DNA of 64,000 bases from Deltaproteobacteria bacterium (GTDB taxonomy: Bacteria; Desulfobacterota; Desulfarculia; Adiutricales; Adiutricaceae). Each line of letters opens with the position of its first letter. Positions within the stretch are counted from its first letter, which is position 1. This document shows positions 1 through 64,000 of this stretch, piece after piece. Position numbers and translations under genes: made by a program. The DNA lies in contig JAISEL010000035.1 in NCBI GenBank assembly GCA_031264185.1, positions 1 through 64,000 on the forward strand, in the 5' to 3' direction. The notes under the pieces were generated by a model. That model saw nothing but the letters and a program-made list of their open reading frames with translations, was not told the origin of the DNA and made no database searches.

Positions 1-112
1 GCAATTTCTTCGGGTCGGTGACGTATTTACGCATTGGCATAAGAAAACCCTCTATATGCGTATTATACGTTCTCTTATCTCAATTTTCAAGCATAATTAT
101 TTATGTCGTTTA

Positions 113-217
113 CTATATATCCTGGCGGGACATGAATTCGACCGGGGCGCCGAGAGCATCGCCAATAGCTCCGCCTAACAAGCAATTGGTGCATTTTGAG
201 TAATATTTTTGAGTCAT
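113..217 (-). pseudogene. ADP-ribosylglycohydrolase (ARH/DraG family) N-terminal fragment, truncated after about 34 codons
   Basis: The minus-strand reading from ATG at 217 gives [34 protein letters not shown] followed by stop (TAG = plus-strand 113-115). [16 protein letters not shown] is the characteristic N-terminal metal-site motif of ADP-ribosylglycohydrolases. No continuation of the fold downstream. Confidence 0.4.
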
Positions 218-342
218 TTTTGTTAATTATTGCGTCGAGTCCGCTTGGTTTTGAAATCCATTAAGCTTAGTTTATTTCTGCCGACACAGTTTTATTAAAA
301 ATTCTATTGAGCGTCTTAATTCTTTCGGTGTGAACGTATGGT

Positions 343-1925
343 CTAGCTTGGGATGATCAATAGCGTTTCGGATAAACGTTGGCAGTGTCTCGTATCGTGT
401 ATTTCCATAGCAGTATATTTTTTATGAATTTTTAGATCGTATTCTGGCTGTGATTTAATGTATTCGTCACATGCTTTTACACTGCTGTGGCAATTTTTTC
501 CTTGCAAATAACCATAAAGTTCAATATGATAATCGTTTGATACAATATCAAATGTCAAGTAATTTGTTTCAGCCGATGTAATGCTGGGCAAAGTTGTTGG
601 TGAATCAATACGCTTATATGTAATGACTCTGTTTTCATCTTTAAGAGCAATCACTAAATTCTCATCTGGCCTGTCCAGCGCCGCACGAATAACATATTCA
701 GAATGCGTGGCAAAAAACAGTTGGACTTTTTGAAATCCATTGACAGAAAATAAATTTTTGTAGTAATTGAGAATTTTTCCTGCCACTTTGGATGCATGCT
801 TAATTCAGGTTCATCTATCATAATCACGGTTCCATCAAGGACAGCACTGTTTCTTAAGAGATACGCGCCTCTAAATACTATTTGCTTCTCACCAGTGCTT
901 AGGGAGTCAATTGAAATATCTTTACAGTTCTTGGTTAAAATTATTTGTTTTTGGTCGCCTTTATTTAGGACACGATCGAAGGTTAAATGTTCAAAAAAAC
1001 TGTGAAAAGCCTGTTTTAGCGGTATATTACCACAGCACGAAACACGAAACTCTGAGATGATTAGCTCAAGACCTGTAATATAAACGGTATTACAGCATTC
1101 TCAGAATTAAATGCCGAGGTAATAGTTTAGAATCAGGCTCAAACTGTTCCCAGGGTAAGCCTCTTCCGGGTTTTTCTCTGCTATTAACCCGGCGTATAAT
1201 TATGATATATCAAATACTCATTATTATTTATCTATGATCACGGTATAATAATTTTTTAACCATACTACAAATAGACTATAGAAACTGCATAAATTTTTGA
1301 GTATGCTAAAGACTGAAGAAACAAAGGATAAACTCTTTTGTCATAATTATCCGCCGGGGTAATAAGTAGAGCAAATTCATCATTGTCCTGGCTATCCAAA
1401 TCAACTAGTAATTGTTTTGAAGAGGTAAAGTCATCGCTTTTATCTATGTCATATTTGGTTTTATCTACTTATCTACTTATCTACTTATCTACTTATCTAC
1501 TTATCTATTTGTTGAGTTGTTGTGGATTTTATGGGTTGTGTGTTATAGTTGGCTCTGGCCTTTGAAAAAACACAGCCGCAGTGTCTAATGTCTGTTGGAT
1601 CATTATTTGCCTGGCAGAGACCATCAGTTGCATTTTAAACTTTGATATAACGGAGCCATCACTGTTCTGCTGTTTAAATCTATTTGAATTAGTTGGATCA
1701 GGGGATACTCTATATTTTTCACCGCTTATAATATATATATTCAAATCCTCTTAGAGTCCCTGTAGTCAAGAAGCGACTTAAGGTCTCAAGTACCGTGGTT
1801 TTTTCAGAGCCGTTTTCTCCGGCCAGTATAACGGTGTCAAAGGGCTGTCCGGTTTTTCCGTTTGCAAAACCCAATTCCAAATTGCCCAATATACTGTGGT
1901 TCCACTTTATTTTCGTTATTTTCAT
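343..1925 (-). pseudogene. AAA_21/ABC-like ATPase, disrupted (N-terminal Walker A piece 1719-1925; middle piece about 790-1100 with Walker B; C-terminal piece 343-786 in another frame)
   Basis: ORF 1719-1925(-) contains P-loop GENGSEKTT. The reverse complement of about 796-1100 reads ...LSTGEKQIVFRGAYLLRNSAVLDGTVIMIDEPELSMHPKWQ (ABC-signature-like plus Walker B/D-loop IDEPE..MHP). This is then out of frame with ORF 343-786(-), which carries the typical C-terminal FATHSEYV of AAA_21 ATPases. The intervening 1100-1720 is AT-rich, contains an octamer repeat with stops in all minus frames, and has no intact frame. Confidence 0.6.
1461..1508. repeat. octanucleotide tandem repeat (TTATCTAC) x5 perfect plus 1 variant
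   Basis: Direct reading of 1461-1508: ttatctac repeated head to tail, last unit ttatctat. Confidence 0.9.
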
Positions 1926-2179
1926 GCCCCCTCTGATGGTAGCTTTCTCATGCGCTATTCGTCTCTCGAATTACCGGCGATTCAACCTTTCAGTCTTTTA
2001 CTGGGCAATAGTCACATTTAAGTCTTATAGCTTTAAGACCCCAAGCCCTGACTTATAATCTGTTTAGAAGTTAAATTTGAAAAATATAGCGATATCAAAT
2101 AGTTATAAATCAAATATTTGATAAATCGGCCTGTTTTATGAGTCTATCAATAAATCAAATAAATATTTTTTAAATTTTA

Positions 2180-3775
2180 TTAGCATCCAAAAACGTGTAT
2201 AGTATAATTTTTATATATTTTTTTGTCATAATAGAGTTTATCATTCCATAATTTACCGCTGGGATCAAAAATTACGAGCCAACCTTCTTCTTCTCCGGCC
2301 CGTTCCAAGTACCCGGCTAACTGCTCCAAACTTTCATCAAGCTTAGAGTTTTCTTGGAGCTTGACCTCAATAAGATACTCACGACCCTGATAAATGGCCA
2401 CCAAATCAACCAAGCCCCGGCCCTCGGCATATTCTCTGTGAACTGTAGCCCCGCTATTAACCGCTTTTTGAAAGTAAGAGAGCAGCATAAAGGAGAATGT
2501 GGCTTCATCAAACTTGAGAGCCACTAAATTTTTAAAATGCTTTGGAAATGATTCAGAATTTTTTCTGTAAAACTGCTGAAAAGACGAAAGAAGATCGTTA
2601 ACAAAAAGAACTTTCCCGTCAGTCCACTGCTTTTTAGCAATATTATCATCTAAAGCATACTGGATTTGATCCGTAATGACTCTTGACATGACTTCTTTGT
2701 AAATTTGATTGGCTGGCCTTAATGATTGGTTATCATTTCTAACAACTATACCTAAATCAACACAATATTTCCGGTCGTCATCGTTTAAAGGAGCTGAGCT
2801 TTTAGTTCCGGCAAATACGGCATCCATCACTTTTATGACCCGTGGCTCAGTAAGTTTTTCCAACAGAGAGTCAATATGAGTGTCTCTGCGCTTAATCAAG
2901 GTTTCCGCCGCATTATTAATATGGAGGGCGGTTATTGGAATCGCAAAGTTATTTTTCAAATTATTTACGATTACTTCGTAAGCTAAAGCATTAACCAGCC
3001 AAGGCTGGCCCTCAGACCAATACCAAGCTCGGTCAATAGCGGTCTTCTCAAATACTTGGCCTGACGCCTCAGTGTGCTGCAGATAAAGGGCCTCAATTTC
3101 TTCTGTCGTAAAATTGTTTAAAGTCAAAGAGTCCTTTTTTATGTTAAATGGGCTGGCCAAGCCTCGGGACTCTTCATCAGGTCTTATTCGGAATAAATAA
3201 TCCCTTATGTCGCGCATCCCCACTAAAACGATGGAGTGAGGAAATTTATTGACAGGGTTAGATAAGCGGACATTATAGGCCCGACGAATCTGCCGCAAGA
3301 AAGTGATAAGAGGCGCCTCATAGGAAAGACAATCTGCCTCATCGAAAAACATCACTAATTTTTTATCTAGCTCCCTGCATAATCTATTTAACAAGACTTG
3401 GACCATGGAGCTTTCATCATCCATACCGGGCAATTTATCGTATGTATAAGCTTTTTCGTTAAGAATTTGTAATTCTGAAGAACTTAATGCAACATTAATT
3501 GAAGAAACAAGTCTCTTCATAGATTTATAATCATCATGAATCCCATCTAATAATTCAAGGGAACAGTATAATGCATAATAATCGCCTTTTGTATTAATTT
3601 CATGGGTTAATAGATTTAAGTACGTAGTTTTTCCAGACTGACGAGGCGAGTGGATGACGAAATAGTAGTTACCATCTATAAGGGCCACTACTTCAGACAG
3701 GCGTTCTAAAGGGGGTAATAAATAATGAACACTAGGAAAACAGGGGCCAGCGGTATTGAATGATTTTATTGTCAT
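2180..3775 (-). CDS. AAA-like domain ATPase (AAA_35-type P-loop NTPase) with C-terminal PD-(D/E)xK-like region; AT-rich gene
   Basis: 531-aa intact ORF. The N-terminus FNTAGPCFPSVHYLLP...ALIDGNYYFVIHSPRQSGKTTYL matches the AAA-like domain P-loop (PRQxGKT). The C-terminus GRGLVDLVAIYQGREYLIEVKLQ is a D..(D/E)xK-like motif. The gene is markedly AT-richer than its neighbours. Confidence 0.65.
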   Translation of the reverse strand: MTIKSFNTAGPCFPSVHYLLPPLERLSEVVALIDGNYYFVIHSPRQSGKTTYLNLLTHEINTKGDYYALYCSLELLDGIHDDYKSMKRLVSSINVALSSSELQILNEKAYTYDKLPGMDDESSMVQVLLNRLCRELDKKLVMFFDEADCLSYEAPLITFLRQIRRAYNVRLSNPVNKFPHSIVLVGMRDIRDYLFRIRPDEESRGLASPFNIKKDSLTLNNFTTEEIEALYLQHTEASGQVFEKTAIDRAWYWSEGQPWLVNALAYEVIVNNLKNNFAIPITALHINNAAETLIKRRDTHIDSLLEKLTEPRVIKVMDAVFAGTKSSAPLNDDDRKYCVDLGIVVRNDNQSLRPANQIYKEVMSRVITDQIQYALDDNIAKKQWTDGKVLFVNDLLSSFQQFYRKNSESFPKHFKNLVALKFDEATFSFMLLSYFQKAVNSGATVHREYAEGRGLVDLVAIYQGREYLIEVKLQENSKLDESLEQLAGYLERAGEEEGWLVIFDPSGKLWNDKLYYDKKIYKNYTIHVFGC

Positions 3776-4251
3776 AATGAACTTTTCAGATTATTTAGGA
3801 ATAAAAGGCTGCAATAACGATAATTAAATATAAATATACAATATATGATATAAAAATAATTTAATTTTGTTATGCTTTTGCCAAAAATTTATATCGAAAC
3901 CACTTTATTTTTTTCTAACTACCCAACCCCCGCCCCGGCGGTACCATGGGCTTTAACTCCCAAGCAATCAGGCTCCTGAATTTAGATATCCCGCTATACC
4001 GCGCTCATCTGTGCATTTACCTTCAGTTTTACGTTCTCTTGTTTTCCATGTACAACATATCCTAAGTCGTCAGAACCAGGTGCTTTGGTTAGGTTAGATG
4101 ATAAAACTCCCCACCAGCTTTGGCAGGGTGTTTTGCGATTTTATGACTGGTTGTTTCTGTACCTTATAGGCTGCGACAACCTCGAATTTTTGATTGATTT
4201 GTTAAATTACAGAACTCATACCCGATTTTATTTTAAGACTGGAGGCTTAAT

Positions 4252-5600
4252 ATGTCAACTTTAGTCAATTCCGCGCATCCGTCGTATAAGGACCGCCCGA
4301 CGTCCCTGGGATTGATATTGGGTTCAGGTTACATTTTGAGGCTGGGCCGGAAGGCGGACCGGCCCCTCTGTGTCATGGAGTTTTCCGTTGAGATCCGAGG
4401 TCTGGTAAAATGGTTGACTTTTTATGCTCTCACAATGTTAACTTGGCGGCCATGGAAGCAATAAGTATTTACTTGGGTGCACAGTTTAAGCATCTGGAAG
4501 GTGCTGGTTTTGAGGTTCTGTTCTCAAATCACCGCTCTCTTAAGTGGATTCCGGGCCTAAAGACCGACGTAAAAGACATCAATAGATTAGGGACATTAGG
4601 CCTCATGATTTTGGTGAGACATCCCTTATGCCGGCCAATGGCATGGTGGGTTTCATGGAACCTGTTCGGATGCGTCAACGTCCAGTTCAGGACAGCTCAA
4701 GTGATTTCAGTCAAACGATTAAAATACGCTGACTGATGAATTTAGCCTGAAAGTGGCTGTTACTGACATTACCGAACTAAATCGGTAAGTACCATTGGCA
4801 CTATTTTGAACGGAGGAAGGAACCTTTAGGCTAGCCAGTTTAATGGACTGTTATTGCAAAAAAGACGAAAAGACCATAGCCGTCTGTCTTGATGGTGTTC
4901 ACGTCTTTTCATTTTGTTTTTCAGCTAAAGCATACCACCTAAATTCCAGGAAAATTATAAACCTACAGCTTAAAAATTTAGTGTGGTAACGGTTTACAAG
5001 ACACTTTAAATTAAATTATTTCTTTGCTGCTTTGTTAATGGCCTAAATATATTGAATCCAATAATCCCGAACCTTCGGCTATTTTCGTAGAAATGTGTAT
5101 CTGCCTAGCCGCAGAAATTAATGTCATATTTTAGATTTGCAGGTTAAAATTTTTTAACCTGCAAAACGTCATTTGCCAACCATCAATTATCCTTTATATT
5201 TATGTTTTATTCCAATTTATGCATAAAAGTAGGTTAAAAAAGTCCGGGATTTTAGGATACCAAAATTCAGTATCGGATCAAATGTATCCAAATGGCCGAA
5301 ATTGAAGATGAAATTTGCTGGATGCTTCAAAGATCTTTCTAAAGAGCTTCACAGCGACGAAAGTCAGGAAAGTAGTATTAAAGACCTGGTCAATTTGATT
5401 CGAGCCATAACTCCCAATAATGAGTGAAGGAGTTGGCAGGAAAACCATTCTGGCAATTTTGACTGAAGTCGGCACTGATATAAGTAAGTGGCATAATGTC
5501 AAACATTTCTGCTCCTGGCTGGGACTATGTCCAGCAAATAAACAGTAAAGCCAGTGGTGGAAAATACCTCAATAAGCGTCACCAGGAAGGAGAACAGTAA
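4252..5600 (+). mobile_element. IS110-family transposase remnant (pseudogene; N-terminal DEDD-type domain about 4252-4740, C-terminal Transposase_20-like domain about 5390-5600, multiple frameshifts and stops)
   Basis: In 4252-4740 different frames read VPGIDIG... and MEAISIYLGAQFKHLEGAGFEVLFSNHRSLKWIPGLKTDVKDINRLGTLGLMILVRHP (compare IS110 N-domain ...GFEVLLVNPRHVK..PGRKTDVKDAEW...LLRHGLL). In 5390-5600: SEGVGRKTILAILTEVGTDISKWHNVKHFCSWLGLCPANKQ / SGGKYLNKRHQEGEQ (Transposase_20 motifs, frameshifted). SD GGAGG lies 9 nt before ATG 4252. Confidence 0.55.
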
Positions 5601-6742
5601 CTTTTCTGGGCTTTACGGAGGCGGCGCTCTTGAAGGATTTCCAAAAGTGCTTTAGGCTGTTTTTCAGAAAGATGCGATACCATATGATATTTGACCAGGA
5701 ATCTGGCTTGGAGGGGGTTGGGGATCTTTCTGAATAACAGCGGGGTAATTAACAATTGTGCCATCTTTGGTCTGGGATAGGTGGCAAAAGTGGAAATTTG
5801 AAACGTGTTATTTTAAGTTTCATCTTATAAACAAAAAAAGACAATCAAAGTTCGCGACCGATGGCTACCTCAGATGTTGGCCAGGGTGACTGACTGCGGA
5901 TGGTCGCAGGGAATCATCTCGGGAGGGAGTAAATATGCGGTGATTTGTTCCAACCAGGATTAAAAGTTCCCTGGACTTTGGTCGGCTCCGGCCGAAGCCG
6001 CAGGCCAGTTTCGGATGGCAAAACTTAGAAATATGCCAAAGTTGTCCAGGGACCCTGAAAATCTATAGTACATCGTAAAATGGACCGCTAATTTATTTGG
6101 GATTTTTAGCCAATCACTTGAAAAGACCTTTGGGTTTAAGGTTTTTTTGGTCGGCCGGTCATCAGGGCCTTTATTTCGGCTTTATGTTGAGGTTTTAGCC
6201 GTAGGTTCCGACCGAATGTCTGACCGGAGTCTTGAAAAGACAGTTTTTATTTCCGAATTTGAAAATTTGCTCAATTACTCAGGGAAATTTGGGTATGATC
6301 TGTTGAACAGCTTTCCGGTGCGGTTGAATTTCTTATATTTTATTATGAAATAGTTAAATATTTGAGGATATAAAGCGGCTTGACGGTCTTTGACTGACAT
6401 CGGCGAGGCGGTTCAATGAAGATAAAAATTTTCGAGAAAAGCTTAAATAAACTGGGGAAGGAAAAAATTATCCGGCGACCGTTCTTTTAATTTTGCCTTA
6501 TTTGATTTTGTAATTGCAAATAAAACTAATTTTATACATTTTTTTATTATTTATAAGAATAATTATTTGAGCATTATGAAAGGCTGCAAATAAGTATTTT
6601 GGTCATAAAGCAAGCGTAAAGGTTAATTTTAGGATTATTTGTATGTTAACAACGTTTAATTGTTTTCAAAATAAGAGCACAAAACTGTCAAAAAAAAAGT
6701 AAAAAAAAAGTCTAAAAATTTAGGTTCTGGCAAAAATTTAGC

Positions 6743-6771
6743 TTGACAAAGACTAAGGACCTAATTATACT
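6743..6771 (+). promoter_or_regulatory. sigma70-like promoter (TTGACA - 17 nt - TATACT) upstream of the Fe-ADH gene
   Basis: Exact consensus -35 TTGACA (6743-6748), 17-nt spacer, -10 TATACT (6766-6771), about 195 nt upstream of ATG 6968. AGGAGG SD at 6953-6958. Confidence 0.4.
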
Positions 6772-6967
6772 GTCTTTACAGCCTTTAAAAAATATACAAA
6801 CTTTGGTTTTACTCGCTAGCGTGTGGCTGATTGCCTACTAAAAAATTTGAGCGATTTTTCATCTTTTGTTGATGGGATTTGGTTTGAGTTTTGTTTGGTA
6901 CAACACCGTTCTATCAACGGCATCGTTGCCGTTTTTCTCTAACTGCTTTTGCTAAGGAGGCAAAGTA

Positions 6968-8134
6968 ATGGCCCGTTTTACTATTCCGCGCGACATCTAT
7001 TTCGGCCCTGACGCCATTGACAGTCTGACCACCCTTAAGGGCTCCAAAGCCATCGTCTGCTGCGGTGGCAGTGCCATGAAGAAACAGGGTATCCTTGACA
7101 AGGTATGCAACAACTTGAAAAAGGCCGGCTTTCAGGTTGAGACCTTCGAAAACATCGAACCCGATCCCTCCATTGAGACCGTCATGAAGGGCGCGGATAA
7201 AATGAGGGCATTCGGTCCGGACTGGATCGTGGCTCTGGGCGGCGGCTCGCCCATTGATGCAGCCAAGTGTATGTGGATATTCTATGAGTATCCGGATTCA
7301 AAATTTGAAGAGGTCGCCAAACCCTTCAACGTTCCGACCCTCCGCACAAAGGCTAAATTCTGCGCCATTTCCTCCACCTCCGGGACCGCGACCGAAGTGA
7401 CCGCTTTCTCGGTCGTTACTGATTACAAGACCCTGATTAAGTATCCTCTGGCTGACTACACCCTTACTCCCGATGTCGCCATCGTCGATCCCGAACCCCC
7501 GAAGGGTATGCCCGCTCTGCTGGTTTCCCACACTGGTATGGACGCTCTGACTCACGCTATCGAAGCTTATGTAGCCGGCTGGCATTCCCCCTTCTCTGAT
7601 TGCAACGCTCTGATGGCTGTTGATATGATCAACACCCATCTGTTAAAGTCCTATCAGGGCAATATGGCTTCCCGTGAGCAAATGCATTATGCTCAGTGTT
7701 TAGCCGGTATTGCTTTCACCAACGCACTGTTGGGTATCGTTCACTCCATGGCCCATAAGACCGGCGCTGTGTGGAAGATCCCGCACGGTCTGGCCAACGC
7801 CATCTATCTGCCTTTCGTTATTCAGTTCAACGCCAAGGTCTGCAAAGAGCGTTTCGCGACTATCGCCCGCTATATCAAGATCGACGGCACCAATGACGAA
7901 TATTTGGCCGACGCTCTGGCCCAGCACGTCAAAGACCTGAACTGCAAGCTGAACATTAAGCAAACCCTCAAAGAGAACGGCGTTGACAAGGCCGACTTTG
8001 ATGCCAAGATCCGTCAGATCTCCGAACGCGCTCTGGAAGATGCCTGCACCGGCTCCAACCCCAGGCCCATCAGCGTCGATGAGATGGAAAGACTGTTCCG
8101 GTACATTTATGAAGGCAAGAACGTTGATTTCTAA
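6968..8134 (+). CDS. iron-containing alcohol dehydrogenase (Fe-ADH family; DhaT/FucO/AdhII-like)
   Basis: 388 aa. GGGSPIDAAK NAD/metal motif and conserved His-rich region HSMAHK, DALTHAIEAY. Length and motif order are typical of group III Fe-ADHs. Confidence 0.93.
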   Translation: MARFTIPRDIYFGPDAIDSLTTLKGSKAIVCCGGSAMKKQGILDKVCNNLKKAGFQVETFENIEPDPSIETVMKGADKMRAFGPDWIVALGGGSPIDAAKCMWIFYEYPDSKFEEVAKPFNVPTLRTKAKFCAISSTSGTATEVTAFSVVTDYKTLIKYPLADYTLTPDVAIVDPEPPKGMPALLVSHTGMDALTHAIEAYVAGWHSPFSDCNALMAVDMINTHLLKSYQGNMASREQMHYAQCLAGIAFTNALLGIVHSMAHKTGAVWKIPHGLANAIYLPFVIQFNAKVCKERFATIARYIKIDGTNDEYLADALAQHVKDLNCKLNIKQTLKENGVDKADFDAKIRQISERALEDACTGSNPRPISVDEMERLFRYIYEGKNVDF

Positions 8135-8161
8135 TCAACTTTAAGGCCTTTTTTCCTGAAA

Positions 8162-8198
8162 GGATCGTGATCATATATGGTCGCGGTCCTTTTTTTTG
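8162..8198 (+). terminator. putative rho-independent terminator after the Fe-ADH gene
   Basis: ggatcgtgatcat / atggtcgcggtcc form a 13-bp stem (with G-U wobbles) followed by T7-8 at 8190-8197. Confidence 0.4.
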
Positions 8199-8678
8199 TC
8201 CACTGAAGTAGATCTAAATCCCAGGCCCCAAAATATCCTGAGGCATTAATAAGATGTCCGAAAATTTTGGAAAATAAATCAATTGACCATAAGGCCTTGT
8301 TTTAGCGGTTGTCGTCGGTAAAACTCCTCGAATGTTGGCTTTAAATCAAAATAGATGCTATTTTAAGATTATAGTTCAAATAAAATGAGTATTATTGTAT
8401 ATCTATATCTATATCTATATACTCTAAAAACCATCGGAAAGACCATGGTCGTTCCAAATTTTTGCTCACAGGTTTTGGAAATTAAGTTGATTTAATTAAA
8501 TACTGTAAATCCCCGAGTTTTTTTCTAACCAGAAGGCAGGTTGGTGACCTGGAACTCGAAGTTTTCGTTAAAAATCCTTGAAATTGCCTGCCAGTTAGCC
8601 AATAATATGAGCCATTAATTCCGGCCGCCCTGGGGCCGCTGTTTAGAATTTTTATTTTTTAAAAATACAGGTTTTAAG

Positions 8679-10331
8679 ATGGGTAGCAAATTTCGCGCCG
8701 TCATCTGGTCGGTTTTGGGCTGGGCCTTTTTTTTATCACTTCTGTCAGTCATCCCGGCGATTGGTCAGGAACAGCCCGAAGCCGATAAACCGGAGGCAGC
8801 CCAGAAAGAGATTGAGGCCGAAAGTCCGCCTCCGGCTTTTACTTTAGAGCAGGTGGAACATATGGCCAGGAATCTGGCCGAGCGGCCTTTTCTGGCCCAG
8901 AGTCAGGCAAAGGTTGATTTTGTCCGCAATAATTTGGGCGAGAGCGTTTTTAAGGAGATCACTTTTAAAGACAGTGACCGTCTGTGGCCGGGGGAAGGTT
9001 TTTTTGAGGTAGGCTTCCTCCATCCCGGCTCGGTTTACGATCAGACGGTTTTTATTAATGTGGTGGACGAGGGCAAGGTTCTCCCGGTTCCTTTTCGACC
9101 GAACCTGTTTAATTACCCCGATCCCTCTCTGCCGGTCCGGGTGGCCGAAAACACTTTGGGGTTTTCCGGCTTTGTCCTTTATTTTCCTGGTCAGAATTTC
9201 GAGGTTAAGGAAAAGGGCGTTGTTTTTCAGGGGGCCAGTAATTTTCAAGCCATGGCACGCCAGGCTGATTTAGGACTGGCTTCCCGTGGTCTGATAATCG
9301 ATCCGGCTTTGCCAGAAGGCGAGCAGTATCCCTATTTTCGGCAGTTCTGGCTGGTAAAGCCCAAACCCGAAGACCGGGAGATGACTGTCTACGCTTTATT
9401 GGATGCGTCCGGTCTGACCGGGGCTTTTGAGTTTATTATTAAACCTGGCACGTCTACGGTCATGGAGGTCTCGGCGGTTCTCTTTTCCCGGCCAGGCCAA
9501 CCGTGGCCCCGGAAACTGGGTCTGGCTCCGGTCAGCGGCATGTATCTCTTTTCGGAAAAAGAAAACGGCTCTCCTTACGACTGGCGGCCCGAGGTCCACA
9601 GCGCGGACGCCTTAATCTACTCAACCGACAGTGAAACCTGGTTTCATAGGCCTTTAAGTAATCCCCGCAGGCTAATGTCTACTTTTTTTAAAGATATGCC
9701 CCTGACCGGCTACGGCCTGATCCAGAAAGACGAAAAATTTGATCATTATCAGGACATCGGAGCCCGCTACGAAAGGCGGGCCTGGGCCTTTGTGGAACCG
9801 GGGCAGGGCTTCGGCTCGGGCCACTTGGAACTTCTTGAGATCCCCAGTTCCAGGGAGATCCACGAAAATATCCAGGCTTTCTGGGTCAGGGACATGAGTG
9901 CCCATAGCGGGTCCAGAGAACTCAGATACGATTATAAGCTATACTGGACGCCCCCCGGCAGCACGCCGCACCAACTGGGCCGGGTCGTGGCCAATCGGCT
10001 TTTAATTAATGCTAATCCGGAAACAGCCGAATTTATTGTTGATTTTGAGAGCGACTCACTAAACGCTCTGTCCGGTGAGACAGGACTGGCCAGTCAGGTT
10101 GAACCGGAAGGCAATTTTCCGGTCCTGGAAAAACGGCTGTTTAAAAATCCGGTCACTGGCGGATGGCGCCTGAGATTTAAGGTCCGTTCACCTCAGGGCG
10201 GCGGCATGGTAGATACTTTACTGACCGGCCGGGACGAAAACCGGCGGTATCCCCGGATCAGGGCCCGCTTAGTCAGAGGCGAAAACCTGCCCGAACCTTT
10301 GACCGAGACATTTATCTATGATTTTCAGTAA
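8679..10331 (+). CDS. opgG: periplasmic glucan biosynthesis protein G (OpgG/MdoG family)
   Basis: 550 aa with N-terminal signal peptide (MGSKFRAVIWSVLGWAFFLSLLSVIPAIG). Overall similarity by eye to MdoG. Immediately upstream of an MdoH-type GT2 gene. Confidence 0.8.
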   Translation: MGSKFRAVIWSVLGWAFFLSLLSVIPAIGQEQPEADKPEAAQKEIEAESPPPAFTLEQVEHMARNLAERPFLAQSQAKVDFVRNNLGESVFKEITFKDSDRLWPGEGFFEVGFLHPGSVYDQTVFINVVDEGKVLPVPFRPNLFNYPDPSLPVRVAENTLGFSGFVLYFPGQNFEVKEKGVVFQGASNFQAMARQADLGLASRGLIIDPALPEGEQYPYFRQFWLVKPKPEDREMTVYALLDASGLTGAFEFIIKPGTSTVMEVSAVLFSRPGQPWPRKLGLAPVSGMYLFSEKENGSPYDWRPEVHSADALIYSTDSETWFHRPLSNPRRLMSTFFKDMPLTGYGLIQKDEKFDHYQDIGARYERRAWAFVEPGQGFGSGHLELLEIPSSREIHENIQAFWVRDMSAHSGSRELRYDYKLYWTPPGSTPHQLGRVVANRLLINANPETAEFIVDFESDSLNALSGETGLASQVEPEGNFPVLEKRLFKNPVTGGWRLRFKVRSPQGGGMVDTLLTGRDENRRYPRIRARLVRGENLPEPLTETFIYDFQ

Positions 10332-10611
10332 ACGGTTGGCCATGCCTGAATGTCAGGGACATATGTTTTACCGTCGGCTCCTGCTTTACCTGGAGATCTT
10401 GGGCGTCTCTCCGGCCGAAAGTCTGGCCATCAGCCAGAAAATTTCAGGCCGAAAGCCGGTTGCTCTGTCTCAGGTTATGTCCATGCTGAAAGAGTATATG
10501 CCTCCCAGGCAGGAACCGGTTTATCCGACGTCCGCGCCTCCTTTAAACAGGCAGCCGATGGTTACCGATAAACTGTCCGCCAGTGATTTTTTTAATGATC
10601 TTGAACTGTGA
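10318..10611 (+). CDS. hypothetical 97-aa protein, translationally coupled between opgG and opgH
   Basis: ORF overlaps the opgG stop by 14 nt and ends 6 nt before the opgH start. No recognisable motif. Coding status is inferred from the tight operon fit only. Confidence 0.35.
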   Translation: MIFSKRLAMPECQGHMFYRRLLLYLEILGVSPAESLAISQKISGRKPVALSQVMSMLKEYMPPRQEPVYPTSAPPLNRQPMVTDKLSASDFFNDLEL

Positions 10612-10617
10612 TTATTA

Positions 10618-12696
10618 ATGATAAATACAGAAAAATGGAAAAGAGTCGGTAGCTTCCGGCGGACGGTTTTGCTTATATTAATTCTGGTGCCGACTCTGGT
10701 GGCGGCCACAGTCATGAAGACCCTTCTGCCGGCTCAGGGTCTGGGCTGGCTCAATACATTTATGACTGCTCTTTTCGCGGTCCTTTTCGGCTGGATCTCA
10801 GTCGGTTTCTGGAGTTCTTTGGCCGGAGTTCTGGTTCTGGCCAAAGGCGGGGACGTTTTTTCTGTGACTCGGGATCTGCCTCTGGATCTAAATCTGCCCG
10901 GTGATTTTAAGACCGCTGTCTTATTTCCTGTTTACAATGAAGATCCCCGTCTGGTGGCTGAAGGCATAAAAACGGTCAGAAGTTCTTTAGTCCGTTCAGG
11001 CCAGGCCGAACATTTTGATGTTTTTATTTTGAGCGATTCCACTGATCCCGATATATGGGTAGCCGAAGAAGAGAGTTTCAACCGGGCGGCCAAAGAAGAT
11101 ATGGGCGGCGGCAGACTGTATTACCGCCACCGCCAGTCCAACTTAAAACGCAAAAGCGGTAACATCGCCGATTTTTGCCGGCGCTGGGGAGCCAATTACC
11201 GCTACATGATCGTTTTTGACGCTGACAGCGTCATGTCGGCTGAGTCTTTAGTCCGGCTAGTCCAGATAATGGAAAAAAGACCGGACATAGGGATTGTCCA
11301 GTCGCCGCCGAAAGCGGTTTTCAGTGAAACGCTCCTGGCCAAAATTCAGCAGTTTGCCGGCCATCTTTACGGGCCTATTTTCGCGGCCGGCCTTCATTTT
11401 TGGCAACTGGGCGAAGCTCAGTACTGGGGCCATAATGCAATTATCCGTACGGATCCTTTTGTTAAATACTGCCAGCTGCCCAGAATTCCAGGCCACTCGC
11501 CTTTATCCGGCGACATCCTGAGCCACGATTTTGTGGAATCGGCCCTGATGCGCCGGGCCGGTTACGGAGTCTGGCTGGCTTATGATCTGGAAGGTTCCTG
11601 GGAACAGTGTCCGCCGACTTTAGTGGACGAGCTTATCCGGGACAAGCGCTGGTGTCAGGGCAATCTTCAGCACAGCCGCCTGGTTTTTGCCAGGGGATTT
11701 TTTCCGACCCATAGGGCTTTGTTTATTAACGGCATCATGAGCTACGGATCGGCTTTATTATGGTTTTTCTTTTTACTGGCTTCCAGCGTTGAGGCTTTAA
11801 GCTCCATTTTAGCTACCCCGGTTTATTTTCCCGAAGGCCCCAGTCTTTTTCCGGACTGGCCCCAGTATTTTCCGGCCTGGGCTTTGACTCTGCTGTCCAG
11901 TACCGCCCTGCTGCTGTTTTTTCCCAAGATTCTTTCGGCTGCCGTGGTCATTGTCCAAGGCCGGTGCAAAGCTTTTGGCGGCTTTTGGCGCATGTGGCTT
12001 TCGGTCATTTCGGAAGTCATAGTTTCGACTTTTCTGGCTCCGGTCAGGATGCTTTTTCACAGCCTGTTTGTGGTCACAACTTTTTTGGGCTTTAAGGTGG
12101 CCTGGAGTACTCAGAACCGGGATCTGTCCGGGGGGTTATCGTGGCGGTCGGCGGTCAAGTTTCATTGGTTCGGAAGTCTTTTGGGTCTGGTTTGGGGATT
12201 GTCAATGTATATCATAAGTCCGGGCTTTTTCCTGTGGTTTTCGCCGGTGGCCGCTGGTCTGGCCCTGTCCATACCGCTGTCGGTTCTGACCAGCCGGGTC
12301 TCTTTAGGCTCATTGGCCGCCAAACTGGGATTACTCAGAACACCGGCCGAAACCCAGGCTCCCATTGAAATAAAGGAACTGGCCGAGGGCATAAAAACTC
12401 CGATCAAAAAGCCTGTTTTCTCCATAGCGGCCAAGAGCGGCTTTGTCCGGGCCGTGGTCTGCCCCGATGTTTTAGGTCTCCACCTGGCCATTTCAGCCCG
12501 GAACCGCCGGCATAGTCCCGGAAAAGCGGCCTGGCTGAATAAAGTTAAGGAAAAGGCTTTGGAAATGGGCCCCGACTGTCTTTCGGCCCTGGAAAAGAAG
12601 GCTATTTTAAACGACCGGCCTCTGCTCACTTCTCTTCACTGGGCGGTCTGGGGTTTGGAGGGCGAAAAAGCCCGGGCCTGGGGTCTTGTGGACTGA
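10618..12696 (+). CDS. opgH: glucans biosynthesis glucosyltransferase H (OpgH/MdoH), GT2 family, polytopic membrane protein
   Basis: 692 aa. GT2 motifs FPVYNEDP, DADSVM, QSPP, RDKRWCQGNLQ (Q-R-W). N-terminal and C-terminal TM clusters as in MdoH. Confidence 0.9.
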   Translation: MINTEKWKRVGSFRRTVLLILILVPTLVAATVMKTLLPAQGLGWLNTFMTALFAVLFGWISVGFWSSLAGVLVLAKGGDVFSVTRDLPLDLNLPGDFKTAVLFPVYNEDPRLVAEGIKTVRSSLVRSGQAEHFDVFILSDSTDPDIWVAEEESFNRAAKEDMGGGRLYYRHRQSNLKRKSGNIADFCRRWGANYRYMIVFDADSVMSAESLVRLVQIMEKRPDIGIVQSPPKAVFSETLLAKIQQFAGHLYGPIFAAGLHFWQLGEAQYWGHNAIIRTDPFVKYCQLPRIPGHSPLSGDILSHDFVESALMRRAGYGVWLAYDLEGSWEQCPPTLVDELIRDKRWCQGNLQHSRLVFARGFFPTHRALFINGIMSYGSALLWFFFLLASSVEALSSILATPVYFPEGPSLFPDWPQYFPAWALTLLSSTALLLFFPKILSAAVVIVQGRCKAFGGFWRMWLSVISEVIVSTFLAPVRMLFHSLFVVTTFLGFKVAWSTQNRDLSGGLSWRSAVKFHWFGSLLGLVWGLSMYIISPGFFLWFSPVAAGLALSIPLSVLTSRVSLGSLAAKLGLLRTPAETQAPIEIKELAEGIKTPIKKPVFSIAAKSGFVRAVVCPDVLGLHLAISARNRRHSPGKAAWLNKVKEKALEMGPDCLSALEKKAILNDRPLLTSLHWAVWGLEGEKARAWGLVD

Positions 12697-12856
12697 AAAG
12701 CCCTGCTCATTTTGGCTCTAAGTCTTGAGCAGAGCGAAGAGCCAGAGTCAACGGAAGGTTTGACAATTAACCTTTATTTTAATACGATAAAAATGTTAGT
12801 TTAAAGAAATTTTATTCTGTTTGATGGTTTTATCTTTGACTAATTTTTAGGGCTTT

Positions 12857-14581
12857 ATGATGAAACTTTTGCCAAGTTCCAATCCAGACTTTTCATCACT
12901 GATAAACAGCAACCGAATTTATGTCGATAAGTCTCAGTATATTTATAATTTGATTTCGGCCGATGATCTGTATTTTTTGTCCAGACCTCGCCGGTTTGGA
13001 AAAACCCTGCTGACAGACACTTTGGACTGCCTTTTCAAGGGTCGGCAGGACCTTTTTAAAGGTCTGTGGATTGACAGTACTGGTTATGGCTGGAAACCGT
13101 ATCCTGTAATTAACATTAGTTTTGGTGATGTTTATGCCCCGGATCTTGAAACTTTCAAGTCTTACCTGATGTCTAAAATGACAAGCATTGCCAGAAAAGA
13201 GGGACTTTCAATACCCGACACTGTCCATTCTTCTTATTTTGAGAGTTTAATTTCCGGACTGTCTGACAAATATAATACAGAAGTTGTCCTCCTTATAGAC
13301 GAATATGATGCTCCGGTTGTTAAAAATATCTTAAACGAGGATTTGGCAGATAAAATACGCGCTTTATTAAAGTCATTTTACGGTGTTATTAAAACAAAAT
13401 TTAAGTCGTTACACTTCGTTTTTATTACCGGAGTGTCCAAATTCACCAAAACTTCTCTTTTTTCAGAACTTAATAATTTGAATGACATAACTCTTAATTC
13501 AGATTATTCTAATATCTGCGGCATTACCGAGGCCGAACTGGTTTTTTATTTTCAGGATTATTTCCCCCCGACTTTAGAAGAATTGCTTAAAATAAATAAA
13601 TTACCCCCTGGATCCTCTGAAACGGATTTACTAATTAAAATCCGCCACTTTTATGACGGTTACTCCTGGGACGGAGAAACCCGTGTCTATAACCCCTGGT
13701 CCCTGATGAATTTTTTCAGGAAAAAATCTTTTGATTTTTTTTGGTATGAATCAGGCTCTCCTACTTTTTTGATCAAATTATTGAAGGAAAGAAAAGTCAG
13801 TTTTAATTTTTTTGACAAAAACAATGCTATTAATAACCTTTCAAATGCTATTGATATAGGTCAATTCACTCCTGAGGCTTTAGCCTTCCAAACTGGCTAT
13901 TTAACTGTTGATAAAGCAGATTTCACTAAAGATCCTACGGGCTACTCACTGAAAATTCCTAACTTTGAAGTTGAACGGTCTCTTATAATTTATCTTTTGC
14001 ACTCTGATTATCCTGGCATGCCTAATATAGCAGCATTTACAGACTTACTGGAAAGCAAAGCCAAACTCATTTTGCAGGCTATTCTGGAAAAAGACGCTTT
14101 AAAGGCGGCCAAAGAATTCAATAGTTTTATGGCCTCTTTTTCTTATTCTCTCCATCTCCCCTATGAAGCTTATTACATGACATTATTCTATTTTGTATTT
14201 AATTTGACAAAACAGAATCTTTTAAGGCAAGAATCTGTCAGCGGCGGCATTCTTGATTGCGCTCTTGAGGCTCCGAATGGGGAAATATTTGTATTTGAAA
14301 TGAAGTATGCCCGCTCCGCTAAAAAAGTAAAGGCTGCATCGCCTGCTGCGGACAATAACGAAAAACCGGTCAAGAGCTTTAAAAAGATTAAATTAAGCCG
14401 GCCTGAGATCAGCAGGACCTTAGGTAAGGCCGTCAAGGCGGCTATGAAGCAGATTGAAGATAACAAATATCCGGCCAAATACTGGCAGCCTGGCCGTACA
14501 GTTTATCAGGTGGCTATAGCGGTTTGCGGGAGTGACAATGTCAGATTTTCTTTTAAGGAATACAGCCTGCCGGCTGATTAA
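12857..14581 (+). CDS. AAA-ATPase_like (DUF1703-type N-domain) / PD-(D/E)xK family protein; AT-rich gene
   Basis: 574 aa. N-terminal YVDKSQYIYNLIS...YFLSRPRRFGKTLL is the signature of the predicted AAA-ATPase_like domain. The C-terminus GILDCALEAPNGEIFVFEMKYARS gives a D...E.K nuclease-like motif. Confidence 0.75.
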   Translation: MMKLLPSSNPDFSSLINSNRIYVDKSQYIYNLISADDLYFLSRPRRFGKTLLTDTLDCLFKGRQDLFKGLWIDSTGYGWKPYPVINISFGDVYAPDLETFKSYLMSKMTSIARKEGLSIPDTVHSSYFESLISGLSDKYNTEVVLLIDEYDAPVVKNILNEDLADKIRALLKSFYGVIKTKFKSLHFVFITGVSKFTKTSLFSELNNLNDITLNSDYSNICGITEAELVFYFQDYFPPTLEELLKINKLPPGSSETDLLIKIRHFYDGYSWDGETRVYNPWSLMNFFRKKSFDFFWYESGSPTFLIKLLKERKVSFNFFDKNNAINNLSNAIDIGQFTPEALAFQTGYLTVDKADFTKDPTGYSLKIPNFEVERSLIIYLLHSDYPGMPNIAAFTDLLESKAKLILQAILEKDALKAAKEFNSFMASFSYSLHLPYEAYYMTLFYFVFNLTKQNLLRQESVSGGILDCALEAPNGEIFVFEMKYARSAKKVKAASPAADNNEKPVKSFKKIKLSRPEISRTLGKAVKAAMKQIEDNKYPAKYWQPGRTVYQVAIAVCGSDNVRFSFKEYSLPAD

Positions 14582-14755
14582 AATATTGAACTAAATTATT
14601 GTCTTATCTTGCTGTTTGACGCATCATAAAGTGATTGTTAATATACAATATACATTTTCACACATCTTCTGGCTGACTTTGAGCTTAAGCGTCCATTCCT
14701 TTAGGCCGGCGGATGTTCTCATCATACTTTCAGCCGCCCTCCTTAACTTCACATT

Positions 14756-15907
14756 TCAGCCCCCCTGGGGCCTTTCGGTCAGGAGATTTTTCAAATAACC
14801 GGCCACCGTCTTTTCGGTCTTTTTGAAGACTGTTCCAAAGCCTAAAGCTATCATAAATGTCAGGACGGCAAAGGTCAGGTAATTGGGCAGGATTGTCAGA
14901 TCGTAACCTGTGACCGCCAGAAGCTTAATGTAAACCGCTTCATGGATTATATAGATATAGAACGTTTTGTCGGCCACAAACAGTATAATTCGGCTCAAAA
15001 GTCCCCGGCCCGGGTTTAAGGAGCAGAAAAAGATGAACATGCCCATCTGAGCGAAAATGTAGAAGAAAAATTCCCGGACATAGTACCTTTGGTTGACAAG
15101 ACCATATTCATCTACGTTAAACTTCATGGTCAGAACGTAGAGGATGAGTCCGCCGGAAACATAAGCCATAAAACTGGACGGCAAAAGGATTTTCCGCCAT
15201 TTGGCTAAAAAATCCGGATTTTTGAAATGCCGGGCCAGTTCATGGCCGACCAGCATGAGCCACAGCCAGTAAAAAGGCTTTTCCTCAATCCACCAGTCCA
15301 AGTGCTGGACCGTAAAGCTGTCCGGAAAAATGCACAGCAGGGTCACCCTGAAGACAAAGAAAATACCCCCCAGCCACAAAAGATAGCGCTTAAGTTTCCG
15401 GCTTTTTTCATTGTCGGCGCAGATGATTTTGAGCACAGGAAAGCACAGGTAGCACAGGAAAAGGGCAAAGCTGAACCACAGGGACAGAAAAGGGTTGTAG
15501 TCCGGCAGATAGTCATAAGGCCAGGTGGTGATTAAAATCCGGCCGACTAAAATGATGTTTTCAAAGTGAATTCTTTTCAGGCACTCGGAAAAGCCGCCCT
15601 GACCGGCCAGCCAGGGAGTCAGCTGGGCGATGACCAGCATTATAATGATCATGGGGATAATGACCCGGCTGATGATGCGCTTCATATAAAGGGCAAAGGG
15701 TTTGTCGGCCCCGAAGAAAAAGCCTGCAATTAAAAAAAAGACAGGGGTTGAGGCGCATTTGGCCAGACTCCAGGTCAGACTGACCGCCGGATAGGCGGGA
15801 AAAAAAGCGTTTAAGTGGATCAGGACAACGCAGAAACAGCAGTAGATTCTGCCAAGTTCTATGCCTGCCTCCCGGGGAGCTTTAGGGGCGTTCATTGTCC
15901 GGGTCAA
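14756..15907 (-). CDS. acyltransferase family 3 integral membrane protein (OpgC/MdoC-like O-acyltransferase candidate)
   Basis: 383 aa and about 10 predicted TM helices. N-terminal LGRIYCCFCVVLIHL motif region typical of acyltransferase_3. 4-nt overlap with the upstream GH-like gene. Adjacent to opgGH. Confidence 0.6.
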   Translation of the reverse strand: MTRTMNAPKAPREAGIELGRIYCCFCVVLIHLNAFFPAYPAVSLTWSLAKCASTPVFFLIAGFFFGADKPFALYMKRIISRVIIPMIIIMLVIAQLTPWLAGQGGFSECLKRIHFENIILVGRILITTWPYDYLPDYNPFLSLWFSFALFLCYLCFPVLKIICADNEKSRKLKRYLLWLGGIFFVFRVTLLCIFPDSFTVQHLDWWIEEKPFYWLWLMLVGHELARHFKNPDFLAKWRKILLPSSFMAYVSGGLILYVLTMKFNVDEYGLVNQRYYVREFFFYIFAQMGMFIFFCSLNPGRGLLSRIILFVADKTFYIYIIHEAVYIKLLAVTGYDLTILPNYLTFAVLTFMIALGFGTVFKKTEKTVAGYLKNLLTERPQGG

Positions 15908-17571
15908 TGGAGCCTCAAGGGCAGGCTGTGAGTCTGGCCGCTGGGCGAAGTCATGGTCAGCTTCAAAAGACGGCCGTCCCCTGGACGCCGGTCGGGCAAG
16001 AGCAGAAAGTTGCGCCCTTCTTTGACTTCCACGGTCATTTCTATAATATTGGGGCTGTCCGAGTATTCCGGATCGCTTAAGACAAAGGCGGCCTGACCGG
16101 CCGTGGTGCTCCAGAACGGAATTTGATATTGGCCCAGCTCGGGATGCCGGCGGATTTCATAGGATTCGGGCCGGTAGTTCTGGCCGGATTTTCTGACAGA
16201 GACCACAGCCTCGGGAAAGCCGTCCTGAAAAGCGGGCTTTTTAAAGCCCAAAGCGGTCAGCCCGTTTTGGATCTCTTTGTTGTTCATAAAAAGGTTCCAC
16301 AAAAGACCCGTCCGGTAGTTTTCCACCATCAGAACAATGGGCAGCTGATCTATAGCCAGAGTGTGAGGGCTGGACCAGTCTTCTTTTAAACTGACGGCGT
16401 CTCTGGGTCCGAACCAGCCCCAGACTTTATCTTTCAGGCGGCCGTTTAAGTACTGAAGAACCTCCATGGAGTAATGTGGAGTAAATGGCATGGCCGAAAG
16501 GGCTGCGGTCGGAGCCACAATGCCATGATCGGCGGTCGGCGATGAGGCGGCGTAGCCTCCGTTCATGGTCTGACTGGCTGTCAGGCCCCAGAAGTTCTCC
16601 GAGTAACGGTAAGAAGGCGGAGCGTAGTTTAAGCAGTACTCCCGGTTGGATAAGGTCTGATTTACTGCCCGGACATAATAGCCGGAGGGGACAAAGCTGT
16701 CAGCCAGTTCCCAGGGATTGAGGCCGACAAATGAGTACTGGCTGGTAAAAAGAGGTCCGCCGCCGTAAGGAGAAGCCTGGATCTGGTAACCGAACGTCCG
16801 GCGGGTGCGGTAGTTGGGTCCGTTGGACCAGAACTGATAGGTTTTGGCGCTGATGGGGTGAGTGGGAGAAGAAGCGGCCAGAACATAAGTAATTAAGGCC
16901 TCGTTATAGCCTTTGATTTTTAGGCCCAGATAGCCTCTGGTCGGAGACCAGTGCCAGAAGATGCCGCTTTCCTGGTTGTCGGTAAAGAAGTTCCAGTCCG
17001 CGTTTTCCCATAGAAGAGTAATGTCCTTTCTCAGCCCGGCTTCCGAGCCGGGACCGTTAAAATAGGCCCGGGCAATGAGCAGCCCCTGGATAAGTAAAGA
17101 CGTTTCCACCGTGTCAATGACGTCCTTGCCGTTTTCAAAATCAAAAGGCTCCATGGTCTTGCTGTTAATCCAGTGGGGAAAACCGCCGTGCCACTCGGGC
17201 CGGGAGATTTTTTTCAGAAAAGACGTGATCTTTAAAAGACGGCCTACGGCCTGATCCCGGGTTATCCAGCCCCGGTCAGCGGCCACGACTAAAGAGGCTG
17301 CCCCAAAGCCGGTCCCGCCCACTGCCACAGGAATAATCTCCCAGCCGAAATCGGCCTCAAAGGCCATGCCGCTTATGGGATCGGCTGCTTCCCAGAAATA
17401 GAGAAAAGCCTGCCTTTGCAGTTCGTTGAGCAGTAACCGGTCTCTGGTCAGACGTTCGTCGGTCTGGCCGTACGTTGGGTCGGGACTGAAAAAAACAGCC
17501 AGAAAGGCCACAAGTCCCATTAATATGTTTCTCTTAGCAGTCTGGGCGGCAAAGGCGGCAGTACGAGACAT
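15904..17571 (-). CDS. secreted glycoside-hydrolase-like protein (glucoamylase-like six-hairpin fold family; possible beta-1,2-glucan-acting enzyme)
   Basis: 555 aa with signal peptide (LMGLVAFLAVFFSP). Aromatic/acidic-rich repeats FLYFWEAADPISGMAFE...WHGGFPHW typical of (alpha/alpha)6 glycosidases. Functional assignment is tentative and leans on the OPG context. Confidence 0.4.
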   Translation of the reverse strand: MSRTAAFAAQTAKRNILMGLVAFLAVFFSPDPTYGQTDERLTRDRLLLNELQRQAFLYFWEAADPISGMAFEADFGWEIIPVAVGGTGFGAASLVVAADRGWITRDQAVGRLLKITSFLKKISRPEWHGGFPHWINSKTMEPFDFENGKDVIDTVETSLLIQGLLIARAYFNGPGSEAGLRKDITLLWENADWNFFTDNQESGIFWHWSPTRGYLGLKIKGYNEALITYVLAASSPTHPISAKTYQFWSNGPNYRTRRTFGYQIQASPYGGGPLFTSQYSFVGLNPWELADSFVPSGYYVRAVNQTLSNREYCLNYAPPSYRYSENFWGLTASQTMNGGYAASSPTADHGIVAPTAALSAMPFTPHYSMEVLQYLNGRLKDKVWGWFGPRDAVSLKEDWSSPHTLAIDQLPIVLMVENYRTGLLWNLFMNNKEIQNGLTALGFKKPAFQDGFPEAVVSVRKSGQNYRPESYEIRRHPELGQYQIPFWSTTAGQAAFVLSDPEYSDSPNIIEMTVEVKEGRNFLLLPDRRPGDGRLLKLTMTSPSGQTHSLPLRLH

Positions 17572-18231
17572 TTACGCATAGATCCTTAAAACTGAAGGTC
17601 ACAGCCAAAAGAAAAATTAAGGCAGCCGGAGGCGGGTTCTGGCCTGCCGCCGGACACCGGAAAGGTGATTAGAGCCTGGCTTTAAAGACCGGCCGGGCTT
17701 GTTGGATTTAAACAAATTTTTGACAAAATTTTAACTATTTTTATAAACCCGGCCAGCAGTCCCCGAAAGCCCCGGAAAGACTTTAGACAGTTATTATAAA
17801 GGTTTTGAACTTTTTGAAGCTTAAAGTCCGGTTCGGGATTTACGGCCGGGAACCTAAAAATTTGAATTATATCATTAAATTAAAGATTATTTTTTACGCC
17901 TCCCCAAAGCCGGAATGTTAGTTCCCTGAGCCTGGGGACAGGCCCTATCCCGTCCTGGACCACGGCGGAGCCAATTACTTGATTTTCCCAAGTAAAAAGG
18001 TTAAAAAATATAGGTTATGTCAGACGGATTAGGCGGATAAGTTTACCCCGGAGCCGGGACGGCGCTTCTCTGACCAGGCCTTAAAAGGTGCCGAGGCCTA
18101 AAGCCGGATAGTTTTAGGTCAGGTCTTAGGGTTTATTTCTGTTTTTTTGTTTCTGGCGCTGGGAGTTAAATCGGTTGACAGGCCCCGTAAGGGGCGAAAA
18201 AATATCCTTATTTTATGGAAGGGGTTTTACT

Positions 18232-18633
18232 GTGGAATCTATTCAAAGAGACTTTCTGGACATTGTTTTTACCAAATACGCCTTTTTTTATGGCCGGGCC
18301 AGACGCCGGGAGTACTGGATGTTCCAGCTGTGGGCTTTTGTCGGCTATTTTGCCTTAGCGGTTCTGGCCGCACTGGCTTCAATGATCGCTACTTTTTTGG
18401 GTTACATTCTTATCTTCGCCTTTGTGATTTACTGTTTAGGCCTGGTTGTTCCCAGTTTCTGCCTGGCAGTGCGCCGCCTTCACGATATCGGCCAGAGCGG
18501 CTGGTTTTTACTTCTGTCCATAATACCTTTAGGCGGTCTTGTCGTTTTGGTCATGTGCTGCCTGGACAGTCAGCCCGGGGAGAATAAATACGGGCCTAAT
18601 CCCAAGGGAGTTGTGGCCTTGGGACAAGCCTAG
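18232..18633 (+). CDS. DUF805 family inner-membrane protein (copy 1 of 3)
   Basis: Signature FYGRARRREYWMF...RRLHDIGQSGWFLLL...ENKYGPNP. GTG start at 18232 preceded by GGAAGGGG SD. The track ORF begins at an upstream TTG (18175) in the same frame. Confidence 0.8.
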   Translation: MESIQRDFLDIVFTKYAFFYGRARRREYWMFQLWAFVGYFALAVLAALASMIATFLGYILIFAFVIYCLGLVVPSFCLAVRRLHDIGQSGWFLLLSIIPLGGLVVLVMCCLDSQPGENKYGPNPKGVVALGQA

Positions 18634-19068
18634 GCTTTTGGCGGACCTGCCGGCTCTGGGCTCCCAGGGCCATTTTTAAACCCGAGCTTATGTTTGGCGG
18701 GCCTGCTGGTCAGCAGCGGCCGGAGGGAAGCTGCGGACGCCGGAGTCTTTGGGACATCAAACGGTTGGCCGGCGTTTACTGGGTCAAGTTCGGCTGAGAC
18801 AGGGCTAACCCGCTTTTTCCGCTCATGACTTAAGCCATTCGGAAGATGAGGCGGGAGCGTTCAAGCTAAAAGCGGCCCGGCTGAAAAAAAATTTAAGGAT
18901 ATCATAGGTTGAACTGTCAGCCGGAAAGGACTGCTGGCAGCGGCGGCCAATCAGGCTCCTTCGGCAGTTTGAGCGGCCGGACCATTGGCCTGGCTATGTA
19001 AGGCTCCTCTGGGCCGATAATTCTGTCAGCCTGAGATTTCAAGGCTTTTTTTATGGAGGCTGTCCTGA

Positions 19069-19479
19069 GTGGAATCTTTAAAAAGAGATTTTTTAGACCA
19101 TATTTTCAAAAGAATCTTCCTCTTTTCCGGGCGGGCCAGGCGCCGGGAGTTCTGGATGTTCGAGTTCTGGGCTTATGTCGGCTATATGATTTTATGGGCC
19201 CTGTTTGTCTTCGGCTCGGCGGCATCTGTTCTTTTGAGAGACTGTTTTATGATCGCCTGGATGATTTATATTCTGGCCCTGATTGTCCCCAGTCTAAGTC
19301 TGGGTGTTCGCCGCCTTCATGATGTCGGCCTGAGCGGCTGGCTTTTGCTTTTGAATTTAGCGCCGCCTGTAGGTCAAATCGCTCTTTTGGTCCTGGCCTG
19401 TCTGGACAGTCAGCACGGAGACAACAAATACGGCCCTAATCCCAAGGGGATCATTGGCACAATGGTTCTGGCCAGGTAA
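19069..19479 (+). CDS. DUF805 family inner-membrane protein (copy 2 of 3)
   Basis: SGRARRREFWMF...RRLHDVGLSGWLLLL...DNKYGPNP. GTG start with GGAGG SD 8 nt upstream. Confidence 0.8.
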   Translation: MESLKRDFLDHIFKRIFLFSGRARRREFWMFEFWAYVGYMILWALFVFGSAASVLLRDCFMIAWMIYILALIVPSLSLGVRRLHDVGLSGWLLLLNLAPPVGQIALLVLACLDSQHGDNKYGPNPKGIIGTMVLAR

Positions 19480-19506
19480 AGCAATTGGATTTTTCTCCGA
19501 GTTTTC

Positions 19507-19536
19507 GGCCCGGATTCAGTTTTGTGGCCTTTTTTC
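19507..19536 (+). terminator. putative rho-independent terminator after DUF805 copy 2
   Basis: GGCC-(15 nt loop)-GGCC followed by TTTTTT. Confidence 0.4.
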
Positions 19537-19886
19537 AGCCTTAACCTAAAATATTTGGAGATTATTTCGGTCAGCGGCCGGAGGGAAGCTGCGGACGCCT
19601 GGGCCACAGGGGCTTCAGGCGGACGGCCAAAATTTATCAGGTCAAGTCTGGCCGGCCGGAAGATGAGACGGGGGCGTTAAAACTTAAAAGAGACTCCGGC
19701 CAGAAAGCCGGAACGGACATTGTCAGCCAGACTGTTGCAGGAAAGAGTCATTGACTGCTGGCCGGTTCTGTCTCTGCGCCGGCTGCCGTTCAGGCTGTCC
19801 GTCCTTTTGCCGGGCTAAGGATGGCCAGGTCAATAATTCTGTCGGTTTGGAGCGTTCATGGCTTAATTTTATTTAGGATGTCCTTG

Positions 19887-20298
19887 GTGGAATCTTTATA
19901 AAAGGGATTTTTTGGACAATATTTTAAACAAATTCTTCCTTATTTCCGGGCGGGCCAGACGACGGGAGTTCTGGATGTTTATGCTGTGGGAATTTGTTGT
20001 TTATGCGGTCTTAGCGGTCCTGTGTGCCTTCGGGGCTGCGACCGCCGATTTTTTGGGCGGCTATTTTCAGATCGCCATGATGATTTTCTGTCTTTGCGTT
20101 ATTGTTCCAGGTTTCTGCCTGGGTGTTCGCCGCCTTCACGATATCGGCCTGAGCGGCTGGTAGTTGCTTCTGGTTTTAATATCATACGTCGGTCCAATTG
20201 CTTTTTAGGTCATGGCCTGTATAGACAGTCAGCCCGGGGACAACAAATACGCCCCTAATCCCGAAGGGATTAGGGGCAAGGCGGTTCCGGCCAGGTAA
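19887..20298 (+). pseudogene. DUF805 family protein, copy 3, inactivated (nonsense at codon 5, a 1-nt frameshift, two further in-frame stops)
   Basis: Aligns to copies 1 and 2, but gtg gaa tct tta TAA at 19887-19901. A 1-nt insertion relative to copy 2 follows. The downstream frame reads ...RRLHDIGLSGW* LLLVLISYVGPIAF* VMACIDSQPGDNKYAPNP. Confidence 0.7.
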
Positions 20299-20323
20299 AA
20301 ACGGCCGGATTATCCCGATTTTT

Positions 20324-20351
20324 GGCCCGGATTCAGTTAAGGGCCTTTTTT
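20324..20351 (+). terminator. putative rho-independent terminator after DUF805 copy 3
   Basis: GGCCC-(12 nt)-GGGCC followed by TTTTTT. Confidence 0.4.
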
Positions 20352-20435
20352 AAACCAGGACTTTACAGTTGGTGGTTTTTTGGTCAGCGGCCGGAGGGAA
20401 GTTGCGGACGCCGGGTTCATCGGGAGGACAAGCGG

Positions 20436-21731
20436 ATGGCCATAATTGATTTGGTAAAGTACAGCGGACCGGCCAGCGTCCTGGCCTGGAAGTATCCCAA
20501 TTCGGAACTGAGCACCTGGACTCGGCTGATCGTCAACGAGTCCCAGGAGGCGGTTTTTTTCAAAGGCGGCCAGGCACTTGATACTTTAGGTCCAGGAACC
20601 CATACTCTTGAGTCGAAGAATCTGCCCGTCTTAACCGAGCTTTTGAAACTGCCCTTTGGCGGCAAATCGCCCTTTTCCGCCGAGGTCTGGTTTGTTAACC
20701 GGGCCCATTCCCTGGATATAAAGTGGGGAACGCCGACGCCCATCCAACTGCAGGATCCAAAGTTCGGGATTATGGTGCCGGTCCGTTCTTTCGGTCAGTT
20801 CGGCATTCAGGTCGATGACTCCAGAAAATTTCTGTTCAAACTGGTCGGCACTACGCCGGTGTTTGACCAGGAGACCGTGACAAAGTACTTTCGGGGCATT
20901 TATCTGACCAAGGCCAAAGATACCATTGCCACGTACCTTGTAAAAAAGAAACTCAGCATCTTGGAAGTCAGCGCCTATTTGGACGAACTGTCCGGTCATA
21001 TCCTGGAGAGAATCCAGCCGACCATGGCGGAATACGGGATTAAGCTCCTGAGTTTCTACGTCAACGATGTCAGTGTCCCGGAAGACGATCCTGGGGTGGC
21101 CAAACTTAAGGCGGCTCTGGCCAAAAAGGCCGAAATGGACATAATCGGCTACAGCTACCAGCAGGAAAGAACCTTTGACACTTTGGAAGGGGCGGCTTCC
21201 AATCCAGGAGGTCAGTCGACCGTCATGGGGGCCGGTATCGGTCTGGGCATGGGGGTTGAGGTCGGCCGAACTTTGACTGCCCAGATGGGAGCCGTCACCG
21301 GCCAGGCCGGTTTGGGCCCGGCTGCAGCGGCCACTCCGGCGGTGTCCTGTCCCAAATGCCGGGCTCAGGTGCCCCAGGGGCAGAAATTCTGTCAGGAGTG
21401 CGGGGCGGCCATGGCGAACCCGGTGCAGAAAGTCATCAAGTGCGACAAATGCGGGGCTGTCATTTCGCCTAAGGCTAAGTTTTGCCCCGAGTGCGGGGAT
21501 CCCTACAATCCCTGTCCCGAATGCGGAGCCGATCTGCCGGAAGGAGCTGCGAAGTGCCCTTCCTGCGGAGCGGTTTTGCCGCCGCCTTGTCCCAAGTGCG
21601 GCGAGCATTTAGCCCCTGGGGCCAAGTTCTGTCCCAGCTGCGGGGCGGCCTTAAGGAAAAAATGCTCCAAATGTCAGACTGAAATGCCCCTCACCGCCAA
21701 ATTCTGTACGGACTGCGGCCAGCCGGTCTAG
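20436..21731 (+). CDS. SPFH/band-7 domain protein with five C-terminal tandem zinc-ribbon repeats (COG4260 / B. subtilis YdjI-like)
   Basis: MAIIDLVKYSGPASVLAWKYPNSE... SPFH core. The C-terminus has five CPxCG...(K/R)FCxxCG units. ATG 20436 has a GGAGGA SD and follows the conserved 31-nt motif. The longer track ORF (20322) would read through that motif. Confidence 0.75.
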   Translation: MAIIDLVKYSGPASVLAWKYPNSELSTWTRLIVNESQEAVFFKGGQALDTLGPGTHTLESKNLPVLTELLKLPFGGKSPFSAEVWFVNRAHSLDIKWGTPTPIQLQDPKFGIMVPVRSFGQFGIQVDDSRKFLFKLVGTTPVFDQETVTKYFRGIYLTKAKDTIATYLVKKKLSILEVSAYLDELSGHILERIQPTMAEYGIKLLSFYVNDVSVPEDDPGVAKLKAALAKKAEMDIIGYSYQQERTFDTLEGAASNPGGQSTVMGAGIGLGMGVEVGRTLTAQMGAVTGQAGLGPAAAATPAVSCPKCRAQVPQGQKFCQECGAAMANPVQKVIKCDKCGAVISPKAKFCPECGDPYNPCPECGADLPEGAAKCPSCGAVLPPPCPKCGEHLAPGAKFCPSCGAALRKKCSKCQTEMPLTAKFCTDCGQPV

Positions 21732-21739
21732 GAGGGAAT

Positions 21740-22447
21740 ATGGAACTGTCCGTTTATCGTCACAAGACTATCTTCATTTTAGGGGCCATAGCGGTTTTTA
21801 TTTCCTGCGTTTCATTCTGGGCAGCCGTGGCCGAGGCCACAGTCATCCAGGGCTTGGCTTTTGTCTTTGTGCTGGCGGCCGAAATCGCGGTCACCTTCCT
21901 TCTGTCAGTTTTAGAGGCCAGTCTTTTAAAAGTCACAGCCCCGGTTTTCAGGATCGGAACTTACACGGCGGCCACGATCTATTTTGTTTTAAGTTTTGGG
22001 ACCTCCTTGCTCTTTATTGCGGCCGAACCGGCCGGAGCCGGGATTCTGATAACTCTCCAGCTGGTTTTTTTGGGTTTGCTGGCAGCTGCGGTTCTTATTT
22101 TTATGTCTGCCGGCCAGTCCCAGAGCCGGACTGACGCTGACACCGCCGAACGCCAGAGCCGGGTGTTTTTGATGTCCAATAAACTGTCAGGGCTTCTGGA
22201 CCGGTTCCCCCGGACTCCGGACCGGCCGAAACTGGCCGCCATTTGTGAAGATGTCCGGTATTTCAATGCCAACATAGAACTGCCCGGAGATGAGGATTTG
22301 GGAAATAAGATTGACGAACTGTTAAAGGCTGTGCCCGCAGGCGGCGGAGAAACGGACGCCGATATTTCCGGTCTTTTGGAACAGTTAAGGCTTTTGGTCC
22401 TTAAGCGCCGTCAGGAAAGCTCCACGGCCCAAAGAGGCAGTTCATAG
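21740..22447 (+). CDS. hypothetical polytopic membrane protein (YdjH-like position)
   Basis: 235 aa. Four hydrophobic helices in the N-terminal half and a charged C-terminal half. 8 nt after the upstream gene. Confidence 0.45.
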   Translation: MELSVYRHKTIFILGAIAVFISCVSFWAAVAEATVIQGLAFVFVLAAEIAVTFLLSVLEASLLKVTAPVFRIGTYTAATIYFVLSFGTSLLFIAAEPAGAGILITLQLVFLGLLAAAVLIFMSAGQSQSRTDADTAERQSRVFLMSNKLSGLLDRFPRTPDRPKLAAICEDVRYFNANIELPGDEDLGNKIDELLKAVPAGGGETDADISGLLEQLRLLVLKRRQESSTAQRGSS

Positions 22448-22507
22448 CCGCAGCCGGATGGAAAGACTTTTCTTTGGCCCCTGATAAAAGAAGATTTTAG
22501 GTGGGAA

Positions 22508-24535
22508 ATGGAAGAGATATCTCATAATAATTGCAAATCCTGCGGGGCCACTCTGGAGCTGAAACCGGGTGAAAAAACCATAACCTGCCCGTACTGCGGA
22601 ACTGTCAACTATCTGTTCGAAGAGCCTGAAAAAGGCTCTTTGATGCCGGAAGTGGTGGTGCCGGCTGAAATTTCCAAGCAGGATCTCCATAATTTCATTC
22701 ACCATACTATGATCCTGGACGAATCGGCTCCGGACGACATCCTGGAACTGAGCCAGATTGAAAGCGAGATTATAGCTTTTTACCCCATTTACACCTCCAA
22801 GGGGCATTTTAAGGCCAACTGGACCGCCTCTTTCGGCTACGACCGCCAGGAGCCTTATACAGTAATTGTGACCGAATACTCCAACGGACGGCCTCACCGG
22901 GTTCCGACTACCAGATACCGGACCGTAACCGACTGGTCTCCGGCCAGCGGCGAAGTTAACGGGTATTTTCAGGTCAGTGTCTACGGCGGGGCTGAACTGC
23001 CAAAAGAGGTGGCCAGCCTTCTTTCCCAGATAAGCACCAAAAACATTACCGGCTACCAAAAAGGGCACGTGGCCGGTTATGACCTGAAGCCGCTGACTAT
23101 TGACCTTAAAGCGGCCCAGGGGGCTTTGGCTCCTTTAATCGACCAAGAGATAGCTAATGAGGTCTATGCCCAGGCTCAGGGCGATCACCAGAAGAACTGG
23201 AAATGGAGCAGTAAATTAGAGAATACGGTCACCAGTCCCGGTCTGGCTCCTCTGGCCCGAGGCACTTTCACTTACCAGGGCAAGACCTATAATATCTGGG
23301 CCGACGGCGTTTCCCTGACCTGCAAGTATACCGACAAACTGCCCCAGGACGTTAAGCGGATGAAACAAATCCGCCTCAGCTATGTGCCTTTGTACTTAGT
23401 TTTAGCGACTGCGGGGGCCTGCTATTTCCTGGTTGAAAACAGTTTCAATTACTGGCCCATAGGTACTGGCTTGGCTCTGGCCTGGCTTTACGGCTTAATC
23501 AGGTCTAAATCAATTTCCGGCTATTCCCGCAAAAGACGGCTGGCCTCTTTGGCCCGCAAGAAGATGGAGGAAGAGACCAACGCCGACCAGAGAACCGATG
23601 AGGAACGGGAGGCCCTTTTAAAAGCCACCCAGGACCCGGTCCAGCCATTTTTTGCTAAAACCAAAAATGATCTGCTGGTGCTGCCCTTAACTGCCCTGAT
23701 AGCTGTAACAGCTGTCTTAATTGGAGTTTTTAAGCTTGATTTAGGCTCTTCCTTTTCTTCAGCCGCTTACAGAAAGCCTGCGGCTTCTTCCCAGGCCGTC
23801 CCGCCGTCCGGGAGGGCGTCTGACAGTCCGTCTGGCCAGATAACCGGCGGCACAATCCCCAAAAGCTCCGATTCGGCCCGAACCCAGTCATCGTCCGAGC
23901 GGTCTGCTGCCCGGCAGGCCCGGTTTATTGATCGCAGCGGTTTAAACTGCTCGGATGACGCCATTGAGATCTGCAAGACTAAAAACGGCCGGTTGGTTGA
24001 CGGTCTGGTGGGGACCATGAGCACCCAGAAAAGTTCTGGCCGGAAATATTTGCGAAAGCTGGCTAACTATAAGTCCGGCCGGGCGGAAGGGGTGAGTCTG
24101 ACCCTTTTTCCGGACGGTCAGGTTCAGTGGCTGCAGAGTTATGTAAACGGTTATCTCCAAGGGACAGGGATCAGGTTTTACCCACAGAGCGTCAAGGCCG
24201 AGGGAGACGGGGTTGAGGTGGTGGTTTTCTTCAAACAGGGCCAGATGGACGGCATGCGTTTTGATTTTGACACCAAAGGCAGGTTGGAAGGCCTGGTGGA
24301 CGCCTATGTCAAAGGCCAGCCGGAAGGGACGTGGTATGAATTTTACCCTGACGGGTCAGTCAGGTCAGAGGAGCAGTACGTAAACGGTCAAGTCTCCGGG
24401 ACGGCCCGGACATTTACCCAGGGCCAAAAACAGTCGGAATACGATTGGGTCCCGGATGTGGTGAATCAGGTTTTAACCGAGATGGCCAGGGATTCGGAGG
24501 AAATTATCGGGGAGCTGAAAAGGATTTCTGGCTAG
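22508..24535 (+). CDS. zinc-ribbon / transmembrane / MORN-like repeat protein (YdjG-like position)
   Basis: N-terminal CKSCGATLELKPGEKTITCPYCG zinc ribbon. Two TM helices around aa 290-330 and 380-410. C-terminal repeats of the G.w..fYPdG.v...YvNG type (MORN variant/YwqK-like). Confidence 0.5.
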   Translation: MEEISHNNCKSCGATLELKPGEKTITCPYCGTVNYLFEEPEKGSLMPEVVVPAEISKQDLHNFIHHTMILDESAPDDILELSQIESEIIAFYPIYTSKGHFKANWTASFGYDRQEPYTVIVTEYSNGRPHRVPTTRYRTVTDWSPASGEVNGYFQVSVYGGAELPKEVASLLSQISTKNITGYQKGHVAGYDLKPLTIDLKAAQGALAPLIDQEIANEVYAQAQGDHQKNWKWSSKLENTVTSPGLAPLARGTFTYQGKTYNIWADGVSLTCKYTDKLPQDVKRMKQIRLSYVPLYLVLATAGACYFLVENSFNYWPIGTGLALAWLYGLIRSKSISGYSRKRRLASLARKKMEEETNADQRTDEEREALLKATQDPVQPFFAKTKNDLLVLPLTALIAVTAVLIGVFKLDLGSSFSSAAYRKPAASSQAVPPSGRASDSPSGQITGGTIPKSSDSARTQSSSERSAARQARFIDRSGLNCSDDAIEICKTKNGRLVDGLVGTMSTQKSSGRKYLRKLANYKSGRAEGVSLTLFPDGQVQWLQSYVNGYLQGTGIRFYPQSVKAEGDGVEVVVFFKQGQMDGMRFDFDTKGRLEGLVDAYVKGQPEGTWYEFYPDGSVRSEEQYVNGQVSGTARTFTQGQKQSEYDWVPDVVNQVLTEMARDSEEIIGELKRISG

Positions 24536-25508
24536 ATAATAACGCCTCTGGAAAAAGAGTTTTCTGGGCGGGTAAAAAAGCCGGATCGGAAAGAAGCCGG
24601 ACTGAAAAAGGAAAATCATCCGTTTTAAGCTGCGAACTGAAAAGCGGCAGTGCTGACTTTTTGTCAGCAATATTGTTTAACGTGAAACATATCAGCCCTC
24701 TCAATGACCCAAAGGACAAAACTTCCCTGTCCGAGTCTGGAGGGCCCGGTTAAATCGTCATATGTATTGCTAATTATCCGCGCTTTAACTCAAATTAGAG
24801 TTGACTAAGTTCGATATATAGCCCTAAAAAATGTGCTAAATATGGTTTAGCTGCTTATTATCTAAAAAAATATAATAGTTTAAGAAAGTTATATCTCTGA
24901 ACTTTAACAACTTGTAAACTCGGGGCAGTGAATTAATTTAAGCTTATAAGGCGGTCGTCCGGTCATAAGCTAAATGCCCTGCGGCTACCTTGTGCGGCCA
25001 TGGGATTCGGAGGCTAATCTTCTGGATCTGGTGATACATACCTTTAGATCTTCAATATGGTAAAACGATGGAAATTTTTGACTTTTCGATTTGCTGCTGT
25101 TATCATAAAAAAGTAACAAGACTTTGAGAAATTTGCTTCTTAAGTTCTCTTAATTGTACCAGCTGCCTTAAGTGAAAGTGAAGTAGCAGCCGGATAGGCT
25201 TTTTGTGTCTCTAAGGAATATTTTTTAATTGGGCAGGCAAGCTTATTTGGCTTCTTACGCAGTTATTTGAAGACGATCGCTTTAATCTTTAATTCACCTG
25301 AAATCAAGGCCAGGAAAAACTGTCAAATTTCTGGGGATGTAAACCGTTGGCCAGAAATTAACAGTTCTTAACTTCAGGTATTAGGTCAGCTAAAGTCATT
25401 TTCATAAGCTTTTATTAATGAGGTGTGCTATTTTTTGAATCTGAATAAATGCTAACTATTGTGTCTGTTATAAGCTATTGCTACCAAAGGAGCTAATTTT
25501 CAGTCGAT

Positions 25509-26699
25509 ATGGTTACTGACGCCAAAACATTAGACCGTGAATTTTATGAAGATACAGCCCAGGAGGAAGGCGGGCGGAAGTGGGCCTTTTTTTGGTGGAC
25601 GATTATAACCCTCCTGATTATTGCCCTCTTGTGGCCCTATGTCATTGTAAAAATTGATCCCGGTCATGTCGGGGTCCTTTACCGCCGTTTTTTTGGCGGT
25701 ACAGAAATGAGGTATGTCTTCAAGGAAGGCACCCACTCGATCTTTCCCTGGGACACCATGTACAAATTTGATGTACGGTTGCAAAATGAAACTTTAGCTC
25801 TCAGTGCCTTAAACAGAATTGGATTGACGATAGATTTGGAAGCAACTATAATTTTTCATCCAATATCTGTCAGAACCCCTGAATTATTAACAGAAGTTGG
25901 TACTGATTTTATTGAAAAGATATTAATACCAGCCTTACGATCCTCAATAATTGATACGGTAGCATCACATGGGACTGAAGATTTTTTTAATGAAAGTATA
26001 GACGTTATTCAAGATGAAATTTTAGTTATGACTGTCTCAGCTATCGATCGAATGCCTGTTATGGTCGATAATATCCTAATCAGAAACATTAGAGTTCCCC
26101 GGGAACTGAATGAAGCTATAAATAAGAAGATTATAGCCGAACAGAAGGTTTTAGAAGAACGGAATTATGTGGAAGTGGCTAAAGAAAAATACAAAAAATC
26201 TTATGTGAACGCCAGCGCTGTTCGTTTAACTCAGGAGATTGTTAATCCTTTGATGACTCCTTCCTTTTTGCGCTATAAAGGCATAGAAGCCACAGAGAAT
26301 TTAGCCGCCAGTCCAAACTCCAAGGTGGTAATTGTTGGAAATAGAGACGGCTTGCCTTTGATTTTAAATCTTGAAGGCGAAGCGGCCTCGAAAGCCCAGA
26401 ACTCCCCCTTGACTCCAGCCCTTCCGGCTATGGATCCGGCCCAGAGTTCTAATGCGGTTCAGCCCGGAACAAGTTCAGGAGGTCAAAATGAGCCTGGAGC
26501 GGAGAGTATTCCAGGTTTTCCCCAAGCAGCAGACCGGCTTTCACTTTCAGAAGCTCCGAAACCGCAGATGGATAGTTTTACAGCGTCTAATTTAGAGAAA
26601 CTGGTCGGAACCTTAAGCCAAGCCATAGGTTTATCGCAATTAGCCGGGCCTGAGCAAAAAGATAAAGATCAGTCGGAAAATAACAATAAAAGTGAGTAA
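25509..26699 (+). CDS. SPFH/band 7 (prohibitin/HflKC-like) membrane protein
   Basis: N-terminal TM (WWTIITLLIIALLWPYVIV) followed by the band-7 core IDPGHVGVLYRRF...; C-terminal low-complexity tail. Confidence 0.7.
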   Translation: MVTDAKTLDREFYEDTAQEEGGRKWAFFWWTIITLLIIALLWPYVIVKIDPGHVGVLYRRFFGGTEMRYVFKEGTHSIFPWDTMYKFDVRLQNETLALSALNRIGLTIDLEATIIFHPISVRTPELLTEVGTDFIEKILIPALRSSIIDTVASHGTEDFFNESIDVIQDEILVMTVSAIDRMPVMVDNILIRNIRVPRELNEAINKKIIAEQKVLEERNYVEVAKEKYKKSYVNASAVRLTQEIVNPLMTPSFLRYKGIEATENLAASPNSKVVIVGNRDGLPLILNLEGEAASKAQNSPLTPALPAMDPAQSSNAVQPGTSSGGQNEPGAESIPGFPQAADRLSLSEAPKPQMDSFTASNLEKLVGTLSQAIGLSQLAGPEQKDKDQSENNNKSE

Positions 26700-26749
26700 A
26701 TTAATCTGATCAAGCTTTGCTATCATGTTAATTATATTGCGGAGTAAGT

Positions 26750-26944
26750 ATGCCTCCCCAAGTAGCAGCTCTTTATCTGGTAATCAGTATGCTTGTCGGC
26801 GTATTAGGCCGTAGATACCGTTTTGGTTTTTGGGGCTATTTTTTTTCTTCTTTGCTCTTGTCGCCCCTGATTGGCTTGCTGCTGGTTATTGCTTCAAAAC
26901 CTTTAAGTCACAGGACTATGTCTCCTAGAGATATGCTAAAGTGA
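26750..26944 (+). CDS. small hypothetical membrane protein (64 aa)
   Basis: Two hydrophobic helices. Status uncertain. Confidence 0.3.
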   Translation: MPPQVAALYLVISMLVGVLGRRYRFGFWGYFFSSLLLSPLIGLLLVIASKPLSHRTMSPRDMLK

Positions 26945-26965
26945 TCATTTCGGGTAAATTTTGCT

Positions 26966-28075
26966 ATGACAGCATTCTCCATAAAGATTGACCAAAAGGC
27001 CAAAAAATTAATATGGCAGATTGCCATTGGGGTTGTTTTAGCCGTGATGGTTATTACAGTCCTGGGCCTCCCGACTCAGGCCGCTGCTCAAAAGCGAGGT
27101 GCCCCTGAAAACCCCTACCGGGCGGCTTACGTCTCAGCTCGGGAATATTGGGCTTTTGTAAAATTTTTTTCTCTCTTTCGAGACCGCTTAGAGATTGAGG
27201 GTTGGGGAAGCAAAGTAGCCTTCCCGGGCGAACTGAAATTAATCCTGGATGACTATGAGTCCCCGGAGGCTAAAAATGCAGCCGTTTCCCGGCTTTTAGA
27301 CAGAGAGGACATTGATCTGGTTTTAAGTCTGGGCACGGAAGCGACCCAGTATGTTCTGAACAACAATTCTCAGGGGCGGCCTGTATTAGGTTGTTCTATA
27401 AGTAATCCCATATCTTCATTTTTAATTGAGGATGCCGAATATTCCACTAAGCCTAATTTTACGACTGTCATTTTTAATAATTCGCTTGCCAACAACATGT
27501 TTGCAATATTCCACCAGTTTCTGGGTTTTAAGAAATTGGGCATCGTGTACGCGGATAATGAGTTTGCCAGATCCTACTCCTTTCTGAATGAAGCCAGAGA
27601 GGTCGCCAGAGACCGGGGCTTTGAACTTTTGGAGTATGACCGGCTTGATTCGGCGGAGTCTTATGAATCATGCGTTAGAGGCGTTCAGGATTTGGTGCAA
27701 AGAGGCATTGATGCGCTTTTTATCACTAACACCGCCTGTTTCGACACCAACAGTAATAATTTAAAAGAGCTGTATACTTTACTATATGATAATCATATTA
27801 TTACTCTTGCAGCTGAAGATTTTGACCAAGTTCGACTTTACGCTTTATTTGGATATATTTTTATGGAATTATCGCCTATAGTGATTGAATTCCAAGTTAA
27901 TCAAGCTATTAAAATTTTATCTGGAAAGAAAACTAATGAAATACCGATTAAAGTTAATGCTTTTAGTCAATATGTTATTAATTTAGCGGCAGCGGAAAGA
28001 TTAAACTTAATAATTGACGATTCTTTATTGATTTTTAGTGATATACTTTTTCTCGATCTTAAAGGTATGGAGTAA
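26966..28075 (+). CDS. periplasmic substrate-binding-protein-like lipoprotein/anchored protein (ABC_sub_bind-like)
   Basis: Signal-anchor followed by an alpha/beta periplasmic binding fold-like sequence. Assignment by general resemblance only. Confidence 0.4.
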   Translation: MTAFSIKIDQKAKKLIWQIAIGVVLAVMVITVLGLPTQAAAQKRGAPENPYRAAYVSAREYWAFVKFFSLFRDRLEIEGWGSKVAFPGELKLILDDYESPEAKNAAVSRLLDREDIDLVLSLGTEATQYVLNNNSQGRPVLGCSISNPISSFLIEDAEYSTKPNFTTVIFNNSLANNMFAIFHQFLGFKKLGIVYADNEFARSYSFLNEAREVARDRGFELLEYDRLDSAESYESCVRGVQDLVQRGIDALFITNTACFDTNSNNLKELYTLLYDNHIITLAAEDFDQVRLYALFGYIFMELSPIVIEFQVNQAIKILSGKKTNEIPIKVNAFSQYVINLAAAERLNLIIDDSLLIFSDILFLDLKGME

Positions 28076-28212
28076 TTTTCTCAATCTTAAAGGTACGGAG
28101 CAATACTGCCTTTTGTGATTTTTTTTGATATAATTGCTGGCCCATATAGTTTGTCTTTTTTTACTGCGGGAATTAAACACCCAGCCTGAACTAAATTTCA
28201 AGGAGAGGTCCT

Positions 28213-28755
28213 ATGTCAGACTCTGAGCCCCAACTTCTCGATCCCCCAGCCACTGCAGCCCCGCCAACGGAGGCTGAAGTGGACAGCATCATCCGTAACC
28301 GCGTCTATGCCTCTCTGGCCGTAGGTCTGGTGCCGGTTCCGATTGCCGATTTAGGCGTGCTGACCACTGTTCAGGTGGAACTCCTCTACCGGCTGAGCAA
28401 GGCCTACAATATTCCCTTCAGCCGCAATTGGGCCAGTAAGGTCCTAGGCATCGTTTTGGGCAGCCTGGCCCCGGTCTTCTTTGCCCCCGGCTTAAGCGGA
28501 CTGCTGCGCTACGTGCCGGTTGTCGGCCAGAGCCTGGGTCTGGTCGGCGGCTCTCTGACCTTCGGCACGGCTACCTACCTGATTGGCCACGCCTTTGCCA
28601 AGCGCTTCGCTAAAGGCCAGGAAATTGACGAAAATGTGGCCGTCTCCATTGGAGAGGAAATCAAGGCCGGATTTGAATCCGGCAAGAAAAAGGTCAAAAG
28701 CCTCTTTTCCCGTCCAAAGAAAGAAGAGGCTGAAGCCGCTGCCGACCAGATTTAG
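28213..28755 (+). CDS. DUF697-like membrane-associated protein
   Basis: ...LAVGLVPVPIADLGVLTTVQVELLYRLSKAYNIP... pattern. GGAGAGG SD before ATG. Confidence 0.45.
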   Translation: MSDSEPQLLDPPATAAPPTEAEVDSIIRNRVYASLAVGLVPVPIADLGVLTTVQVELLYRLSKAYNIPFSRNWASKVLGIVLGSLAPVFFAPGLSGLLRYVPVVGQSLGLVGGSLTFGTATYLIGHAFAKRFAKGQEIDENVAVSIGEEIKAGFESGKKKVKSLFSRPKKEEAEAAADQI

Positions 28756-28877
28756 CTTTTTTCTTGGCTGAGAAAAATGACTGTGACCCAGTTGAACCGG
28801 CGAAATCGGCTGGCTGATCTGGTCAGCTGGGTCATGGCTATAATTAAGTATATCTATTATGTTTTAATTAGGTAAAA

Positions 28878-28897
28878 TATTTAATATATATTAAATA
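28878..28897. promoter_or_regulatory. 20-bp perfect palindrome TATTTAATATATATTAAATA in the AT-rich leader upstream of the BGC
   Basis: Exact inverted symmetry, about 260 nt upstream of ATG 29159. Confidence 0.3.
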
Positions 28898-29158
28898 ATT
28901 AATCTTGTGGTTTAAATTTTAGATCTGGTCTGGAATATGGCTTTAATCCAAGGGGAGGGTTTGGGTATTGTAATATTAGACTAAAAAAGAGCATTTAGAT
29001 TCTATTTTATCTAATAATATTTATTTAAACTGTTTTAAATTATTTTTTACTCAATAAAGTGTCATAAATTTCAGTAATATATTTTTAACTTAACAACAAC
29101 AAACTAATTTACTTTTCAGCCAATTAATTTAATTATTTTTAAAAGGAATGCTCTCAAT

Positions 29159-32100
29159 ATGGGAAAAATAAAAAAATCCTCTCATGATAATTTAGCGGAC
29201 CGGATTGCATTTTTAGTAAGTTTCGCTTTATTGGCGGTTCTGGCTGTATTTCAGGCTGGCCCTGTCTACGGCCAGGCCGACATGACTGAAGTAACCAATT
29301 CTATGGCTGATTATTTTGGAACACTGACCGGCAAAGATCTCATAATCGGCACGAAAATTAAGGAAAGCAGCTCAAGCTTTCCTACTACTCCTGAGTCCTT
29401 TTATTACAGCGCTCAGTCCAATGCTGCTTTAACTGAGACAAGCAGCTTCAATAGAATTAGGATTGGCAGCCAGTCCAAAATGTTTACCGCTGCGGTTATT
29501 CTGGCTTTAATGGATACTAGTCACGATTTTAGCCTGGAAACCACCATAAATGAGCTGTTGGAGATCCAGGCGGTCAAGGACGCTCTGCCGGCCAACGCCC
29601 AAGAGCGCATCGGTCATTATGCCGTTAAGGATCTTCTGAATATGGGGACCGATGTCCCAAATTATCTGGCCGTGCCCTCAGATCCTGACCATCCTGATGT
29701 CCCGTTTGTGTATTACTGGCTAGCTAGTCAAGCTAACGGGGCCACTGGAGGTTACGGCTCGGTTGAAGGCTACGACGACGATGCGACTGTCTATAAAAAG
29801 TTAGCCGAACTGGCGCTTATCGGTCAGCCGATTCCGCCTTTGACTCCGCCTTACAATTCCGAGTATTCCAACAGCAATGCCGTGATCCTCGCCCTCATTG
29901 CCCAGGCTTTGACCGGGGAAGATTTTGGGCATCTTCTAGATGAGTACCTGAAATCCGAAAGTATCACAAGCACCATTCTGCAGAGTTCAGTCGGGGACAC
30001 TGGCGGCAATGAACATATGGTAGGCACCGACGGGGGGCCTAGGATAGTCAATTTGGATCCCAGACTGGCCTGGACGTCCGGGGCAGTGATCACGACCATG
30101 CCGGATCTCTTGAACTCCCTGAATAAATTTGTCTCGGATTCCAGAAGAACTGAAGATCAATATACCACGCTAATGTCCATGCATGGAATGCCAACCCACT
30201 ACGGTCTGGGTCTGATGACACTGGATTTCCAGGATTTCGAAGCCGGACCGGTGCTGGCCACCGGTCACGGCGGGGCTATACCCGGCAGCACTTCTTTTTC
30301 TGCCTGGCTGAGAACCCATGATCCGAACCAAACTCTTAATACCCTTTTAGGGGTGTACCTCAACGGCTCCACCATCCTGACCTCCGGCGGCATCTTGGCG
30401 TCCCAGGGCTCGGAATCCATGTTCGTTAGCATGGTCGAACACCTTTACCGCCAGTACCGGGCAGAGGAATACGGTATAGCACCAAACGTAAACGGCAGTG
30501 ATTATACCCTTATATATAACGGCGATCCCAGCGGCTATTCCAGCGGCAACAGCGCCGCAGCTGCAATTGCCGCCAGTAATCTCTCCTTTGAGCTGACCGG
30601 GACTCTGGCTGGAAAGTCAGCGGTGCCTTCCATCGCTTACCTTGACACGGACACCGTAAGTCCGGGCTATTTCGGGCCGGGGGGGCTGATAAACGGCATA
30701 ACCTCCGTCACCTTGGATCCGGTCTACACTTTTTACGGGAAAAACGACTTTGTGGCAGCAGGTCACGTTTCGGTGGCTTTAACAGTCGCTGGCGCTCTTT
30801 CAATGCCCTCTTGGGCCAGAATTGAAAGCTATGCCAACGGACAAACGGCCGGCCGCAGATTTAACCTTCTCAGTTTGCCGGCCGGTTCTACGGGAGATAT
30901 AAACGGTCAGGTCGCCGCTTACGGCAGCAATGTCCTGGCTGTCCGGGCCGGCAGAAATTTAACGGTAGGGGAGAGCGGAGTCATTGAGGCCCACGGGAAC
31001 AAGGCCGCCGCTCTTGAGCTTTCAGCCGGAAACGGCAATATCGTCAACGGCCGGATCACAGCGGTGGGTTCTGGAGTGGTCGGTCTGGAAGTAAGCCCCG
31101 GGGCCGGGGTTACGGTCGGCTCTAAAGCCCTTATCCGGGCTGACAGTTACGCTTTGTCGGCCAAAGAAGACAATAACAAGTTTGTATATCTGGCTTCTAA
31201 CGAAGAAAATGCCGCTACAGCGGCCCGAGTTTTGTCCGGGGGCAGTCTCACTGCAGATGGCGGGACAATTATGGCCCGGGCCGATTATCCGACCCCGGAC
31301 GGTATCGTCCATGACCCGGGAGGAACTATCGATCTGAATGATCCGGCCAGCAGCCTGAAAGCCGGGGTGCTGGTTACCGGCTTAGAGTCAAACGGCGGGG
31401 CCACGGCCTTAAAAAACAGGGCCCAGATTTCAAGTTACGGCCAGGCGGTCAGTTTTGTCGGAGGGACGAATGACTTTCAGGCCGAAGATTCCCTGATTCA
31501 GGGCTCTGTCTACAGCTTTCACATCAAGTCCAGCTTGGCTTCAAATGATTCAGTGCATTTAAATTTAGAGAATTCGGTAGTATTAGGCAAAATATATTCT
31601 GAGGCCCAAGCCGGTTCAGTCTCTGTAGAGGCCGACGCCCGAACCGTAATCTTAGGGTCAAGTCTGGATCAGCCGGTCATAGAGTCGTCAGGACGGCCGA
31701 TTGACCTGCAGTTCAGTCCAGGAACCACTATCGGTTGGGACACTCCCGAAATCCCGGAAATTGGGGAGGAGGTTACAGTGATTTCCGGGGCCGCGTCCTC
31801 GTCCGTTTTAGATGGAGTCCGGGTAGCCCTTGGGCCTCAGGGCGTTTTGGATTTCACTTTAAGGACCAATGGCGGAGGTCAGCTGGCTCTCCAGGTTTCC
31901 GGTCTTTCCGGAACTTACGGACGCAATGCCCTGGAGATTTACGAGGCTTTCAGGCAGCGGACCGCAGGCCGGTCCTCGGATGTCCGGCAGCTGGCTTGGG
32001 ACGCTTTGCAGGATGCCAACAATCTGGCCCCGGAAGGGACGGTCGGTCAGTATTACGCCGGTCTGGCAATGTTTCAGCAGCTGACCTATAAGGCCAATCA

Positions 32101-33037
32101 GGCCATTAAAAATAAGCTGCAGTCCTCCTTTGGGGCTTCTGACCGGACCCCGGCCGCCGGTTCCGAATCTGGAGCGGAAGGCAATTGGCTTATAGCGGTC
32201 AGTTACGGCCATTTTGACCTGGACCGGAAAAGCGTCAGAGCCTACAGCGGCTATGAAGTTAACGGCGATGCGGTGACTTTGGGCATAGGCCGCCTTTTAA
32301 TTCCAGGTGTCAGTCTGTCGGCCTATCTGGCTTTAGGTCAGTCTGAGACGGAATTTGATCACTTAAGGTTCGACATGGACAGCGATTTATTCATGGCCGG
32401 AGCCAATCTTGGGTTCCATCACGCAATCAGTCCGGACTTGAGCTGGAACCTCTACGGCGGCCTCTCAATCGGCCGGACTGACAATGATTACCGCCGCCGG
32501 GTCGGCATTGCTTTCCCCCAAGGTTACAGCGGGTCTTTTCAGCAGGATTACTTTGGCCTTAATGCTGAATTTAATCTCATTAAAAAAATCTCACCCCAAA
32601 CTTCTTTCATCCCAAAGATCAGCGTAAGTTACATTAGAGCCGAACAGGACGGCCTCAGGGAATCCGGCGGCCAAATTACCGCTTTGACTACTGATTCCTT
32701 TAAGACTGACACCATAAAGACCCTGGTCGGGGCGGCTTTAGCCCATGACTTTGAGGTTTCTGACCAGAAAATTTTGACTTTGAGCGGGGAAGTCGGCTGG
32801 GAACATACAGGCGGCGATCGCAACCCGACGGTCAGAGGTTATTTTACCAACTTTCCGGTGACGACTTTTGTCACCAGATCCTCAGAAAATCCCCAGAACG
32901 CCTTAAACCTGGGACTGTCTATGGAATTGAGCAACCGCTCAAATCTGGGAATGAGCCTGAACCTGGAGGCCGACTTCCAGGTGGCCGAAAAAGAGACCAG
33001 CCAGCAGTACGCTCTGACTTTTAAGTACGTATTTTAA
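29159..33037 (+). CDS. type Va autotransporter with N-terminal S12-family (beta-lactamase fold) serine hydrolase passenger, beta-helical stalk and C-terminal beta-barrel
   Basis: Signal peptide. SxxK (GSQSK), YxN (EYSNSN) and HGG..PG (TGHGGAIPG) motifs of class C beta-lactamase / D-aminopeptidase / ClbP-type S12 enzymes in aa 90-400. Gly/Asn-rich pertactin-like repeats 550-900. C-terminal 300 aa of alternating-hydrophobic strands ending ...YALTFKYVF (aromatic terminus). Confidence 0.8.
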   Translation: MGKIKKSSHDNLADRIAFLVSFALLAVLAVFQAGPVYGQADMTEVTNSMADYFGTLTGKDLIIGTKIKESSSSFPTTPESFYYSAQSNAALTETSSFNRIRIGSQSKMFTAAVILALMDTSHDFSLETTINELLEIQAVKDALPANAQERIGHYAVKDLLNMGTDVPNYLAVPSDPDHPDVPFVYYWLASQANGATGGYGSVEGYDDDATVYKKLAELALIGQPIPPLTPPYNSEYSNSNAVILALIAQALTGEDFGHLLDEYLKSESITSTILQSSVGDTGGNEHMVGTDGGPRIVNLDPRLAWTSGAVITTMPDLLNSLNKFVSDSRRTEDQYTTLMSMHGMPTHYGLGLMTLDFQDFEAGPVLATGHGGAIPGSTSFSAWLRTHDPNQTLNTLLGVYLNGSTILTSGGILASQGSESMFVSMVEHLYRQYRAEEYGIAPNVNGSDYTLIYNGDPSGYSSGNSAAAAIAASNLSFELTGTLAGKSAVPSIAYLDTDTVSPGYFGPGGLINGITSVTLDPVYTFYGKNDFVAAGHVSVALTVAGALSMPSWARIESYANGQTAGRRFNLLSLPAGSTGDINGQVAAYGSNVLAVRAGRNLTVGESGVIEAHGNKAAALELSAGNGNIVNGRITAVGSGVVGLEVSPGAGVTVGSKALIRADSYALSAKEDNNKFVYLASNEENAATAARVLSGGSLTADGGTIMARADYPTPDGIVHDPGGTIDLNDPASSLKAGVLVTGLESNGGATALKNRAQISSYGQAVSFVGGTNDFQAEDSLIQGSVYSFHIKSSLASNDSVHLNLENSVVLGKIYSEAQAGSVSVEADARTVILGSSLDQPVIESSGRPIDLQFSPGTTIGWDTPEIPEIGEEVTVISGAASSSVLDGVRVALGPQGVLDFTLRTNGGGQLALQVSGLSGTYGRNALEIYEAFRQRTAGRSSDVRQLAWDALQDANNLAPEGTVGQYYAGLAMFQQLTYKANQAIKNKLQSSFGASDRTPAAGSESGAEGNWLIAVSYGHFDLDRKSVRAYSGYEVNGDAVTLGIGRLLIPGVSLSAYLALGQSETEFDHLRFDMDSDLFMAGANLGFHHAISPDLSWNLYGGLSIGRTDNDYRRRVGIAFPQGYSGSFQQDYFGLNAEFNLIKKISPQTSFIPKISVSYIRAEQDGLRESGGQITALTTDSFKTDTIKTLVGAALAHDFEVSDQKILTLSGEVGWEHTGGDRNPTVRGYFTNFPVTTFVTRSSENPQNALNLGLSMELSNRSNLGMSLNLEADFQVAEKETSQQYALTFKYVF

Positions 33038-33044
33038 AAGTCTT

Positions 33045-33114
33045 CTGACTCAAGATAGATCCCTGCAGAACGATTTAGATCAAATGGGTCTGTCTTGAGT
33101 CCAGAATTTTTTTT
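33045..33114 (+). terminator. putative rho-independent terminator between the autotransporter gene and the NRPS
   Basis: About 18-bp imperfect stem (ctgactcaagatagatccc / gggtctgtcttgagtccag) followed by a T8 run. Confidence 0.45.
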
Positions 33115-33237
33115 CTGTAGTTAAATTTTAATATAGCTATCTCTTGAAATTGGGTTTATGTACTTTTCTTTAATAGTAATTGTTTTTAATTAGCTATTAT
33201 TTTATCAAATATATAAATAATGGATCAAATAAATTTA

Positions 33238-36200
33238 TGAATGAGATGTCTCTTCTGGAAGAACTTAAATCAATTGCTTTCAGCAATTTTGGGCTTAAAC
33301 CTGAAGAGATTTCTCTTGAGACCGGTATTCTGGAACTGGGTCTTGATTCACTGATGATCATTAAACTGGGCCGGGAAATTGAACGCCGCTTCGGTCTGAG
33401 CATTCCGGCCAGATGGTTTTTTGCTAACAGGCCTTCACTTAGGGAACTGGCCGTCTATCTGGCTGAACATATACCTCAGAGCAGTCCCGCGCCCGGCTCT
33501 CCGGAGAAGAATCCGGAATTGGCCTCTAAACCGGCTTATGATTCGGATTTAAAGTCTGCAGAGACCGGGATTCAGCCCTCCTCAGCCGGAAGTTCGGTTC
33601 TCGGCCCCCGGAAAGATGCAGAAGGGGCGGCTAAGTTCTCCCCGGACAGGAACAGGGCCGGCCGTCAGGCCGCCGCCAGGTTCCCTGAGCCCTGCCGTTC
33701 CCCAAAGCCCCCTCAGTCCTCTCAGGCCTATGACGGCCCTGCCGGGCCTTCCGGAGCCAGTTCCGATTCCGGCGGCGGCTTGACCGCTGACCGGCTGGCC
33801 CTGTTCAAGCTACAGATGGAGGCCATGAATGAGCTGTTCGCCGCTCAATGGCGCGGTCTGGCTGAAGCTCCAGTCAGAAGGGCCGCTGGAGATGATCAGG
33901 CCGGCTCAAGTAACGCCGGTGATCTAAGAGGCGGACACAGTTGCATAAAAAAGGAAGAGTTCCCCCAATCCCCGAAACCGGCTTCGGTGAGCCGTAATTT
34001 TAGAGGCTTCGTTCTGGAGGAAGAGCCGCTGTCGGACGAACAGCTGGCTTTTATCCGGGCCCTGACCGAACGCCATCTGAAAAGGACCCGAAAATCCCGG
34101 GAGCTTCATCAGGCCAGCCAGGCTTTGGCAGACTGGAAATCTTCTCTGCACTACCGTCAGATTTTAGGACAGCTGGCCTATCCTATTGCGGCCCACCGAA
34201 CCTACAGAGGCCGCTTTACTGATGTGGACGGCAATGATTATCTTGATGTCGCTCTGGGCATGGGGGTCAATTTTCTGGGGCACAACCCAGAGTATATAAA
34301 TCAGGCTGTCAGAGGACGTTTGGAAAGGGGCTACGGACTCGGCCCCCAGTGCGATCTGACCGGCCCGGTGGCTTCAGGGATAGCCAAACTGACCGGGCTG
34401 GAGCGGGTTTGCTTTTGCAACACCGGCTCTGAAGCGGTGATGTTTTCCTTAAGGCTGGCCCGGGCCAGGACCAAAAGACCTTTGATTGCTATATTCAACG
34501 GTTCTTACCACGGCACTTATGACGGCATTTTGGCGGAAGACGATCACGGGCGCACGGTGACCTACTCCCCGGGAACCCGACCGGGCATGGTCGAAGATGT
34601 CCTGGTCTTAAATTACGGCTCCGATGAGGCCTTGGAGGCCATTAAAGAAAATGCCGGCCGTTTGGCGGCGGTCCTGGTAGAACCGGTCCAGAGCCGCAAA
34701 CCCGCGCTTCAGCCCCAGTCCTTTTTGAGACGTTTGCGGAAACTGACTGAAGAATTCGGCATAGCCCTGATCTTCGATGAAATGATCAACGGTTTCCGGA
34801 TAGCTCCGGGCGGGGCCCAGGAATTTTTCGGCGTCAGGGCGGATATGGCTCTGTACGGCAAACTTATCGGAGGCGGTCTGCCCATCGGTGTAGTGGCCGG
34901 GGCGGCCAAATGGCTGGACGGCATTGACGGGGGACGCCGGGAGTACGGTTCCCCTTCGCCGGAGGTTATTGTTTTTGGCGGGACCTTTTGCCGGCATCCC
35001 TTAAGTCTGGCCGCTTCAAAGGCTGTCATTGAGCATCTGCTGGAGCAGGGGCCAAAGCTTCAGGGCCGGGTCGCCAAAATGGCCGACGATCTGGCCGCCA
35101 GTCTGAACCTGTGGTTTCAGGACAGCCAGGTGCCATTAAGATTATTTAATTTTGGGCCTCAGTTTATTTTTGAAGGATACGGGCCCTGGTCGGCTCTGGT
35201 TAACCCTTTGGAACTGGATCTGTTTTATCTGCTGCTTTTAGAAAAGGGAGTTTACGTCTGGGAAAGGCGGACTTGCAGCCTGTCGGCGGCGCACACCGCA
35301 GAGGAGTTGGATTTTTTTGCGGCCAAAGTCCGGGAAGCGGTCACGGAAATAAGAGACCGCGGCTTTGAGTTCGGGCCTGATCTGGCCTACGGGGCTCCGA
35401 AACTGCTAAGACCCATGAACTATATTCAAAAACGGTTCTATGCAATTTTTCAGTCCCCTAACGGTCAGGATCCCTATCATCTGACTGTGGGCTTCCGTCT
35501 GACCGGTCAGGTCCGGCCGGATCTTCTGGAAATAGCCCTGGGGCGTCTCATTGAGATTAATGAGGCCTTAAGATCAGACTTTCGGCATATCGGGTCAGAT
35601 TTAGTTTGCTATGCTAAACCTTGGGTGCCGTTTCACCTGATTCAAGAAAAAACAGACCCGAATACTCCCTTAAAATCCTTGGTTGGCCGGTTAACCGAAC
35701 CCTACAACTTGCAGCAGGCTCCTCTCTTTCGGGCCGGCTTATTCGACCGGGGCGAAGATTTCATCTTTATCCTGGATGCCTCCCACCTTATGATCGACGG
35801 CGCCGGATTAGGTCTGATGTTAGGTCAGTTAAATCAGCTGATGAACGGGGAGTCCCTGTCTCAGACTGTAAAATTGGCCGAAGTCGAAGAGGATTTGAAT
35901 CACTATTTGGGCAAGCCTGACAAAACTGCCGGAAACAAAGGGCCAAGTGAGGCTGACCTTAGCTACTGGAGCGAAAAGCTTCAGGGTTTGGAGCCTTTGG
36001 CCTGGCCTTTGGATTTTCCGGCTAAAAGCGGGTCTAAAACCGGCTGCCAGAAATGGTTCGAGGTCAGCGCCCAGCAGCTCCAGAGTTACCGGCAGACCGC
36101 CCGGAAATTCGGTTTGACTCTCAATATGCTCTTAAGCGGCCTGTATGTTCTGACCCTCCACCGCTTTACCGGCTCCTTAAGGCTTTGCGTGGCTTTAGCC

Positions 36201-39200
36201 CACAGCGGCCGCTTCACTGAAAAGTCGGAAGAGGCGATCGGCCTTTTTGTGACCACAGTCCCCCAGGATTTTCAAGTTGATCCTCAGGCGGGCTTAGAGG
36301 CTTTCTTTAACGGAATAAAGTTCAGCGCCTTAGAAGCTTTGGAGCACCCCCACGCCCCCTATGAGAGTTTAAGCAAAAGACTGGGTTTTTCTCCGGCTCA
36401 GTCTATGCTCAGTTATGAAAAAGGCGGGTTCAGGTGTCCGGAATGGCCCGGTGTAGAAGCCAGGCCGCTGGCGCTCCCGGCTAACGGGGCTATGTACGAT
36501 CTGTCTTTAGACATAGTGGAGATGAATGACGGCTTAAAGATTAATCTCATTCATTCCGAGGCCTTTCGGGGGGAAACTGCAGAAATCATAGGACAGTACT
36601 ATTTGGATTTGGCCCGGACCGTAACGGCTTTAACGGCAGGCCCTCTCTGCGAAGATCTGACGGTTTCCGAAGTTCTGGCTCAGTCCGATATTTGGGAAAA
36701 AAAAACTGGTCAGTTTCTGTTCAATGATCAAAAAACTCCGGCAGATTTCGATGTCATAGAAAGTTTGGCTGAATCAGCCCGGAAGTTCCCTCTTCGCCTG
36801 GCGGTGGCCGTCAGCGACCAGAGCTGGAACAACCTGACCTATGCCGAACTGAATCTTGCGGTCAGTAATCTGGCCTCGAACCTGATGATCCGGGGACTGG
36901 GCCCCGGCCCGCCGGTCGCAGTCTGCCTGCCGAGGATCCCGCTTTATGCCGTGACAATCTTAGGGCTGTTAAAGGCCGGTCTGACTTTTCTGCCTCTGCC
37001 TTTGCCGTGTCCGCCCCGGCGGCTGAACTTGATCTTAGCTGATTCCGGAGCCAGATATCTTCTGGCCCTGGATAAGCCGGCGGATCTGCCTGCGGAAGTC
37101 CAGTGGCTCGATCCTGGGGCTTTGGCTGATCTGCCGGTAACCACGGTGGCATCTTCGCCGGGCTCCCCGAGCCTCCCGGCTCAGAAGACGTCTGCCCCAG
37201 ACGATTTGGCCTACATTATCTACACTTCCGGCTCCACCGGCCAGCCCAAAGGGGTCATGATTGAAAGGCGCGGATTGCATAATCTTTTGGCCTGGTATTT
37301 AAAGGAGTTCAAGCTGACCGAAAACGACCGGGTCAGTTCTTTTGCCCCTTTTTCCTTTGATGCCTCAATTTGGGAGATATTCCCTCCTCTGATGGTCGGG
37401 GCCGAACTTCATATCCTGTCGGAAGAAGAGCGGCGGAACGGTCCAAGACTCTGGCAGTTTTTAAAGGACCGCCGGATTACTGTCTGCTATCTACTGTCTC
37501 AGGTGGCCGAACTTCTGCCGGGGGAGAGCCTTCCTGATTTAAGAATTCTGTTAAGCGGCGGCGACAGGCTTCACTTGAAGGAGCCGAGGGGCAGTTATCT
37601 TCACTACAACACTTACGGCCCAACCGAGTTTACGGTGACTTCCCACTTTTTCCGGCTGAACGGCACTTCGCCGGTCCCTATCGGCAAGCCGGTGGCTCAA
37701 AGTCAGGGTCTGATTTTGGACGGAGACGGACGGTTATGTCCGCCGGGAAGACCCGGAGAGCTTTGCTTGTCCGGACCCCAACTGGCCAGAGGTTATGCGG
37801 GGCGGGAAGATTTAACGGCCAAAGTCTTTGGGCCGAACCCTTTCCCGCCTAAAGACGCCCATGGTCAGGCCGTTGAAGGTTTTGCCAGGATGTACCGGAC
37901 CGGCGATCTTTGCCGCCTCCTTCCTTCCGGTGATATTGAATTTTTAGGCCGGTTGGACAGGCAGCTTAAAATCCGGGGTCATCGGATCGAGCCGGGAGAA
38001 ATAGAAGGGGCCATCTTACAGCACCCGAATGTCACCGAAGCCTTAGTCGTCAAAAGTTCCGGGCCCGGGGAAAAGCTGTGGGCTTACGTGGCGCCGGAAA
38101 CAGTGGATGTTTCCGGTTTGCGGAGTTTTTTAGCAGAGATCCTGCCGGACTATCTGGTGCCGGAGGGATTGACCCCGCTGGCGCGGCTGCCCTTATCCCA
38201 AACCGGGAAGATTGATGCGGCGGCGCTTCCTGACCAGACCGGCCGGAATGAGAGTTTTGAACCGCCTCAAGGTCCGGAAGAAGCGGTATTGGCTGCGGTT
38301 TTAGGGGAAGCGCTGAATTTGCCTGAAATTAGCCGGACCGCCAATTATTTTGCTCTGGGCGGGGACTCAGTGGGGGTGATTTCGGTCACCTCTAAATTAC
38401 GGGCCCGGGGCTACTCCCTGACGGCCTCAGATTTTTACCAGAGCGCCGGGTTAGCGGATTTGGCCAGGAAACTGAAAAAGCGCGGCTTATCTGACTTAAC
38501 TGGCCGGACTGGCTTAGCCGGCTTAAGCGAACCGGCGCCGGAGGGCGGTCCTGGAACGGGAGAAAGCCGTTTTGGGGGGGATTTTTTGAAGTCCTCCGGT
38601 CCCTCCAGGGCGTCGGCGGAAATTTCTTCCCGGCCTGAAGAGCCGGCCGAGGCGTCCGTTGGCGGCGGCTTCAGGGAAAGTCCGGTTGATTTTCCGGTCT
38701 ATCCGGCTGATTCGGTCTCAAAAGAGGTTAAAGATGAGATCGCCCGGTTTTACCAGGGCGATGTGGCCGCAGTCTGGCCGCTGTCTCCCCTCCAAAGATC
38801 GATCCTCAGTCAGATGGCCCTCTCCGGGTCCGGGGCCGATAAGGAAACTTATATAGAGCAGACCCACCTGCGTTTGCCGGACTCCAGTTCGTTTGCTCCG
38901 GACCTGCTCCGGAGCCGGTTAGAAAGATTATTGCAGACTGCGGATATTTTCCGTTTCAGCGTTTACCGCTCTTCTCCGGAAGCCCCGGTCCAGGTTCAGA
39001 GGAGGACGATCCCGGATTTAGCTGAAGTTTATTCGGAATTTGATTTAAGTGATCTTAGCGACCGCGGCATTCAGGAAAAAATCGTAACTTTCCGGAATGA
39101 GCACTTTCAAAGGCTTAGCAACATCTCTTCCGGGCCTCTTCTGGCTCTGACCCTGATAAAAAATAATCAGGCCGGTTTTGATTTACTGGCCTCAACCCAC

Positions 39201-42200
39201 CATCTGATGAGCGATGCCTGGAGCGAGGGGCTGTTTTTTGCATCCCTGTTCGGCAGCGGCCGGGCGCCTTCTGCCGGTTTCGCCGGTTATCTTAAAGCCG
39301 TTTCTCTGAACGACCAGGAGCCGGACCGGATATTCTGGCGTGATTTTTTGAAGGATTTAAATGAAATAACCGAGCTGCCGGGGTACAGACGGCCCCTGAC
39401 GCCCGGCCTGACCGGCCGCGCCGTTAACCCGGGGGAAAGCGATAATTTAGCGCCGGCCCAAGTTTCAGGCCGGTCAGGGGAAAATTTAAAAACTCTGTCT
39501 TTTCCGCTTAATTTGCAGCAAAGCAATGACATCAGGAAGGCAGGCCGCTGGCTGCAGGCTGCGCCGGCCCTGTTTCTGGAGGCAGCCTGGGCCGTAATAG
39601 CGGCCAGGGCCGCCAGAGTCAGTCAGGTTTCCTATGCGGTGATCGATAACGGCCGCTCTCTGCCTCTCCAAGGCATAGCCGGTGTGATAGGCCCTTTGCT
39701 GACCGTCCTGCCCAGGCGGCTTTTCTACAGTCCGGAGTCCACTTTGGCCGATATGGTCAGGCAGATTTCCGCTCAAATGTCCGAAGTTCTGCCTCACGCA
39801 AACTTAACTTTGGCGGACATTCAAAAATGTTCCTCCCTTGGCCCGGGTTTTCTGACTCAGGTTTTTAACTACAGGCCGGCTGTAAGGACGCCTGAAGGAA
39901 TTCAAATTAAAAAAATTGACGATAAAAGCCGGGCTGAAGGCTTCCCTTTGGCTGTTAACTGGGAAAAATCAGATAATCTCTTCACTTTAGACTTTATCTA
40001 TGACAAAGCCGTCTTTGACTCTTATACGGTCAAATCCTTAGCTGAAGCCTATCTGCATTTTCTGAACACTATTTTTCAGGACATTCCCCGGCTGGCCGCC
40101 AAAGAGCAGCTCCGGCGCTTTAGTCTGTGTTCAGATGAGGAAGTCAGAAAACTGGTCACAGTCCGTAACGCTCCCGCCGTGAATTATCCGATCAGGACTG
40201 TGGTGGACGACTTTAACTCTTTGGCCGGCCGTTTTGAGGAAAGTCCGGCCGTCATTACCAGGGAGAAGAGGAAAACCTGCCGGGAGCTTGATGAAGAAAG
40301 CTTTTATCTGGCTGTCAGGCTTTATGAGATCTTTCAGAAGAGCCGTTTGAAGAGCAGAATGTCTTTCCGGGCGGCTCTTCTGCTCCCAAGGGACGTTAAC
40401 TATCCCGCCGCCGTCTGGGGAGTTCTGCGTTCGGGGGCGAGCTTTGTTCCTCTGGAATTGGGCGCCCCTTTGGAAAGGCTGTTATTTCAGCTCGATCAAA
40501 CCGGGGCCTCGGCTGCAATCGTTAATAAATCCCAGTTTCCTCTCTGGGCTGAACTGTCCCGTAAAAGGCCGGCCTTACAGATTTTGGATCTGGAATCCAG
40601 CCTGAGCCGGCCGCCGGATTATCCGAATGAACTGCAAGGCCGGAAGCTTCCGCCGGTCAGACCCTCCGATGAGGCCTACATCCTCTTTACTTCCGGCACT
40701 ACCGGTCAGCCCAAGGGAGTTTCTGTCCCCCACCGGGCCATCTATAACCATAACCGCTGGTTTGGAGACCTGATGGACGCCCAGCCCAGCGAAGTCCACA
40801 GCGCTTACGCGGCCTGGACCTTTGATGTTTCGGTTATGGAGATTTTGCTCCCCCTGAGCCGAGGGTCTGCGATCTATATTTTTGATGAATCGGAGCGCTT
40901 TGAGCCGGGGCTGATCAGCCAGGCGGTCAGGAACAACAGCATAAAGCATCTGTGGCTGCCTCCCCAGGTGGGCCAGACTTATATGGCCAACTACTCCCTC
41001 AGGGGCCTGAAAACCCTTAGTTTGGGCGGAGGGGTCTTTCCTTTGCCTTTTAAGGTGTTTGATCAGGGGGACTGCCGGCTGATTAACGGCTACGGGCCAA
41101 CGGAATGCGCGGTGACGGTCACCGCTAATTCAGCCGGACCGGGGTCTTGGCCGACTAATATCGGCGCCCCTGGAGCCAACTGCCCCATTTATGTCCTGGA
41201 TCCTTATGCAATGATGGTCCCTCTGGGCTTTGCCGGGGAATTGGCGGTGGGCGGGGTCCAGGTCGCCAGCGGCTACCTTCCCCCCGATCCCAATGATCCG
41301 CTGGTCTGCCTGGATCCGGGCGCTGATCCGGATTCGTCTGACGGTTCTGAGAATATCAAGGGGACACCGCCGTTTTTACCGGATAAGTTTTTTCATTACC
41401 GGAACGGCCAGTCCGGGCTTTATCCGCTTTACCGGACCGGAGATCTTGTCAGAAGACTGCCGGACGGGGCTTACGAGTTTTTAGGCCGCCTCGACCGGCA
41501 GATTAAAATAAGGGGGCGGCGCTTGGAGGTGTCGGAGATTGAAAAGGTTATCGCCGGCAGCCCTAAGGTGACCGAAAATACGGTAATTAAATGGACGGAA
41601 AATACTAAAGAAAAACTCATAGCCTATGTGGTCTTCCATCCGGCCGGGTCAGACGGCAGCGCAGAGCTGAAAAAAGAACTGGGCCTGAAGCTGCCTTCCT
41701 GGATGATTCCGGATTACGTTATGGCGGTTCCCCGGATCCCGAAAACCGCTTCAGGCAAACCCAACCTGACGGCCCTGCCCAAGCCGGTTTTAGTCTCGGT
41801 CTTTCAGGCTCCGGAAACCGCAGAGGAAAAGATTCTCGTGGCTGTTATCCGGGAGGTTTTAGGGGATGACAGCCCTATCAGTCTGGAAGATGACTTTCTG
41901 GCTTTGGGCGGAGATTCTGTTAAAGCCATTATGGCCGTGGCTTTACTGGAAAAGAGGGGATACAAGCTGCCGGCCAGGGCCTTATACGATGAGGCTACCT
42001 TAAGAGCCCTGGCCGCCTCTTTAAAGCCGGTGCCCGGCAGCGGCCGGGACAAAGCAGCCTTTGAGGCCGGTTCGCCGGGCGGATTCCGCCCGGCCTGTTC
42101 CGGCAGATCAGATGACTCTGACAGGGGGGTCAGCTTTTCTGACTCAGCAGTCTCAGAAGCTGCCGAGGGTTTCCAGGCCTTAGAGTCCTCGGTTTTCAGC

Positions 42201-45200
42201 TCCGGGTTCAGGCCGGAAACTGCCCCCGGACTGATAAATCCAGACGGACATAAAGATCCGCCTGCCGCCGGGGCCCTGGAAAGCGGACTTAAGGCTCAGA
42301 GTTCATTTCTGTCCGGGCGGAATTCTCAAGTCCTGGCGAATCCGTCTGATCAGTCTGATCCGGTCAGCCAGGCCGCGGCGGCTGATTTGCTCAGCCAGGA
42401 GGATCTTTTTTCCATAAGGGTTACGGAAAGCCTTCCTGCCGGCCCGGCTGCGGAACATTCGGCTTATGCCGTAAGCATAGATACTAAAGGACTGGGAGTG
42501 AACTTCCCGGCCCCTGCTTCTTCAGTCTCCGGGCTTAAGCGGCCTGACCGAAGTGACCATCAGGCCTCCCTCCGTTTCCGGCCGAAAACTTCAGAACTGA
42601 ACATCATTCTGTCCCAATATCCGAAAGACCAGGTTGTCGCTGTCCACGCCCTGACGGCTATGCAGGAGGCAATGCTCCTGGCCAGGGACGGCGACGCCTA
42701 CTGGATTAAGAATGCGGCCTCTTTAAACGGACCGCTGTCGGCGGAGAAATTAAGGGACAGCTGGGAGAATTTAGCTGCCAGTTATGAGATCCTCCGCAGC
42801 GCTGTTGTCAGTTTAGGTCTGTCCCGGCCTTACATGGTGGTTTTAAAAGAAAGGAAGCTGCCCTTTGAGTACCAAGATTTAAGCTCTTTGGCCCCAGAGG
42901 CTCAAGACAGCCTGATCAGTCTGGCTCCGGCTTTTCAGCCCGATTTGACTAAAGACCCGCTCATGGCTTTAAAAGTCTATAAGACGGCTCAGGACAGGCA
43001 CTGGCTGGTTCTCTTCTGGCATCACGTCATCCTGGACGGCTGGTCAATGTCCCGTATCTTAGGGAATCTTTTGGGGAAATCCTGCCTGGAGCCTCCGGCC
43101 GGCTCTCCGGAGGATCAGGTCAGTTTAAAATCAGGCGCCGTAACCGGTGCAGCAAATGAAGTGAACGGAACAGGGGTCAATGACGAACCGCCGGTCCGGC
43201 CGTTCCGCGACTATCTGAGCTGGCTGGAGCGGCAGCCGCACTCTTCAGCCCGCGCTTTTTGGTCCCAAGAACTGCAATCTGCGGAAATGGCCGCGACCGT
43301 GCCCAATCCCTTAGGCGGAGACGGGGTCAGAGACCCTGAGCCGGTGACTCTGGCTTTAGGCGCGGAATTGTCAGACCTCTTAAGGGCTTTAGGGAAAAGC
43401 GAGCGTCTGACTTTAAACGTTATCCTTCAGACTGCTTTGGGCATAGTTCTCTGCCGCTGCAACGGCCTGAGCTGCCAGGTCTTCTGCGGCCTGGATTCGG
43501 GCCGGTCCGGTCTGCCTTCGGAGTTGGCCGATGTGGTCGGCCCCTGCGTCAACCAGGTGCCGGTCCGGATTGATTATGATCCCCAAAGCAGTTTTGTCGG
43601 CCTGGCTAAAAAGGTTTTGGCCTTTAATCTGAAAGCCGTGGAATACGGCTTTTTGCCCTTAGCGGAGATCAGGACTTTAACCGGGCTGGACTTGGGCGGA
43701 CTTCTGTTCGCGCTGGAGAACCAGCCGGATTATCAGCTTCGGGGCCGCTACGAACTGACCCGGATTTTCAGTCAGAGCAGGGACGATCTGGGACTGGTTT
43801 TCGAGTGGTTTCAGGGCCGGAATTTGACCTTAAAGCTCCATTATGACGGCTTGAAATTTTCCCAAAGGCAGATTGAGGATTTGGCTGAATTTTACAGGGT
43901 CAGTCTCAGTTTTATCAGCCGCAGTCCTCATGACCCTGTGGGCGGGCTGGATATATTAACGCCTGAAGAGAAGGATCGGGTCATTGATCTCTGCTTCGGG
44001 GCCAAGACGGATTTTCCGGATGAATTAAGAGCTCTCGGGCTTAGCAGCCCGAAAAGCTTTATTGAAATCTTTATGAAAAGGGCCCGGCTGGATCCCGGTT
44101 CTCCGGCTCTGATCGAAAACGGCCGGACGGTTTTGACTTACGGGGAGCTGGATAATTTGAGCCTGGCCTTAGCCGGGCGCTTCAGGTCAATGGGAGCGGG
44201 GCCGGGGTCGGTGGTCGGCTTAAATCTCCCCAGAGGCCTGAATTACGCTGCGGCTGTCTTAGGAGTCTTAAGGGCCGGGGCCGCCTTTCTGCCCTTAGAT
44301 GTCTCCTGGCCTGAAGAGAGACTGGCCTTTGCGGTCAAAGACAGCCGGGCTAAGGTTATAGTTTCCCAGTTCTCCTCAGCCCCTCTTTGGGCGGGGGAGC
44401 TGGCGCATTTTACTTTTGAGTTCCGGAAGTTTTCTTCTGAGGCCAGGAAAACAGAGGACGGTTTTCGGGAAATGACCGTTCAGGCCGGGGAGCGGTCAGG
44501 CCGAATTCCGGCTTACGATCCGGAAGAGGCCGCTTACGTTATTTACACTTCCGGCTCCACCGGCCAGCCAAAAGGGGTGGTTGTAAAAAATCAGGGCCTG
44601 GTAAATATGGCCTTATGCTCTTTAGGTTTTTTTGACTTTAAGCTGAAAAAGCGTTTCAGTTTGTACGCGCCTGTTGCCTTTGACGCTTCGGTCTTTGAGA
44701 TCGTATTGGGTTTGGTCTCCGGGTCGGCATTAATCTCCGTTCCCGAAGAGATTCGTCTGGATCCCCCGAAACTTTCGCAGTTTTACGCTGATAACCTTAT
44801 CTATTTCGCTTTCCTGCCGCCTTTGGTCGGAGTGGAGGTCATTAAAGTCATTCAGGAGAAGTCCTCTCTGGAGATTCTGGCTTTGGCAGGGGACAAGCCG
44901 GGCCGGCTCTCTCCGGGCGGGAACGGTCTTAAGATCTATAATCTCTACGGTCCCACGGAGTTTACAGTTTGGTCCTCAGGCTACTTAATTGACCGGCCCC
45001 TGAACTCTCCTCCCATCGGCAGATCGCTGGCCAACTGCCAAAGTCTCATCTTAGATAAGGATTTAAACCTGCAGCCGCCGGGGTTAGTCGGGGAACTGTG
45101 CCTTTCCGGCCCCCAGCTGGCCAAAGGCTATTTGAACCGCCCCCAGTCAGAGGCCGGGGTTTTCCGGCCTAATCCCTATTCCAGAGGCTTAAAGGGTTTC

Positions 45201-48200
45201 GAGCGTCTGTACCGAACCGGAGATTTGGCCCTGTACGATTATCAGGGGCAGATAAATTTTTTAAACCGCCGGGATTTTCAGATAAAGATTCGCGGTCAGC
45301 GCCTGGAACCGGGGGAGGTGGAAAGGCAGATTTTAGCCGATGAGGAAGTAGCGGCAGTTTTGGTGGGCCTAAGTCCCAGGCTTGGGGACAGCGCCGGCTC
45401 TTCAGCTGATGAGACTGACCAGGCTTATCTGGTCGGCTGGGTGGTCCCTAAGATTTATCCGGCGGAGCCGTCTCTGGAGAGTCGAATCAGAACAAGGCTG
45501 ACCGGGGCTCTTCCGGCTTGGATGCGGCCAGGGTTTTACGTCTTCCTGGAGAAATTTCCCCAGGATAGGCACGGAAAAATAAGCGTCAAAGACTTGCCGG
45601 CCCCCGAGTTCCCAAAGACTGGAACCGGTTCCCCGAAAGGCGGTAACGGTGAGCTCCCGGGCTCCTTCCCTCAGGACCCCAATTCAGCAGGGCCGAATTC
45701 TGACGGGCAGCTGAGTCCGGCAGCGGCCCTGATTTCGGAAGTGAGCCGGGTCTTCAGCCGGGTCTTAGGTTTTTGGCCGGAGGAAGACGATCATTTTCTG
45801 GAAATAGGCGGGGACTCGATTAAAGCCATGATGGGCGTCTCCCAGCTGAGGTCTTTGGGCTACGATATCAGCACCAACGAGTTTTTATCAGCCCCGACCC
45901 CTAAAGCGGTGGCCGGGATTCTGTCCGCTAAGCCGCCGAAGTCCTTGAAGCCCTCAGAGTCTCCCGGGTCAGCCTCTTTTCGATCAGCGGATTCCGGCGA
46001 ACCCGGCCGGCCTGGCCTTCATAAGGCCGGCCAGTATGCCCGGGAGCTGGCTTTGGCCAGGGCGCATTTCGGATTAGGGACAGTTGAGGATCTCTTGCCC
46101 CTCGGACCTCTCCAGGCCGGCCTTTGGTTTCATTTGGCTCTGGAACCGGAGGCCCCGGTTTATGTGGAGCAGACTCTGTCCAAACTTAACGGAGTCTTGT
46201 CCGAAGAGCTGATAGCCGCAGCGGTCCGAAACATCGTCCGCAGGCATCAGGCTTTGCGCACCGTCTTTTGGGCCCCTGCCAGTCATTCACCGGAGTCAGG
46301 GCAGCCCTGGCAGGTCATTCTCAAGGATCTGCCTCCCTCTGTAACGGGCCTGAAAAACGCTGATTTACAGGTCAGTGGTTCTTTGGCCAGAGCCGAAAGG
46401 CAGGCCTTAAGCGGCCCCCGGGTTTTGGCGGGAGGCCCGCTATTCCGTTTAGTTATCAATGAGAAGGCCGGCCGGACAGAGATACTGCTGACTTTCCATC
46501 ACCTGATCCTGGACGGCTGGAGTGTGGGTCTGTTCTATGAGGAAATGCTCGGCGCCTTAAGTCATCAGGACTTTAGGCCCAGCTCCGGTCTTCCTTACTC
46601 TGAGTGCCTGAAAGCCTTAATGGCGGAAAGAGAAAAAAGCGGGCCCCATCTTAAATTTTGGGGAGAGCGTTTAAATTATGATCCCCCCGGGCCCTGGCCT
46701 TTAATAAGGGGCGCCGCCCCTGAGCCTGACGGATCCGGGGAGCTTAAAGCTTATAAAGAGATCGGACTGGCGCTTCAGGATTTGGCCCGGGATCTTTTTG
46801 ATTTGGCCAGAAGCCAAAGGGTCAGTCCGGCCACCTTAATCCAGGTCATCTGGGGCCTGCTGTTGCAAAAGTACCGGGGCGGGGCGGGATCCTGGTTCGG
46901 TCTGGTCGTTTCCGGCCGCGAGACGATTCCGGCATCTTTAGGGACTCTGGGCCTTTTTGTCAACACTGTGCCCCGCTACCTGCCCTTAAGCCTGAAAGCG
47001 GCTTTTGCAGAGGTTTTAGCCCAGACCCAGGCGGAGGCCGGAGCCGTCGGGGAGCACGCCTGCCTGACTTTGTCCGAGGCTTTAAAGGCCGCCGGTCATA
47101 ACGGACCGGCGGCCAGTATAATAGATCATCTTTTAGTCATTGAAAATCTGCCGAAAATTCAGGCCGCGGAGAATTTGGAGATAGCTTTTGAGAGCGGGTT
47201 CAATTATCCCGGATACGATCTTAATGCAGTTTTTTTTCTGTCTGAGGAATTGTCAGCCCCTGATTCGCCGGCAGATAACGCGGGGGCTGACTTCTGCCTT
47301 GACGGGCACATTAAATTCAGGGCCGACGTTTTCAGGCCCGATGATATTCAGACCCTGACAGGCCATTTCAGGTACCTCTGCCTGCAGGCTGTCAGCTCCC
47401 GCGGCCGGATGTCTGTCGGAGATTTTAAGCTGAACCGGCCTGAAGAAGAGGACGATATTATCCGTGCCGGATTCGGCGAAGAGCTGGCAGTCCCTTACGG
47501 CCTGATTTTCGGTTCCAGAAAGGCCGGCGGAGACAGTTCGGTCCCCTGGCCGGTACCCGTTTGTTTGGCCGGGCCAAAACCGTCCGCTTCGGAGTCGGCT
47601 GCGGAACCCCTGACGGAAAATTCCTTAGCCATAGTCTGGCCTGGGGGCCGGATGAGTTATTCCGGCCTTTTGGGGAAGGCGGGAAATCTGACGGCTGATT
47701 TTAAAGCCAAAGGTCTTGGTCCCGGGGCTCTGGTGGCCTTAACCCTTCCGCCAGGTCCGGCTTTGGTGATCAGCCTCCTGGCTGTTCTCCATTCGGGGGC
47801 TGCCTATCTGCCCATTGATCTTAAATGGCCTCAAGGGCGGATCGAGACCATCCTCAGATCGGCTCAGCCGGCCCTGGTCATTTCGGCTTCTGACAGCCCG
47901 AATCCGGTTCCGCCGTTCCAGGAAGTCCCGGAAGCTCCGGGAGCCGGGACTCCGGACAGTCTCTCTGACCGCTTTTCTGTAAAAGGCTTGTCGTTAAGTT
48001 CTCTGACTGTAGACTCCCTGGGAACCCCGGTCTCTTTTATCCCCGGGGCCTCATTTAAGGGCGCGGTCTCTTCAGGCTGCCCGGACCTGACTGACGGAAC
48101 AGCCTCCGCAGTCCCTGCTGACACGGCCTACGTCATCTACACCTCAGGCTCCACCGGCGAACCCAAAGGGGTCATGGTGGGCCGGGGGTCTCTGGCCGCT

Positions 48201-51200
48201 TTAGTTGCCGGTCTGGTTAAAGACTACGGCCTGACCTCCCAGGATCGCTCCATGGTGACCTTCAGTCCCGGGTTCGACGCCTTCGCCTGGGGTGTCTATC
48301 TTTTGCTAGCCGTTGGAGGTCAGGTCCATTTTCCGCCCCGGGATATTCTGACTGATGCGTCCCGGCTGCGGGATTATATGGCGGAAAACTCAGTCACGGT
48401 GGCCAATATGCCTACGGTCCTGGCTGAGGCCATCCAACGGTTGGAACCTCCTCAGTCCCTGAGACTTCTGACTTGCGGCGGCGACAGACTCAGTTTTTAT
48501 CAAAAGCGCCCCTACGCTTTTTACAACGAGTACGGTCCCACGGAAGCGACGGTTTTAGTCACCAAGCACCTGGTGACTGAAACCGCCGCCCCCATTCCCA
48601 TCGGGCGGCCCATCCCCGGGGTTCAGACTCTTATCTTAGGGCCGCATGACGAAATAAGACCTTTTAATATGGCCGGTGAGCTGGTCTTAAGCGGTCCCTG
48701 CCTGGCTTTGGGTTATTTGAGGCGGGAGGATTTAACTCAGGCCAGCTTTGCCGAAAACCCCTGCGCTTTAAAGGCCGGGGCGCTCCGGGAGCCCCGGCCC
48801 TCTCCCAATTTCGATCCCAGCTCCTATCAAACAATCTACCGGACCGGGGATCTGGCCAGAATGGGCCCGGACGGCCTGATTGAGTTTATCGGGCGGATAG
48901 ACAGCCAGGCCAGTATCGGCGGGATAAGAGTCGAACCGGCCGAGGTGGAGGCCAGAATTAAGGATAATCCCCAGGTGGATCGGGCTTTGGTTTTAGCCCG
49001 CAAAGATGCCGCCGGAGACAGTTTTTTAGCGGCCTATATTACGGCCGGCGCAGCCCGAGGGGCCAATTCTGAAAGCCTGGGTTCGGGGGAAGCCTTGATT
49101 AAGACGGTCACTGACCATTTAAGCGCCCATCTGCCTACGGCCTTCAGGCCCAAGTTCATCTGCCTGTTAGACCGGTTCCCTTTGACGGCTAACGGGAAAA
49201 TTGATTATTTGGCCCTCCCGGCGGCCGGTAACGCCCCGGTCGGCTCTGCGGACCCGGAAAAGACGGGGCTCCCCGAATCTTATAAGCCCCGGAGTGCGGT
49301 GGAGGCCAGCGTTTTGGAAGCGTACCGGGAAATTTTGGGGGCAGCGGATGCTGACGGCATAGACCCTGAAGCGGATTTTTTCAGCTTAGGCGGCGATTCC
49401 TTAAAGGCCGTGCGTTTAGCGGCCCGTCTGGAGACAGTCCTGAAGGCGGCCCCTAAGGTGTCGGAACTTATAGGCGGGTTCAGCCTAAAAAAACTCTGCG
49501 AGTCTGTTGAAGGCCGGAAGGCCGGCCGGAAGGAGATTCTTTCCCCTTTAAGGTTAGGCGCTGGTCCGGCTCTGATAATCGTGCCCACTGTGGGCGGCAG
49601 TCTCTGGGCTTACCGGGAGTTTTACCGGAGACTGCCTCAGGACCGTTCTCTCTACGCTTTGGACCCCAATTGGGAGTCAGCGGTTTCAGCCGTTGAGGCG
49701 GTTAATGGGGCCGATAAACTGGCCGCTCTGGTCAGACCCTACGCTGAGGCTGTACTGGAACTCCGCGCTGAGGTGGTTCTCTGCGGCCTGTGTCTGGCCG
49801 GACTGACCGCCTGGGAACTGGGCCGCCAGCTTCTCGACCGGGGGGCTCAGGTCAGATCTCTGTTGTTTTTCAATGCCCGAACCCGCCTTTTGACTGAAGG
49901 GGAGCCGGTTAAAGAAGGCGATTCGCCTCCTGAGGCGATGGCCGAAGAACTTCTGTCTTCCATGCGTCTGTATGAAGGCGCCGAAAAATTCCCTGACCGG
50001 CCGGAAAATTTTATAAATATGAGTTTCCCTGAACACCTCAGACGTTACGCGTCGGCTCAGCTGTCGGCCTGGGGATTTTACCGGCCGCAGCCGATGGATG
50101 TAAAGCTGACTTGCCTCAGGCCTTTGGATTCCTTCGGGCCAAAGTACCTGCCCTTTGAAACCGGCCCCCTGGGCTGGGAAGAGCTGGCCCTGCAGGGTTA
50201 CCGGGAGGTCCGCACCCCGGGTCACCACTATGACCTTTTAAGGCTCCCCGCGGTCAATACTGCGGTCACGGTAGCCGGAGAACTGACCGCCGAGAAGACC
50301 TCCAGACCTGCGGTTCCTCTGACTCCAATCCAAAAGTGGTACTTTGAACTGGGACCAAAGGCCTGGCCCATGTTTCAGAGTGTCGGGCTGGTGAGCCAAG
50401 TCGCCAGGCCGCCGTGGGTTTATCTTCTGGTTTTAGAGGACCTTTTAAAGACCCATCCGATGCTCCGGGCGAGTTTTCCGGAAAATGACGGCGGCGCTGA
50501 GGCCAGGATAACCTCAGATTTTACGGCTTTCACTTTTGAGATATCGGCGGATCGGAATTTAGAAGGACTGACGGAAAGATTCGGCCAGATAGCCCGGAAA
50601 TACTTGCAAAATGCAGATCCCTTAGTCATATTTTTATTGGGCCGGACTGACCAGGGGCAGGACTGTTTTCTTTTGGCCGTCCACCATTTGGTGGTTGATA
50701 ATGTTTCCTGGCGGGTTTTGGAAAGCGACTTTAAGCGGTCTCTTTCGGCTTTGGACGGCCAGGGGGTTTTGGATTATGACCGGGCCAAAAACGGCCTGGC
50801 CCGTCTGCCCAAACCGGAAGCGTCCGGCAGCGTCTTCCGGATTTATGCCCAAAAGCTGTCTTCATTGGCCTTGGACAATGATTTTTTGGCGGCTGAGGCC
50901 GCCTACTGGGGCGGAGCTTTAGAGGCCATGGGGCCGCCTCTGCCTTCTTTAGCGGAGACGCTCCGAAAGGCCCCCGAATTCAGAGGCCTCAGAGTCAGTA
51001 AAACTCCGGAAAAAGCAAGTTTGCAGTTTGAATTAAACAGTTCGGACACTGAGCTTTTTCTGACCGCTCTGGGTCCGGAATTTGGGGCTCGGGAAATGCT
51101 TTTAACGTCCCTGCTGCTGTCGGCCGCTGAGGGTTTCGGAGTTAAGGAGCTGACTTTCTGCCTGGAAGGGCACGGGCGGACCCCTGTTTTCCCGGAAGCG

Positions 51201-51701
51201 GATTTGGCCTCGGCTGTTGGCTGGTTTACGGTTTTGTATCCGGTCCGGCTAAGCTTAGGATCAACCCCCTTGGATACTTTGAAGATCGCGGCCGAAAAAC
51301 TTAGGGCTGTCCCTCATAACGGCATCGGTTACGGCGTTTTAAAATATCTGGCCGGGCAGAATAATCCTGGCTGTCCGCCCGGCTGTTCCGGTCCGGGGGC
51401 TGAACTGCCTAAACTCCCTTGGCTTAAGCGTCCGGCTGACGTTCTGTTTAACTATTTAAGTGAAATTAATTCCGGGGCTGAAGAAACCTCTTCAATAAGT
51501 ATTGAGAGGCTGGGCTCCCCCTACGACAGTCCGGTCACTTTTCCGGCCCAGGGATCTTTGTCCGTAAGCGCTTTTATCGACAGGGGCGCTCTGAAATCCA
51601 CCTGGATTTGGTCTGAGGCGATCAACATTGATCTGCTGAGCTGGGCTGCCGGGTTCCAAGCCAGCCTGCTTGGCTTAGGACGTATTTTAAAGGGCGTTTA
51701 G
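33238..51701 (+). CDS. non-ribosomal peptide synthetase, about 6150 aa: ACP - class III aminotransferase (AMT) - C-A-T - C-A-T - C-A-T - C-A-T - TE(Cys) - C
   Basis: Carrier motif GLDSL (about 33340). AMT PLP-fold with YGKLIGGG (34150-35400). C motifs SHLMIDG (35787), HHLMSDAWS (39199), HHVILDGWS (43018), HHLILDGWS (46494), HHLVVDNVSW (50680). Four A domains each with (Y/F)TSG(S/T)TG(Q/E)PKG, FD(A/V)S, N.YGPTE, YRTGD, K.RG. Four PCP GGDS(V/I/L)(K/G)A motifs. TE with GLCLAG at 49785. Start codon uncertain (33180/33238/33247, all in frame). Confidence 0.95.
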
Positions 51702-51705
51702 GCCG

Positions 51706-52509
51706 ATGAGTCGCTTTTTAGTGTTAGCCGGCCGGCTGGCCCCGGAGCTTTTAGACCGGAATCTAGGCGGTTTGACCAGGCTGTTCGGTTATCTGGCCGA
51801 AGAGCAGACTTTGGCAATTCAAAAAAACCGGCGGCCTCAAGATGCGGCCTTAAGGCTGCTGGTCCGGGTGTTATTGGTTAAAGCCTTAGATCTTAACGGT
51901 TTGGACGGCCTTTCAATACTGCCTGATCTTATCTGGAATGACCGTGGTCAGCCGGAACTGAAAGGAAGCCCTCTGAGGTTAAGCTTCAGCCACTCCTGGC
52001 CTTACGGGGCCTGCGCTGTAGCTTTGTTTCCTGTGGGGGTGGATGTGGAAAGAATCCAGCCATTGGCGGTCGGCGGGGCCGGTTCGGTTTTCTCGGATTC
52101 TGAAGTGCGCCGCATTTCGGGATCCGATGATCCTCAGTCGGAAGCCATCCGTCTTTGGACAGTCAAAGAGTCCGGTCTTAAAGCTCTTGGGGCCGGATTT
52201 TTAGAAGATCCTAAAAGGCTGAAAACTGAACCGGTCTTTAATGAGTCAGCCGGACAAAAGGCGCCGCCAGCGGGGCGGTCGGTTTGGGGCAGTCGGACGA
52301 TCTATTTCGGGCATTTGCCGGTGGACCCAGGCTACTGGCTGTCCTGGGGCGCCTGTCCGGATTTTCAGGAGCCGCCGGTAAATTCTCAGGCCGGTCAAAG
52401 TCTTAAAGCCTCTGAACAGGTCCGGGCCTCTGCCCGTTTTTTCGGGCCGGCCTCCCTTATTTATCTGCCCCGGGTCAGTGAGTATATAATGAACAGACTC
52501 ATAGAGTGA
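51706..52509 (+). CDS. Sfp-type 4'-phosphopantetheinyl transferase
   Basis: Motifs GVDVE and WTVKESGLKALG. Starts 4 nt after the NRPS stop. Confidence 0.85.
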   Translation: MSRFLVLAGRLAPELLDRNLGGLTRLFGYLAEEQTLAIQKNRRPQDAALRLLVRVLLVKALDLNGLDGLSILPDLIWNDRGQPELKGSPLRLSFSHSWPYGACAVALFPVGVDVERIQPLAVGGAGSVFSDSEVRRISGSDDPQSEAIRLWTVKESGLKALGAGFLEDPKRLKTEPVFNESAGQKAPPAGRSVWGSRTIYFGHLPVDPGYWLSWGACPDFQEPPVNSQAGQSLKASEQVRASARFFGPASLIYLPRVSEYIMNRLIE

Positions 52510-52551
52510 TTTTTTTAAAATTGCATTTTACGAAATGTAAATATTGCCTTA

Positions 52552-55500
52552 ATGATTTTTTTGGGTAGGAGTATGAAAGATCTTATATACGTATTTTCCG
52601 GTTTGGGCTCGCAGTGGGCGGGCATGGGGGCTGATCTGATAGATTCCGACCAGGTTTTCACCGAAGCCTTCAGGGAATTCGATTCGAGTTTCCGGGCCTG
52701 CAGCGGCTGGTCCGTTGAGGAAAAGCTGTTCCGCTCTGACGAGCCCGTAGCCTTATCTTACGCCCAGTTCTGGCATCCGGCCATTGTGGCTGTCCAGTAC
52801 GCTCTGTATAAGGCCTGCGAAAACAGACTGCCCAAACCTCAGGCTGTCCTCGGGCACAGCGGCGGAGAGGCGGCGGCCGCTTTAATAGCCGGGGCTTTAA
52901 GCTTGAAAGAGGCGGCCTGTCTGACCTGCGGACACATTAAGCTTATGGAAAAGACCTCTCCCGGCGCACTTATGCATCTGCCCATAAGCTTTTCGGCCGC
53001 TAAGGAGCTGACTGAAGGGACCTCTATAACGGTAGCCGCCGTCAATTCGCCCTCTTCGGTGGTTTTAGCCGGCGACAGCGGGGTTTTAAATGATTTTCTT
53101 TTAACTGAAAATCTGACCGGGACGGCCCGCCTTGTTCCGTTTGACCGCTCTTTTCATTCGCCGGCTTTAGAGCCTTTCGGAGCGGATTTTGAAAAAAATC
53201 TCCAAATAAAACCCCAAAAGGCTAACTTTACATTTATCTCTTCCTTTCTCGCCCGGATTGTCCCTGGCGAGGCTTTAACCCCCGCCTACTGGCGCCGTCA
53301 TGCGGCCGAACCGGTTCGCTTTGATAAAGCCGTAGAACTGTCTTTGTATTTGGGAGCCAAAGGGTTCGTAGATTTTTCCCCCCATCCGATATTCCTTCAG
53401 GCGCTGCACGAGACGGCCAGTCTTCAGGGCCGGAACATCTTTTATGTCAATTTAATGCAGCGGCATCAGAAAAGTCTGCCGGTAATAGCCTCAGCTTTGA
53501 CTAGATTAAAAGAGGCCGGGAGCAAAACGTTCAGCTCTTCTGGGCCTCAGGCCTCTGAAGACCGGGACGGCCCGGAAAACCTGCTCCCGCCCGGAGCCTC
53601 AGATCCGACCCTCCAGGCTGACCTGGAGCTGCCGGGCCTGAACATTCATCAAAGGGCAGCGGCTTTAGAAAAGTTTCTGGTCAGTAAGCTTCACGAACTG
53701 ACCGAAATTCCGGATGACCGGACCGGGGAGACCGCCCTGTGCCCTTTTATGAGTCTGGGTCTGGATTCCCTGAATTTGGTCAGCCTGATTAATGATTTAG
53801 CTTTAAAGACCGGCCTGACTTTGGCCCCGTCTTTGGTGTTCAGCTACCCGGAAGCCAGATCGCTGGCCAGGTATTCAGCTGAAGCCATGGAACTCCCCAA
53901 GTCTGATTCCGGTGAGACCGGCTGCTTTTTAAAATCCTCCGCTGCCCAGTCCTCTTCCGATCGGCGCCCGGAAGTTAAGGCCGGTCTGACCGGCCGCGAA
54001 CCTCTGGCCGTGGTTGGCCTGGCTTTTCGGTTTCCGGGCGGGGCTGTGGATGGTGAGAGTTTTTGGCGGATACTTAAAGAGGGCAGGGATGCGATCGGAA
54101 TAATTCCCAAAAGCCGCTGGAATGCAGAGGATTTTTATCATCCTGACCGTGAACACCCAGGGACCATGTACACCCGGTCCGGCGGCTTTATTGAGGATAC
54201 TTTCCAGGGATTTGACGCTAATTTTTTCGGTCTGGCCGGCCGTGAGGCCAAGCAGCTCGACCCCCAGCAGCGTCTTTTGCTGGAACTCAGCTGGGAGGCC
54301 TTTGAAGACGGCTCAATTGATCCTCTGAAGTGGAAGAATAAGCGGGCCGGGGTGTTTTTAGGCATGACCAACAGCGAATACAGCCGGGCCCACCGCGATT
54401 CTTTTGACCGGGACCTCATTGATGCCTATTCCCTGACCGGAACCACTATGAGCGGGGCCTGCGGCCGGCTGTCTTATTTTTACGGCTTTAATGGTCCCTG
54501 CTTTACGGTAGATACCGCCTGTTCTTCCAGCTTGGTCGCCTTAGCCCAGGCCGGTCAGAGTCTGAGAGCCGGGGAATCGGATTTAGCTTTGGTCGGGGCG
54601 GTTTCTTTGATGCTCATTCCGGAAATGCACATCTGCTTCACCAAGTTGGGGGCCATCAGCAGCGACGGGCGCAGCAAGGCCTTCGATGACGGGGCTGACG
54701 GTTACGGCCGGGGCGAAGGGGCGGCGGTAGTCCTGCTGAAAAGGCTGGGGGACGCCGAAAAAGCCGGGGATCGGATTTTAGGGACTATTAAGGGGCACTA
54801 CCTTAATCAGGACGGACGGAGCAACGGTCTGACCGCACCCTCTGGTCTGGCCCAGCAGGAGCTGATCAAAGGCTCTTTGGCGGACGCCGGACTGCTGCCT
54901 TCGGAGATTGATTATGTGGAAGCCCACGGAACCGGCACCTCTTTAGGCGATCTGGTGGAGCTGGAGGCCTTGTCGGCGGCCTACGGCCCCGGGCGCCTGA
55001 AGCCTTTGCTGATCGGCTCAGTCAAGGCCAATATCGGGCACTTAGAACCGGTGTCCGGCCTGGCTTCCCTGATTAAAGTCCTACTGGCCATGAAGCACGG
55101 TCAGATTCCGGCTAATATTCACTTAAAAAGCCCTAACCGCCGCTTTGACTGGGCCAAAGGCCGGATTGCGGCCCCCACCTCTTTGGTAAGCTGGCCGGAT
55201 AATGAGTCCGGGGCCTTAAAAAGGGCCGGCCTGAGCGCTTTCGGTTTTTCCGGGGTCAACGGGCATCTGATAGTCGAAGAATACCGCCGAACGGAATCAG
55301 CCGCAAGCCTGAAAGGGCAGTCTGCGGACAGTGTGGCTTCTGAGCCGCCCATCCTTCTCCTTTTGTCGGCCAAGAGTCAGAAAGCCCTGGAAGAACTGGC
55401 CTTTAAGGTCGCCCAAAGGCTCAGAAACTGCGATCGCCGGGCAGCCCTGAACTTAGCCTACAGTCTGGCCAATCACCGGCCGCACTTCGAATTTCGGGCA

Positions 55501-58500
55501 GCCTTAGTCGGCAGCTCTCCTTCGGAATTAGCGGACCGGCTAGCCAGTATCCGGGTCCGTAAAACCAGAGGTCCAAGACCTCTCGGCCTTTTATTTACCG
55601 GTCAGGGCTCCCAATGCCCCGGTTTAGGCTGGGAGCTGTATAAAGCTTACCCGGTTTTTCAGGAAAGTCTGGATTCTGCCCGGAAGCTCTTGCTGCCCCG
55701 GGGTATTGATCCGATTAGTTTAATTAACCCTGACCTCCCTCCCGAGGCGCTGACCCCGACTCAGATTTCCCAGCCTTTGATTTGCGCGGTCAGTTTGGCT
55801 TTGTACGATCTTTGGACTTATGTGGGCCTGACTTTTGACAGTGTCCTAGGGCACAGCGTCGGCGAGTTCCCGGCTTTAGCCGCCAGCGGGATCCTGGATC
55901 GCCGGACCGCAGTGGATCTGGTCTGTCAAAGAGGCCTTTTAATGGCCCAGGCCCCGGACGGTTCCATGACAGCGGTGTTCGCTTCAGTTGCGGAGATAGA
56001 GCCGGTTTTAAAGGACTTTCCGGATGTCAGGATCGCGGCCGATAACGCAGTCTCTTCTGTAACTTTATCCGGTCCCGCTGACTCTTTAAGCCGGTTGAGC
56101 GGGTATCTGGAGAAAGAAAAGATCAGTTCAGTGCCTCTGAAGGTTTCGGCGGCTTTTCATTCTCCGGCCATGCAGGAGGCCGCTGAAAAGTTTGACGAGT
56201 ATATCTCCCTCAAGTACGGTCAGAACAGCCCCGACTCTTTTTCTGACCTGGAAAAAACGGGCCGGCGGGGAGAATTTGGCTTCCGTCAGTCCAGGGAATC
56301 TCCGGCGCCTCTCAGCCCCTGCGGACTCCTGCAGCCGAAGGGCAGCCAGTATCCGGTTTTTATCTCCAGCCTTTTGGCTCAACCGGCTTATTCGGTCGAT
56401 TCCGGCTATTTTGGCCGACAGATCGCCTCACCGGTACGTTTTCGGGAGGCCAGTTCCGTTATGGCCCAAAGAGTCAGTCTGGCCGTGGAGGCCGGTCCCT
56501 CGGGAGCCCTTTCCGGGCTGGTGGCCCAGGGCGGGCAGATATTAGGACTCAGCACTCTGAAGCCCGGCCGTTCGGCTCTGGAGAGCTTTTTGGTCGCAGC
56601 CTCGGAACTGTATCAGGAGGGGTTTGATCTTGACTGGGGCAAGGTCTGGGAACCTCTTCCCCAAGGCCGGACCAGTCTGCCTGCCTATCCCTTCCAAAGG
56701 GAGCGCTTCTGGCTGGAAGTCCGGCACTCCCCGCCGCACTTTCCGGCCCCGAAAGCCGGAATGGCCGCCGCTGAAGCTGATGAGGCCCCCCGAAAAAGGC
56801 ACCCCGTTTTAGGCCGCCTCATCAAAAGTCCGGCTCTGGGCAAAGCCTCGGTCTTTGAAACCGTCTTCAATGAAGAAGGACCTAGGTTTCTCTGGGAGCA
56901 CCGCATCCTGGGGCGGGCCGTCAGTCCGGCCGCCGGGCATGCGGCCATGGTCTTAGCGGCGGCGGAAGCTCTGCGCGGCCGGGCGGTCTGCGAATTGAAG
57001 GAGGTCAGCTTTACCCAGCCTTTAGTGATAGGTCCTCGGGAGGAACGTCTGGTTCAGGTCATTGTCGATAATCCCCAGGATGACTTAAGCGCCTTTTCTT
57101 TGGTCAGTTGCGGAAAAAATGCTTCTGAGTTTGTCACCCATGCGGCTGGTTTTATTAGTTTTGCAGTCCCAGAAAAGCCCAAAAATAATCCGGAGGCCGT
57201 AAAACAGCGGCCTCAGACCATGACCGTGGACAGTTACTGCAGCGCTTTCGCTGACTACGGGTACGGCTTAGCCCCGGACTTCTGGCGGCTGTCTTCAATT
57301 TTTGTCGACGGCCCGGAAAATTACTGCCAGGTGGAAGCCAGAAGACACACCCCCTCAGAAGCCGGTCACGTCATTTATCCGGGCTCTTTAGACAGTGTCT
57401 TTCAAACCACTATGCCGGCCGTAATTAATGAGGCCGTACCTTTTATGGTCGCCAATAACGGCCTTTTTGTCCCTCTGTTCATGGAAAGTCTGAGTTTGTG
57501 GGCCCAGGTTCCTGAAAAGCTTTTTTGTCACGGCCTGACGAAGTTCAGCGCATCCCCTCTGGGCATCACCAGTTCCGTGACGGCTTATGACCGGACCGGG
57601 GAGCCGGTCCTGGCTGTCAGATCCCTTTATCTGCCCCTGACCAGTCAAAAGGTTTTTTACAGGCGGCCGCCTTTGACCCCGGCCCCGGTTTTTGGCCGTG
57701 ATTCAGGAACCGCTGAGGACCAATCCCCGCTGCGTTTTTATCTGGAGAAATGGCAGAAGGCAGATCTGTCAGCGGCAAAAAAAGTTACTCAGCTGAGCCG
57801 TGAAACTGTCAGCTGCGATAATCTGCCTGACCTGAAAGATCGGGCGCTTGAAGTCATCAGTCTGGGCCGTTTCCTGGCTCAGGGCTCTGAGGCCGGGGTT
57901 TTAGCCGGCCGGGATAAAAGCCGCCGGAATTTCACCGGTTATTCAGCCGAAGCTTCCTCCCGGCTGACGTTATCGGCTGACTGCGATATTGTCTTACTGG
58001 CTCCTGCCGGTCAGACGGAGATCTCCGCCGAGCTGCCCTTCAGAGAGCTTGCCCTCTTCAATGAATGCCTGGCTTATGTAAAAGTCCTCTTAAAAAGCCC
58101 GTATAAGCACCGGATACATTTGGTCACCGCACGGGCCAGAGTCGTTGACTGCATAGAGCATCCGGACAGCGGCGGCCGCAATGAGCCGGTCTCTTTGCAG
58201 GGCGCCAGCCTCATCGGCTTAGGCCGGACTCTGGCTTTGGAAAGACCGGATCTCTGGGCCGGGCAGCTGGATATATCTGGGGACAGCCGGGAAGATGCTC
58301 TGGAGATTATCAGACGCTTAAATAATGAACTGTCCGGTGAGCCTTACGAACTGGCTTTTCGGGGCGGGGTTTTTTACGAGCCTTTCTTATTAAATCATCA
58401 GGCGCCCTCCGGCTTGGATCTCCCTGAAGCCCTTAAAGACCATAAAGACAATAATGTCCAGGGAATTCAGGTCATCACCGGGGCCAACGGCGCCTTAACC

Positions 58501-59769
58501 CGAAAACTGGCTGAACATTTAGTCGGCAGAGGCGCCCGGGAGCTAGCCTTAATCAGCCGGGAGGGCTTATCCGGCGAGTCTTTGCAGCTGGCTGAGGAGT
58601 TAAGGGCCAGGGGCGTTACAGTTCTGGATTTAAACGCTGATGTCACGGTTTTTGGGGAATTGAGCCAGGCTCTGGCCTCAGCCAGAGAGGCAGGTGCGAT
58701 AAAGGGGATATGGCATCTGGCCGGGACTCTGGCGGATGGGCTGATTGAGGCTATGTCCGAGGAGAGGGTCCTTAAGGTCTTAGGGCCCAAGATTTTTGGA
58801 GCCGTTAATCTCCATCTGGCAACTTTAAAAGATCCCCTGGACTATTTTACGCTTTTTTCTTCCGTAGCCGCTCTTTTGGGATCAGCCGGTCAGGCCGGCT
58901 ATGTCTCCGCCAACTTTTTTATGGAGGCCATTGCCCGTTACCGGCGGCTGCAGAAATTGCCCTCGGCCGCTCCTGAGTGGGGCCCACTGGCCGGTTCCGG
59001 CATGGCCGGCAGTGCCGTGCGCGGTGATAACCTCAGGCGTCAGGGTTTTATTCCGCTGGAGACTTTTGAGTTCTTCCGGGTTTTGGATTCAGTCTTGGGG
59101 CAAAAATCGGAGGACTCAGAGGTCCTTGGGGTGTTCGGGGCTGTGAAGATGGACCTGGAAAAATTTTTCCGGCACCCGGAACGGCGCCGGGACCGGCGCC
59201 TTAAGTCCATTATCCCCCGGCCGGCCAAGACCGGCGGACCAGGGAACGGGTCGGGAGACCGATCCCGCCGCGCCCCCGGGGACGGTGTAAACGACGGGTT
59301 AGCCTTAGCTTTAAGCCAGTTAAATCTGGCAGGGGACCGGGGGCCCGTTCTGCAGGAACTGACGGAACTGGCCGCCGATCTTTTAGGCTTCGCTCCTCAG
59401 GATATCGATCCGCAAAAACCTTTAAGCGACTACGGCTTTGACTCCCTGATGACGGTTTCCCTGCGCAACCGGCTGGGCAGCGCTTTAGGCCGCAGCGTTC
59501 CGGTATCTTTAGCCTTCGAGCACCCGACAGTTTCGGCTATGACCGACTGGCTGGCTTTAAATTTTGGCCCGGCCTCCGGTGAGGCGGCCGGCGGCCTGGG
59601 GGTTGCCGGATCCTCAGAATCCGACCGGCAGGACCAGCCGTACCTGCCGGATAAAACCGATCGGCCTGACCGGTTTGACCGGACTGCCCCCCCGCTGGCT
59701 CCACTCGGAGGGGCGATTAGTGTCGATGCCCTGATGTCGGACATAGAAAAGCTTTTGGATAATCAATGA
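52552..59769 (+). CDS. type I polyketide synthase: loading AT-ACP + module KS-AT-DH-KR-ACP
   Basis: AT1 GHSGGE (about 52850). ACP LGLDSL (about 53760). KS DTACSSSLVAL / EAHGTGT / NIGHLE. AT2 GHSVGE with AAFHS (malonyl-type). DH HRILGRAVSPAAGH. KR GANGALTRKLA. ACP GFDSLMTV. Alternative start ATG 52573. Confidence 0.95.
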   Translation: MIFLGRSMKDLIYVFSGLGSQWAGMGADLIDSDQVFTEAFREFDSSFRACSGWSVEEKLFRSDEPVALSYAQFWHPAIVAVQYALYKACENRLPKPQAVLGHSGGEAAAALIAGALSLKEAACLTCGHIKLMEKTSPGALMHLPISFSAAKELTEGTSITVAAVNSPSSVVLAGDSGVLNDFLLTENLTGTARLVPFDRSFHSPALEPFGADFEKNLQIKPQKANFTFISSFLARIVPGEALTPAYWRRHAAEPVRFDKAVELSLYLGAKGFVDFSPHPIFLQALHETASLQGRNIFYVNLMQRHQKSLPVIASALTRLKEAGSKTFSSSGPQASEDRDGPENLLPPGASDPTLQADLELPGLNIHQRAAALEKFLVSKLHELTEIPDDRTGETALCPFMSLGLDSLNLVSLINDLALKTGLTLAPSLVFSYPEARSLARYSAEAMELPKSDSGETGCFLKSSAAQSSSDRRPEVKAGLTGREPLAVVGLAFRFPGGAVDGESFWRILKEGRDAIGIIPKSRWNAEDFYHPDREHPGTMYTRSGGFIEDTFQGFDANFFGLAGREAKQLDPQQRLLLELSWEAFEDGSIDPLKWKNKRAGVFLGMTNSEYSRAHRDSFDRDLIDAYSLTGTTMSGACGRLSYFYGFNGPCFTVDTACSSSLVALAQAGQSLRAGESDLALVGAVSLMLIPEMHICFTKLGAISSDGRSKAFDDGADGYGRGEGAAVVLLKRLGDAEKAGDRILGTIKGHYLNQDGRSNGLTAPSGLAQQELIKGSLADAGLLPSEIDYVEAHGTGTSLGDLVELEALSAAYGPGRLKPLLIGSVKANIGHLEPVSGLASLIKVLLAMKHGQIPANIHLKSPNRRFDWAKGRIAAPTSLVSWPDNESGALKRAGLSAFGFSGVNGHLIVEEYRRTESAASLKGQSADSVASEPPILLLLSAKSQKALEELAFKVAQRLRNCDRRAALNLAYSLANHRPHFEFRAALVGSSPSELADRLASIRVRKTRGPRPLGLLFTGQGSQCPGLGWELYKAYPVFQESLDSARKLLLPRGIDPISLINPDLPPEALTPTQISQPLICAVSLALYDLWTYVGLTFDSVLGHSVGEFPALAASGILDRRTAVDLVCQRGLLMAQAPDGSMTAVFASVAEIEPVLKDFPDVRIAADNAVSSVTLSGPADSLSRLSGYLEKEKISSVPLKVSAAFHSPAMQEAAEKFDEYISLKYGQNSPDSFSDLEKTGRRGEFGFRQSRESPAPLSPCGLLQPKGSQYPVFISSLLAQPAYSVDSGYFGRQIASPVRFREASSVMAQRVSLAVEAGPSGALSGLVAQGGQILGLSTLKPGRSALESFLVAASELYQEGFDLDWGKVWEPLPQGRTSLPAYPFQRERFWLEVRHSPPHFPAPKAGMAAAEADEAPRKRHPVLGRLIKSPALGKASVFETVFNEEGPRFLWEHRILGRAVSPAAGHAAMVLAAAEALRGRAVCELKEVSFTQPLVIGPREERLVQVIVDNPQDDLSAFSLVSCGKNASEFVTHAAGFISFAVPEKPKNNPEAVKQRPQTMTVDSYCSAFADYGYGLAPDFWRLSSIFVDGPENYCQVEARRHTPSEAGHVIYPGSLDSVFQTTMPAVINEAVPFMVANNGLFVPLFMESLSLWAQVPEKLFCHGLTKFSASPLGITSSVTAYDRTGEPVLAVRSLYLPLTSQKVFYRRPPLTPAPVFGRDSGTAEDQSPLRFYLEKWQKADLSAAKKVTQLSRETVSCDNLPDLKDRALEVISLGRFLAQGSEAGVLAGRDKSRRNFTGYSAEASSRLTLSADCDIVLLAPAGQTEISAELPFRELALFNECLAYVKVLLKSPYKHRIHLVTARARVVDCIEHPDSGGRNEPVSLQGASLIGLGRTLALERPDLWAGQLDISGDSREDALEIIRRLNNELSGEPYELAFRGGVFYEPFLLNHQAPSGLDLPEALKDHKDNNVQGIQVITGANGALTRKLAEHLVGRGARELALISREGLSGESLQLAEELRARGVTVLDLNADVTVFGELSQALASAREAGAIKGIWHLAGTLADGLIEAMSEERVLKVLGPKIFGAVNLHLATLKDPLDYFTLFSSVAALLGSAGQAGYVSANFFMEAIARYRRLQKLPSAAPEWGPLAGSGMAGSAVRGDNLRRQGFIPLETFEFFRVLDSVLGQKSEDSEVLGVFGAVKMDLEKFFRHPERRRDRRLKSIIPRPAKTGGPGNGSGDRSRRAPGDGVNDGLALALSQLNLAGDRGPVLQELTELAADLLGFAPQDIDPQKPLSDYGFDSLMTVSLRNRLGSALGRSVPVSLAFEHPTVSAMTDWLALNFGPASGEAAGGLGVAGSSESDRQDQPYLPDKTDRPDRFDRTAPPLAPLGGAISVDALMSDIEKLLDNQ

Positions 59770-62700
59770 CCAGTCAGCCTCCGTCTAGAGAACAGCAGTT
59801 AGAACTGGCTCTGGGTCAGGCCAGAGAGGTAATCCGCGCCCTGACTTTGGAGCGGACAAAAGAGGCTGAAGTTTTCCGCTCCGCTTTTGAGCCGGTGGCG
59901 GTCATCGGGCTGGATTTGCTTTTCCCGGCCGGAGACCGGGACGCTCAGGGGCTGGCCGAGTTCCACTCTTCTTTAATAGAGGGGGTTGTAAGTGTCAGAG
60001 ATATTCCCGAGGCCCGGCGAAAACTGTGGCAGTCTGTAAGCCCGGAAAATTCCTTTCAGCTGGCCAGGGCTTCTATTCTGAAGCGGGAGCCATTTAAAGC
60101 CGATCTGGGGCGCTTTAATCTGACCCCGGCGGAGGCCCGCCTGATGGATCCCCAGACTTTTCTGGCTTTGGAGACCGTAACCCGGGCCCTGGATAACGCC
60201 GGGCTGGACCCGGAAACGCTGGCCGGAACCAATACCGCCGTTTACTTCGGCAAAAGCGGCTTTGACTTTTTTGTGGACTATTTAGGCCGCCCTGAAAACC
60301 GGTTTGCCGATGACCCTTACAGTTTAACCGGTAACATGGCCAGCACCCTGCCGGGGCGGATCTCGTATCACTTTGACTTTTTAGGGCCCTCGGTCTTTGT
60401 GGAAACGGCCTGCTCGACCGGTTTGGTGGCCGTGGCTCAGGCCGTAAGAGCCTTGCATTCCGGGGCGGCCGATCTGGCGGTGGCCGGCGCGGTCAACCTT
60501 ATTTTGGGGCCGACTCCCTCCGGCTGGCTGGCGGCCATGAAGGCCCTGGCTCCGGACGGACTTTGCCGGGCCTTCGGAGCTGACGCCAGCGGTTTCGGGC
60601 GGGGCGAGGGGTCTGCGGCAGTGATTCTGACTCCTTTAAGCCGGGCTTTAGCCAAAGGGGACCGGATTCTGGCTGTCATAGAAGGAATAGGGGAGGGCTG
60701 TGACGGCCGGAGTTCCGGTTTTACGGTGACCTCGTCTCTGGCTCAGAAGATGGTCTTGAGGAAAGCCCTGAAGGAGGCCGGGCTGGAGCCTTCGGAGGTA
60801 GGTTATGTGGAAACCCACGGGACAGGCACGCCCTTAGGGGACCCTATTGAGGTGGAAAGTTTAAAGGAGGTTTACGGGGTGAAAAGGCCTTACCCTCTTT
60901 TGATCGGTTCAGTTAAATCCAATTTTGGGCATTTGGAAGCCGTAGCTGGCCTGGCCTCTTTAATAAAAGCGATCGGTCTGTTAAGAGAGAACCAGATTCC
61001 GCCCAGTCTCCACTGTGAGGAACTGAATCCCCTGATCGATTTTGGAGGGCAAGTGGAAGTCAATCGGGGCCTCAGAGCGTGGCCTGACGGATACGCCAGA
61101 AAAATAGCCGGGGTCAGTTCCTTTTCCCTGACCGGGGCTTTGGTGCATTTGCTGGTCTCGGAACCGCCCTCAGCAAGGTCCAAGTACCGTCTTGATCTGT
61201 CAGTGACTGAGACTGAGGCGGCAGGACCAAATGTCCGTTCAGCCAATCTTTATTTGTCCGCTCCGACCCCCGGGGCTTTAAGGGCGGAAGTCCGTCTTTA
61301 CCGGGAAAAATTATTAGCCGGGGCCGATTTTACTGAACTGGCCAGAGGATCATCCCGCCGGCCGGCCGGCCGGGAGCGTCTGGTTCTGACTTCTGATTCC
61401 GGCCGGGCGGCCTCGGATTTGGCCTCTTTTTTAAGGACAGAAAATAATAGCCGGTTGTCTGCCGGACGGGCTGAAAAACTGAGCCTGCTGTGGGTCTTTG
61501 GCGGACAGGAGCCGCTTGCCCCCGGCCTGAGCCGGGAACTGTCTGACTGCTTTCCGGTCTTTAAGGAAAGGCTGCTGGCCTTGGAACAGCGGGCTTTTCC
61601 GGTACTGGGCTTGAAAATCACTGAGATCATGTTCCAAAATTACTTAACCGGCTCCAAAGACTTTAACCGCAGCCAAGCCTTTAAGCCGGCCGTCCTGAGT
61701 GAGGTCTGCCTGTTCGCCTTTCAGGCGGCCACGGCGGCTTTGCTTTCGTCGCAGGGCCTGAAACCTGAGGCGGTTATGGGACACGGCCAGGGCGAGTATG
61801 CGGCTTTATCAGCCAGCGGACTGTACGGCTGGGAGACGGGTCTGGATCTGGTTATGACCAGGGCAAAGATGGCCTCGGAGCTGGAATCGGAGGCCCTGAA
61901 AGGCCCTAAAGTCGCCTGGGCCACTGTTTTGGCCTCCGCAGCGGAAGTAAATTTTGACCGGCCCCCTCAGGCCTATGTCATTGCGGAAAACGGACCGGCC
62001 AGCGTTACGGTAGCCGCTCCGGCGGAAGTTTTAAAGATCTGGCTGCAACGGTTAGCCGGCCGGGGCTTGGCGGTCCAGGGGCCGGCCTCCCAGCCCTTAC
62101 AGTCCTCCAGACTCTACCATTCGCCTTTTTGTGAGCCACTGTTAGGAGAATTCAGCCGGTATCTGAGACAAATCAAGTTCAATCGCTTAAAAATCCCGTA
62201 TCTGTCCGCTTCTGCGGCCTCTTATCTGGACCAGACCTACGAAAATTGGGCCGATTATCTGGCTGCCCAGACCTGTGGGCCGGTTCTTTTTCATCAGGCG
62301 CTCTTAAAAGTCCGCCAGAAAACAGGGCTGGAGATCGGCCCGGCTCAAAGTCAGATCCCGGAAGGTCTTCCGGATTTTATCCGGCTGACTCCGGTCAGCC
62401 CCGGCCGGGAGTTAGAGCAGTACCTTTTGGCTATGGGGCAGCTGTGGAGCCGAGGCGGGACAGCCAAATCCAACCCCCCCGGCCCCGTAAGGCCGGAAAT
62501 CCTCCCCCCAATTCTTTTTGAAGTTCAGGATCTGTCCAGTCCCTTTGCCGCAGAGATGACTGGGGCTGCCGGGGCGGCGGGATCATCAGGTTCAAATGCT
62601 GCAAATGATCATGAGCTTTTTGGAGGCGGCCTGAAGGCTGATCCTCTTCCGGCGGCAGCTTCCGGGGAGTCCTCAGAGAGTTTGGTCACCGAAGTTCCGC

Positions 62701-62894
62701 TGACCGGTGTTCTGCCTGAGGCTGCCGGCTCTGAGGCGGCCCTGGAACTGGCGGAGTTGCAGCTGTTCCATTTTAATCGTGTCTGCCGGCTTCAGATGAA
62801 GGCGGTTAATGAGGCCTGCGGAGACGGTAACGGCGATAATGACTGCGAGGCTGAGGAATCGGTCAGATCAAGCGGTTTTAACAGTCCGGGCTGA
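59766..62894 (+). CDS. stand-alone KS-AT didomain PKS protein without ACP; AT active-site Ser replaced by Gly (GHGQGE)
   Basis: KS ETACSTGLVAV / ETHGTGTPLGD / NFGHLEA (catalytic Cys and His present). AT region aligns, but GHSxG reads G-H-G-Q-G (Gly codon 61785-61787). The C-terminal about 200 aa are acidic/Ala-rich with no DSL carrier motif. ATGA overlap with the upstream PKS. Confidence 0.9.
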   Translation: MTSQPPSREQQLELALGQAREVIRALTLERTKEAEVFRSAFEPVAVIGLDLLFPAGDRDAQGLAEFHSSLIEGVVSVRDIPEARRKLWQSVSPENSFQLARASILKREPFKADLGRFNLTPAEARLMDPQTFLALETVTRALDNAGLDPETLAGTNTAVYFGKSGFDFFVDYLGRPENRFADDPYSLTGNMASTLPGRISYHFDFLGPSVFVETACSTGLVAVAQAVRALHSGAADLAVAGAVNLILGPTPSGWLAAMKALAPDGLCRAFGADASGFGRGEGSAAVILTPLSRALAKGDRILAVIEGIGEGCDGRSSGFTVTSSLAQKMVLRKALKEAGLEPSEVGYVETHGTGTPLGDPIEVESLKEVYGVKRPYPLLIGSVKSNFGHLEAVAGLASLIKAIGLLRENQIPPSLHCEELNPLIDFGGQVEVNRGLRAWPDGYARKIAGVSSFSLTGALVHLLVSEPPSARSKYRLDLSVTETEAAGPNVRSANLYLSAPTPGALRAEVRLYREKLLAGADFTELARGSSRRPAGRERLVLTSDSGRAASDLASFLRTENNSRLSAGRAEKLSLLWVFGGQEPLAPGLSRELSDCFPVFKERLLALEQRAFPVLGLKITEIMFQNYLTGSKDFNRSQAFKPAVLSEVCLFAFQAATAALLSSQGLKPEAVMGHGQGEYAALSASGLYGWETGLDLVMTRAKMASELESEALKGPKVAWATVLASAAEVNFDRPPQAYVIAENGPASVTVAAPAEVLKIWLQRLAGRGLAVQGPASQPLQSSRLYHSPFCEPLLGEFSRYLRQIKFNRLKIPYLSASAASYLDQTYENWADYLAAQTCGPVLFHQALLKVRQKTGLEIGPAQSQIPEGLPDFIRLTPVSPGRELEQYLLAMGQLWSRGGTAKSNPPGPVRPEILPPILFEVQDLSSPFAAEMTGAAGAAGSSGSNAANDHELFGGGLKADPLPAAASGESSESLVTEVPLTGVLPEAAGSEAALELAELQLFHFNRVCRLQMKAVNEACGDGNGDNDCEAEESVRSSGFNSPG

Positions 62895-62939
62895 ATTTTG
62901 GCTGTGGCAGTTTAGACAGGCGGTTACAGCCTGCAGGTT

Positions 62940-64000
62940 ATGCTTATGACTCAAATACGTTTCCTTCTGTATCTCATAAAAAGGGCCGGCTCCAAACGTG
63001 ACACCCTTATTGTCACCTCTTTGCTGTCCGGCATAATTCAGGGTCTGCTGCTCTACTCCATTAACTTGTCCGTTGGGGAGCTGTCTGCGTCCCAAAGCAT
63101 TTCCTTAAGAACTTTTCTGATTTTCGTTCTGTCCATCTGCTGCCTGTACAAATGCCTTTCCGTGGCCATGGCCATCAGCGCCGGCATCGGCCGGGATTTG
63201 GTCACCAATTTGGAGCTGAAGATAACCGAAAACCTCAGCCAAATAAGCTACCGGGGCTTTTTCGGCTTAAATCAGCCTAAACTGTTTGAGGCCATCTCTG
63301 GAACCAAGGACATCATCAACGAGGCCTCAATACTGCTGCCGGTTTTTATCAGCAGTATCACCATGCTTCTTTGTTCGGTATTGTTTTCCTTCTATGTGTC
63401 CGTGGTGGGTCTGGTTTCTCTTTCGGTGGTGATGGGGATTGCGGCTTTAATATTTTTCCGCAGTGATCAAAAATTTGTGGCCGCCTTATTTAAGTACCGT
63501 CTTAATGTGGATAAATTCCAGGGTTCTTTGAAATCCGTGGTTTTAGGCTTTACAGAACTGAAAATGAATGACCGAAAGCGTTTGGAACTTTTTTCCCGGG
63601 AGATTACCCCTCTTAGGGACAAAGTTTTAATCGGCCGGCAGAAAACCGACGGCTTCCGTGTCCAAAATACGGTCATGTACGGGCTCATGGTTTACTTTCC
63701 TGTGGCGGCTCTGCTGTTTATCCTGCCCCAGACCGGGCTGGCCACATTCGAAGAGTGCATTAAGATTGTGGCTATCACCATGTTCAGCACCATACCTCTG
63801 ATCGGTCTGCTGTCCTTTATGCCTATGTCGGCCCGGGCCGCTATGATTGTCTGGTCTCTGGCTGATTTTGAAATTGAACTCAATCAGCTAAGGGACGAGA
63901 CCGGCGGCCAGCAGCAGAAGCCCTCTGATTTTGCCACCATCGCCTTAAAAGACGGGTGTTTTTCTTATAAAAATAACATAAACGGCTCTCACAGCGGGAA
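62940..64000 (+). CDS. ABC transporter, cyclic-peptide exporter type (SyrD/YojI/PvdE-like), N-terminal TM domain; 3' partial (runs off window)
   Basis: Open frame from ATG 62940/62946 to the window end. Six hydrophobic helices in the arrangement and spacing of YojI-type exporters (...LKMNDRKRLELF... compare LTLNRERAEY). Confidence 0.6.
   Translation, partial: MLMTQIRFLLYLIKRAGSKRDTLIVTSLLSGIIQGLLLYSINLSVGELSASQSISLRTFLIFVLSICCLYKCLSVAMAISAGIGRDLVTNLELKITENLSQISYRGFFGLNQPKLFEAISGTKDIINEASILLPVFISSITMLLCSVLFSFYVSVVGLVSLSVVMGIAALIFFRSDQKFVAALFKYRLNVDKFQGSLKSVVLGFTELKMNDRKRLELFSREITPLRDKVLIGRQKTDGFRVQNTVMYGLMVYFPVAALLFILPQTGLATFEECIKIVAITMFSTIPLIGLLSFMPMSARAAMIVWSLADFEIELNQLRDETGGQQQKPSDFATIALKDGCFSYKNNINGSHSG

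Follow-up and report, generated by a model that had tools for sequence, protein, structure and literature searches.

In the mycosubtilin and iturin lines of Bacillus, MycA and ItuA combine a KS that lacks reductive domains with a carrier, a class III aminotransferase (AMT) and a C-A-T module. Malonyl is loaded in trans (by FenF), and amination of the beta-keto group yields the beta-amine that closes the ring at a later stage. MycA starts with a fatty-acyl ligase, continues on the same polypeptide with ACP, KS, ACP, AMT and the first module of the NRPS, and belongs to a line that joins seven amino acids. Nodularin is a ring of one beta-amino acid and four residues, D-residues among them. In the Adda segment McyD-McyE (NdaD-NdaF), a DH-KR-derived 2-enoyl chain is carried by KS-AT-ACP-AMT to a 3-amino-4-enoic acid, which enters the NRPS. 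Puwainaphycin PuwE and chitinimine ChtnA also pair a non-reducing PKS module with an AMT and an NRPS module for a beta-amino acyl start (PMC4219810, PMC13291983), and the role of the AMT in MycA-type lines has been described (PMC3870968, PMC4219810).

Here, we analyzed a window of 64,000 nt, the whole of the stretch under study (GCA_031264185.1, contig JAISEL010000035.1, positions 1-64,000, forward strand). It holds a genuine hybrid PKS-NRPS gene cluster of about 45-50 kb in all, most of which lies in the window. The genes, and one hairpin between them, are:

25509-26699, + strand: SPFH/Band_7 protein (Pfam PF01145), a conserved cluster neighbor
26750-26944, + strand: 64-aa hydrophobic small ORF (from its translation), between the Band_7 and binding-protein genes
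26966-28075, + strand: PF04392 (ABC_sub_bind) periplasmic binding protein (Pfam)
28213-28755, + strand: DUF697 membrane protein (Pfam), directly upstream of g1
29159-33037, + strand: g1, a secreted S12 serine hydrolase (D-peptidase-like) with a type Va autotransporter barrel (PF00144, PF03797)
33047-33114, + strand: terminator-like hairpin with U-run after g1 (RNA fold)
33237-51701, + strand: NRPS, 6154 aa from the ATG, ACP-AMT-C1-A1-T1-C2-A2-T2-C3-A3-T3-C4-A4-T4-TE-E (Pfam on slices, motifs, Logan gene call)
51706-52509, + strand: Sfp-type phosphopantetheinyl transferase (PPTase; PF01648, weak AusB/HetI matches)
52552-59769, + strand: PKS, AT_L-ACP_L-KS1-AT1-DH-KR-ACP1 (Pfam, motifs)
59766-62894, + strand: stand-alone KS2-AT0 with no carrier domain, KS intact, AT inactivated (Pfam)
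62946-64000, + strand: 5' part of a cyclic-peptide/YojI-type ABC exporter, which runs off the window (full gene in L001)

The likeness to these systems lies in the AMT and what surrounds it. As in MycA/McyE-type lines, a KS with Cys-His-His active site and no KR, DH or ER domain in its protein (Pfam) is paired with a carrier, a GSA-aminomutase-like AMT with its PLP lysine, and C-A-T. The KS and the carrier-AMT, however, sit on separate genes, here and in all loci of the family described below. Compared with MycA, the cluster has AT-ACP loading, an extra DH-KR module, a separate KS-AT, a T-TE(Cys)-E end and four amino acids. In contrast, McyE is one polypeptide and its AT is active; several further PKS modules, methyltransferases and a start by an A domain are required for Adda; and microcystin and nodularin are released by a Ser-TE and obtain their D-residues from normally placed E domains or racemases. 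PuwE and ChtnA differ in their long fatty or PUFA-type start (FAAL or PUFA synthase) and in having KS through C-A-T on one protein, with an oxygenase domain in addition in PuwE. On balance, we think that the cluster probably encodes a line for a small cyclic peptide, with a polyketide-derived beta-amino acid start, iturin/microcystin-like logic and an ending of Cys-TE followed by E.

Gene layout and the cluster family

The original prediction described six co-directional genes from g1 to the exporter, and the open reading frame listing places them on the + strand at the coordinates above. Pfam and motifs bear out its identities for an autotransporter S12 hydrolase (S12/beta-lactamase-fold domain plus autotransporter beta-domain), an Sfp PPTase (PF01648), a PKS of order AT-ACP-KS-AT-DH-KR-ACP and a KS-AT protein that lacks an ACP, has kept the Cys-His-His of its KS and has changed Ser to Gly in its AT (GHGQGE). 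The YojI/SyrD-type exporter is indeed cyclic-peptide/YojI-like, although both model scores lie under their cutoffs (TIGR01194, 247 bits against 286.2; PRK10522, 251 bits against 604). Its 'tight unit' stands for the NRPS and PPTase genes (4-nt gap) and for the PKS and KS-AT genes (4-nt overlap), but not for the other junctions of 42-199 nt: 199 nt from g1 to the NRPS, measured to the ATG at 33237, 42 nt from PPTase to PKS and 51 nt from KS-AT to exporter.

The bounds first given, from 29159 to the exporter, were too narrow. The conserved cluster begins at about 25509 and extends past the exporter beyond the window, where it continues (in L001) with genes for a TEII, for a Cys-rich protein of 170 aa and for an RND pump. 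The claim that there are no tailoring or other genes is right for the visible part, but those three genes follow it and the Band_7, binding-protein and DUF697 genes precede it. The Band_7 protein has a syntenic ortholog, 46% identical, in Ca. Adiutrix contig L015, and the binding protein one that is 42% identical; both genes also adjoin the cluster in the Betaproteobacteria locus L005. A 60-aa gene in L015/L016 resembles the 64-aa ORF by position. In L007, L013/L014 and L015/L016, too, the genes for DUF697, S12/autotransporter and NRPS follow one another, and at its far end the cluster has a DUF697 paralog (52% identical; L001 21474-22034).

The cluster is a member of a conserved, apparently uncharacterized family; we found no characterized relative of it. 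Its hosts are anaerobic Desulfobacterota (Ca. Adiutrix, other 'Deltaproteobacteria' MAGs, Desulfoplanes formicivorans) and some Betaproteobacteria (Ca. Accumulibacter and others). The PKS core is common to at least six divergent loci, and DUF697-g1-NRPS, with g1 directly upstream of the NRPS, to four. PKS, KS-AT, ABC exporter, TEII, ACP-AMT NRPS and PPTase always occur together, with the PPTase gene after that of the NRPS. All five complete family NRPSs read ACP-AMT-(C-A-T)x4-TE(Cys)-E, and two further ones that lack the N-terminus have the same four modules and ending. The order of NRPS before PKS had been pointed out; in D. formicivorans and L013/L014 the two lie on opposite strands, and gene order is therefore without meaning.

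Chain initiation and the stand-alone KS-AT

In the PKS, KS1 has Cys-His-His, DH has HxxxGxxxxP, KR has LAD and the catalytic Tyr, and AT1 (GHSVGE, Arg, AAFHS) is of the malonyl (xAFHS) type. The loading domain AT_L (GHSGGE) has a His at the position of FabD Arg117, and the carboxylate-binding Arg117 is missing in 6/6 relatives. Judged by these residues, AT_L is predicted to be of the non-carboxylated short-starter kind, and the beta-amino acid may therefore be short.

This bears on the original prediction of a lipopeptide. An iturin-like cyclic lipopeptide, with a long fatty beta-amino acid, a terminal C domain that aids release and a split layout unique to this locus, would account for the MycA-like ACP-AMT-C-A-T start and for the JGI label 'iturin family lipopeptide synthetase A' on some relatives. 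We nevertheless consider it quite improbable. Neither a fatty-acyl-AMP ligase nor a starter C domain is found in the window or inspected loci, C1 being LCL-like; the AT-ACP loading, which lacks the Arg, is followed by only two C2 extensions; and the terminal domain is of E type, not C. Nor is the split unique: KS-AT is separate from ACP-AMT in the whole family, and many unrelated database proteins begin ACP-AMT-C-A-T without a KS.

For the small cyclic peptide that we favor, the loading AT-ACP would take a non-carboxylated acyl-CoA starter, and KS1-AT1(malonyl)-DH-KR-ACP1 would add one C2 unit and leave a 2-enoyl thioester. KS2, with motifs ETACST, ETHGTGT and SNFGHLE, could then condense this chain with malonyl on the N-terminal ACP of the NRPS; the C-terminal tail of the PKS and the N-terminal helix of KS-AT are consistent with docking. 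In this subclade the AT of the KS2 protein is inactive (GHGQGE), and malonyl would have to come in trans, from AT1 or FabD; this need for trans-loading counts against our explanation. The AMT would turn the 3-oxo into a 3-amino group to give a 3-amino-4-enoyl unit, by the logic that McyD/McyE use for making Adda and that MycA uses as well. The iturin/microcystin-like logic first proposed is well supported by the domain anatomy and the active-site motifs: a starter, a 2-enoyl chain, its extension by the KS onto the ACP of the NRPS, transamination and four residues.

A trans-AT PKS was considered and rejected, as all three KS/loading units have cis AT folds and only the KS2-linked AT is inactive. 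The genes inspected in the window and in L001 include no discrete AT protein.

The dead AT raises the question of whether the cluster is decaying and makes no product in this MAG. AT0 reads GHGQGE, GQEPL and RLYHS and has lost GHS, GQGSQ and HAFH; together with the variants HHxxxDN and SHxxxDG and with stretches of low complexity (100-230 aa) inserted after T1 and T2 but absent from the Ca. Adiutrix ortholog, this could signal relaxed selection. Yet neither a stop nor a frameshift interrupts the roughly 33 kb of coding sequence from g1 to KS-AT, and all other catalytic motifs are intact. Only a subclade of four members has the dead AT, all other family members reading GHSIGEYA/HAFH; these four orthologs are 39-46% identical to the window protein, and the two with contigs examined keep full synteny. 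Its presence in four divergent orthologs, with synteny kept in those two, argues for a stable, functional state, and we regard decay as very improbable.

NRPS modules

The NRPS was predicted to be ACP-AMT-(C-A-T)x4-TE-C, which is correct up to the TE; the last domain is E-type, not C. The domains discussed below are:

33264-33458, + strand: N-terminal ACP (LGLDSL; PF00550, residues 29-93)
34185-35123, + strand: class III AMT, PLP-Lys motif GKLIGGG (PF00202, residues 336-648; hemL/GSA-aminomutase-like by NCBIfam)
35412-36671, + strand: C1, LCL-like, motif SHLMIDG (Pfam)
38772-40154, + strand: C2, DCL-like, motif HHLMSDA (Pfam, solved relatives)
42627-43976, + strand: C3, DCL-like, motif HHVILDG (Pfam, solved relatives), after a low-complexity linker of about 230 aa
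46086-47459, + strand: C4, DCL-like, motif HHLILDG (Pfam, solved relatives)
49569-50249, + strand: TE, Cys nucleophile (GLCLAG), Asn at +27, His (PGHH) (PF00975)
50313-51698, + strand: C-terminal epimerization-type domain, HHLVVDN and LEGHGR (motifs, solved relatives)

By its best solved relatives, TycC 2jgp and LgrA, C1 is LCL-like rather than starter-like. The closest matches of C2-C4 are TycB1, bacitracin synthase 3 (the second, C-terminal region of the chain that resembles the E domain of this cluster with its N-terminal part), McyB C1, SrfA-C and PvdL (E = 1e-18 to 1e-34); LCL references match far more weakly. We take these reference structures to be DCL domains from their position after E domains. 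No E domain lies upstream of C2-C4, as modules 1-3 are C-A-T only by Pfam, and a simple colinear model does not accommodate DCL-like domains so placed. Rausch et al. (PMC1894796) note that members of the DCL clade can act as LCL, and the second N-terminal His motif HH[I/L]xxxxGD that they give for dual E/C domains was found in none of the C domains in six family NRPSs. In our proposal, C1 would hand the beta-aminoacyl chain to residue 1, and three further modules with DCL-like C domains would follow. Three such domains without an upstream E are an unexpected and conserved feature in their own right.

As predicted, the A domains keep the FDxS aspartate, with Asp235 and Lys517 in 4/4; the earlier by-eye Stachelhaus reading was shifted by one at position 331. 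The codes are conserved position by position across the family, and we know of none that matches those of A1-A4.

The T-TE-E ending and the S12 autotransporter

The TE has a GxCxG nucleophile and a His on a TE fold, and its Cys/Asn/His triad motifs are conserved in nine family members, with Cys and Asn invariant. ObiF1 (obafluorin), SulM (sulfazecin) and AB3403 (Acinetobacter) likewise have an alpha/beta-hydrolase TE in which Cys replaces the nucleophilic Ser. In contrast to these, the family has an invariant Asn at the acid position, an E domain after the TE and a pentapeptide-sized substrate.

In our preferred reading, the Cys-TE would release the chain, most simply through attack by the free beta-amine. 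Such macrolactam release is plausible and would give a cyclic, pentapeptide-sized product in which one beta-amino acid is joined to four alpha-amino acids; many of its residues would probably be in the D form. Alternatively, the TE may not macrolactamize, and the product may be linear or contain a strained ring, such as a beta-lactone or beta-lactam closed at the last residue in the manner of ObiF1 and SulM, with the S12 autotransporter maturing or inactivating a D-residue peptide extracellularly. In favor of this alternative, Cys and Asn are invariant in the nine family TEs, and the A4 code DAWNTGE[VI][LM]K shares 6/10 positions with what we take to be the Thr code, although, as noted above, it matches no code that we know. 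The best solved relative, AB3403 4zxh, has a Cys (GWCFGG) at the aligned position, the match to ObiF1 is weak (E = 0.043), and g1 is secreted and D-peptidase-like. Cys-TEs are known for beta-lactone or beta-lactam (monobactam) formation (PMC6668435, PMC11298585) rather than plain macrolactamization, which counts against our own explanation. Still, an obvious nucleophile within the chain is the free beta-amine, just as it is in iturins and microcystins, and neither a sulfotransferase nor another helper of the monobactam or obafluorin type was seen among the genes inspected; we regard a linear or strained-ring product as unlikely.

The last domain was also considered as a C domain, which its motifs HHLVVDN and LEGHGR, counterparts of HHxxxDG and EGHGRE in canonical E domains, and its closest solved relatives speak against. 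Its best PDB matches are the bacitracin synthase 3 chain 9rde (N-terminal part), the TycA E domain 2xhg, PvdL, GrsA chain 5isw and 6ta8; that N-terminal part, and the other matches, we read as E domains. A review lists 6ta8 as the TycB3 E domain. The TIGR01720 score is 46 bits, under the 74.2-bit cutoff. The domain is conserved in D. formicivorans and in all full-length family NRPSs, and would epimerize at least the last residue. Its placement is non-canonical in all family NRPSs, T4-TE-E instead of between T and the next C or TE, and of the best 150 matches (1.84 billion representatives searched) about 10 matched TE and E contiguously. T-TE(Cys)-E is an unexpected, conserved ending.

The TEII would proofread, the ABC transporter and RND pump would export the product, and g1, displayed on the surface, may protect the producer or trim the product extracellularly. 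g1 has a signal peptide, a passenger region and a C-terminal PF03797 barrel, as in type Va autotransporters, with S104xxK, Y236SN and H370GG motifs; its ortholog in L007 has the same domain layout. The hairpin that follows it (-30 kcal/mol, z = -4.1, 0/200 shuffles as stable) is terminator-like and lies before the NRPS, and g1 may therefore not be co-transcribed.

ClbP/XcnG-type prodrug-activating peptidases are inner-membrane S12 proteins that carry TM helices at the C-terminus, and their partner is an NRPS starting C-A(Asn)-T-E, which makes an N-acyl-D-Asn cap. We rejected this type for g1, which ends in an autotransporter barrel without TM helices, and the NRPS starts ACP-AMT. The best solved relatives of g1 are alkaline D-peptidase 4y7p and S12 peptidase 3wwx, and it shares the S12 fold, SxxK, YxN and HxG with D-stereospecific S12 peptidases (Bacillus alkaline D-peptidase; the TriF/BogQ kind). 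Some of these are resistance genes inside NRPS clusters. Peptidases of this D-stereospecific kind cleave nonribosomal peptides at D-residues (PMC9541196). Unlike them, g1 is fused to a passenger region of about 600 aa and an autotransporter barrel, and it is therefore predicted to be displayed on, or released from, the Gram-negative outer membrane. A D-peptidase-like S12 autotransporter is an unexpected, conserved feature of the cluster.

Gene layout and extent of the cluster

ORF calling finds 29159-64000 taken up by six large ORFs, all in one direction, which confirms the six co-directional genes of the original prediction; its gene and domain calls were largely right. The genes are listed here with the NRPS as in the public gene call, which we preferred to the mechanical ORF opening at a TTG at 33180.

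29159-33037 (+), g1, S12 hydrolase/autotransporter
33237-51701 (+), NRPS, from an ATG, 6154 aa
starting 4 nt after the NRPS (+), PPTase
52552-59769 (+), PKS after the PPTase, 2405 aa, AT-ACP-KS-AT-DH-KR-ACP
59766-62894 (+), KS-AT protein without a carrier domain, 1042 aa, sharing an ATGA overlap with the PKS
end of the window (+), ABC exporter, cyclic-peptide/YojI-like, 5' part only, assigned from the full gene in L001, the public contig that continues the cluster

The tight spacing ascribed to the unit holds at two junctions only: the NRPS and PPTase genes are 4 nt apart, and those for the PKS and KS-AT overlap by 4 nt. Between g1 and the NRPS lies an AT-rich gap of 199 nt, in which RNA folding gives a hairpin of -30 kcal/mol with a U-run (z = -4.1), and thus g1 may form a transcript separate from the NRPS. 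The hairpin was spotted by eye and confirmed by folding; the sigma-70/terminator scan missed it owing to its loop limit. On reading, the intergenic stretches 28756-29158 and 33038-33236 are conspicuously AT-rich. GC content in 2-kb windows ranges from 37% to 59% across the window and from 51% to 59% in the cluster part, and scanning the window against Rfam and for tRNAs gave no match.

The unit had been taken to start at 29159. On a contig from Ca. Adiutrix, a termite-gut symbiont, genes for a Band_7 protein, a 60-aa ORF, a PF04392 binding protein, a DUF697 protein and g1 are syntenic with window positions 25509-33037, at 35-53% identity for the four compared genes (all except the 60-aa ORF). 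The conserved unit therefore begins at about 25509, and on L001 it runs about 9 kb beyond the window end. DUF697 paralogs (52% identical) at 28213-28755 and at L001 21474-22034 bracket the whole cluster, and a DUF697 gene also lies ahead of g1 in three other family loci.

A split PKS/NRPS module and its relatives

The NRPS begins with an ACP and a class III aminotransferase (AMT) domain carrying the GSA-aminomutase-type lysine motif GKLIGGG. The cut between the KS(-AT) and this ACP-AMT start had been thought unique. However, many public proteins begin ACP-AMT-C-A-T without a KS, and stand-alone ACP-AMT proteins also occur; thus the break is a common way to cut this module. As a system, the cluster does not represent a new class. 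A search found about 30 relatives of the KS-AT protein that likewise stand alone and are 36-46% identical to it. Their contigs share a neighbourhood in which the KS-AT is accompanied by a PKS with the same domain architecture, an ABC exporter, a type II thioesterase (TEII), an RND pump, and an ACP-AMT NRPS together with its PPTase; a further neighbour, 170-190 aa long, has six invariant cysteines and gives no Pfam match. Where a source is named, it is Ca. Accumulibacter, a Betaproteobacteria or Deltaproteobacteria MAG, Ca. Adiutrix or Desulfoplanes formicivorans, the last of which offers a cultured entry point to the family. The original prediction had also drawn attention to the NRPS being encoded before the PKS. 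As the PKS genes and the NRPS lie on opposite strands in D. formicivorans and at the related locus L013/L014, the order of the genes with respect to the biosynthetic steps is not meaningful. Literature searches found no paper on the cluster family, and these together with protein and profile comparison found no characterised relative of the cluster.

The cysteine-rich protein has an N-terminal hydrophobic segment, matches neither Pfam nor NCBIfam, and keeps its place behind TEII across the cluster family. A genome-collection scan with a single peptide pattern from this protein returned three loci, to which we give little weight as regards distribution. The protein is encoded at:

L001 15810-16322, just past the window end
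L008 14073-14582
L002 15320-15898
L005 15385-15936 (-)

Both ketosynthases, KS1 of the PKS and KS2 of the stand-alone protein, retain Cys-His-His. The AT linked to KS2 is dead by its motifs, with GHGQGE for GHSxGE, GQEPL for GQGSQ and RLYHS for HAFHS. Among 31 aligned KS-AT relatives, 27 have GHS[I/V]GEYA and an xAFH-type motif, mostly HAFH; the catalytic Ser is missing and all three AT sites are degenerate in the other four, namely the window protein and P0005, P0018 and P0019, which are 39-46% identical to it. A sequencing error behind the Ser-to-Gly change was rejected, as two more AT motifs are degenerate and three orthologs share the loss. In this alignment, the dead AT is confined to a four-member subclade and is not a family trait. 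Because diverged dead-AT orthologs keep their synteny (complete in both contigs examined, those of P0005 and P0019), we read the dead AT as a probable stable state dependent on trans-loading, not as decay. As a natural 'AT knock-out', the subclade would lend itself to work on how a split PKS/NRPS module is loaded in trans.

At the start of the PKS, the loading AT carries GHSGGE and a His at the position of the carboxylate-binding Arg117 of FabD. None of the six family PKSs examined has this Arg in its loading AT; five have His and L009 has Gln. This fits a non-carboxylated starter. AT1 of the following module has the Arg and an xAFHS motif and is of malonyl type; the DH and KR motifs are intact, and the LAD motif of the KR suggests a B-type enzyme.

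Immediately ahead of the PKS, some relatives have an FkbH-like cassette of four genes (3-hydroxyacyl-CoA dehydrogenase, ACP, acyl-CoA dehydrogenase and HAD hydrolase):

L002 5-3371
L005 1-3304
L015 (Ca. Adiutrix) 31737-35103

Such a cassette makes hydroxymalonyl-ACP, and its presence suggests that these relatives use an extender of the hydroxymalonyl type and that their products contain a 2-hydroxy-3-amino acid. It was not found in the visible part of the window cluster. In one relative, L010, a PaaK-like acyl-CoA ligase gene (10560-11864) follows that of the cysteine-rich protein and could supply a starter; a Type ISP restriction enzyme gene (13455-18293) lies at the end of that cluster.

The NRPS ending and peptide stereochemistry

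Behind the ACP and AMT, the NRPS has four C-A-T modules and a TE, and it ends in one more domain of the C superfamily. Asp235 and Lys517 are present in all four A domains, whose codes are DAWYLGTVTK (A1), DVMWSGGVTK (A2), DAFFAALVWK (A3) and DAWNTGEVLK (A4). As leads only, we take the A3 code to be aromatic-like and the A4 code Thr-like. The codes are kept position by position across the family, pointing to a single conserved peptide scaffold. Low-complexity linkers account for the long gaps that follow T1 and T2 and for the one that separates ACP from AMT; extra domains in the T1-C2 and T2-C3 gaps were rejected, since these are Ser/Pro/Gly/Ala-rich, match nothing in Pfam and are missing from orthologs.

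The last domain carries HHLVVDN and LEGHGR motifs and matches TIGR01720, which we take to be a companion of E domains, at 46 bits, below the model cutoff. Among solved structures it is closest to a bacitracin synthase 3 chain (matched in the N-terminal part, taken here to be the E domain of that chain), the TycA E domain, PvdL, the GrsA chain 5isw, and 6ta8. The latter is listed as the TycB3 E domain (PMC10510592). By its motifs, its solved E-domain relatives and the sub-cutoff profile match, the domain that had been called a terminal C (TE-C) is of the epimerization type. In the TE before it, the nucleophile Ser is replaced by Cys (GLCLAG), Asn occupies the usual triad Asp site, and a histidine lies in PGHH; the Cys and the Asn at +27 are common to nine family TEs, and PGxH to the seven where it was found. 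When the TE-E segment was compared with 1.84 billion representative proteins, about 10 of the best 150 matches covered TE and E contiguously, at the C-terminus, and the remainder matched the E part alone. Five complete TE-E proteins read ACP-AMT-(C-A-T)x4-TE(GLC[LM]xG)-E, and two without an N-terminus have the same four modules and ending. Judged from these comparisons, the T-TE(Cys/Asn/His)-E ending is a conserved, unusual feature of the whole family.

Together, these domains outline a putative route. The loading AT-ACP would be primed with a non-carboxylated acyl starter and the PKS module would deliver a 2-enoyl-ACP, which KS2 would elongate onto the NRPS N-terminal ACP, malonylated in trans. 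The AMT would then give a 3-amino-4-enoyl unit, and C1 and three more modules would add four alpha-amino acids; up to this fifth step, the anatomy is visible in the predicted domains. The chemistry throughout, the mode of release and the role of g1 are inferred. The E domain would invert at least the last residue, and release would fall to the Cys-TE, the simplest outcome being a macrolactam closed through the beta-amine. Editing and export would be the task of TEII, the ABC exporter and the RND pump, and g1 would work on the peptide at the surface of the cell. The closest logic is that of McyD/McyE of microcystin/nodularin and MycA of mycosubtilin. Unlike iturin-type lines, the cluster has no fatty-acyl ligase and its module is not on one polypeptide. 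The outline of the original interpretation stands, and the lipopeptide reading is not borne out. If expressed, the cluster would yield a small (cyclo)peptide with an allylic beta-amino acid, probably D-rich, from strict anaerobes including Ca. Adiutrix relatives, a group from which, to our knowledge, almost no natural products are known.

C1 is nearest to the LCL-type solved domains TycC 2jgp and LgrA. C2, C3 and C4 are each nearest to TycB1, the second region of the bacitracin synthase 3 chain, McyB C1, SrfA-C and PvdL, with LCL references many orders of magnitude weaker or absent. From their positions in each synthetase, we take these reference domains to act after an E domain; NRPS modules 1-3 contain none. 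DCL-like C domains without E partners are a point of interest across the family, and with the T-TE(Cys/Asn/His)-E ending they pose a concrete, testable enzymology puzzle of stereochemistry and release.

Several explanations may be considered. C2-C4 may possibly accept L-donors, by analogy with some glycopeptide C domains of the DCL clade (PMC1894796), or D-amino acids may be activated directly. Dual E/C domains were rejected as the source of D-residues, as their HH[I/L]xxxxGD motif (PMC1894796) occurs in no C domain of six family NRPSs, and so was a family-wide racemase, since an Ala-racemase-like gene was seen in one relative only (L002). It is also possible that several carrier domains are served by the one E domain at the C-terminus. 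The fullest form of this idea, which we consider unlikely, is that the lone E domain after the Cys/Asn/His TE supplies D-donors to all three DCL-like C domains, and might even act on the TE-bound thioester, giving an almost all-D peptide on the beta-amino acid that is processed or detoxified by g1 as a surface-displayed D-stereospecific peptidase. If this is true, an E domain that is shared and stands out of line would be a novel mode of organising NRPS stereochemistry.

g1 combines a signal peptide, an S12/beta-lactamase-fold domain (S104xxK, Y236SN, H370GG) and an autotransporter barrel, and its catalytic part is nearest to the alkaline D-peptidase 4y7p and the S12 peptidase 3wwx. The order DUF697, S12/autotransporter, NRPS recurs in four divergent loci, and this conserved D-peptidase autotransporter is another family-wide point of interest. 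A conserved D-peptidase-like g1 fits a D-rich product, though it is no proof of one. A ClbP-type prodrug mechanism was rejected for mismatch of architecture.

Other genes in the window

Elsewhere in the window, we noted the following genes:

2180-3775 (-), AAA_35 protein
8679-12696, MdoG-like gene, 97-aa ORF and GT2 (MdoH-like) gene
12857-14581, predicted AAA-ATPase with a PD-(D/E)XK nuclease domain (PDDEXK_9)
14756-17571 (-), Acyl_transf_3 gene and glucoamylase-like gene
18175-18633 and 19069-19479, two tandem DUF805 membrane-protein genes
20322-21731, SPFH (Band_7_1) protein with five zinc-ribbon repeats at its C-terminus

The genes at 8679-12696 look like an osmoregulated periplasmic glucan operon, near which the minus-strand pair lies. 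The AAA-ATPase/PDDEXK_9 and AAA_35 gene types are often mobile or defence-associated. The SPFH gene is followed by a 235-aa ORF without a Pfam match and a 675-aa ORF whose only match, to MORN repeats, is sub-threshold.

Follow-up and report, generated by a model that had tools for sequence, protein, structure and literature searches.

We have analyzed a gene for a predicted autotransporter that carries a serine hydrolase of the beta-lactamase fold (S12) and lies immediately upstream of an NRPS in a 64,000-nucleotide stretch of DNA, referred to below as the window. The features of the gene and its surroundings are summarized in Table 1. The ORF has an ATG start with AAGGA just 5' of it, and its product is identical to MDR1084178.1 at NCBI, where the sole annotation is 'autotransporter domain-containing protein'; the JGI label is 'CubicO group peptidase (beta-lactamase class C family)'. 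The Pfam check proposed in an earlier note on this DNA gave matches above the cut-off for both domains: PF00144 (Beta-lactamase) matches aa 99-383 with 43.1 bits (cut-off 27) and PF03797 (Autotransporter) matches aa 1023-1269 with 112.4 bits (cut-off 26). The single hydrophobic segment found by hydropathy, aa 14-36, is consistent with a Sec signal peptide, and the N-termini of relatives are alike; the cleavage site was placed by eye.

Table 1. Features of the S12-autotransporter gene and its neighbourhood in the window
Feature	Position	Strand	Basis or remark
SPFH/Band_7 membrane-scaffold protein	25509..26699	+	Pfam Band_7, 81 bits
Membrane-anchored ABC_sub_bind-type substrate-binding protein (SBP)	26966..28075	+	Pfam ABC_sub_bind, 47 bits
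DUF697 small membrane protein, 180 aa	28213..28755	+	Pfam DUF697, 34 bits; two hydrophobic stretches (hydropathy)
Perfect 20-bp A/T palindrome TATTTAATATATATTAAATA	28878..28897	.	in 27%-GC leader 5' of autotransporter gene
S12-autotransporter gene	29159..33037	+	ORF, 1292 aa; Pfam Beta-lactamase and Autotransporter
Predicted Sec signal peptide, aa 1-39	29159..29275	+	basic n-region, hydrophobic aa 14-36, ...VYG/QA
S12 (beta-lactamase-fold) catalytic domain, aa 40-440	29276..30478	+	motifs, model
Catalytic codons	S104 = 29468-29470, K107 = 29477-29479, Y236 = 29864-29866, H370 = 30266-30268	+	
Beta-rich stalk, aa ~540-916	30776..31906	+	short repeated strands, solenoid-like; blocks mostly pLDDT > 90
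Alpha-helical linker before barrel, aa 924-992	31928..32134	+	helices at model residues 494-562
Type Va autotransporter beta-barrel translocator, aa 1010-1292	32186..33034	+	PF03797, Foldseek, terminal F
Stable hairpin + T8 between autotransporter gene and NRPS	33047..33114	+	terminator- or attenuator-like
NRPS, 6154 aa from ATG	33237..51701	+	ACP-aminotransferase-C-A-PCP-(C-A-PCP)x3-TE(Cys)-E-like; Pfam, motif map
4'-phosphopantetheinyl transferase	51706..52509	+	Pfam ACPS
PKS (AT-KS-AT-DH-KR-ACP-ACP)	52552..59769	+	Pfam
PKS KS-AT	59766..62894	+	Pfam
ABC exporter gene, 5' part (membrane domain), runs off window	62940..64000	+	collinear BLASTP, E 3e-11

The S12 motifs previously read from the sequence (SQSK, YSN and HGG) are present as S104-Q-S-K107, Y236-S-N238 and G-H370-G-G372, and are invariant in an alignment of nine family members; the third motif is HxG, not KTG. 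Judged by these motifs, the passenger appears to be a catalytically intact serine hydrolase. The model of the domain has a pLDDT of 80.3 and a pTM of 0.85, and among solved structures the domain comes closest to alkaline D-peptidase, dHy1, D-amino-acid amidase and the secreted R61 DD-peptidase. The domain groups with these D-stereospecific peptidases/amidases and R61 rather than with housekeeping PBPs or AmpH; placement with the latter is what the earlier note had named as counting against its proposal. Identity to these relatives is only 15-19%, and specificity of the passenger for D-residues is suggested at that distance. The comparison with ClbP drawn earlier did not hold: the domain groups elsewhere, fails three features that define the ClbP type, and was rejected as a member. 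Class C beta-lactamases match the S12 family profile only at E 0.2-1.

The model covering the stalk and barrel has a pLDDT of 83.4, with about 12 long strands at aa 1010-1291. Foldseek matched the translocator best to EstA, AaaA and NalP (TMt 0.81-0.87), and also to EspP, Hbp, BrkA and AIDA-I. Pertactin was absent from the top 50 matches of this model, and the description of the stalk as 'pertactin-like' therefore applies to its strand pattern only. The modelled helical linker before the barrel is an arrangement typical of EstA and NalP. As had been described, the barrel ends in KYVF, the terminal F being invariant among the aligned family members. The S12 passenger would thus be exposed at the cell surface.

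The NRPS begins with ACP-aminotransferase-C-A and, as the earlier note had recognized, has no canonical N-acyl-D-Asn starter module. Its only E-type domain is located after the TE; the best solved relatives of this C-terminal domain are the epimerisation domains of TycA, GrsA and BacC, and its match to TIGR01720 is sub-threshold. Since the NRPS ends in a TE (Cys) and an epimerase-like domain, a D-residue substrate is plausible for the S12 enzyme. The KS-AT PKS presumably supplies a beta-keto acyl chain for conversion by the NRPS aminotransferase, a role that we assume by analogy with iturin/mycosubtilin-type assembly. The product expected of the cluster is a beta-amino-fatty-acyl tetrapeptide that includes one or more D-residues. 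The exporter gene matches the membrane domain of an ABC transporter in locus L017, which itself lies between DUF697 and Band_7.

An exhaustive search of 1.84 billion representatives returned, as its 13 best matches (E <= 1e-52), proteins of 1145-1308 aa that all contain S12 and autotransporter domains. This close clade is sharply delimited, with the score falling from 195 to 127 bits after these matches. The passenger class is uncommon, as had been said, but it is not unique to the clade, since 23 or more representatives of clusters at 50% identity have the architecture. The earlier note had also named absence of the gene beside orthologous clusters as evidence against a link to the NRPS. An NRPS (ACP-AMT-C-A...) adjoins the gene in all 12 distinct close-family loci with enough flank to judge (the window, L001, L003, L004, L006, L008, L010, L099, L012, L014, L091 and L095). 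Two further contigs break off, L002 inside a PP-binding ORF that begins just past the S12-autotransporter gene and L007 in an unannotated ORF, itself cut (138 aa), whose start is 183 bp past the gene. Autotransporter proteins of the NRPS-linked loci share only 22-56% identity, and the NRPS N-terminus 58-67% across orthologous loci. Three gene orders are seen, DUF697-AT-NRPS, AT-DUF697-NRPS (L095) and NRPS-x-AT (L091), with differing outer flanks (Pirin in L010, AAA_14 in L095, Band_7/SBP elsewhere) and in some loci operon-like spacing (18 bp in L014, 67 bp in L010). In Ca. Kapaibacterium (L022), from another phylum, a stand-alone S12 protein (426 aa) and DUF697 lie directly 5' of a homologous PKS-NRPS. 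This S12 protein carries a lipobox with an acidic run behind it (...VVSC-SDDDDG) and, as a predicted lipoprotein in place of an autotransporter, represents a second route to the cell surface. Among 80 AMT-containing NRPS loci of GTDB species representatives, S12 and DUF697 occur only in those closest to the NRPS of the window. A functional link between the S12-autotransporter and the cluster is strongly supported by this conserved gene context. At least a dozen uncultured bacteria, distantly related to one another, have this pairing, and a role of the enzyme in handling the cluster product extracellularly is thus very probable.

The membrane genes on the 5' side, a conserved DUF697 partner and the Band_7 and SBP genes, were missed by the earlier note. 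DUF697 adjoins the S12 gene in 13 close-family loci, in L022, and in two loci with distant S12-autotransporters (L092 and L093); from its position it is nearly always the partner of the S12 gene. The DUF697 protein has no relative among solved structures, and a literature search turned up no functional account of it. Band_7 orthologues lie 5' of the S12-autotransporter gene in L002 and L008, beside the distant one in L093, and beside a related PKS-NRPS in L017; Band_7 is a frequent, not universal, companion. The SBP, with orthologues in L002, L007, L008 and L101, is likewise frequent. Because L017 has DUF697, an ABC transporter and Band_7 attached to its PKS-NRPS without S12, DUF697 and Band_7 are themselves companions of this type of BGC.

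The palindrome reported earlier in the AT-rich leader exists, with one occurrence in the window, but its place is 5' of the autotransporter gene alone, outside the NRPS leader with which it had been said to be shared. None of the 110 related loci has its core, and no comparable palindromes were found upstream of S12-autotransporter orthologues; since it is not conserved in any relative, its significance is doubtful. The terminator-like hairpin before the NRPS was borne out. Its 16-nt arms (33047-33062 and 33086-33101) are 88% complementary, the RNA fold has a dG of -30 kcal/mol (z -5.1), and T8 follows; its loop of 23 nt made it escape a simple terminator scan. In L001, L006 and L010 hairpins likewise come after the stop codon of the orthologue. 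Given the hairpin and T-run, the gene and the NRPS may not be co-transcribed in the window.

We suggest that the best explanation of the gene is a dedicated surface D-peptidase which, with DUF697, is an accessory of the PKS-NRPS and acts on the exported lipopeptide; we give this a probability of about 0.45, and we infer both the substrate and the direction of the biological effect. The lipopeptide would be assembled in the cytoplasm, released by the cis TE and exported by the ABC transporter of the cluster. The S12 domain would cross the inner membrane via Sec and the outer membrane via its own barrel, and the stalk would hold it away from the cell surface. Ser104, with Lys107/Tyr236 as general base, would then attack and hydrolyse an acyl-D-aminoacyl bond of the lipopeptide. 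Ring opening or trimming could shield the outer membrane of the producer from a membrane-active product, an effect that we favour modestly by analogy with the BGC-encoded D-peptidases BogQ and TriF.

Precursor activation is the other possibility for its action. The NRPS product would leave the cell less active or inactive and the surface peptidase would cut at a D-residue, freeing the active compound and so sparing the cytoplasm and periplasm of the producer, by the logic of ClbP/Lip3 without ClbP homology. The neighbourhood evidence is the same for this reading, the cluster has a dedicated exporter, and S12 activators of natural products are known (ClbP and Lip3/Lip7; PMC12903863); moreover, the S12-autotransporter hardly ever occurs outside the setting of the cluster, whereas resistance peptidases have spread to non-producers. 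However, the NRPS has no prodrug-type starter module, ClbP is not the nearest relative, and the SPFH/Band_7 and DUF697 companions suit membrane protection at least as well. With the sole E-type domain at the C-terminal end of the NRPS, it is mainly in a cyclised product that a D-residue would be followed by a bond on its carbonyl side, and cleavage of such a product usually inactivates. We consider such maturation possible, though on balance unlikely.

The main rival to a lipopeptide peptidase is an envelope module independent of the NRPS, in which the S12-autotransporter, DUF697, Band_7 and SBP act on another surface or environmental substrate (candidates are D-amino-acid-containing peptides, muropeptides of neighbours, or esters) and adjacency to the NRPS is linkage without shared function. 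In L093 a distant S12-autotransporter (P0054, ~26% identity) occurs together with SBP, Band_7 and DUF697, with no NRPS in the flanks seen (7.7 kb and 0.9 kb), and in L092 another is followed by DUF697, although both contigs are short. In L097, a member of the close clade, the downstream side, seen for 7.4 kb, has no NRPS; at least 10 further S12-autotransporter cluster representatives lie outside the close clade, and in the window the hairpin and T-run point to transcription of the gene as a unit of its own. Yet within the close clade adjacency to the NRPS persists through the divergence, gene orders and outer flanks described above, L010, L095, L022 and L091 keep the NRPS without Band_7 and SBP, and L017 ties DUF697 and Band_7 to a related PKS-NRPS without S12. 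We consider an independent module a doubtful explanation.

The enzyme might instead be a surface transpeptidase that forms an acyl-enzyme with the exported peptide at a D-residue and passes its acyl part on to an amine acceptor, so that the peptide is cyclised or becomes linked to a component of the surface. PBP-type cyclases such as SurE and Ulm16 cyclise peptides with a C-terminal D-residue and show that the fold can do so, the R61 DD-peptidase/transpeptidase ranks with the nearest relatives by structure, and the NRPS ends in an E-like domain. Still, the NRPS releases its product via its own TE, no activated leaving group can be inferred for the exported product, chemistry of this kind beyond the outer membrane has no precedent known to us, and this purely inferential reading seems very improbable. 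That a housekeeping penicillin-binding protein or beta-lactamase (AmpH/AmpC-like) was fused to an autotransporter by chance fits the PF00144 family and the JGI label, but we dismiss it almost entirely, since a passenger beyond the outer membrane cannot reach the peptidoglycan of its own cell, class C beta-lactamases scarcely match the family profile, the third motif is not KTG, and the strict BGC association would be left unexplained.

The dedicated surface D-peptidase that we favour combines elements of several known systems. EstA (a GDSL esterase), AaaA (an aminopeptidase), NalP/SphB1 (subtilases) and the SPATEs are type Va autotransporters with the same plan of Sec signal, enzymatic passenger, helical linker and 12-stranded C-terminal barrel, but none has a beta-lactamase-fold (S12) passenger or belongs to a secondary-metabolite cluster, and we found no description of a natural S12 autotransporter passenger in the literature. 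The closest relatives by structure, alkaline D-peptidase (B. cereus, 4Y7P), D-stereospecific amidohydrolase/dHy1 (3WWX, 9S7K), D-amino-acid amidase (2DNS) and Streptomyces R61 DD-peptidase (1CEF), are free, soluble, secreted enzymes without stalk, barrel or BGC association. The ClbP/XcnG-type prodrug peptidases (colibactin, xenocoumacin) have in common with it the S12 fold, an extracytoplasmic location and dedication to an NRPS-PKS cluster. S12 D-peptidases that are encoded in BGCs or process lipopeptides include, in the accounts cited, BogQ, TriF, ClbP and Lip3/Lip7 (PMC12903863; Li et al. 2018 in PMC6095874). Lip3/Lip7 are described as DL-peptidases of Paenibacillus that turn lipopeptides into amoebicides (PMC12903863), and BogQ/TriF as resistance peptidases with D-stereospecificity that are encoded in BGCs of Brevibacillus/Paenibacillus (Li et al. 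2018 Nat Chem Biol, cited in PMC6095874 and PMC12903863). As portrayed there, BogQ and TriF resemble the present enzyme in being S12 serine peptidases that have a signal peptide, are encoded in a lipopeptide NRPS cluster and act outside the cytoplasm; compared by description, the Ser/Lys/Tyr residues are kept and the fold relatives are D-stereospecific peptidases. Those are small secreted Gram-positive enzymes, whereas here the domain would sit at the outer end of a type Va autotransporter of 1292 aa from a diderm, nearly always partnered by DUF697.

The S12-AT gene, which encodes an autotransporter with an S12 (beta-lactamase-fold) serine hydrolase as passenger, lies where the earlier note had placed it, at 29159..33037 (+), and starts at an ATG with AAGGA just 5' of it. 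Pfam matched the product of 1292 aa to Beta-lactamase (PF00144) at aa 99-383, with 43.1 bits against a cut-off of 27, and to the Autotransporter beta-domain (PF03797) at aa 1023-1269, with 112.4 bits against a cut-off of 26. Neither this protein nor that of the small upstream membrane protein gene, DUF697, matched a family in NCBIfam. The three S12 motifs first read by eye are present as S104-x-x-K107, Y236-S-N238 and H370-x-G372 in 9/9 aligned family members, and their order and spacing are those required for MEROPS S12 / Pfam PF00144 serine hydrolases. A simple pattern search recovered SxxK, YSN and GHxG in every full-length member checked of the close clade (the S12-autotransporters most similar to the window protein) and left one pattern unmatched in each of two distant fusions, L092 and L093. 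Judged from its sequence the catalytic apparatus is intact, and hydrolytic activity is predicted.

The sole hydrophobic segment of S12-AT (aa 14-36) follows a basic n-region and fits a predicted Sec signal peptide; hydropathy revealed no further membrane helix. The C-terminal F, the aromatic end for BAM recognition, is invariant in all nine aligned members. AlphaFold modelled aa 40-440 as a PBP/beta-lactamase fold (pLDDT 80.3, pTM 0.85). A separate model of aa 431-1292 (pLDDT 83.4) contains a stalk, a linker and a barrel, and Foldseek matched it to the translocators EstA, AaaA, NalP (TMt 0.81-0.87), EspP, Hbp, BrkA and AIDA-I. The PF03797 match, the ~12 strands, the linker and these translocators together identify S12-AT, by sequence and modelled structure, as a classical monomeric autotransporter of type Va that carries an enzyme at its tip. 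The passenger is N-terminal to the helical linker and barrel and is predicted to be surface exposed. Its description as having a pertactin-like stalk is reasonable, but the basis for it was the strand pattern alone.

Three independent comparisons, including the family profile against PDB sequences and Foldseek, agreed on the placement of the S12 domain. The profile matched alkaline D-peptidase 4Y7P (1e-21), D-stereospecific amidohydrolase 3WWX (2e-19) and the R61 DD-peptidase (1e-15), whereas the prodrug-activating peptidase ClbP scored E = 0.12 and class C beta-lactamases 0.2-1. Foldseek ranks 1-8 were occupied by the same D-peptidase, amidohydrolase and R61 enzymes together with dHy1 and D-amino-acid amidase, and ClbP first appeared at rank 11. 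The third motif is HxG in R61-type peptidases and KTG in class C beta-lactamases. The nearest relatives and the HxG motif place the domain in the D-stereospecific peptidase/amidase-DD-peptidase branch, its D-stereospecificity being predicted only from those nearest relatives.

The comparison with ClbP made in the earlier note holds as an analogy of logic, but not as family membership or narrow homology, for which three defining features fail: membrane anchor, starter module and closest similarity. The C-terminal three-helix inner-membrane anchor of the ClbP type is absent, the C-terminus of S12-AT being an outer-membrane barrel. The N-acyl-D-Asn starter C-A(Asn)-T-E is missing too, as had been recognized: the NRPS opens ACP-aminotransferase-C-A-PCP with no E after module 1, and orthologous loci start identically. 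Finally, ClbP was not the closest S12 relative of the passenger in either sequence or structure comparisons. A housekeeping PBP was ruled out because the predicted autotransporter passenger would sit beyond the outer membrane. PBP-type thioesterases (SurE, Ulm16) are stand-alone cytoplasmic cyclases for PCP-bound peptides of NRPSs that have no cis TE; this reading was rejected, as S12-AT is predicted to be secreted and its NRPS has a cis TE.

This architecture is rare. Only nine proteins, each with PF00144 and PF03797, came up in a word-indexed protein search; when a profile of the catalytic domain was used, word-indexed searching returned only distant stand-alone S12 proteins and missed the family itself, so that an exhaustive search was needed. 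Among 1.84 billion cluster representatives, the exhaustive HMM search detected 10,010 S12 relatives at E <= 0.001, of which no more than 15 reached E <= 1e-30. The 13 best hits, with E <= 1e-52, have lengths of 1145-1308 aa and are without exception S12-autotransporter fusions; after them the score steps down from 195 to 127 bits. Ten more, far more distant fusions were found among the best 150 of the 10,010 relatives, so at 50% identity the architecture makes up no fewer than 23 clusters and extends beyond the close clade. A tblastn search against plasmids found no S12-autotransporter, its sole match being a Streptomyces beta-lactamase-family sequence. Public records label these proteins only as 'autotransporter domain-containing protein' or 'CubicO group peptidase', and a literature search returned no paper on natural beta-lactamase-fold/S12 autotransporter passengers or on autotransporters in NRPS clusters, and nothing relevant on DUF697 function.

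Genomic context was retrieved for every accessible family member, and the gene orders are collected in the table. In the window the order is DUF697, S12-AT, NRPS, the last beginning PP-binding-Aminotran_3-Condensation-AMP-binding. The earlier note had made its suggested link depend on conservation next to orthologous clusters, and this is what we found: the NRPS adjoins S12-AT in all 12 distinct loci with the relevant flank, a count that includes the window and takes the identical L098 and L014 once. Two further contigs end too soon, L002 within a PP-binding ORF beginning just 3' of the S12-AT gene and L007 within a cut, unannotated 138-aa ORF beginning 183 bp 3' of it. The sole discordant case in the close clade is L097, which has no NRPS in 7.4 kb downstream and whose contig begins inside the autotransporter gene; the gene set there looks like a resistance island. 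Two relatives, L004 and L091, have a short ORF (118 aa and 83 aa, respectively) that separates the autotransporter gene from the NRPS; neither ORF has a Pfam match or a counterpart in the window.

Coordinates and gene orders of features in the window and in related loci
Feature	Locus	Position	Strand	Remark
Periplasmic-glucan-type gene set	window	8679-17571		
MdoG	window	8679-10331		
GT2 glycosyltransferase	window	10618-12696		
AAA-ATPase_like + PDDEXK_9 gene, low-GC patch	window	12857-14581		
Acyl_transf_3 protein	window	14756-15907	-	
Glucoamylase-family protein	window	15904-17571	-	
First SPFH gene	window	20322-21731	+	469 aa
Second SPFH gene	window	25509-26699		
Stalk of S12-AT	window	aa ~540-916		long run of short beta-strands, high confidence in aa 431-1292 model
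Alpha-helical linker of S12-AT	window	aa 924-992		directly before barrel, model
Barrel of S12-AT	window	aa 1010-1291		~12 long antiparallel strands, model
PCP-TE-E-like tail of NRPS	window	49700-51701		NRPS aa ~5430-6154
PCP-TE-E-like tail of NRPS	L091	6800-8840		
ABC-like ORF	window	62940-64000	+	runs off window end
Window order kept	L001, L003, L004, L006, L008, L010			
Window order kept	L099, L098			found by metagenome scan; L098 identical to L014
Window order kept	L012, L014			two GTDB genomes reached via NRPS rather than S12 gene
Order autotransporter, DUF697, NRPS	L095			Desulfovibrio sp. OttesenSCG-928-M16
Autotransporter 3' of NRPS	L091			83-aa ORF between
Short ORF beside autotransporter gene	L004	5371-5727		
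Short ORF beside autotransporter gene	L091	8864-9115		
228-aa ORF without known identity, class A beta-lactamase, MerR regulator, heavy-metal P-type ATPase	L097	3591-8352		
Stand-alone S12, 426 aa	L022	3098-4378		Ca. Kapaibacterium sp., OZ223197.1; then DUF697, then KS-AMT-containing PKS-NRPS
Related KS-AT-ACP-AMT-C-A synthetase, then DUF697, ABC transporter, Band_7	L017	6710-20161		Ca. Hatepunaea meridiana
Distant S12-AT (~26% identical) adjoining DUF697	L093	158-11706		
Distant S12-AT (~26% identical) adjoining DUF697	L092	314-4297		

Across the NRPS-linked loci the autotransporters share only 22-56% pairwise identity, and the NRPS N-termini are 58-67% identical in orthologous loci. The outer flanks vary (Pirin, AAA_14, or Band_7 with SBP, a substrate-binding protein), and three gene orders occur; the S12-AT spacing goes down to 67 bp in L010 and 18 bp in L014. 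Low identity, varied flanks and several gene orders around a persistent NRPS form the pattern predicted by functional coupling. The adjacency is unlike the residual synteny of close relatives, and a functional link is supported by these sequence comparisons. The set of S12-AT, DUF697 and cluster occurs in uncultured Desulfobacterota/Proteobacteria; some of the sources may, judging from the isolate names 'Nc350_bin39' and 'OttesenSCG', be of insect-gut origin.

Both intergenic regions are low in G+C (27% and 26%, against 53-56% in genes). The hairpin noticed earlier between S12-AT and the NRPS is real, with arms at 33047-33062 and 33086-33101, a dG of -30 kcal/mol, a z of -5.1 and T8 after it; a simple terminator scan omitted it owing to its long loop, and direct folding revealed it. 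L001, L006 and L010 likewise have a hairpin 3' of the orthologue's stop codon. At 28878-28897 the perfect 20-bp palindrome is present as described, but none of 110 related loci has a counterpart; it is given no weight as a regulatory element. At kilobase scale G+C swings between ~36-43% and 50-60%, with swings in window 1-7000, 13000-14600 and 25000-29200. Elsewhere in the window, a low-GC gene splits the periplasmic-glucan-type set.

The order of the window NRPS, from motif mapping and Pfam, is ACP-AMT-C-A-PCP-(C-A-PCP)x3-TE-E-like, where AMT is an aminotransferase domain. It is followed 3' by a PPTase, a PKS (AT-KS-AT-DH-KR-ACP-ACP), a KS-AT protein and, at the window's end, the 5' part of a probable ABC exporter gene. 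Iturin/mycosubtilin assembly serves as the analogy here, and it predicts a beta-amino-fatty-acyl tetrapeptide as the product. In the TE the nucleophile position is occupied by Cys instead of Ser, the local sequence being GLCLAG in the window and AMCMAG in L091, and the epimerase-like domain after it carries PIQKWYF and HHLVVDNVSW; this unusual TE-E tail is kept between the window and L091 at 32% identity. Among solved structures the terminal domain comes closest to the epimerisation domains of TycA, GrsA, BacC and PvdL, and its TIGR01720 match is sub-threshold. Such a domain makes at least one D-residue plausible in the product, probably at the last position. The ORF that runs off the window end is collinear (E 3e-11) with the ABC-transporter membrane domain encoded in L017, where that transporter gene sits between DUF697 and Band_7, a gene of the SPFH membrane-scaffold family. 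It probably encodes the cluster's exporter; a PDB sequence search gave no relative for it.

Of 80 AMT-containing NRPS loci retrieved from species-representative genomes, only L011 (= L003), L012, L014 and L022 have an S12 gene upstream, and DUF697, which has no relative in a PDB sequence search, occurs only in these four and in L017. The PKS-NRPS of L022 is homologous to the window cluster, and its S12 enzyme is not fused to an autotransporter: the N-terminus, ...LSILVVSC-SDDDDG, is a lipoprotein lipobox and then an acidic run. Lauber et al. in 2016 and Valguarnera et al. in 2018 are said to have described this combination as a lipoprotein surface-export signal in Bacteroidota. By analogy the L022 enzyme may reach the cell surface convergently, as a surface-exported lipoprotein, in which case two unrelated secretion routes would place S12 enzymes of the same cluster type at the surface. 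The L017 synthetase has DUF697 and Band_7 beside it and no S12 gene; DUF697 and SPFH are therefore recurrent companions of this cluster type in their own right. A TPR-CHAT protein gene lies immediately upstream of the L017 set. In the window, two SPFH genes lie within 6 kb upstream of the cluster, the first encoding an SPFH/Band_7_1 domain and then several zinc-ribbon repeats.

The window thus contains, as computed, an intact S12 domain, a full type Va apparatus, a conserved DUF697 and PKS-NRPS neighbourhood and a probable cluster exporter. We propose that the lipopeptide would leave the cell through this ABC exporter and then encounter the S12 domain at the surface, where Ser104 would attack an acyl-D-aminoacyl bond. 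If the D-residue is solely C-terminal, the product would offer a bond on its carbonyl side chiefly as a macrolactam whose ring closes at the beta-amine, and hydrolysis would open the ring. Ring-opening hydrolysis of lipopeptides usually inactivates them. This possible ring opening, together with the SPFH and DUF697 membrane proteins in the cluster, modestly favours producer self-protection or turnover.

The strongest rival reading makes S12-AT, DUF697, Band_7 and SBP an independent envelope module. Consistent with this, the distant representative P0054 (L093) lies beside SBP-Band_7-DUF697 on a 12.5-kb contig without an NRPS, where its neighbours include a binding protein of NMT1 type and a fusion of PBP and mechanosensitive channel; P0057 (L092), on a contig of 4.4 kb and again without an NRPS, has DUF697 3' of it, and the window hairpin favours separate transcription of S12-AT and NRPS. 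However, the NRPS persists where Band_7 and SBP are missing (L010, L095, L022, L091), and in L017 a related synthetase is accompanied by DUF697 and Band_7 without S12. Were the envelope module correct, it would still be a new, unstudied four-gene surface module. Precursor activation, in which surface S12 cleavage would mature the exported product, follows the logic of ClbP or of the Paenibacillus DL-peptidases Lip3/Lip7, S12 peptidases that activate precursors (PMC12903863). It is less favoured, and by analogy we rank self-protection or turnover, the logic of BogQ/TriF, only modestly above it. Transpeptidase and beta-lactamase/PBP roles of the S12 domain are possible in principle and poorly supported.

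We therefore regard S12-AT as a candidate BGC-dedicated extracytoplasmic S12 peptidase, mounted on an autotransporter and partnered by DUF697, and consider its cluster link supported. The fuller reading is tentative, with a probability of roughly 0.3: the last PKS-NRPS step, in which a beta-amino lipopeptide is either matured or inactivated in a controlled way, would take place at the outer face of the outer membrane through a pathway-delivered, D-peptidase-like S12 enzyme. Delivery would be by type V secretion in Desulfobacterota/Proteobacteria or as a surface-exported lipoprotein in Kapabacteria, with DUF697 (with or without SPFH/Band_7) as obligatory inner-membrane partner. If true, this would be the first autotransporter-displayed natural-product tailoring or immunity enzyme and a new catalytic class among autotransporter passengers, and DUF697 would gain a first functional, and testable, context. 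In genomes of uncultured anaerobes, the S12-AT and DUF697 pair would sharply mark out beta-amino lipopeptide clusters of an unexplored family, and the passenger could serve as a useful D-stereospecific peptidase.

BogQ and TriF, cited in PMC6095874 and PMC12903863, are extracytoplasmic S12 peptidases that confer resistance to nonribosomal peptides. S12-AT resembles them by description, as a signal peptide and S12 domain encoded adjacent to a nonribosomal lipopeptide cluster. To our knowledge, the known extracytoplasmic S12 peptidases that control nonribosomal peptides are all inner-membrane or freely secreted. A pathway-dedicated S12 enzyme on an autotransporter stalk would bring a new location to natural-product logic, the outer surface of the diderm cell.

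Follow-up and report, generated by a model that had tools for sequence, protein, structure and literature searches.

A cysteine-nucleophile thioesterase placed before a C-terminal epimerisation domain in a conserved NRPS family, and its possible role in macrolactam release

Introduction

Why should the thioesterase (TE) of an NRPS carry cysteine rather than serine as its nucleophile, and what would such an enzyme do with the chain that it receives? The question is raised by a 64,000-nucleotide stretch of Deltaproteobacteria bacterium DNA (contig JAISEL010000035.1, positions 1 to 64,000; here called the window), in which an earlier note, made from the sequence alone, had picked out a Cys-TE, likened it to the strained-ring enzymes ObiF and SulM, and coupled it to a beta-amino acyl starter. 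Cys-thioesterases, of which only three have been characterised, catalyse chain release in a number of ring closures that are chemically demanding; the family that we describe is a defined test case for why a TE should use Cys over Ser, and for whether thioester acyl-enzymes allow reversible, stereoselective loading.

Results

The NRPS gene lies on the forward strand, as do all of the features given below unless stated otherwise, at 33237..51701, and encodes 6154 amino acids from an ATG at 33237 (the mechanical ORF, 33180..51701, begins with a TTG at 33180); the gene call on an independent contig, L001, also gives 6154 amino acids, beginning MNEMSLL. Its Pfam domains are ordered ACP - aminotransferase - (C-A-T)x4 - TE - E. 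At the N-terminus, an ACP and a class-III (GSA-type) aminotransferase (33237..35381; PF00550 and PF00202) give the order ACP-Aminotran_3-C, with the carrier-linked aminotransferase immediately 5' of the first C domain; the latter enzyme is hemL/GSA-aminomutase-like (213 bits), shows 60-71% identity among family members and, judged by its domain context, is predicted to make a beta-amino acyl starter together with the ACP. Towards the other end, the fourth peptidyl carrier domain (approximate limits 49302..49512; PF00550) has its phosphopantetheine Ser, within LGGDSL, at 49398-49400, and is directly followed by the TE, an alpha/beta hydrolase (49533..50297; PF00975), which is nevertheless not C-terminal, as some 460 amino acids of E domain lie beyond it. 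An antisense ORF of 180 amino acids with a GTG start (49686..50228) overlaps the TE, and is taken to be spurious within a conserved coding region.

The elbow region of the TE reads VVLCGLCLAGLTAWELGRQL, where the second Cys is the nucleophile: Cys87 of the TE and Cys5538 of the ORF, encoded by TGT at 49791..49793, in frame with ORF 33180..51701, and set within GLCLAG. On its own, the domain matches PF00975 at 34.5 bits, against a gathering cut-off of 26.4. HMMER alignment to solved structures puts Cys87 on the catalytic Ser of Vlm2 (GHSLGG), on the catalytic Cys of ObiF1 (GHCAGN) and on the Cys of AB3403 (GWCFGG), and an AlphaFold2 model built from nine family sequences (pLDDT 85.7, pTM 0.88; a single-sequence model with pLDDT 38 was discarded) places it at the nucleophile elbow, with strand 81-86 before it and helix 89-102 after it. 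The earlier note's assignment of a Cys nucleophile to the TE after PCP4, for which it had suggested just such an alignment and model, is thus borne out by domain match, alignments and structure prediction alike, as is its reading of Ala for the second elbow Gly, with the qualification that relatives have A, G, S or T there.

This cysteine is a property of the family and not of one contig. A word-index homologue search with the TE returned nothing at E <= 1e-3, and the relatives come from an exhaustive representative search; nine diverged relatives (36-47% identity) and seven genomic loci all keep the Cys, and GLCxxG is invariant in nine sequences sharing only 36-47% identity. Since the residue is so strictly kept at this level of divergence, while its codon differs synonymously between genomes (TGC in the seven loci of other genomes, TGT in the window), we consider Cys87 to be under selection, as we do the equally invariant Asn and His described below. 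The idea that it is an artefact, be it an error of sequencing or assembly or a misaligned elbow whose real nucleophile is a neighbouring Ser (both raised by the earlier note), is refuted and deserves practically no weight, given the same TGT codon in an independent Logan assembly (SRR14710921, L001), the Cys in seven other genomes, an elbow segment, VVLCGLCLAGLT, that is devoid of Ser, and the agreement of three independent alignments with the AlphaFold2 model.

The partners of the nucleophile are less orthodox. His232 (CAC, 50226..50228), the second His of PGHHYD, is the invariant catalytic His after beta8; it follows model strand 223-228 and aligns with the His of AB3403 PGDHSS, so that the PGHHYDLL region is indeed retained, as had been noted. 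In the canonical 'position I' column for the catalytic Asp, after beta6, there is instead Asn114 (AAT, 49872..49874, within 'LLFFNART'), which follows model strand 107-113 and aligns with the Asp of AB3403 'miDTRa' and that of Vlm2 'ilDTp'; both N114 and R116 are invariant in the nine aligned family sequences. At 'position II', the location used in ObiF, SulM and RifR, Asp199 (GAT, 50127..50129) stands two residues after beta7 and follows model strand 191-197; this column holds D or E in seven of the nine aligned sequences and Ala in the other two. In the mechanism proposed below, Asn114 and/or Asp199 would orient His232. As an Asp-to-Asn change normally weakens the triad of a Ser hydrolase, a reduced or altered TE activity is possible.

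The earlier note had called Cys-TEs rare. They are the less common type; even so, among the 150 nearest TE cluster representatives, 38 have Cys, in a sample that the use of a Cys query skews toward its own relatives. Among these representatives, Asn occupies position I in 7/28 other Cys-TEs versus 2/109 Ser-TEs (Fisher p = 2e-4), an excess that speaks for a real Cys/Asn subclass. Neither the change from Asp to Asn nor the domain behind the TE had been remarked upon in the earlier note.

That domain, an epimerisation (E) domain at 50313..51698 (PF00668), carries the motifs PLTPIQKWYF, HHLVVDNVSW (from 50682), LEGHGR (from 51165), VGWFT, NGIGYG and FNYL, and in the PDB it is most similar to the E domains of BacC, TycA (2xhg), PvdL and GrsA, at E values of 1e-26 to 1e-33. 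Its motifs, HHxxxD and EGHGR included, are kept across the family; the E domain is complete and intact, and we predict it to be an epimerase. The arrangement as a whole is equally stable: ACP-aminotransferase-(C-A-T)x4-TE-E is collinear in five family proteins (P0002, P0003, P0008, P0009 and P0010), and the NRPS ORF stops roughly 450 amino acids past the TE in five loci (L003, L004, L005, L007 and L008). Downstream genes were scanned in two homologous loci (L003 and L007), where PPTase or efflux genes come next and no further NRPS follows; hand-on of an E-terminated chain to another NRPS was accordingly rejected as a candidate. The NRPS of every locus examined is also devoid of any other release domain. 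Taken together, gene and domain layout suggest that TE-E is the true end of the assembly line. Within the limited collection of literature that we searched, no paper was found on a T-TE-E or PCP-TE-E domain order; neither an E domain fused after, rather than before, a TE nor an invariant exchange of the triad Asp for Asn was found described there.

The genes around the NRPS supply much of the context for a possible product. Behind it lies a 4'-phosphopantetheinyl transferase (51706..52509), which is also directly behind the homologous NRPS in L003, L004, L005, L006 and L008, followed by a PKS of AT-ACP-KS-AT-DH-KR-ACP organisation (loading and first extension; 52552..59769) and by a PKS KS-AT without a carrier domain (59766..62894). 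On domain content, we presume that this carrier-less KS-AT pairs with the N-terminal ACP of the NRPS to form a split module. The N-terminal part of a TIGR01194-type ('cyclic peptide export') ABC transporter begins at 62946 and runs past the window end (62946..64000); a full-length homologue in L008 scores 284 bits, against a TIGR01194 cut-off of 286, and the family name offers a faint hint of a cyclic product. Upstream, at 29159..33037, is an autotransporter with a D-peptidase-like passenger domain of the S12/beta-lactamase fold (SQSK), and with a homologue in the Accumulibacter cluster (L007); because of its signal-peptide-like N-terminus and autotransporter barrel, this protein should act outside the cytoplasm.

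When the PDB was searched with a family profile, AB3403 (ABBFA_003403) from Acinetobacter baumannii (PDB 4zxh/4zxi) emerged as by far the closest solved structure (85 bits), ahead of the tautomycetin TE (55), Vlm2 (41) and ObiF1 (33), with SulM absent at E <= 1. Profile alignment gives AB3403 and the window TE in common a (D/N)TR after beta6, an LGW motif before beta8 and PGxH, along with the Cys itself, in G-x-C-x-G-G in AB3403 and in G-x-C-x-A-G in the window (a subgroup elbow of G-x-C-x-G/A-G). On the other hand, AB3403 has Asp at position I where the window family has Asn, and is a single C-A-T-TE module with a C-terminal TE and no E domain. By these likenesses the TE would belong to an AB3403-like Cys subclass, an informal grouping on our part, of which AB3403 itself has a chemistry that is uncharacterised; its compound Ac-505 is possibly a glutathione adduct, formed from an electrophilic precursor (PMC5376624).

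Discussion

We propose that this domain is a catalytically competent chain-release TE, part of a conserved T - TE(Cys) - E unit, which closes a head-to-tail lactam onto the beta-amino starter, and we put the probability of this reading at about one half. In such a scheme, the two PKS proteins would assemble a short beta-keto acyl chain, held by the N-terminal ACP of the NRPS, the aminotransferase would convert it to a beta-amino acyl starter, and the four C-A-T modules would then add four amino acids. With the peptide on carrier domain 4, the E domain would equilibrate the alpha-carbon of the last residue; Cys87, activated by His232 (itself oriented by Asn114 and/or Asp199), would take over the peptide by transthioesterification, and the free beta-amino group of the starter would resolve the thioester acyl-enzyme to give a head-to-tail 16-membered lactam, which ABC/RND systems would export. 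The cluster thereby points to a product that is probably a D-residue-rich cyclic beta-amino peptide, from an NRPS-PKS cluster, conserved in uncultured Deltaproteobacteria, Accumulibacter and others related to them, that has so far been uncharacterised.

The ring closure in this proposal follows the logic of iturin. In the iturin and mycosubtilin lines, a beta-keto acyl chain made by a PKS is transaminated on its carrier and extended by NRPS modules, and it is the free beta-amine that closes the macrolactam at the terminal TE. The window has in common with these lines (the MycA-type module) the transamination on a carrier, the subsequent NRPS extension and a KS-AT in the cluster, but differs in having its KS-AT on a protein of its own, a short starter (two extensions), only four modules, and a Cys-TE with an E domain behind it. 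Cyclisation as opposed to hydrolysis is not readable from the sequence of a TE, and the cyclic product is a proposal. The earlier note's emphasis on the beta-amino starter would, on our proposal, be well placed, with this amine as the probable nucleophile of a macrolactam rather than as part of a four-membered ring.

Why Cys rather than Ser may be explained by the rationale given for BulbE-TE of bulbiferamide, namely that a thioester acyl-enzyme is far more reactive toward amines (PMC11536411). BulbE-TE, which we liken to the window TE by its description and not by sequence, is a Cys-TE in which aminolysis of the thioester acyl-enzyme yields a mid-sized, 15-atom macrolactam, the chemistry that we propose here, and its C961S variant hydrolyses only (PMC11536411). 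Its third triad residue is likewise at position I, after beta6, but is Asp988 and not Asn; its nucleophile is an indole nitrogen, and no E domain follows the TE. This enzyme also narrows the claim that the characterised Cys-TEs are makers of strained rings, which holds for ObiF and SulM but not for a 15-membered macrolactam (PMC11536411).

Of the competing explanations, plain hydrolysis to a linear, microginin-like beta-amino acyl tetrapeptide acid, with the Cys neutral or a lineage-specific trait, fares best, although we still think it unlikely. A TE fold with its catalytic residues in place would suit a hydrolase, as would the frequency of Cys among the nearest TE clusters, biased as that sample is. 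Linear beta-amino lipopeptides do exist, and lines of the microginin type leave the beta-amine free. Thioesters and oxoesters are, moreover, hydrolysed at similar rates (PMC11536411). Against this, a Cys kept so strictly among sequences of 36-47% identity suggests that function requires it; in every Cys-TE mutated so far it is the Ser form that hydrolyses, with Cys needed for the non-hydrolytic outcome; and a free beta-amine is a ready intramolecular nucleophile. Were the TE an ordinary hydrolase, the finding would shrink to a sequence curiosity.

Our favoured model, of lactam release by the Cys-TE, leaves the TE-before-E order itself unexplained, and this order may be a mere accident of gene fusion. 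More speculatively, and with a good deal of doubt, we can imagine that T-TE(Cys/His/Asn)-E is a termination device in its own right, whose use of Cys goes together with its unusual domain order. Exchange from the carrier thiol to the Cys thiol would be near-thermoneutral, and the TE would thus be loaded reversibly; the E domain behind it could meanwhile go on interconverting the two C-terminal epimers of the carrier-bound peptide, of which the TE would pass only the D form on to macrolactamisation, using a papain-like Cys-His-Asn in place of the Ser-His-Asp triad.

The strained-ring reading of the earlier note, in which a beta-hydroxyl or beta-amine on the C-terminal residue attacks the Cys acyl-enzyme and so forms a beta-lactone or beta-lactam, we judge improbable. 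It does have attractions. ObiF (obafluorin beta-lactone) and SulM (sulfazecin beta-lactam) share the Cys nucleophile, and mutational work shows Cys to be needed for their difficult ring closures, which the Cys-to-Ser mutants lose (PMC11298585, PMC6668435). The window TE has, as they do, an Asp shortly after beta7: Asp199 lies 33 residues before the His, resembling Asp1254/His1284 of ObiF1 and Asp2926/His2956 of SulM. It is, however, replaced by Ala in two of nine family members, where the Asn at position I (Gly in ObiF1) is invariant. Of the features that define the SulM type, a position II Asp and a Gln-Cys-Asn motif (PMC11298585), the motif is absent, the window having Leu-Cys-Leu and the family Leu-Cys-Leu/Met. 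The profile scores, 33 bits for ObiF1 against 85 for AB3403 and SulM undetected, show how weak the sequence relation is.

The last adenylation domain points in the same direction. Its code, DAWNTGEVLK, conserved in the family as DAWN(T/A)GE(V/I)(L/M)K, is not the Dap code of SulA3 (DVWEMNADDK), nor is it a known beta-hydroxy code, and it is without the acidic residues found in the three modes of diamino-acid binding. It shares six of ten positions, W239 and N278 included, with the Thr code (DFWNIGMVHK), which counts for the strained-ring reading in that it leaves some room for a beta-hydroxy residue; the fit to the Asn code is no better than 6/10. With these as the best matches among the codes compared, naming the terminal amino acid from its Stachelhaus code was dropped. 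Nor do the pathway partners support a four-membered ring: a Pfam scan of window ORFs of at least 136 amino acids found no sulfotransferase (SulN) or Thr transaldolase (ObiH) family, and the beta-lactamase-fold enzyme whose gene adjoins the NRPS, suggestive at first sight, is D-peptidase-like and exported. The products of ObiF and SulM are, furthermore, di- or tripeptides, made from a much shorter substrate than here, and neither line has the terminal E domain seen in the window.

Less convincing still, and very improbable, is the view that the TE is not the release catalyst at all, being instead an embedded editing or shuttle TE, or a weakened one, with release left to the E-like domain acting as a cyclising C domain or to another enzyme such as the beta-lactamase-fold neighbour. 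An internal TE that lacks the canonical Asp invites the thought, and editing TEs embedded in megasynthases are described (PMC5707447). ObiF of P. fluorescens, in which an MLP and an aryl A domain likewise come after the TE, is a precedent for a TE having others behind it. PBP-type TEs serve NRPSs with a terminal E domain, and the NRPS here resembles such SurE-type lines in ending in E, with a D C-terminal residue to be expected, and in its adjoining S12/beta-lactamase-fold gene. Yet the assembly line has its own cis TE, and an exported S12 autotransporter cannot reach the carrier domain; most similar to D-peptidases, and placed outside the cytoplasm by its signal-peptide-like N-terminus and barrel, it was rejected as a SurE-type off-loader. 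The C-terminal domain, for its part, has the full E signature and matches true E domains best, no locus offers an alternative release domain, and Cys, His and Asn are all invariant in the TE.

Domain organisation of the synthetase

The thioesterase (TE) analysed here is an AB3403-like cysteine TE in which Asn replaces the triad Asp and to which an epimerization (E) domain is fused C-terminally; it belongs to a conserved NRPS-PKS cluster family. It lies within a single, very long NRPS ORF (33180..51701, + strand), mechanically started at a TTG (33180, 6173 aa); an ATG 19 codons downstream (33237, MNEMSLL; 6154 aa) is the likelier start, and the gene called on an independent contig begins at its counterpart, also giving 6154 aa. 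Pfam recognises a carrier domain, a class-III aminotransferase, four C-A-T modules, a Thioesterase (about 49533-50297, +, agreeing with the 49540-50290 of an earlier note made from the sequence alone) and a last Condensation-superfamily domain.

The TE is not terminal: a complete E domain, overlooked by the earlier note, follows at about 50313-51698 (+). In the PDB it is closest to the E domains of bacitracin synthetase 3, TycA (2xhg), PvdL and GrsA (E-values 1e-26 to 1e-33), and its motifs (PLTPIQKWYF, HHLVVDNVSW, LEGHGR, VGWFT, NGIGYG and FNYL) are kept across the family, one member having DH instead of HH. Segment-by-segment BLAST finds the order ACP-aminotransferase-(C-A-T)x4-TE-E preserved collinearly in P0002, P0003, P0008, P0009 and P0010, all full-length relatives. 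Where the flank of a homologous locus is long enough, the ORF stops about 450 aa past the TE, and none of those whose downstream genes were scanned has a further NRPS, so the assembly line truly terminates in TE-E. The plain answer to the TE-before-E order would be a C-terminal gene fusion; a ‘more interesting’ one would be that the Cys-TE loads reversibly, such that the downstream E domain could still act before commitment. In ObiF, too, the TE tolerates domains after it (PMC6668435).

The Ser motifs of the four peptidyl carrier domains (residues 1707, 2890, 4190 and 5384 of the 6154-aa protein) all read GGDS(V/I/L), as they do in relatives. GGDS is the signature of carrier domains that work with E or dual E/C domains, and since the NRPS has no internal E domains and the N-terminal motifs of C2-C4 are, by eye, DCL/dual-type, the peptide may contain many D-residues introduced by dual E/C domains, which would leave only its last residue in need of a separate E domain.

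The thioesterase active site

With residue 1 of the TE taken as the Glu at 49533, the nucleophile is Cys87 (TGT, 49791-49793, +), the second Cys of VVLCGLCLAGLTAWELGRQL, a segment that reads as previously described. A phmmer search of PDB sequences pairs it with the catalytic residues of Vlm2 (Ser in GHSLGG) and ObiF1 (Cys in GHCAGN) and with the AB3403 Cys (GWCFGG), and the family profile gives an identical register. A single-sequence AlphaFold2 model was unusable (pLDDT 38); that built from nine family sequences reached high confidence (pLDDT 85.7, pTM 0.88) and places Cys87 between strand 81-86 and helix 89-102, a predicted classic ‘nucleophile elbow’, such that alignment, profile and model all agree with the position first proposed for it. 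His232, the second His of PGHHYD, comes after the last core strand.

A further change had escaped notice: position I, the site after beta6 that holds the catalytic Asp of most NRPS TEs, is occupied by Asn114 (49872-49874), which aligns to the Asp of AB3403 (miDTRa) and of Vlm2 (ilDTp) and is Asn in every family member. Among the 150 best TE cluster representatives, a sample biased toward relatives of the Cys query, the aligned nucleophile column holds Cys in 38 and Ser in 109; Cys is clearly not exotic within this branch of TEs. Asn is found at position I in 17 of the 38 Cys-TEs, and outside the family in 7/28 Cys-TEs versus 2/109 Ser-TEs (Fisher p = 2e-4, kinship among sequences ignored), which hints at a Cys/His/Asn active-site arrangement recurring among NRPS thioesterases. 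Should this idea or that of reversible loading hold, the TE becomes the more interesting.

Proposed release chemistry and its alternatives

The Cys-His active site is intact and conserved, the E domain is likewise intact, and the TE is very probably a functional, Cys-dependent release enzyme. We suggest that the E domain would epimerise the C-terminal residue while it is bound to carrier domain 4, that Cys87 would take the peptide as a thioester, and that the starter beta-amine would attack the acyl-enzyme to give a 16-membered head-to-tail lactam, which would then be exported; to this full statement, macrolactamisation included, we give a probability of roughly 0.5. BulbE, the third characterised Cys-TE, forms a 15-membered macrolactam with Asp at position I, its Cys-to-Ser variant only hydrolyses, and its authors contend that a thioester acyl-enzyme is far more amine-reactive than an oxoester (PMC11536411). 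Hydrolysis to a linear acid, the one reaction left to that variant, we consider unlikely for the window TE, which keeps its Cys and whose starter carries a built-in free beta-amine.

The earlier note had likened the TE to the strained-ring formers SulM (PMC11298585) and ObiF1 (PMC6668435), in which Cys is accompanied by an Asp relocated to the loop that follows beta7 (position II), ObiF1 having Gly at position I. The window TE has an Asp, D199, two residues after beta7 and 33 before the His, placed much as in ObiF and SulM; this residue is Ala in 2/9 relatives, whereas Asn114 never varies. SulM is further defined by Gln-Cys-Asn around the nucleophile, by Arg residues and by an A domain specific for Dap (PMC11298585); the window Cys sits instead within Leu-Cys-Leu. 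The terminal adenylation code, DAWNTGEVLK (DAWN(T/A)GE(V/I)(L/M)K in the family), was taken by alignment to a GrsA sequence that itself yielded DAWTIAAICK, as published, with correct numbering; it differs from that of SulA3 (DVWEMNADDK) and corresponds to none of three known modes of diamino-acid binding (PMC12042044). With the family profile, AB3403 reaches 85 bits, the next TE 55 and ObiF1 33, and SulM went undetected in the PDB at E <= 1; neither a sulfotransferase nor a transaldolase is present among the window genes scanned with Pfam (ORFs of at least 136 aa). The ObiF/SulM assignment thus breaks down on most of its own tests and, while a terminal residue with a beta-hydroxy is conceivable, beta-lactone or beta-lactam formation is improbable. 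AB3403 is the nearest relative, and the metabolite linked to its cluster, Ac-505, is possibly a glutathione adduct of an electrophile (PMC5376624).

A non-release or editing role might be entertained for a TE that is not the last domain; the synthetase has no alternative release domain, and we regard such a role as slightly less likely than a strained-ring product.

An exhaustive search of 1.84 billion cluster representatives returned ten clusters at E < 1e-30, and G85-L86-C87, G90, W94-E95, N114, R116, R196-P197, P207-F208-E209, L213-G214-W215, G230 and H232 are invariant in the nine-sequence alignment (36-47% identity). Because Cys87 is invariant at this divergence, is encoded by the same TGT in an independent assembly of the same organism (Logan SRR14710921) and by TGC in seven loci from other genomes, it is under selection; sequencing error, a concern raised at the outset, and chance are ruled out as its source, and an artefact is scarcely credible.

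Genomic context

Seven homologous loci turned up when species-representative genomes were scanned, every one in a MAG (Deltaproteobacteria, Candidatus Adiutrix, Accumulibacter, Rhodospirillaceae, Desulfovibrionaceae and one ‘Proteobacteria’). Where flank suffices, the gene after the NRPS encodes a phosphopantetheinyl transferase (PPTase), and beyond it lie genes for efflux (HlyD/AcrB/OEP, or a TIGR01194-type ABC exporter). At the Candidatus Adiutrix locus (L003, 17067-20433), a 3-hydroxyacyl-CoA dehydrogenase, an acyl-CoA dehydrogenase and a HAD-family (FkbH-like?) gene come after the efflux pump, resembling the set for hydroxymalonyl/methoxymalonyl-ACP extender units.

In the window, the order after the NRPS is PPTase, a PKS (AT-ACP-KS-AT-DH-KR-ACP), a KS-AT protein without carrier domain (59766..62894, +) and the start of an ABC exporter. 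The KS-AT and the N-terminal ACP of the NRPS (33237..33536, +, preceding the aminotransferase) look like a split PKS module; as the one has no carrier domain and the other begins the NRPS, the last ketide extension must cross between proteins encoded either side of the NRPS gene. Going by domain content, the KS-AT presumably pairs with this ACP, where the aminotransferase would make the beta-amino acyl starter, an arrangement matching iturin and mycosubtilin, whose beta-amino acyl starter is made by a carrier-linked aminotransferase.

Adjoining the NRPS is a 1292-aa autotransporter (29159..33037, +) with a signal-peptide-like N-terminus and a passenger of S12/beta-lactamase fold (SQSK at residue 104), most similar to alkaline D-peptidase 4y7p and S12 D-amidohydrolase 3wwx; a 33%-identical homologue lies in the Accumulibacter cluster (L007, 19372-20604). 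The autotransporter could serve outside the cell as a D-specific enzyme that processes the product or protects the producer from it. SPFH/Band-7, PF04392 substrate-binding-like and DUF697 proteins also adjoin the NRPS (25509..28755, +), and genes of these types recur beside homologous NRPSs in Desulfovibrionaceae (L008, 12785-17902) and Deltaproteobacteria (L005, 5761-8174); they appear to be accessory genes that the clusters have conserved. Upstream, at 20322..21731 and 18175..19479 (+), two tandem DUF805 genes and one for an SPFH protein bearing five zinc-ribbon repeats are apparently unrelated to the cluster, and periplasmic glucan (MdoG/MdoH-like) genes lie still farther upstream.

Follow-up and report, generated by a model that had tools for sequence, protein, structure and literature searches.

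The window, a stretch of 64,000 nucleotides, contains a hybrid NRPS gene at positions 33180 to 51701; all features described here lie on the forward strand. The gene is one uninterrupted open reading frame of 6173 amino acids. Based on the ORF list, Pfam, a motif scan and segment mapping, its product has the layout ACP, an unassigned region of about 230 amino acids, aminotransferase, four C-A-T modules, thioesterase (TE) and, at the C terminus, a domain that we assign to the epimerization (E) type. Directly upstream (29159 to 33037) is a gene encoding an S12/beta-lactamase-fold passenger and an autotransporter beta-domain, recognized by Pfam, PDB matches and synteny. The SxxK motif of the passenger is SQSK, and its nearest solved chains are the alkaline D-peptidase 4y7p and the S12 peptidase 3wwx. 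This gene directly precedes the synthetase in all four loci examined, a synteny that suggests its participation in the pathway.

Only 4 nucleotides behind the NRPS stop begins a gene for an Sfp-type phosphopantetheinyl transferase (PPTase; 51706 to 52509), supported by Pfam (ACPS), NCBIfam and synteny. It occupies the same position in three relatives examined, while a fourth has a shorter ACPS-family gene about 480 nucleotides downstream. Two PKS genes follow (52552 to 62894), with the Pfam domains AT-ACP-KS-AT-DH-KR-ACP in the first and KS-AT in the second. Domain logic suggests that their product is presumably handed to the N-terminal ACP-aminotransferase region of the NRPS. The 10 kb further downstream contain an ABC transporter, a stand-alone TE, an RND pump and similar genes. 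We found no second NRPS gene in the window or in these 10 kb, no P450 gene among the genes scanned and no Rfam match in the window.

The fourth and last carrier domain, T4, is located at 49287 to 49499 (Pfam PP-binding, motif and translation), and its phosphopantetheine site is Ser5407 within GGDSL (49389 to 49403). C-terminal to it is a type I thioesterase-fold domain (49530 to 50279, residues 5451 to 5700), assigned by AlphaFold, Foldseek and Pfam; the PF00975 match scores 29-34 bits against a cut-off of 26.4. A linker of about 10 residues, ELTAEKTSRP (50280 to 50309), apparent from the sequence and the family alignment, connects the TE to the terminal domain. Given this length, a second carrier domain cannot fit between them. 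The terminal domain (50310 to 51701 including the stop codon, residues 5711 to 6173) begins with AVPLTPIQ at 50310. The initial annotation stated that the NRPS continues for about 465 amino acids past the TE and then stops; indeed, the domain fills 50310 to 51698 of the same reading frame, and nothing follows the stop codon at 51699 to 51701. Thus, the E domain is not directly behind a carrier domain, its usual placement, but is separated from T4 by the TE of about 250 amino acids. Behind it there is neither a D_C_L domain, nor a COM tail, nor another TE. We rejected a hand-off of the chain to another NRPS, because such a tail is missing and no further NRPS gene was found in the window or 10 kb downstream. 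According to the motif scan and domain comparison, the 6173-residue protein has no other E-type domain.

A condensation-type domain behind a TE was initially annotated as unusual, and we likewise found no match to a T-TE-E order in the literature. An exhaustive HMMER search yielded nine relatives with 33-40% identity, all of which have T-TE-E and end right behind the E domain. They represent nine further 50%-identity clusters in other assemblies, all of uncultured bacteria. The full layout ACP-AMT-(C-A-T)x4-TE-E is common to seven near-complete sequences from five clusters. Since the ending recurs in independent assemblies, the fusion is not an assembly artefact. Other searches were less productive. 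A word-indexed protein search with the TE-E region retrieved canonical E domains only, at about 30% identity, the TE alone gave no matches in it, and a profile of the TE family found one unrelated T-TE fragment only. Canonical E domains were also all that a scan of GTDB species genomes recovered, and a scan of metagenome contigs found no relative. A T-TE-E ending with a Cys thioesterase is shared by a small family of lipopeptide synthetases that are uncharacterised and come from uncultured Delta- and Betaproteobacteria.

The domain behind the TE had been described as having a complete C-domain fold. It is indeed a complete condensation-superfamily domain, but its sequence and predicted structure indicate that its subtype is epimerization, not condensation. 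Motifs specific to E domains are PIQxWF, EGHGRE, (T)VGWFT, GxGYG and FNYLG. The terminal domain has E1 near its start (PLTPIQKWYF, with PIQKWYF), E4 (EGHGRT, 51165 to 51182, with Glu5996 at codon 51165 to 51167), E5 (VGWFT, 51216 to 51230), E6 (NGIGYG) and E7 (FNYL, 51447 to 51458). The E2 motif, HHLVVDNVSW, previously noted near 50680, lies at 50682 to 50711, with its HHLVVDN part at 50682 to 50702, and includes the catalytic His5836 (codon 50685 to 50687).

Comparisons with known domains agree with the motifs. In a phmmer search of the PDB, the solved chains matched by the terminal domain are E domains only (TycA, TycB3, GrsA, PvdL E2 and BacC E, with E-values of 2e-33 to 8e-26). The BacC chain is informative in that its E part scores 109 bits and its C part 5.9 bits. 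None of C1-C4 of the same protein matches the terminal domain. In a Foldseek search with the AlphaFold model, ranks 1-13 are all E domains (9e-30 to 1e-25); C, X and Cy domains come next, none with an E-value better than 2.5e-20. In a neighbor-joining tree, the E domains and the family are split from C domains in 40 of 40 replicates. We also considered a terminal condensation-type domain that performs a CT-like macrocyclisation or joins the chain to an amine delivered in trans, both of which had been proposed in the initial annotation. Such a domain would account for a complete condensation-superfamily fold with HHxxxD at the end of the line. However, no solved condensation, CT, starter or Cy chain was matched at an E-value of 0.01 or better, and the E-only motifs EGHGR, GWFT and FNYL would go unexplained. 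Fungal CT domains, moreover, have SHxxxD and stand in place of a TE (PMC10510592), whereas HHxxxD and a TE are both present here. The tree and the searches speak against a condensation or Cy domain in general, and we regard this explanation as highly improbable. An X-type recruitment domain, whose placement in a phylogeny would have contradicted the original reading, is also rejected. The second His of the motif is lost in X-type domains (PMC1894796) but kept and invariant here, an X domain is reached only at Foldseek rank 21 (2e-19), no P450 was seen among the genes scanned, and the tree groups the domain with E domains.

The terminal E domain is complete and probably active. Its AlphaFold model (pLDDT 79.6, pTM 0.80) has both lobes of the two-lobe condensation-superfamily fold, with Foldseek TM-scores of 0.74-0.78 to solved E domains. 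The PF00668 match (80 bits, E-value 1.9e-22) spans model positions 5-339 of 456 only, and partial coverage of this kind had been named initially as an argument against a complete domain. However, phmmer aligns residues 23-455 of the query to the PvdL E domain, and in another family member, P0049, Pfam model positions 6-433 are covered. The partial coverage is thus attributable to divergence, not truncation.

We aligned 15 E sequences, of which seven are family members at 27-34% identity. The second His and the Asp of HHxxxD, whose conservation the initial annotation had singled out for checking, are invariant. The same holds for EGHGR and for the FN[YF] Asn, and GW[FL]T is conserved as well. 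The Gly of HHxxxDG is replaced by Asn in this protein (HHLVVDN), and the first His of HHxxxD is missing in two relatives. The domain might be non-catalytic, either the decaying relic of an older T-E ending or a platform that scaffolds or recruits a partner, such as the stand-alone TE, the PPTase or part of an export system. A location behind the TE fits poorly with ordinary carrier access, and some E domains are inactive, such as that of LgrA (PMC10510592). However, four residues are invariant among orthologues of about 30% identity, namely the catalytic His, the HHxxxD Asp, the Glu of EGHGR and the FN[YF] Asn, and neither a relic nor a domain used purely as a scaffold should have preserved them. 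Retention of the second His also differs from X-type domains. A loss of catalysis is therefore quite unlikely. The docking domain or inactive relic suggested earlier is similarly at odds with the data, as the C terminus of the E domain has no docking (COM donor) tail in the sequence or the family alignment, and relatives at 33-40% identity all retain the catalytic His and the Glu of EGHGR.

Despite its conserved motifs, the domain is distant from canonical E domains. Its PF00668 score of 80 bits compares with 200-230 bits for these, and with TIGR01720, a curated model associated with E domains, it reaches 47.5 bits over positions 5-104 of 155, below the cut-off of 74.2. In the neighbor-joining tree, the E domains of the T-TE-E family form a separate divergent clade in 39 of 40 replicates, and their mean distance to canonical E domains is 1.70, versus 0.99 among the canonical domains. 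It is conceivable that the chemistry of so divergent a clade could have changed.

The TE is also atypical. Its AlphaFold model (pLDDT 86) is an alpha/beta-hydrolase TE fold directly behind the last carrier domain, and its best Foldseek matches are TE domains of NRPS and PKS systems (AB3403, Vlm2, Pks13 and SulM), AB3403 being the best match both by sequence and by structure. At the strand-helix elbow, the nucleophile Cys5538 (GLCLAG, codon 49791 to 49793) replaces the Ser of GxSxG. Asn5565 (codon 49872 to 49874), after strand beta6 (model strand 108-114), occupies position I, the usual site of the triad Asp, and His5683 (codon 50226 to 50228) lies behind the last strand (model strand 224-229). 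The Cys, Asn and His are invariant in nine family sequences, none of which has an Asp at position I. By the alignment, Glu5660 (PFE, codon 50157 to 50159) could be an alternative acid, located in the loop behind beta7 (position II); it is kept in eight of the nine sequences, and the ninth has an Asp or Glu nearby. Because the usual Asp is missing, the catalytic competence of this TE is not assured.

SulM and ObiF1 are NRPS TEs with a Cys nucleophile and known activity (PMC11298585). Together with AB3403-TE, which also has Cys at the nucleophile elbow (PMC11298585), they are the closest parallels to the TE found here, although none has an E domain behind it. The SulM and ObiF1 TEs likewise lack an Asp at position I but have one at position II, and AB3403-TE keeps the Asp at position I, whereas the present TE has the invariant Asn at position I and, after beta7, no more than the candidate Glu5660. 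The Gln-Cys-Asn hallmark of SulM is absent, as the family reads Leu-Cys-Leu/Met, and the expected substrate, a lipotetrapeptide, is larger than those of SulM and ObiF1. These parallels bear on the possibility that the terminal domain kept the E fold and its proton-abstracting residues but acquired another chemistry, such as a dehydration, as in the CmodAA domain of AmbE, or a ring closure with the Cys-TE to a beta-lactam or beta-lactone. In addition to the divergence of the clade and the low Pfam score, the partner TE resembles the ring-forming SulM and ObiF1 TEs in its Cys and lack of Asp at position I, and the dehydrating AmbE domain is the top non-E structural match. However, that match trails those to E domains by five orders of magnitude, every E-specific motif is kept, and we found neither Gln-Cys-Asn nor, among the genes scanned, a sulfotransferase. 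An altered chemistry is unlikely, though less so than the other alternatives considered here.

The C domains of modules 2-4 complicate the stereochemistry of the line. In comparisons with solved D-donor C domains (the BacC C domain after E, McyB, SrfA-C, TycB1 and PvdL C3), C3 and C4 reach 100-120 bits and C2 reaches 69 bits, while solved L-donor C domains give 60 bits or less. By sequence, all three look D-donor-specific, and modules 1-3 have no E domain. A single epimerase for residue 4 thus does not fully explain the stereochemistry. The dual-E/C motif HH[I/L]xxxxGD (PMC1894796) is absent from all family members, so C2-C4 are not dual E/C domains by the textbook motif. Nevertheless, dual E/C domains form the sister group of D_C_L domains (PMC1894796), and the solved chains matched by C2-C4 include no dual E/C structure, so that these three domains may be dual E/C-like without that motif. 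Some relatives do have partial versions of it, such as FHHLL and HHQLARDGGD. Alternatively, the C-terminal E domain could also epimerize residues on T1-T3 in cis, supplying D donors to the three D_C_L-like C domains. This would reconcile their scores with the missing E domains and the missing dual-E/C motif, but E domains are not known to act on carriers thousands of residues away. The possibility of dual E/C-like domains weakens the case further, and glycopeptide synthetases contain domains of the D_C_L lineage that accept L donors (PMC1894796). We consider a shared E domain improbable. In systems with a beta-lactam- or beta-lactone-forming Cys-TE of the SulM/ObiF1 type, the last A domain is specific for Dap or a beta-hydroxy amino acid (PMC11298585). 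Here, the fourth A domain has the code DAWNLCEVLK, and the Glu at position 322, which is kept in the family, may point to a basic substrate. The A-domain codes were extracted with a GrsA reference, which gave the known Phe code DAWTIAAICK.

Canonical E domains, as in TycA (2XHG), TycB3 (6TA8), GrsA PCP-E (5ISX) and PvdL E2, share with the terminal domain the two-lobe fold, the seven E motifs, the catalytic His and the EGHGR Glu, at 23-27% identity. The terminal domain differs in belonging to a divergent clade, in its DN for DG, and in being joined to the C terminus of a TE by about 10 residues, not to a carrier domain by about 20. It also ends the protein, without a COM tail, downstream C domain or TE. 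The last module has the same domains as C-A-T-E-TE termination modules, which occur in P0006 and P0007 found here and in ACV synthetase, and a D C-terminal residue released by the TE would be expected in both cases. However, E and TE have changed places here, and the TE has Cys and Asn in place of Ser and Asp. Epimerising TEs such as NocB TE and Skyxy-TE (7CRN), the latter among the Foldseek matches of our TE at ranks 31-36, solve the same problem of a D C-terminal residue at release. In those systems the TE itself epimerises, while here a separate, intact E domain stands behind it.

Two further systems resemble the cluster as a whole. Hybrid synthetases of the iturin/mycosubtilin type combine a PKS part, an ACP-aminotransferase and C-A-T modules to make a beta-amino fatty acyl peptide. 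The plan is shared, but here four modules are on one protein, the ending is T-TE-E, the hosts are Gram-negative and the gene order is different. In SurE-type release, an NRPS ending in T-E without a cis TE is served by a trans-acting, cytoplasmic cyclase of the beta-lactamase fold (PF00144). The synthetase studied here also ends in an E domain and adjoins a PF00144-fold gene. However, a cis TE is present, and the PF00144 protein, unlike SurE, carries an autotransporter domain, so that its site of action should be the cell surface and not a carrier domain. We therefore rejected release by a SurE-type (PBP-like) TE.

The explanation that we favor, and consider reasonably likely given the sequence and structural models, is that the terminal domain is a working E domain that was moved behind the TE, permuting T-E-TE to T-TE-E. 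The PKS proteins and the N-terminal ACP-aminotransferase would supply a beta-amino acyl starter, to which the four C-A-T modules would add four amino acids, leaving a lipotetrapeptide held as a thioester on T4. The E domain, through His5836 and Glu5996, would then remove and return the alpha-proton of the last residue to give an L/D mixture. Finally, Cys5538 of the TE would accept the chain, presumably in its D form, and release it by hydrolysis or ring closure. We also suggest, tentatively, that the thioester formed with Cys may let a prematurely captured chain go back to T4. Of this scheme, the analysis shows the identities and order of the domains, their intact and conserved catalytic residues, and the lack of both a docking tail and a further NRPS. 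What the E domain acts on, in which sequence the steps take place, which stereoisomer the TE prefers and how it releases the chain are inferred. To our knowledge, E domains in characterised systems are always directly behind their carrier domain. In GrsA, for instance, a 20-residue linker connects the two (PMC10510592). Several observations count against our explanation, namely the 250-residue TE between them, the DN for DG, the low Pfam and TIGR01720 scores and the TE without Asp.

A further, improbable reading is that T-TE(Cys)-E forms a functional unit with a logic of its own and is more than a shuffled order. Either the E domain would feed D residues to several modules, given that the three D-donor-type C domains lack an E partner, or the Cys-TE and E would perform a dynamic kinetic resolution, with chains moving back and forth between the thiols of the carrier and the TE until the D form leaves. 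Both versions predict a lipotetrapeptide in which most or all residues are D, which would fit the D-peptidase-like surface protein encoded directly upstream in the four loci.

The order of NRPS domains serves to predict what product is made and when each reaction takes place. With a conserved and apparently functional E domain behind it, the TE is, contrary to the rule, no longer the last station, and genome-mining tools may label such a terminal domain simply as C. If the permuted T-TE-E arrangement that we favor is confirmed, it would show that carrier domains are able to serve domains not adjacent to them in sequence, which would bear on NRPS engineering and on genome-mining rules. The Cys/Asn/His type of TE would be added to the three structurally characterised NRPS Cys-TEs (SulM, ObiF1 and AB3403). 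Confirmation would also establish an unstudied family of lipopeptide gene clusters in uncultured Delta- and Betaproteobacteria whose unusual partner gene encodes a D-peptidase-like autotransporter.

The NRPS is encoded by a single unbroken ORF (33180..51701, + strand, 6173 aa) in the ORF list of the window. According to Pfam and motif scans, its domain order is a carrier domain, a class-III aminotransferase, four condensation-adenylation-carrier (C-A-T) modules, a thioesterase (TE) and a Condensation-family match that runs up to the stop codon. The GGDS carrier serines of the four modules lie at aa 1727, 2910, 4210 and 5404. The terminal domain starts at AVPLTPIQ (nt 50310, + strand) and extends for about 465 aa to the stop codon, with HHLVVDNVSW translated from nt 50682-50711 of the same strand; the initial annotation had located and described this region accurately. 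Between the N-terminal carrier and the aminotransferase (33477-34169, aa 100-330), about 230 residues have no Pfam match and are weakly conserved among relatives (28-79 bits).

Although the initial annotation took the terminal domain for a condensation-type domain, sequence, tree and structure all contradict this, and the domain is an epimerization (E) domain. In a search of all solved chains, only E domains matched it with E <0.01 (BacC E, TycA E, PvdL E2, TycA PCP-E, GrsA E and TycB3 E; 2e-33 to 8e-26). The BacC E-C chain owed its match to the E part, at 109 bits against 5.9 for the C part. The signature motifs of E domains are present as PLTPIQKWYF, HHLVVDN, EGHGRT, VGWFT, GIGYG and FNYL. 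The E-associated model TIGR01720 gave 47.5 bits, under its cut-off of 74.2. Searches of the terminal domain against the protein's own C domains (C1-C4) gave no match in either direction. The initial annotation had proposed a subtype phylogeny, and in a neighbour-joining tree of 10 family domains, 45 canonical E domains and 64 C domains, the family grouped with E, apart from C domains, in 40/40 bootstrap replicates and formed its own clade in 39/40. An AlphaFold model (pLDDT 79.6, pTM 0.80) had E domains as its Foldseek ranks 1-13 (9e-30 to 1e-25, 23-27% identity); the next matches, five orders of magnitude weaker, began with AmbE CmodAA and CmnI and continued with ordinary C domains, an X domain (2e-19) and one Cy domain.

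Partial HMM coverage had been named as evidence against an intact domain, and the Pfam Condensation match (80 bits) does span only model positions 5-339 of 456. Yet the domain is complete, since phmmer aligns its residues 23-455 to the PvdL E domain, both lobes are present in the AlphaFold model, and Pfam positions 6-433 are covered in the relative P0049. In fold, motifs and phylogeny the domain belongs to the E family, but its context differs: it is not adjacent to a carrier and has no downstream partner.

The TE is also unusual. Its model (residues 5451-5700) is confident (AlphaFold pLDDT 86, pTM 0.88), and the best Foldseek matches are TE domains of AB3403, Vlm2, Pks13, tautomycetin, Skyxy, SulM and SrfA-C. 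The nucleophile position, at the strand-helix elbow, is Cys5538 in GLCLAG, Asn5565 follows strand beta6, where the triad Asp is normal in NRPS TEs, and His5683 follows the last strand. The domain has the fold of type I TEs, but neither their Ser nor their Asp. Among NRPS TEs of characterised structure, those using Cys as nucleophile are SulM, ObiF1 and AB3403; SulM yields a beta-lactam and ObiF1 a beta-lactone, and the Asp of both has moved to the loop after beta7, whereas that of AB3403 is at the usual place (PMC11298585). Our TE resembles these Cys-TEs, although it lacks the features specific to SulM. Glu5660, in a conserved PFE motif in the loop after beta7, could be its acid.

As the initial annotation had suggested, we looked for the same ending in other genomes. 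HMMER, run exhaustively over 1.84 billion representatives, gave at least nine relatives matching both TE and E, mostly as one continuous alignment (33-40% identity); word-indexed searches, by contrast, did not recover them. Five are large (P0031, P0033, P0039, P0042, P0048) and four are fragments (P0035, P0037, P0049, P0114). This census covers the best 150 of 14,196 matches, and other lineages with the same order may exist. The query TE scored 129-196 bits against eight of the nine relatives, 38 bits against P0114, whose TE is a short remnant, and at most 28 bits against any other TE among the matches listed. Seven near-complete sequences from five clusters share [ACP]-aminotransferase-(C-A-T)x4-TE-E. 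The gene calls of P0042 and P0048 have their starts within the aminotransferase or shortly ahead of it; the ACP is present in P0183, a longer cluster mate of P0048. P0183 and P0048 also have a tandem pair of carrier domains after the first A domain (P0183 aa 1740-1948); that A domain aligns poorly in P0183, and the specificity code extracted from it is aberrant. By source name, the relatives are MAGs of Deltaproteobacteria, Candidatus Accumulibacter and a Betaproteobacteria bacterium.

In family alignments, the Cys, Asn and His of the TE are invariant, as are, in the E domain, EGHGR, the Asn of FN[YF] and both the second His and the Asp of HHxxxD, whose conservation the initial annotation had singled out for checking; GW[FL]T is conserved. 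P0033 and P0035 lack the first His, and Asn replaces the Gly after the Asp in the query and P0033. In P0033, the N-lobe is also enlarged by about 100 inserted aa (aa 5494-5611), and the motif reads DHMSVDN. All family proteins end at most a few residues after their last E helix; the alignments contain no COM-donor docking tail of the kind present in P0001.

The data establish a complete terminal E domain with conserved catalytic residues, a conserved Cys/His pair in the TE and a conserved order T-TE-E. We propose that E would act on the chain or amino acid held by the last carrier (T4), setting the last residue to D, and that the Cys-TE would next take over the chain and release it. The ending would then be the common T-E-TE with two domains exchanged. 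Speculatively, a Cys thioester acyl-enzyme would be near the carrier thioester in energy, so a chain taken before epimerization could go back to T4. Geometry is the main weakness of the proposed T4-to-E contact, as an entire TE separates the two; the GrsA carrier reaches its E domain via a 20-aa linker (PMC10510592). The specificity code of the last A domain (47670-49230) is DAWNLCEVLK, and that of relatives is DAWNxGE[IV]MK; Glu is conserved at position 322 and may indicate a basic or diamino acid as the epimerised residue.

The elongation C domains C2-C4 (38757-39930, 42597-43740 and 46077-47250, + strand) bear on which residues E serves. C3 and C4 (100-120 bits) and C2 (69 bits) best match solved D-donor (D_C_L) domains (BacC C after E, McyB, SrfA-C, TycB1, PvdL C3), against at most 60 bits for C domains not following an E (Txo1, Txo2, DhbF, LgrA, TycC6), and modules 1-3 contain no E domain. 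Possibly, C2-C4 are dual E/C-like, and the terminal E would then be the natural solution for the sole residue without a downstream C domain. The dual-E/C motif is HH[I/L]xxxxGD (PMC1894796); it is absent from all family members scanned, with partial versions in some, so C2-C4 would lack the textbook motif. Alternatively, these D-lineage domains might take L donors here, or the terminal E might serve several carriers.

A PPTase gene begins 4 nt after the NRPS stop codon, followed by a PKS (AT-ACP-KS-AT-DH-KR-ACP) and a KS-AT gene. Past the window end are an ABC transporter, a stand-alone thioesterase, a small gene of no assigned function and an RND pump. No second NRPS gene occurs in the window or in the 10 kb downstream of it, so E cannot pass the chain on to a further synthetase. 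Gene order and biosynthesis are not colinear: the genes for PKS loading and extension (52552-62894) lie downstream of the NRPS (33180). The KS-AT gene (59766-62894) encodes no carrier, and its partner is presumably the N-terminal ACP of the NRPS. The cluster (30000-64000) has 54-59% G+C and its flanks (1-8000, 24000-30000) 37-45%, a contrast that may reflect horizontal acquisition; G+C is also high in a second island at 16-24 kb.

Three loci of relatives (L008, L011, L012) share the order DUF697, beta-lactamase-fold autotransporter, NRPS, PPTase, with variable placement of the PKS, TEII, pump and FkbH-like cassette. The DUF697 gene lies just upstream of the autotransporter gene there and in the window (28213-28755), and a second is at the cluster's far end (stretch L007, 21474-22034). 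The FkbH-like cassette (HAD-type hydrolase, small ACP, acyl-CoA dehydrogenase, 3-hydroxyacyl-CoA dehydrogenase) is beside the PKS in L008 (31737-35103) and L012 (780-4134), and points to a hydroxymalonyl- or methoxymalonyl-ACP extender. It is absent from the window; thus the lipid part varies among family members. The autotransporter gene, encoding an S12/beta-lactamase-fold domain (SxxK = SQSK) and an autotransporter beta-domain, is directly upstream of the NRPS in 4/4 loci (window 29159-33037; L008 5922-9815; L011 6341-9922; L012 5964-9698). Among solved structures, its S12 domain is closest, at a weak 30-38 bits, to alkaline D-peptidase and a D-stereospecific S12 peptidase; at the cell surface, the protein may process a peptide with D residues or detoxify it.

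The initial annotation considered a TE followed by a C-type fold unusual, and our literature search likewise found no description of a T-TE-E ending. This cluster family is unstudied, with no member characterised. Its domain order is conserved and unusual and includes a rare type of TE, but the epimerization itself is probably ordinary.
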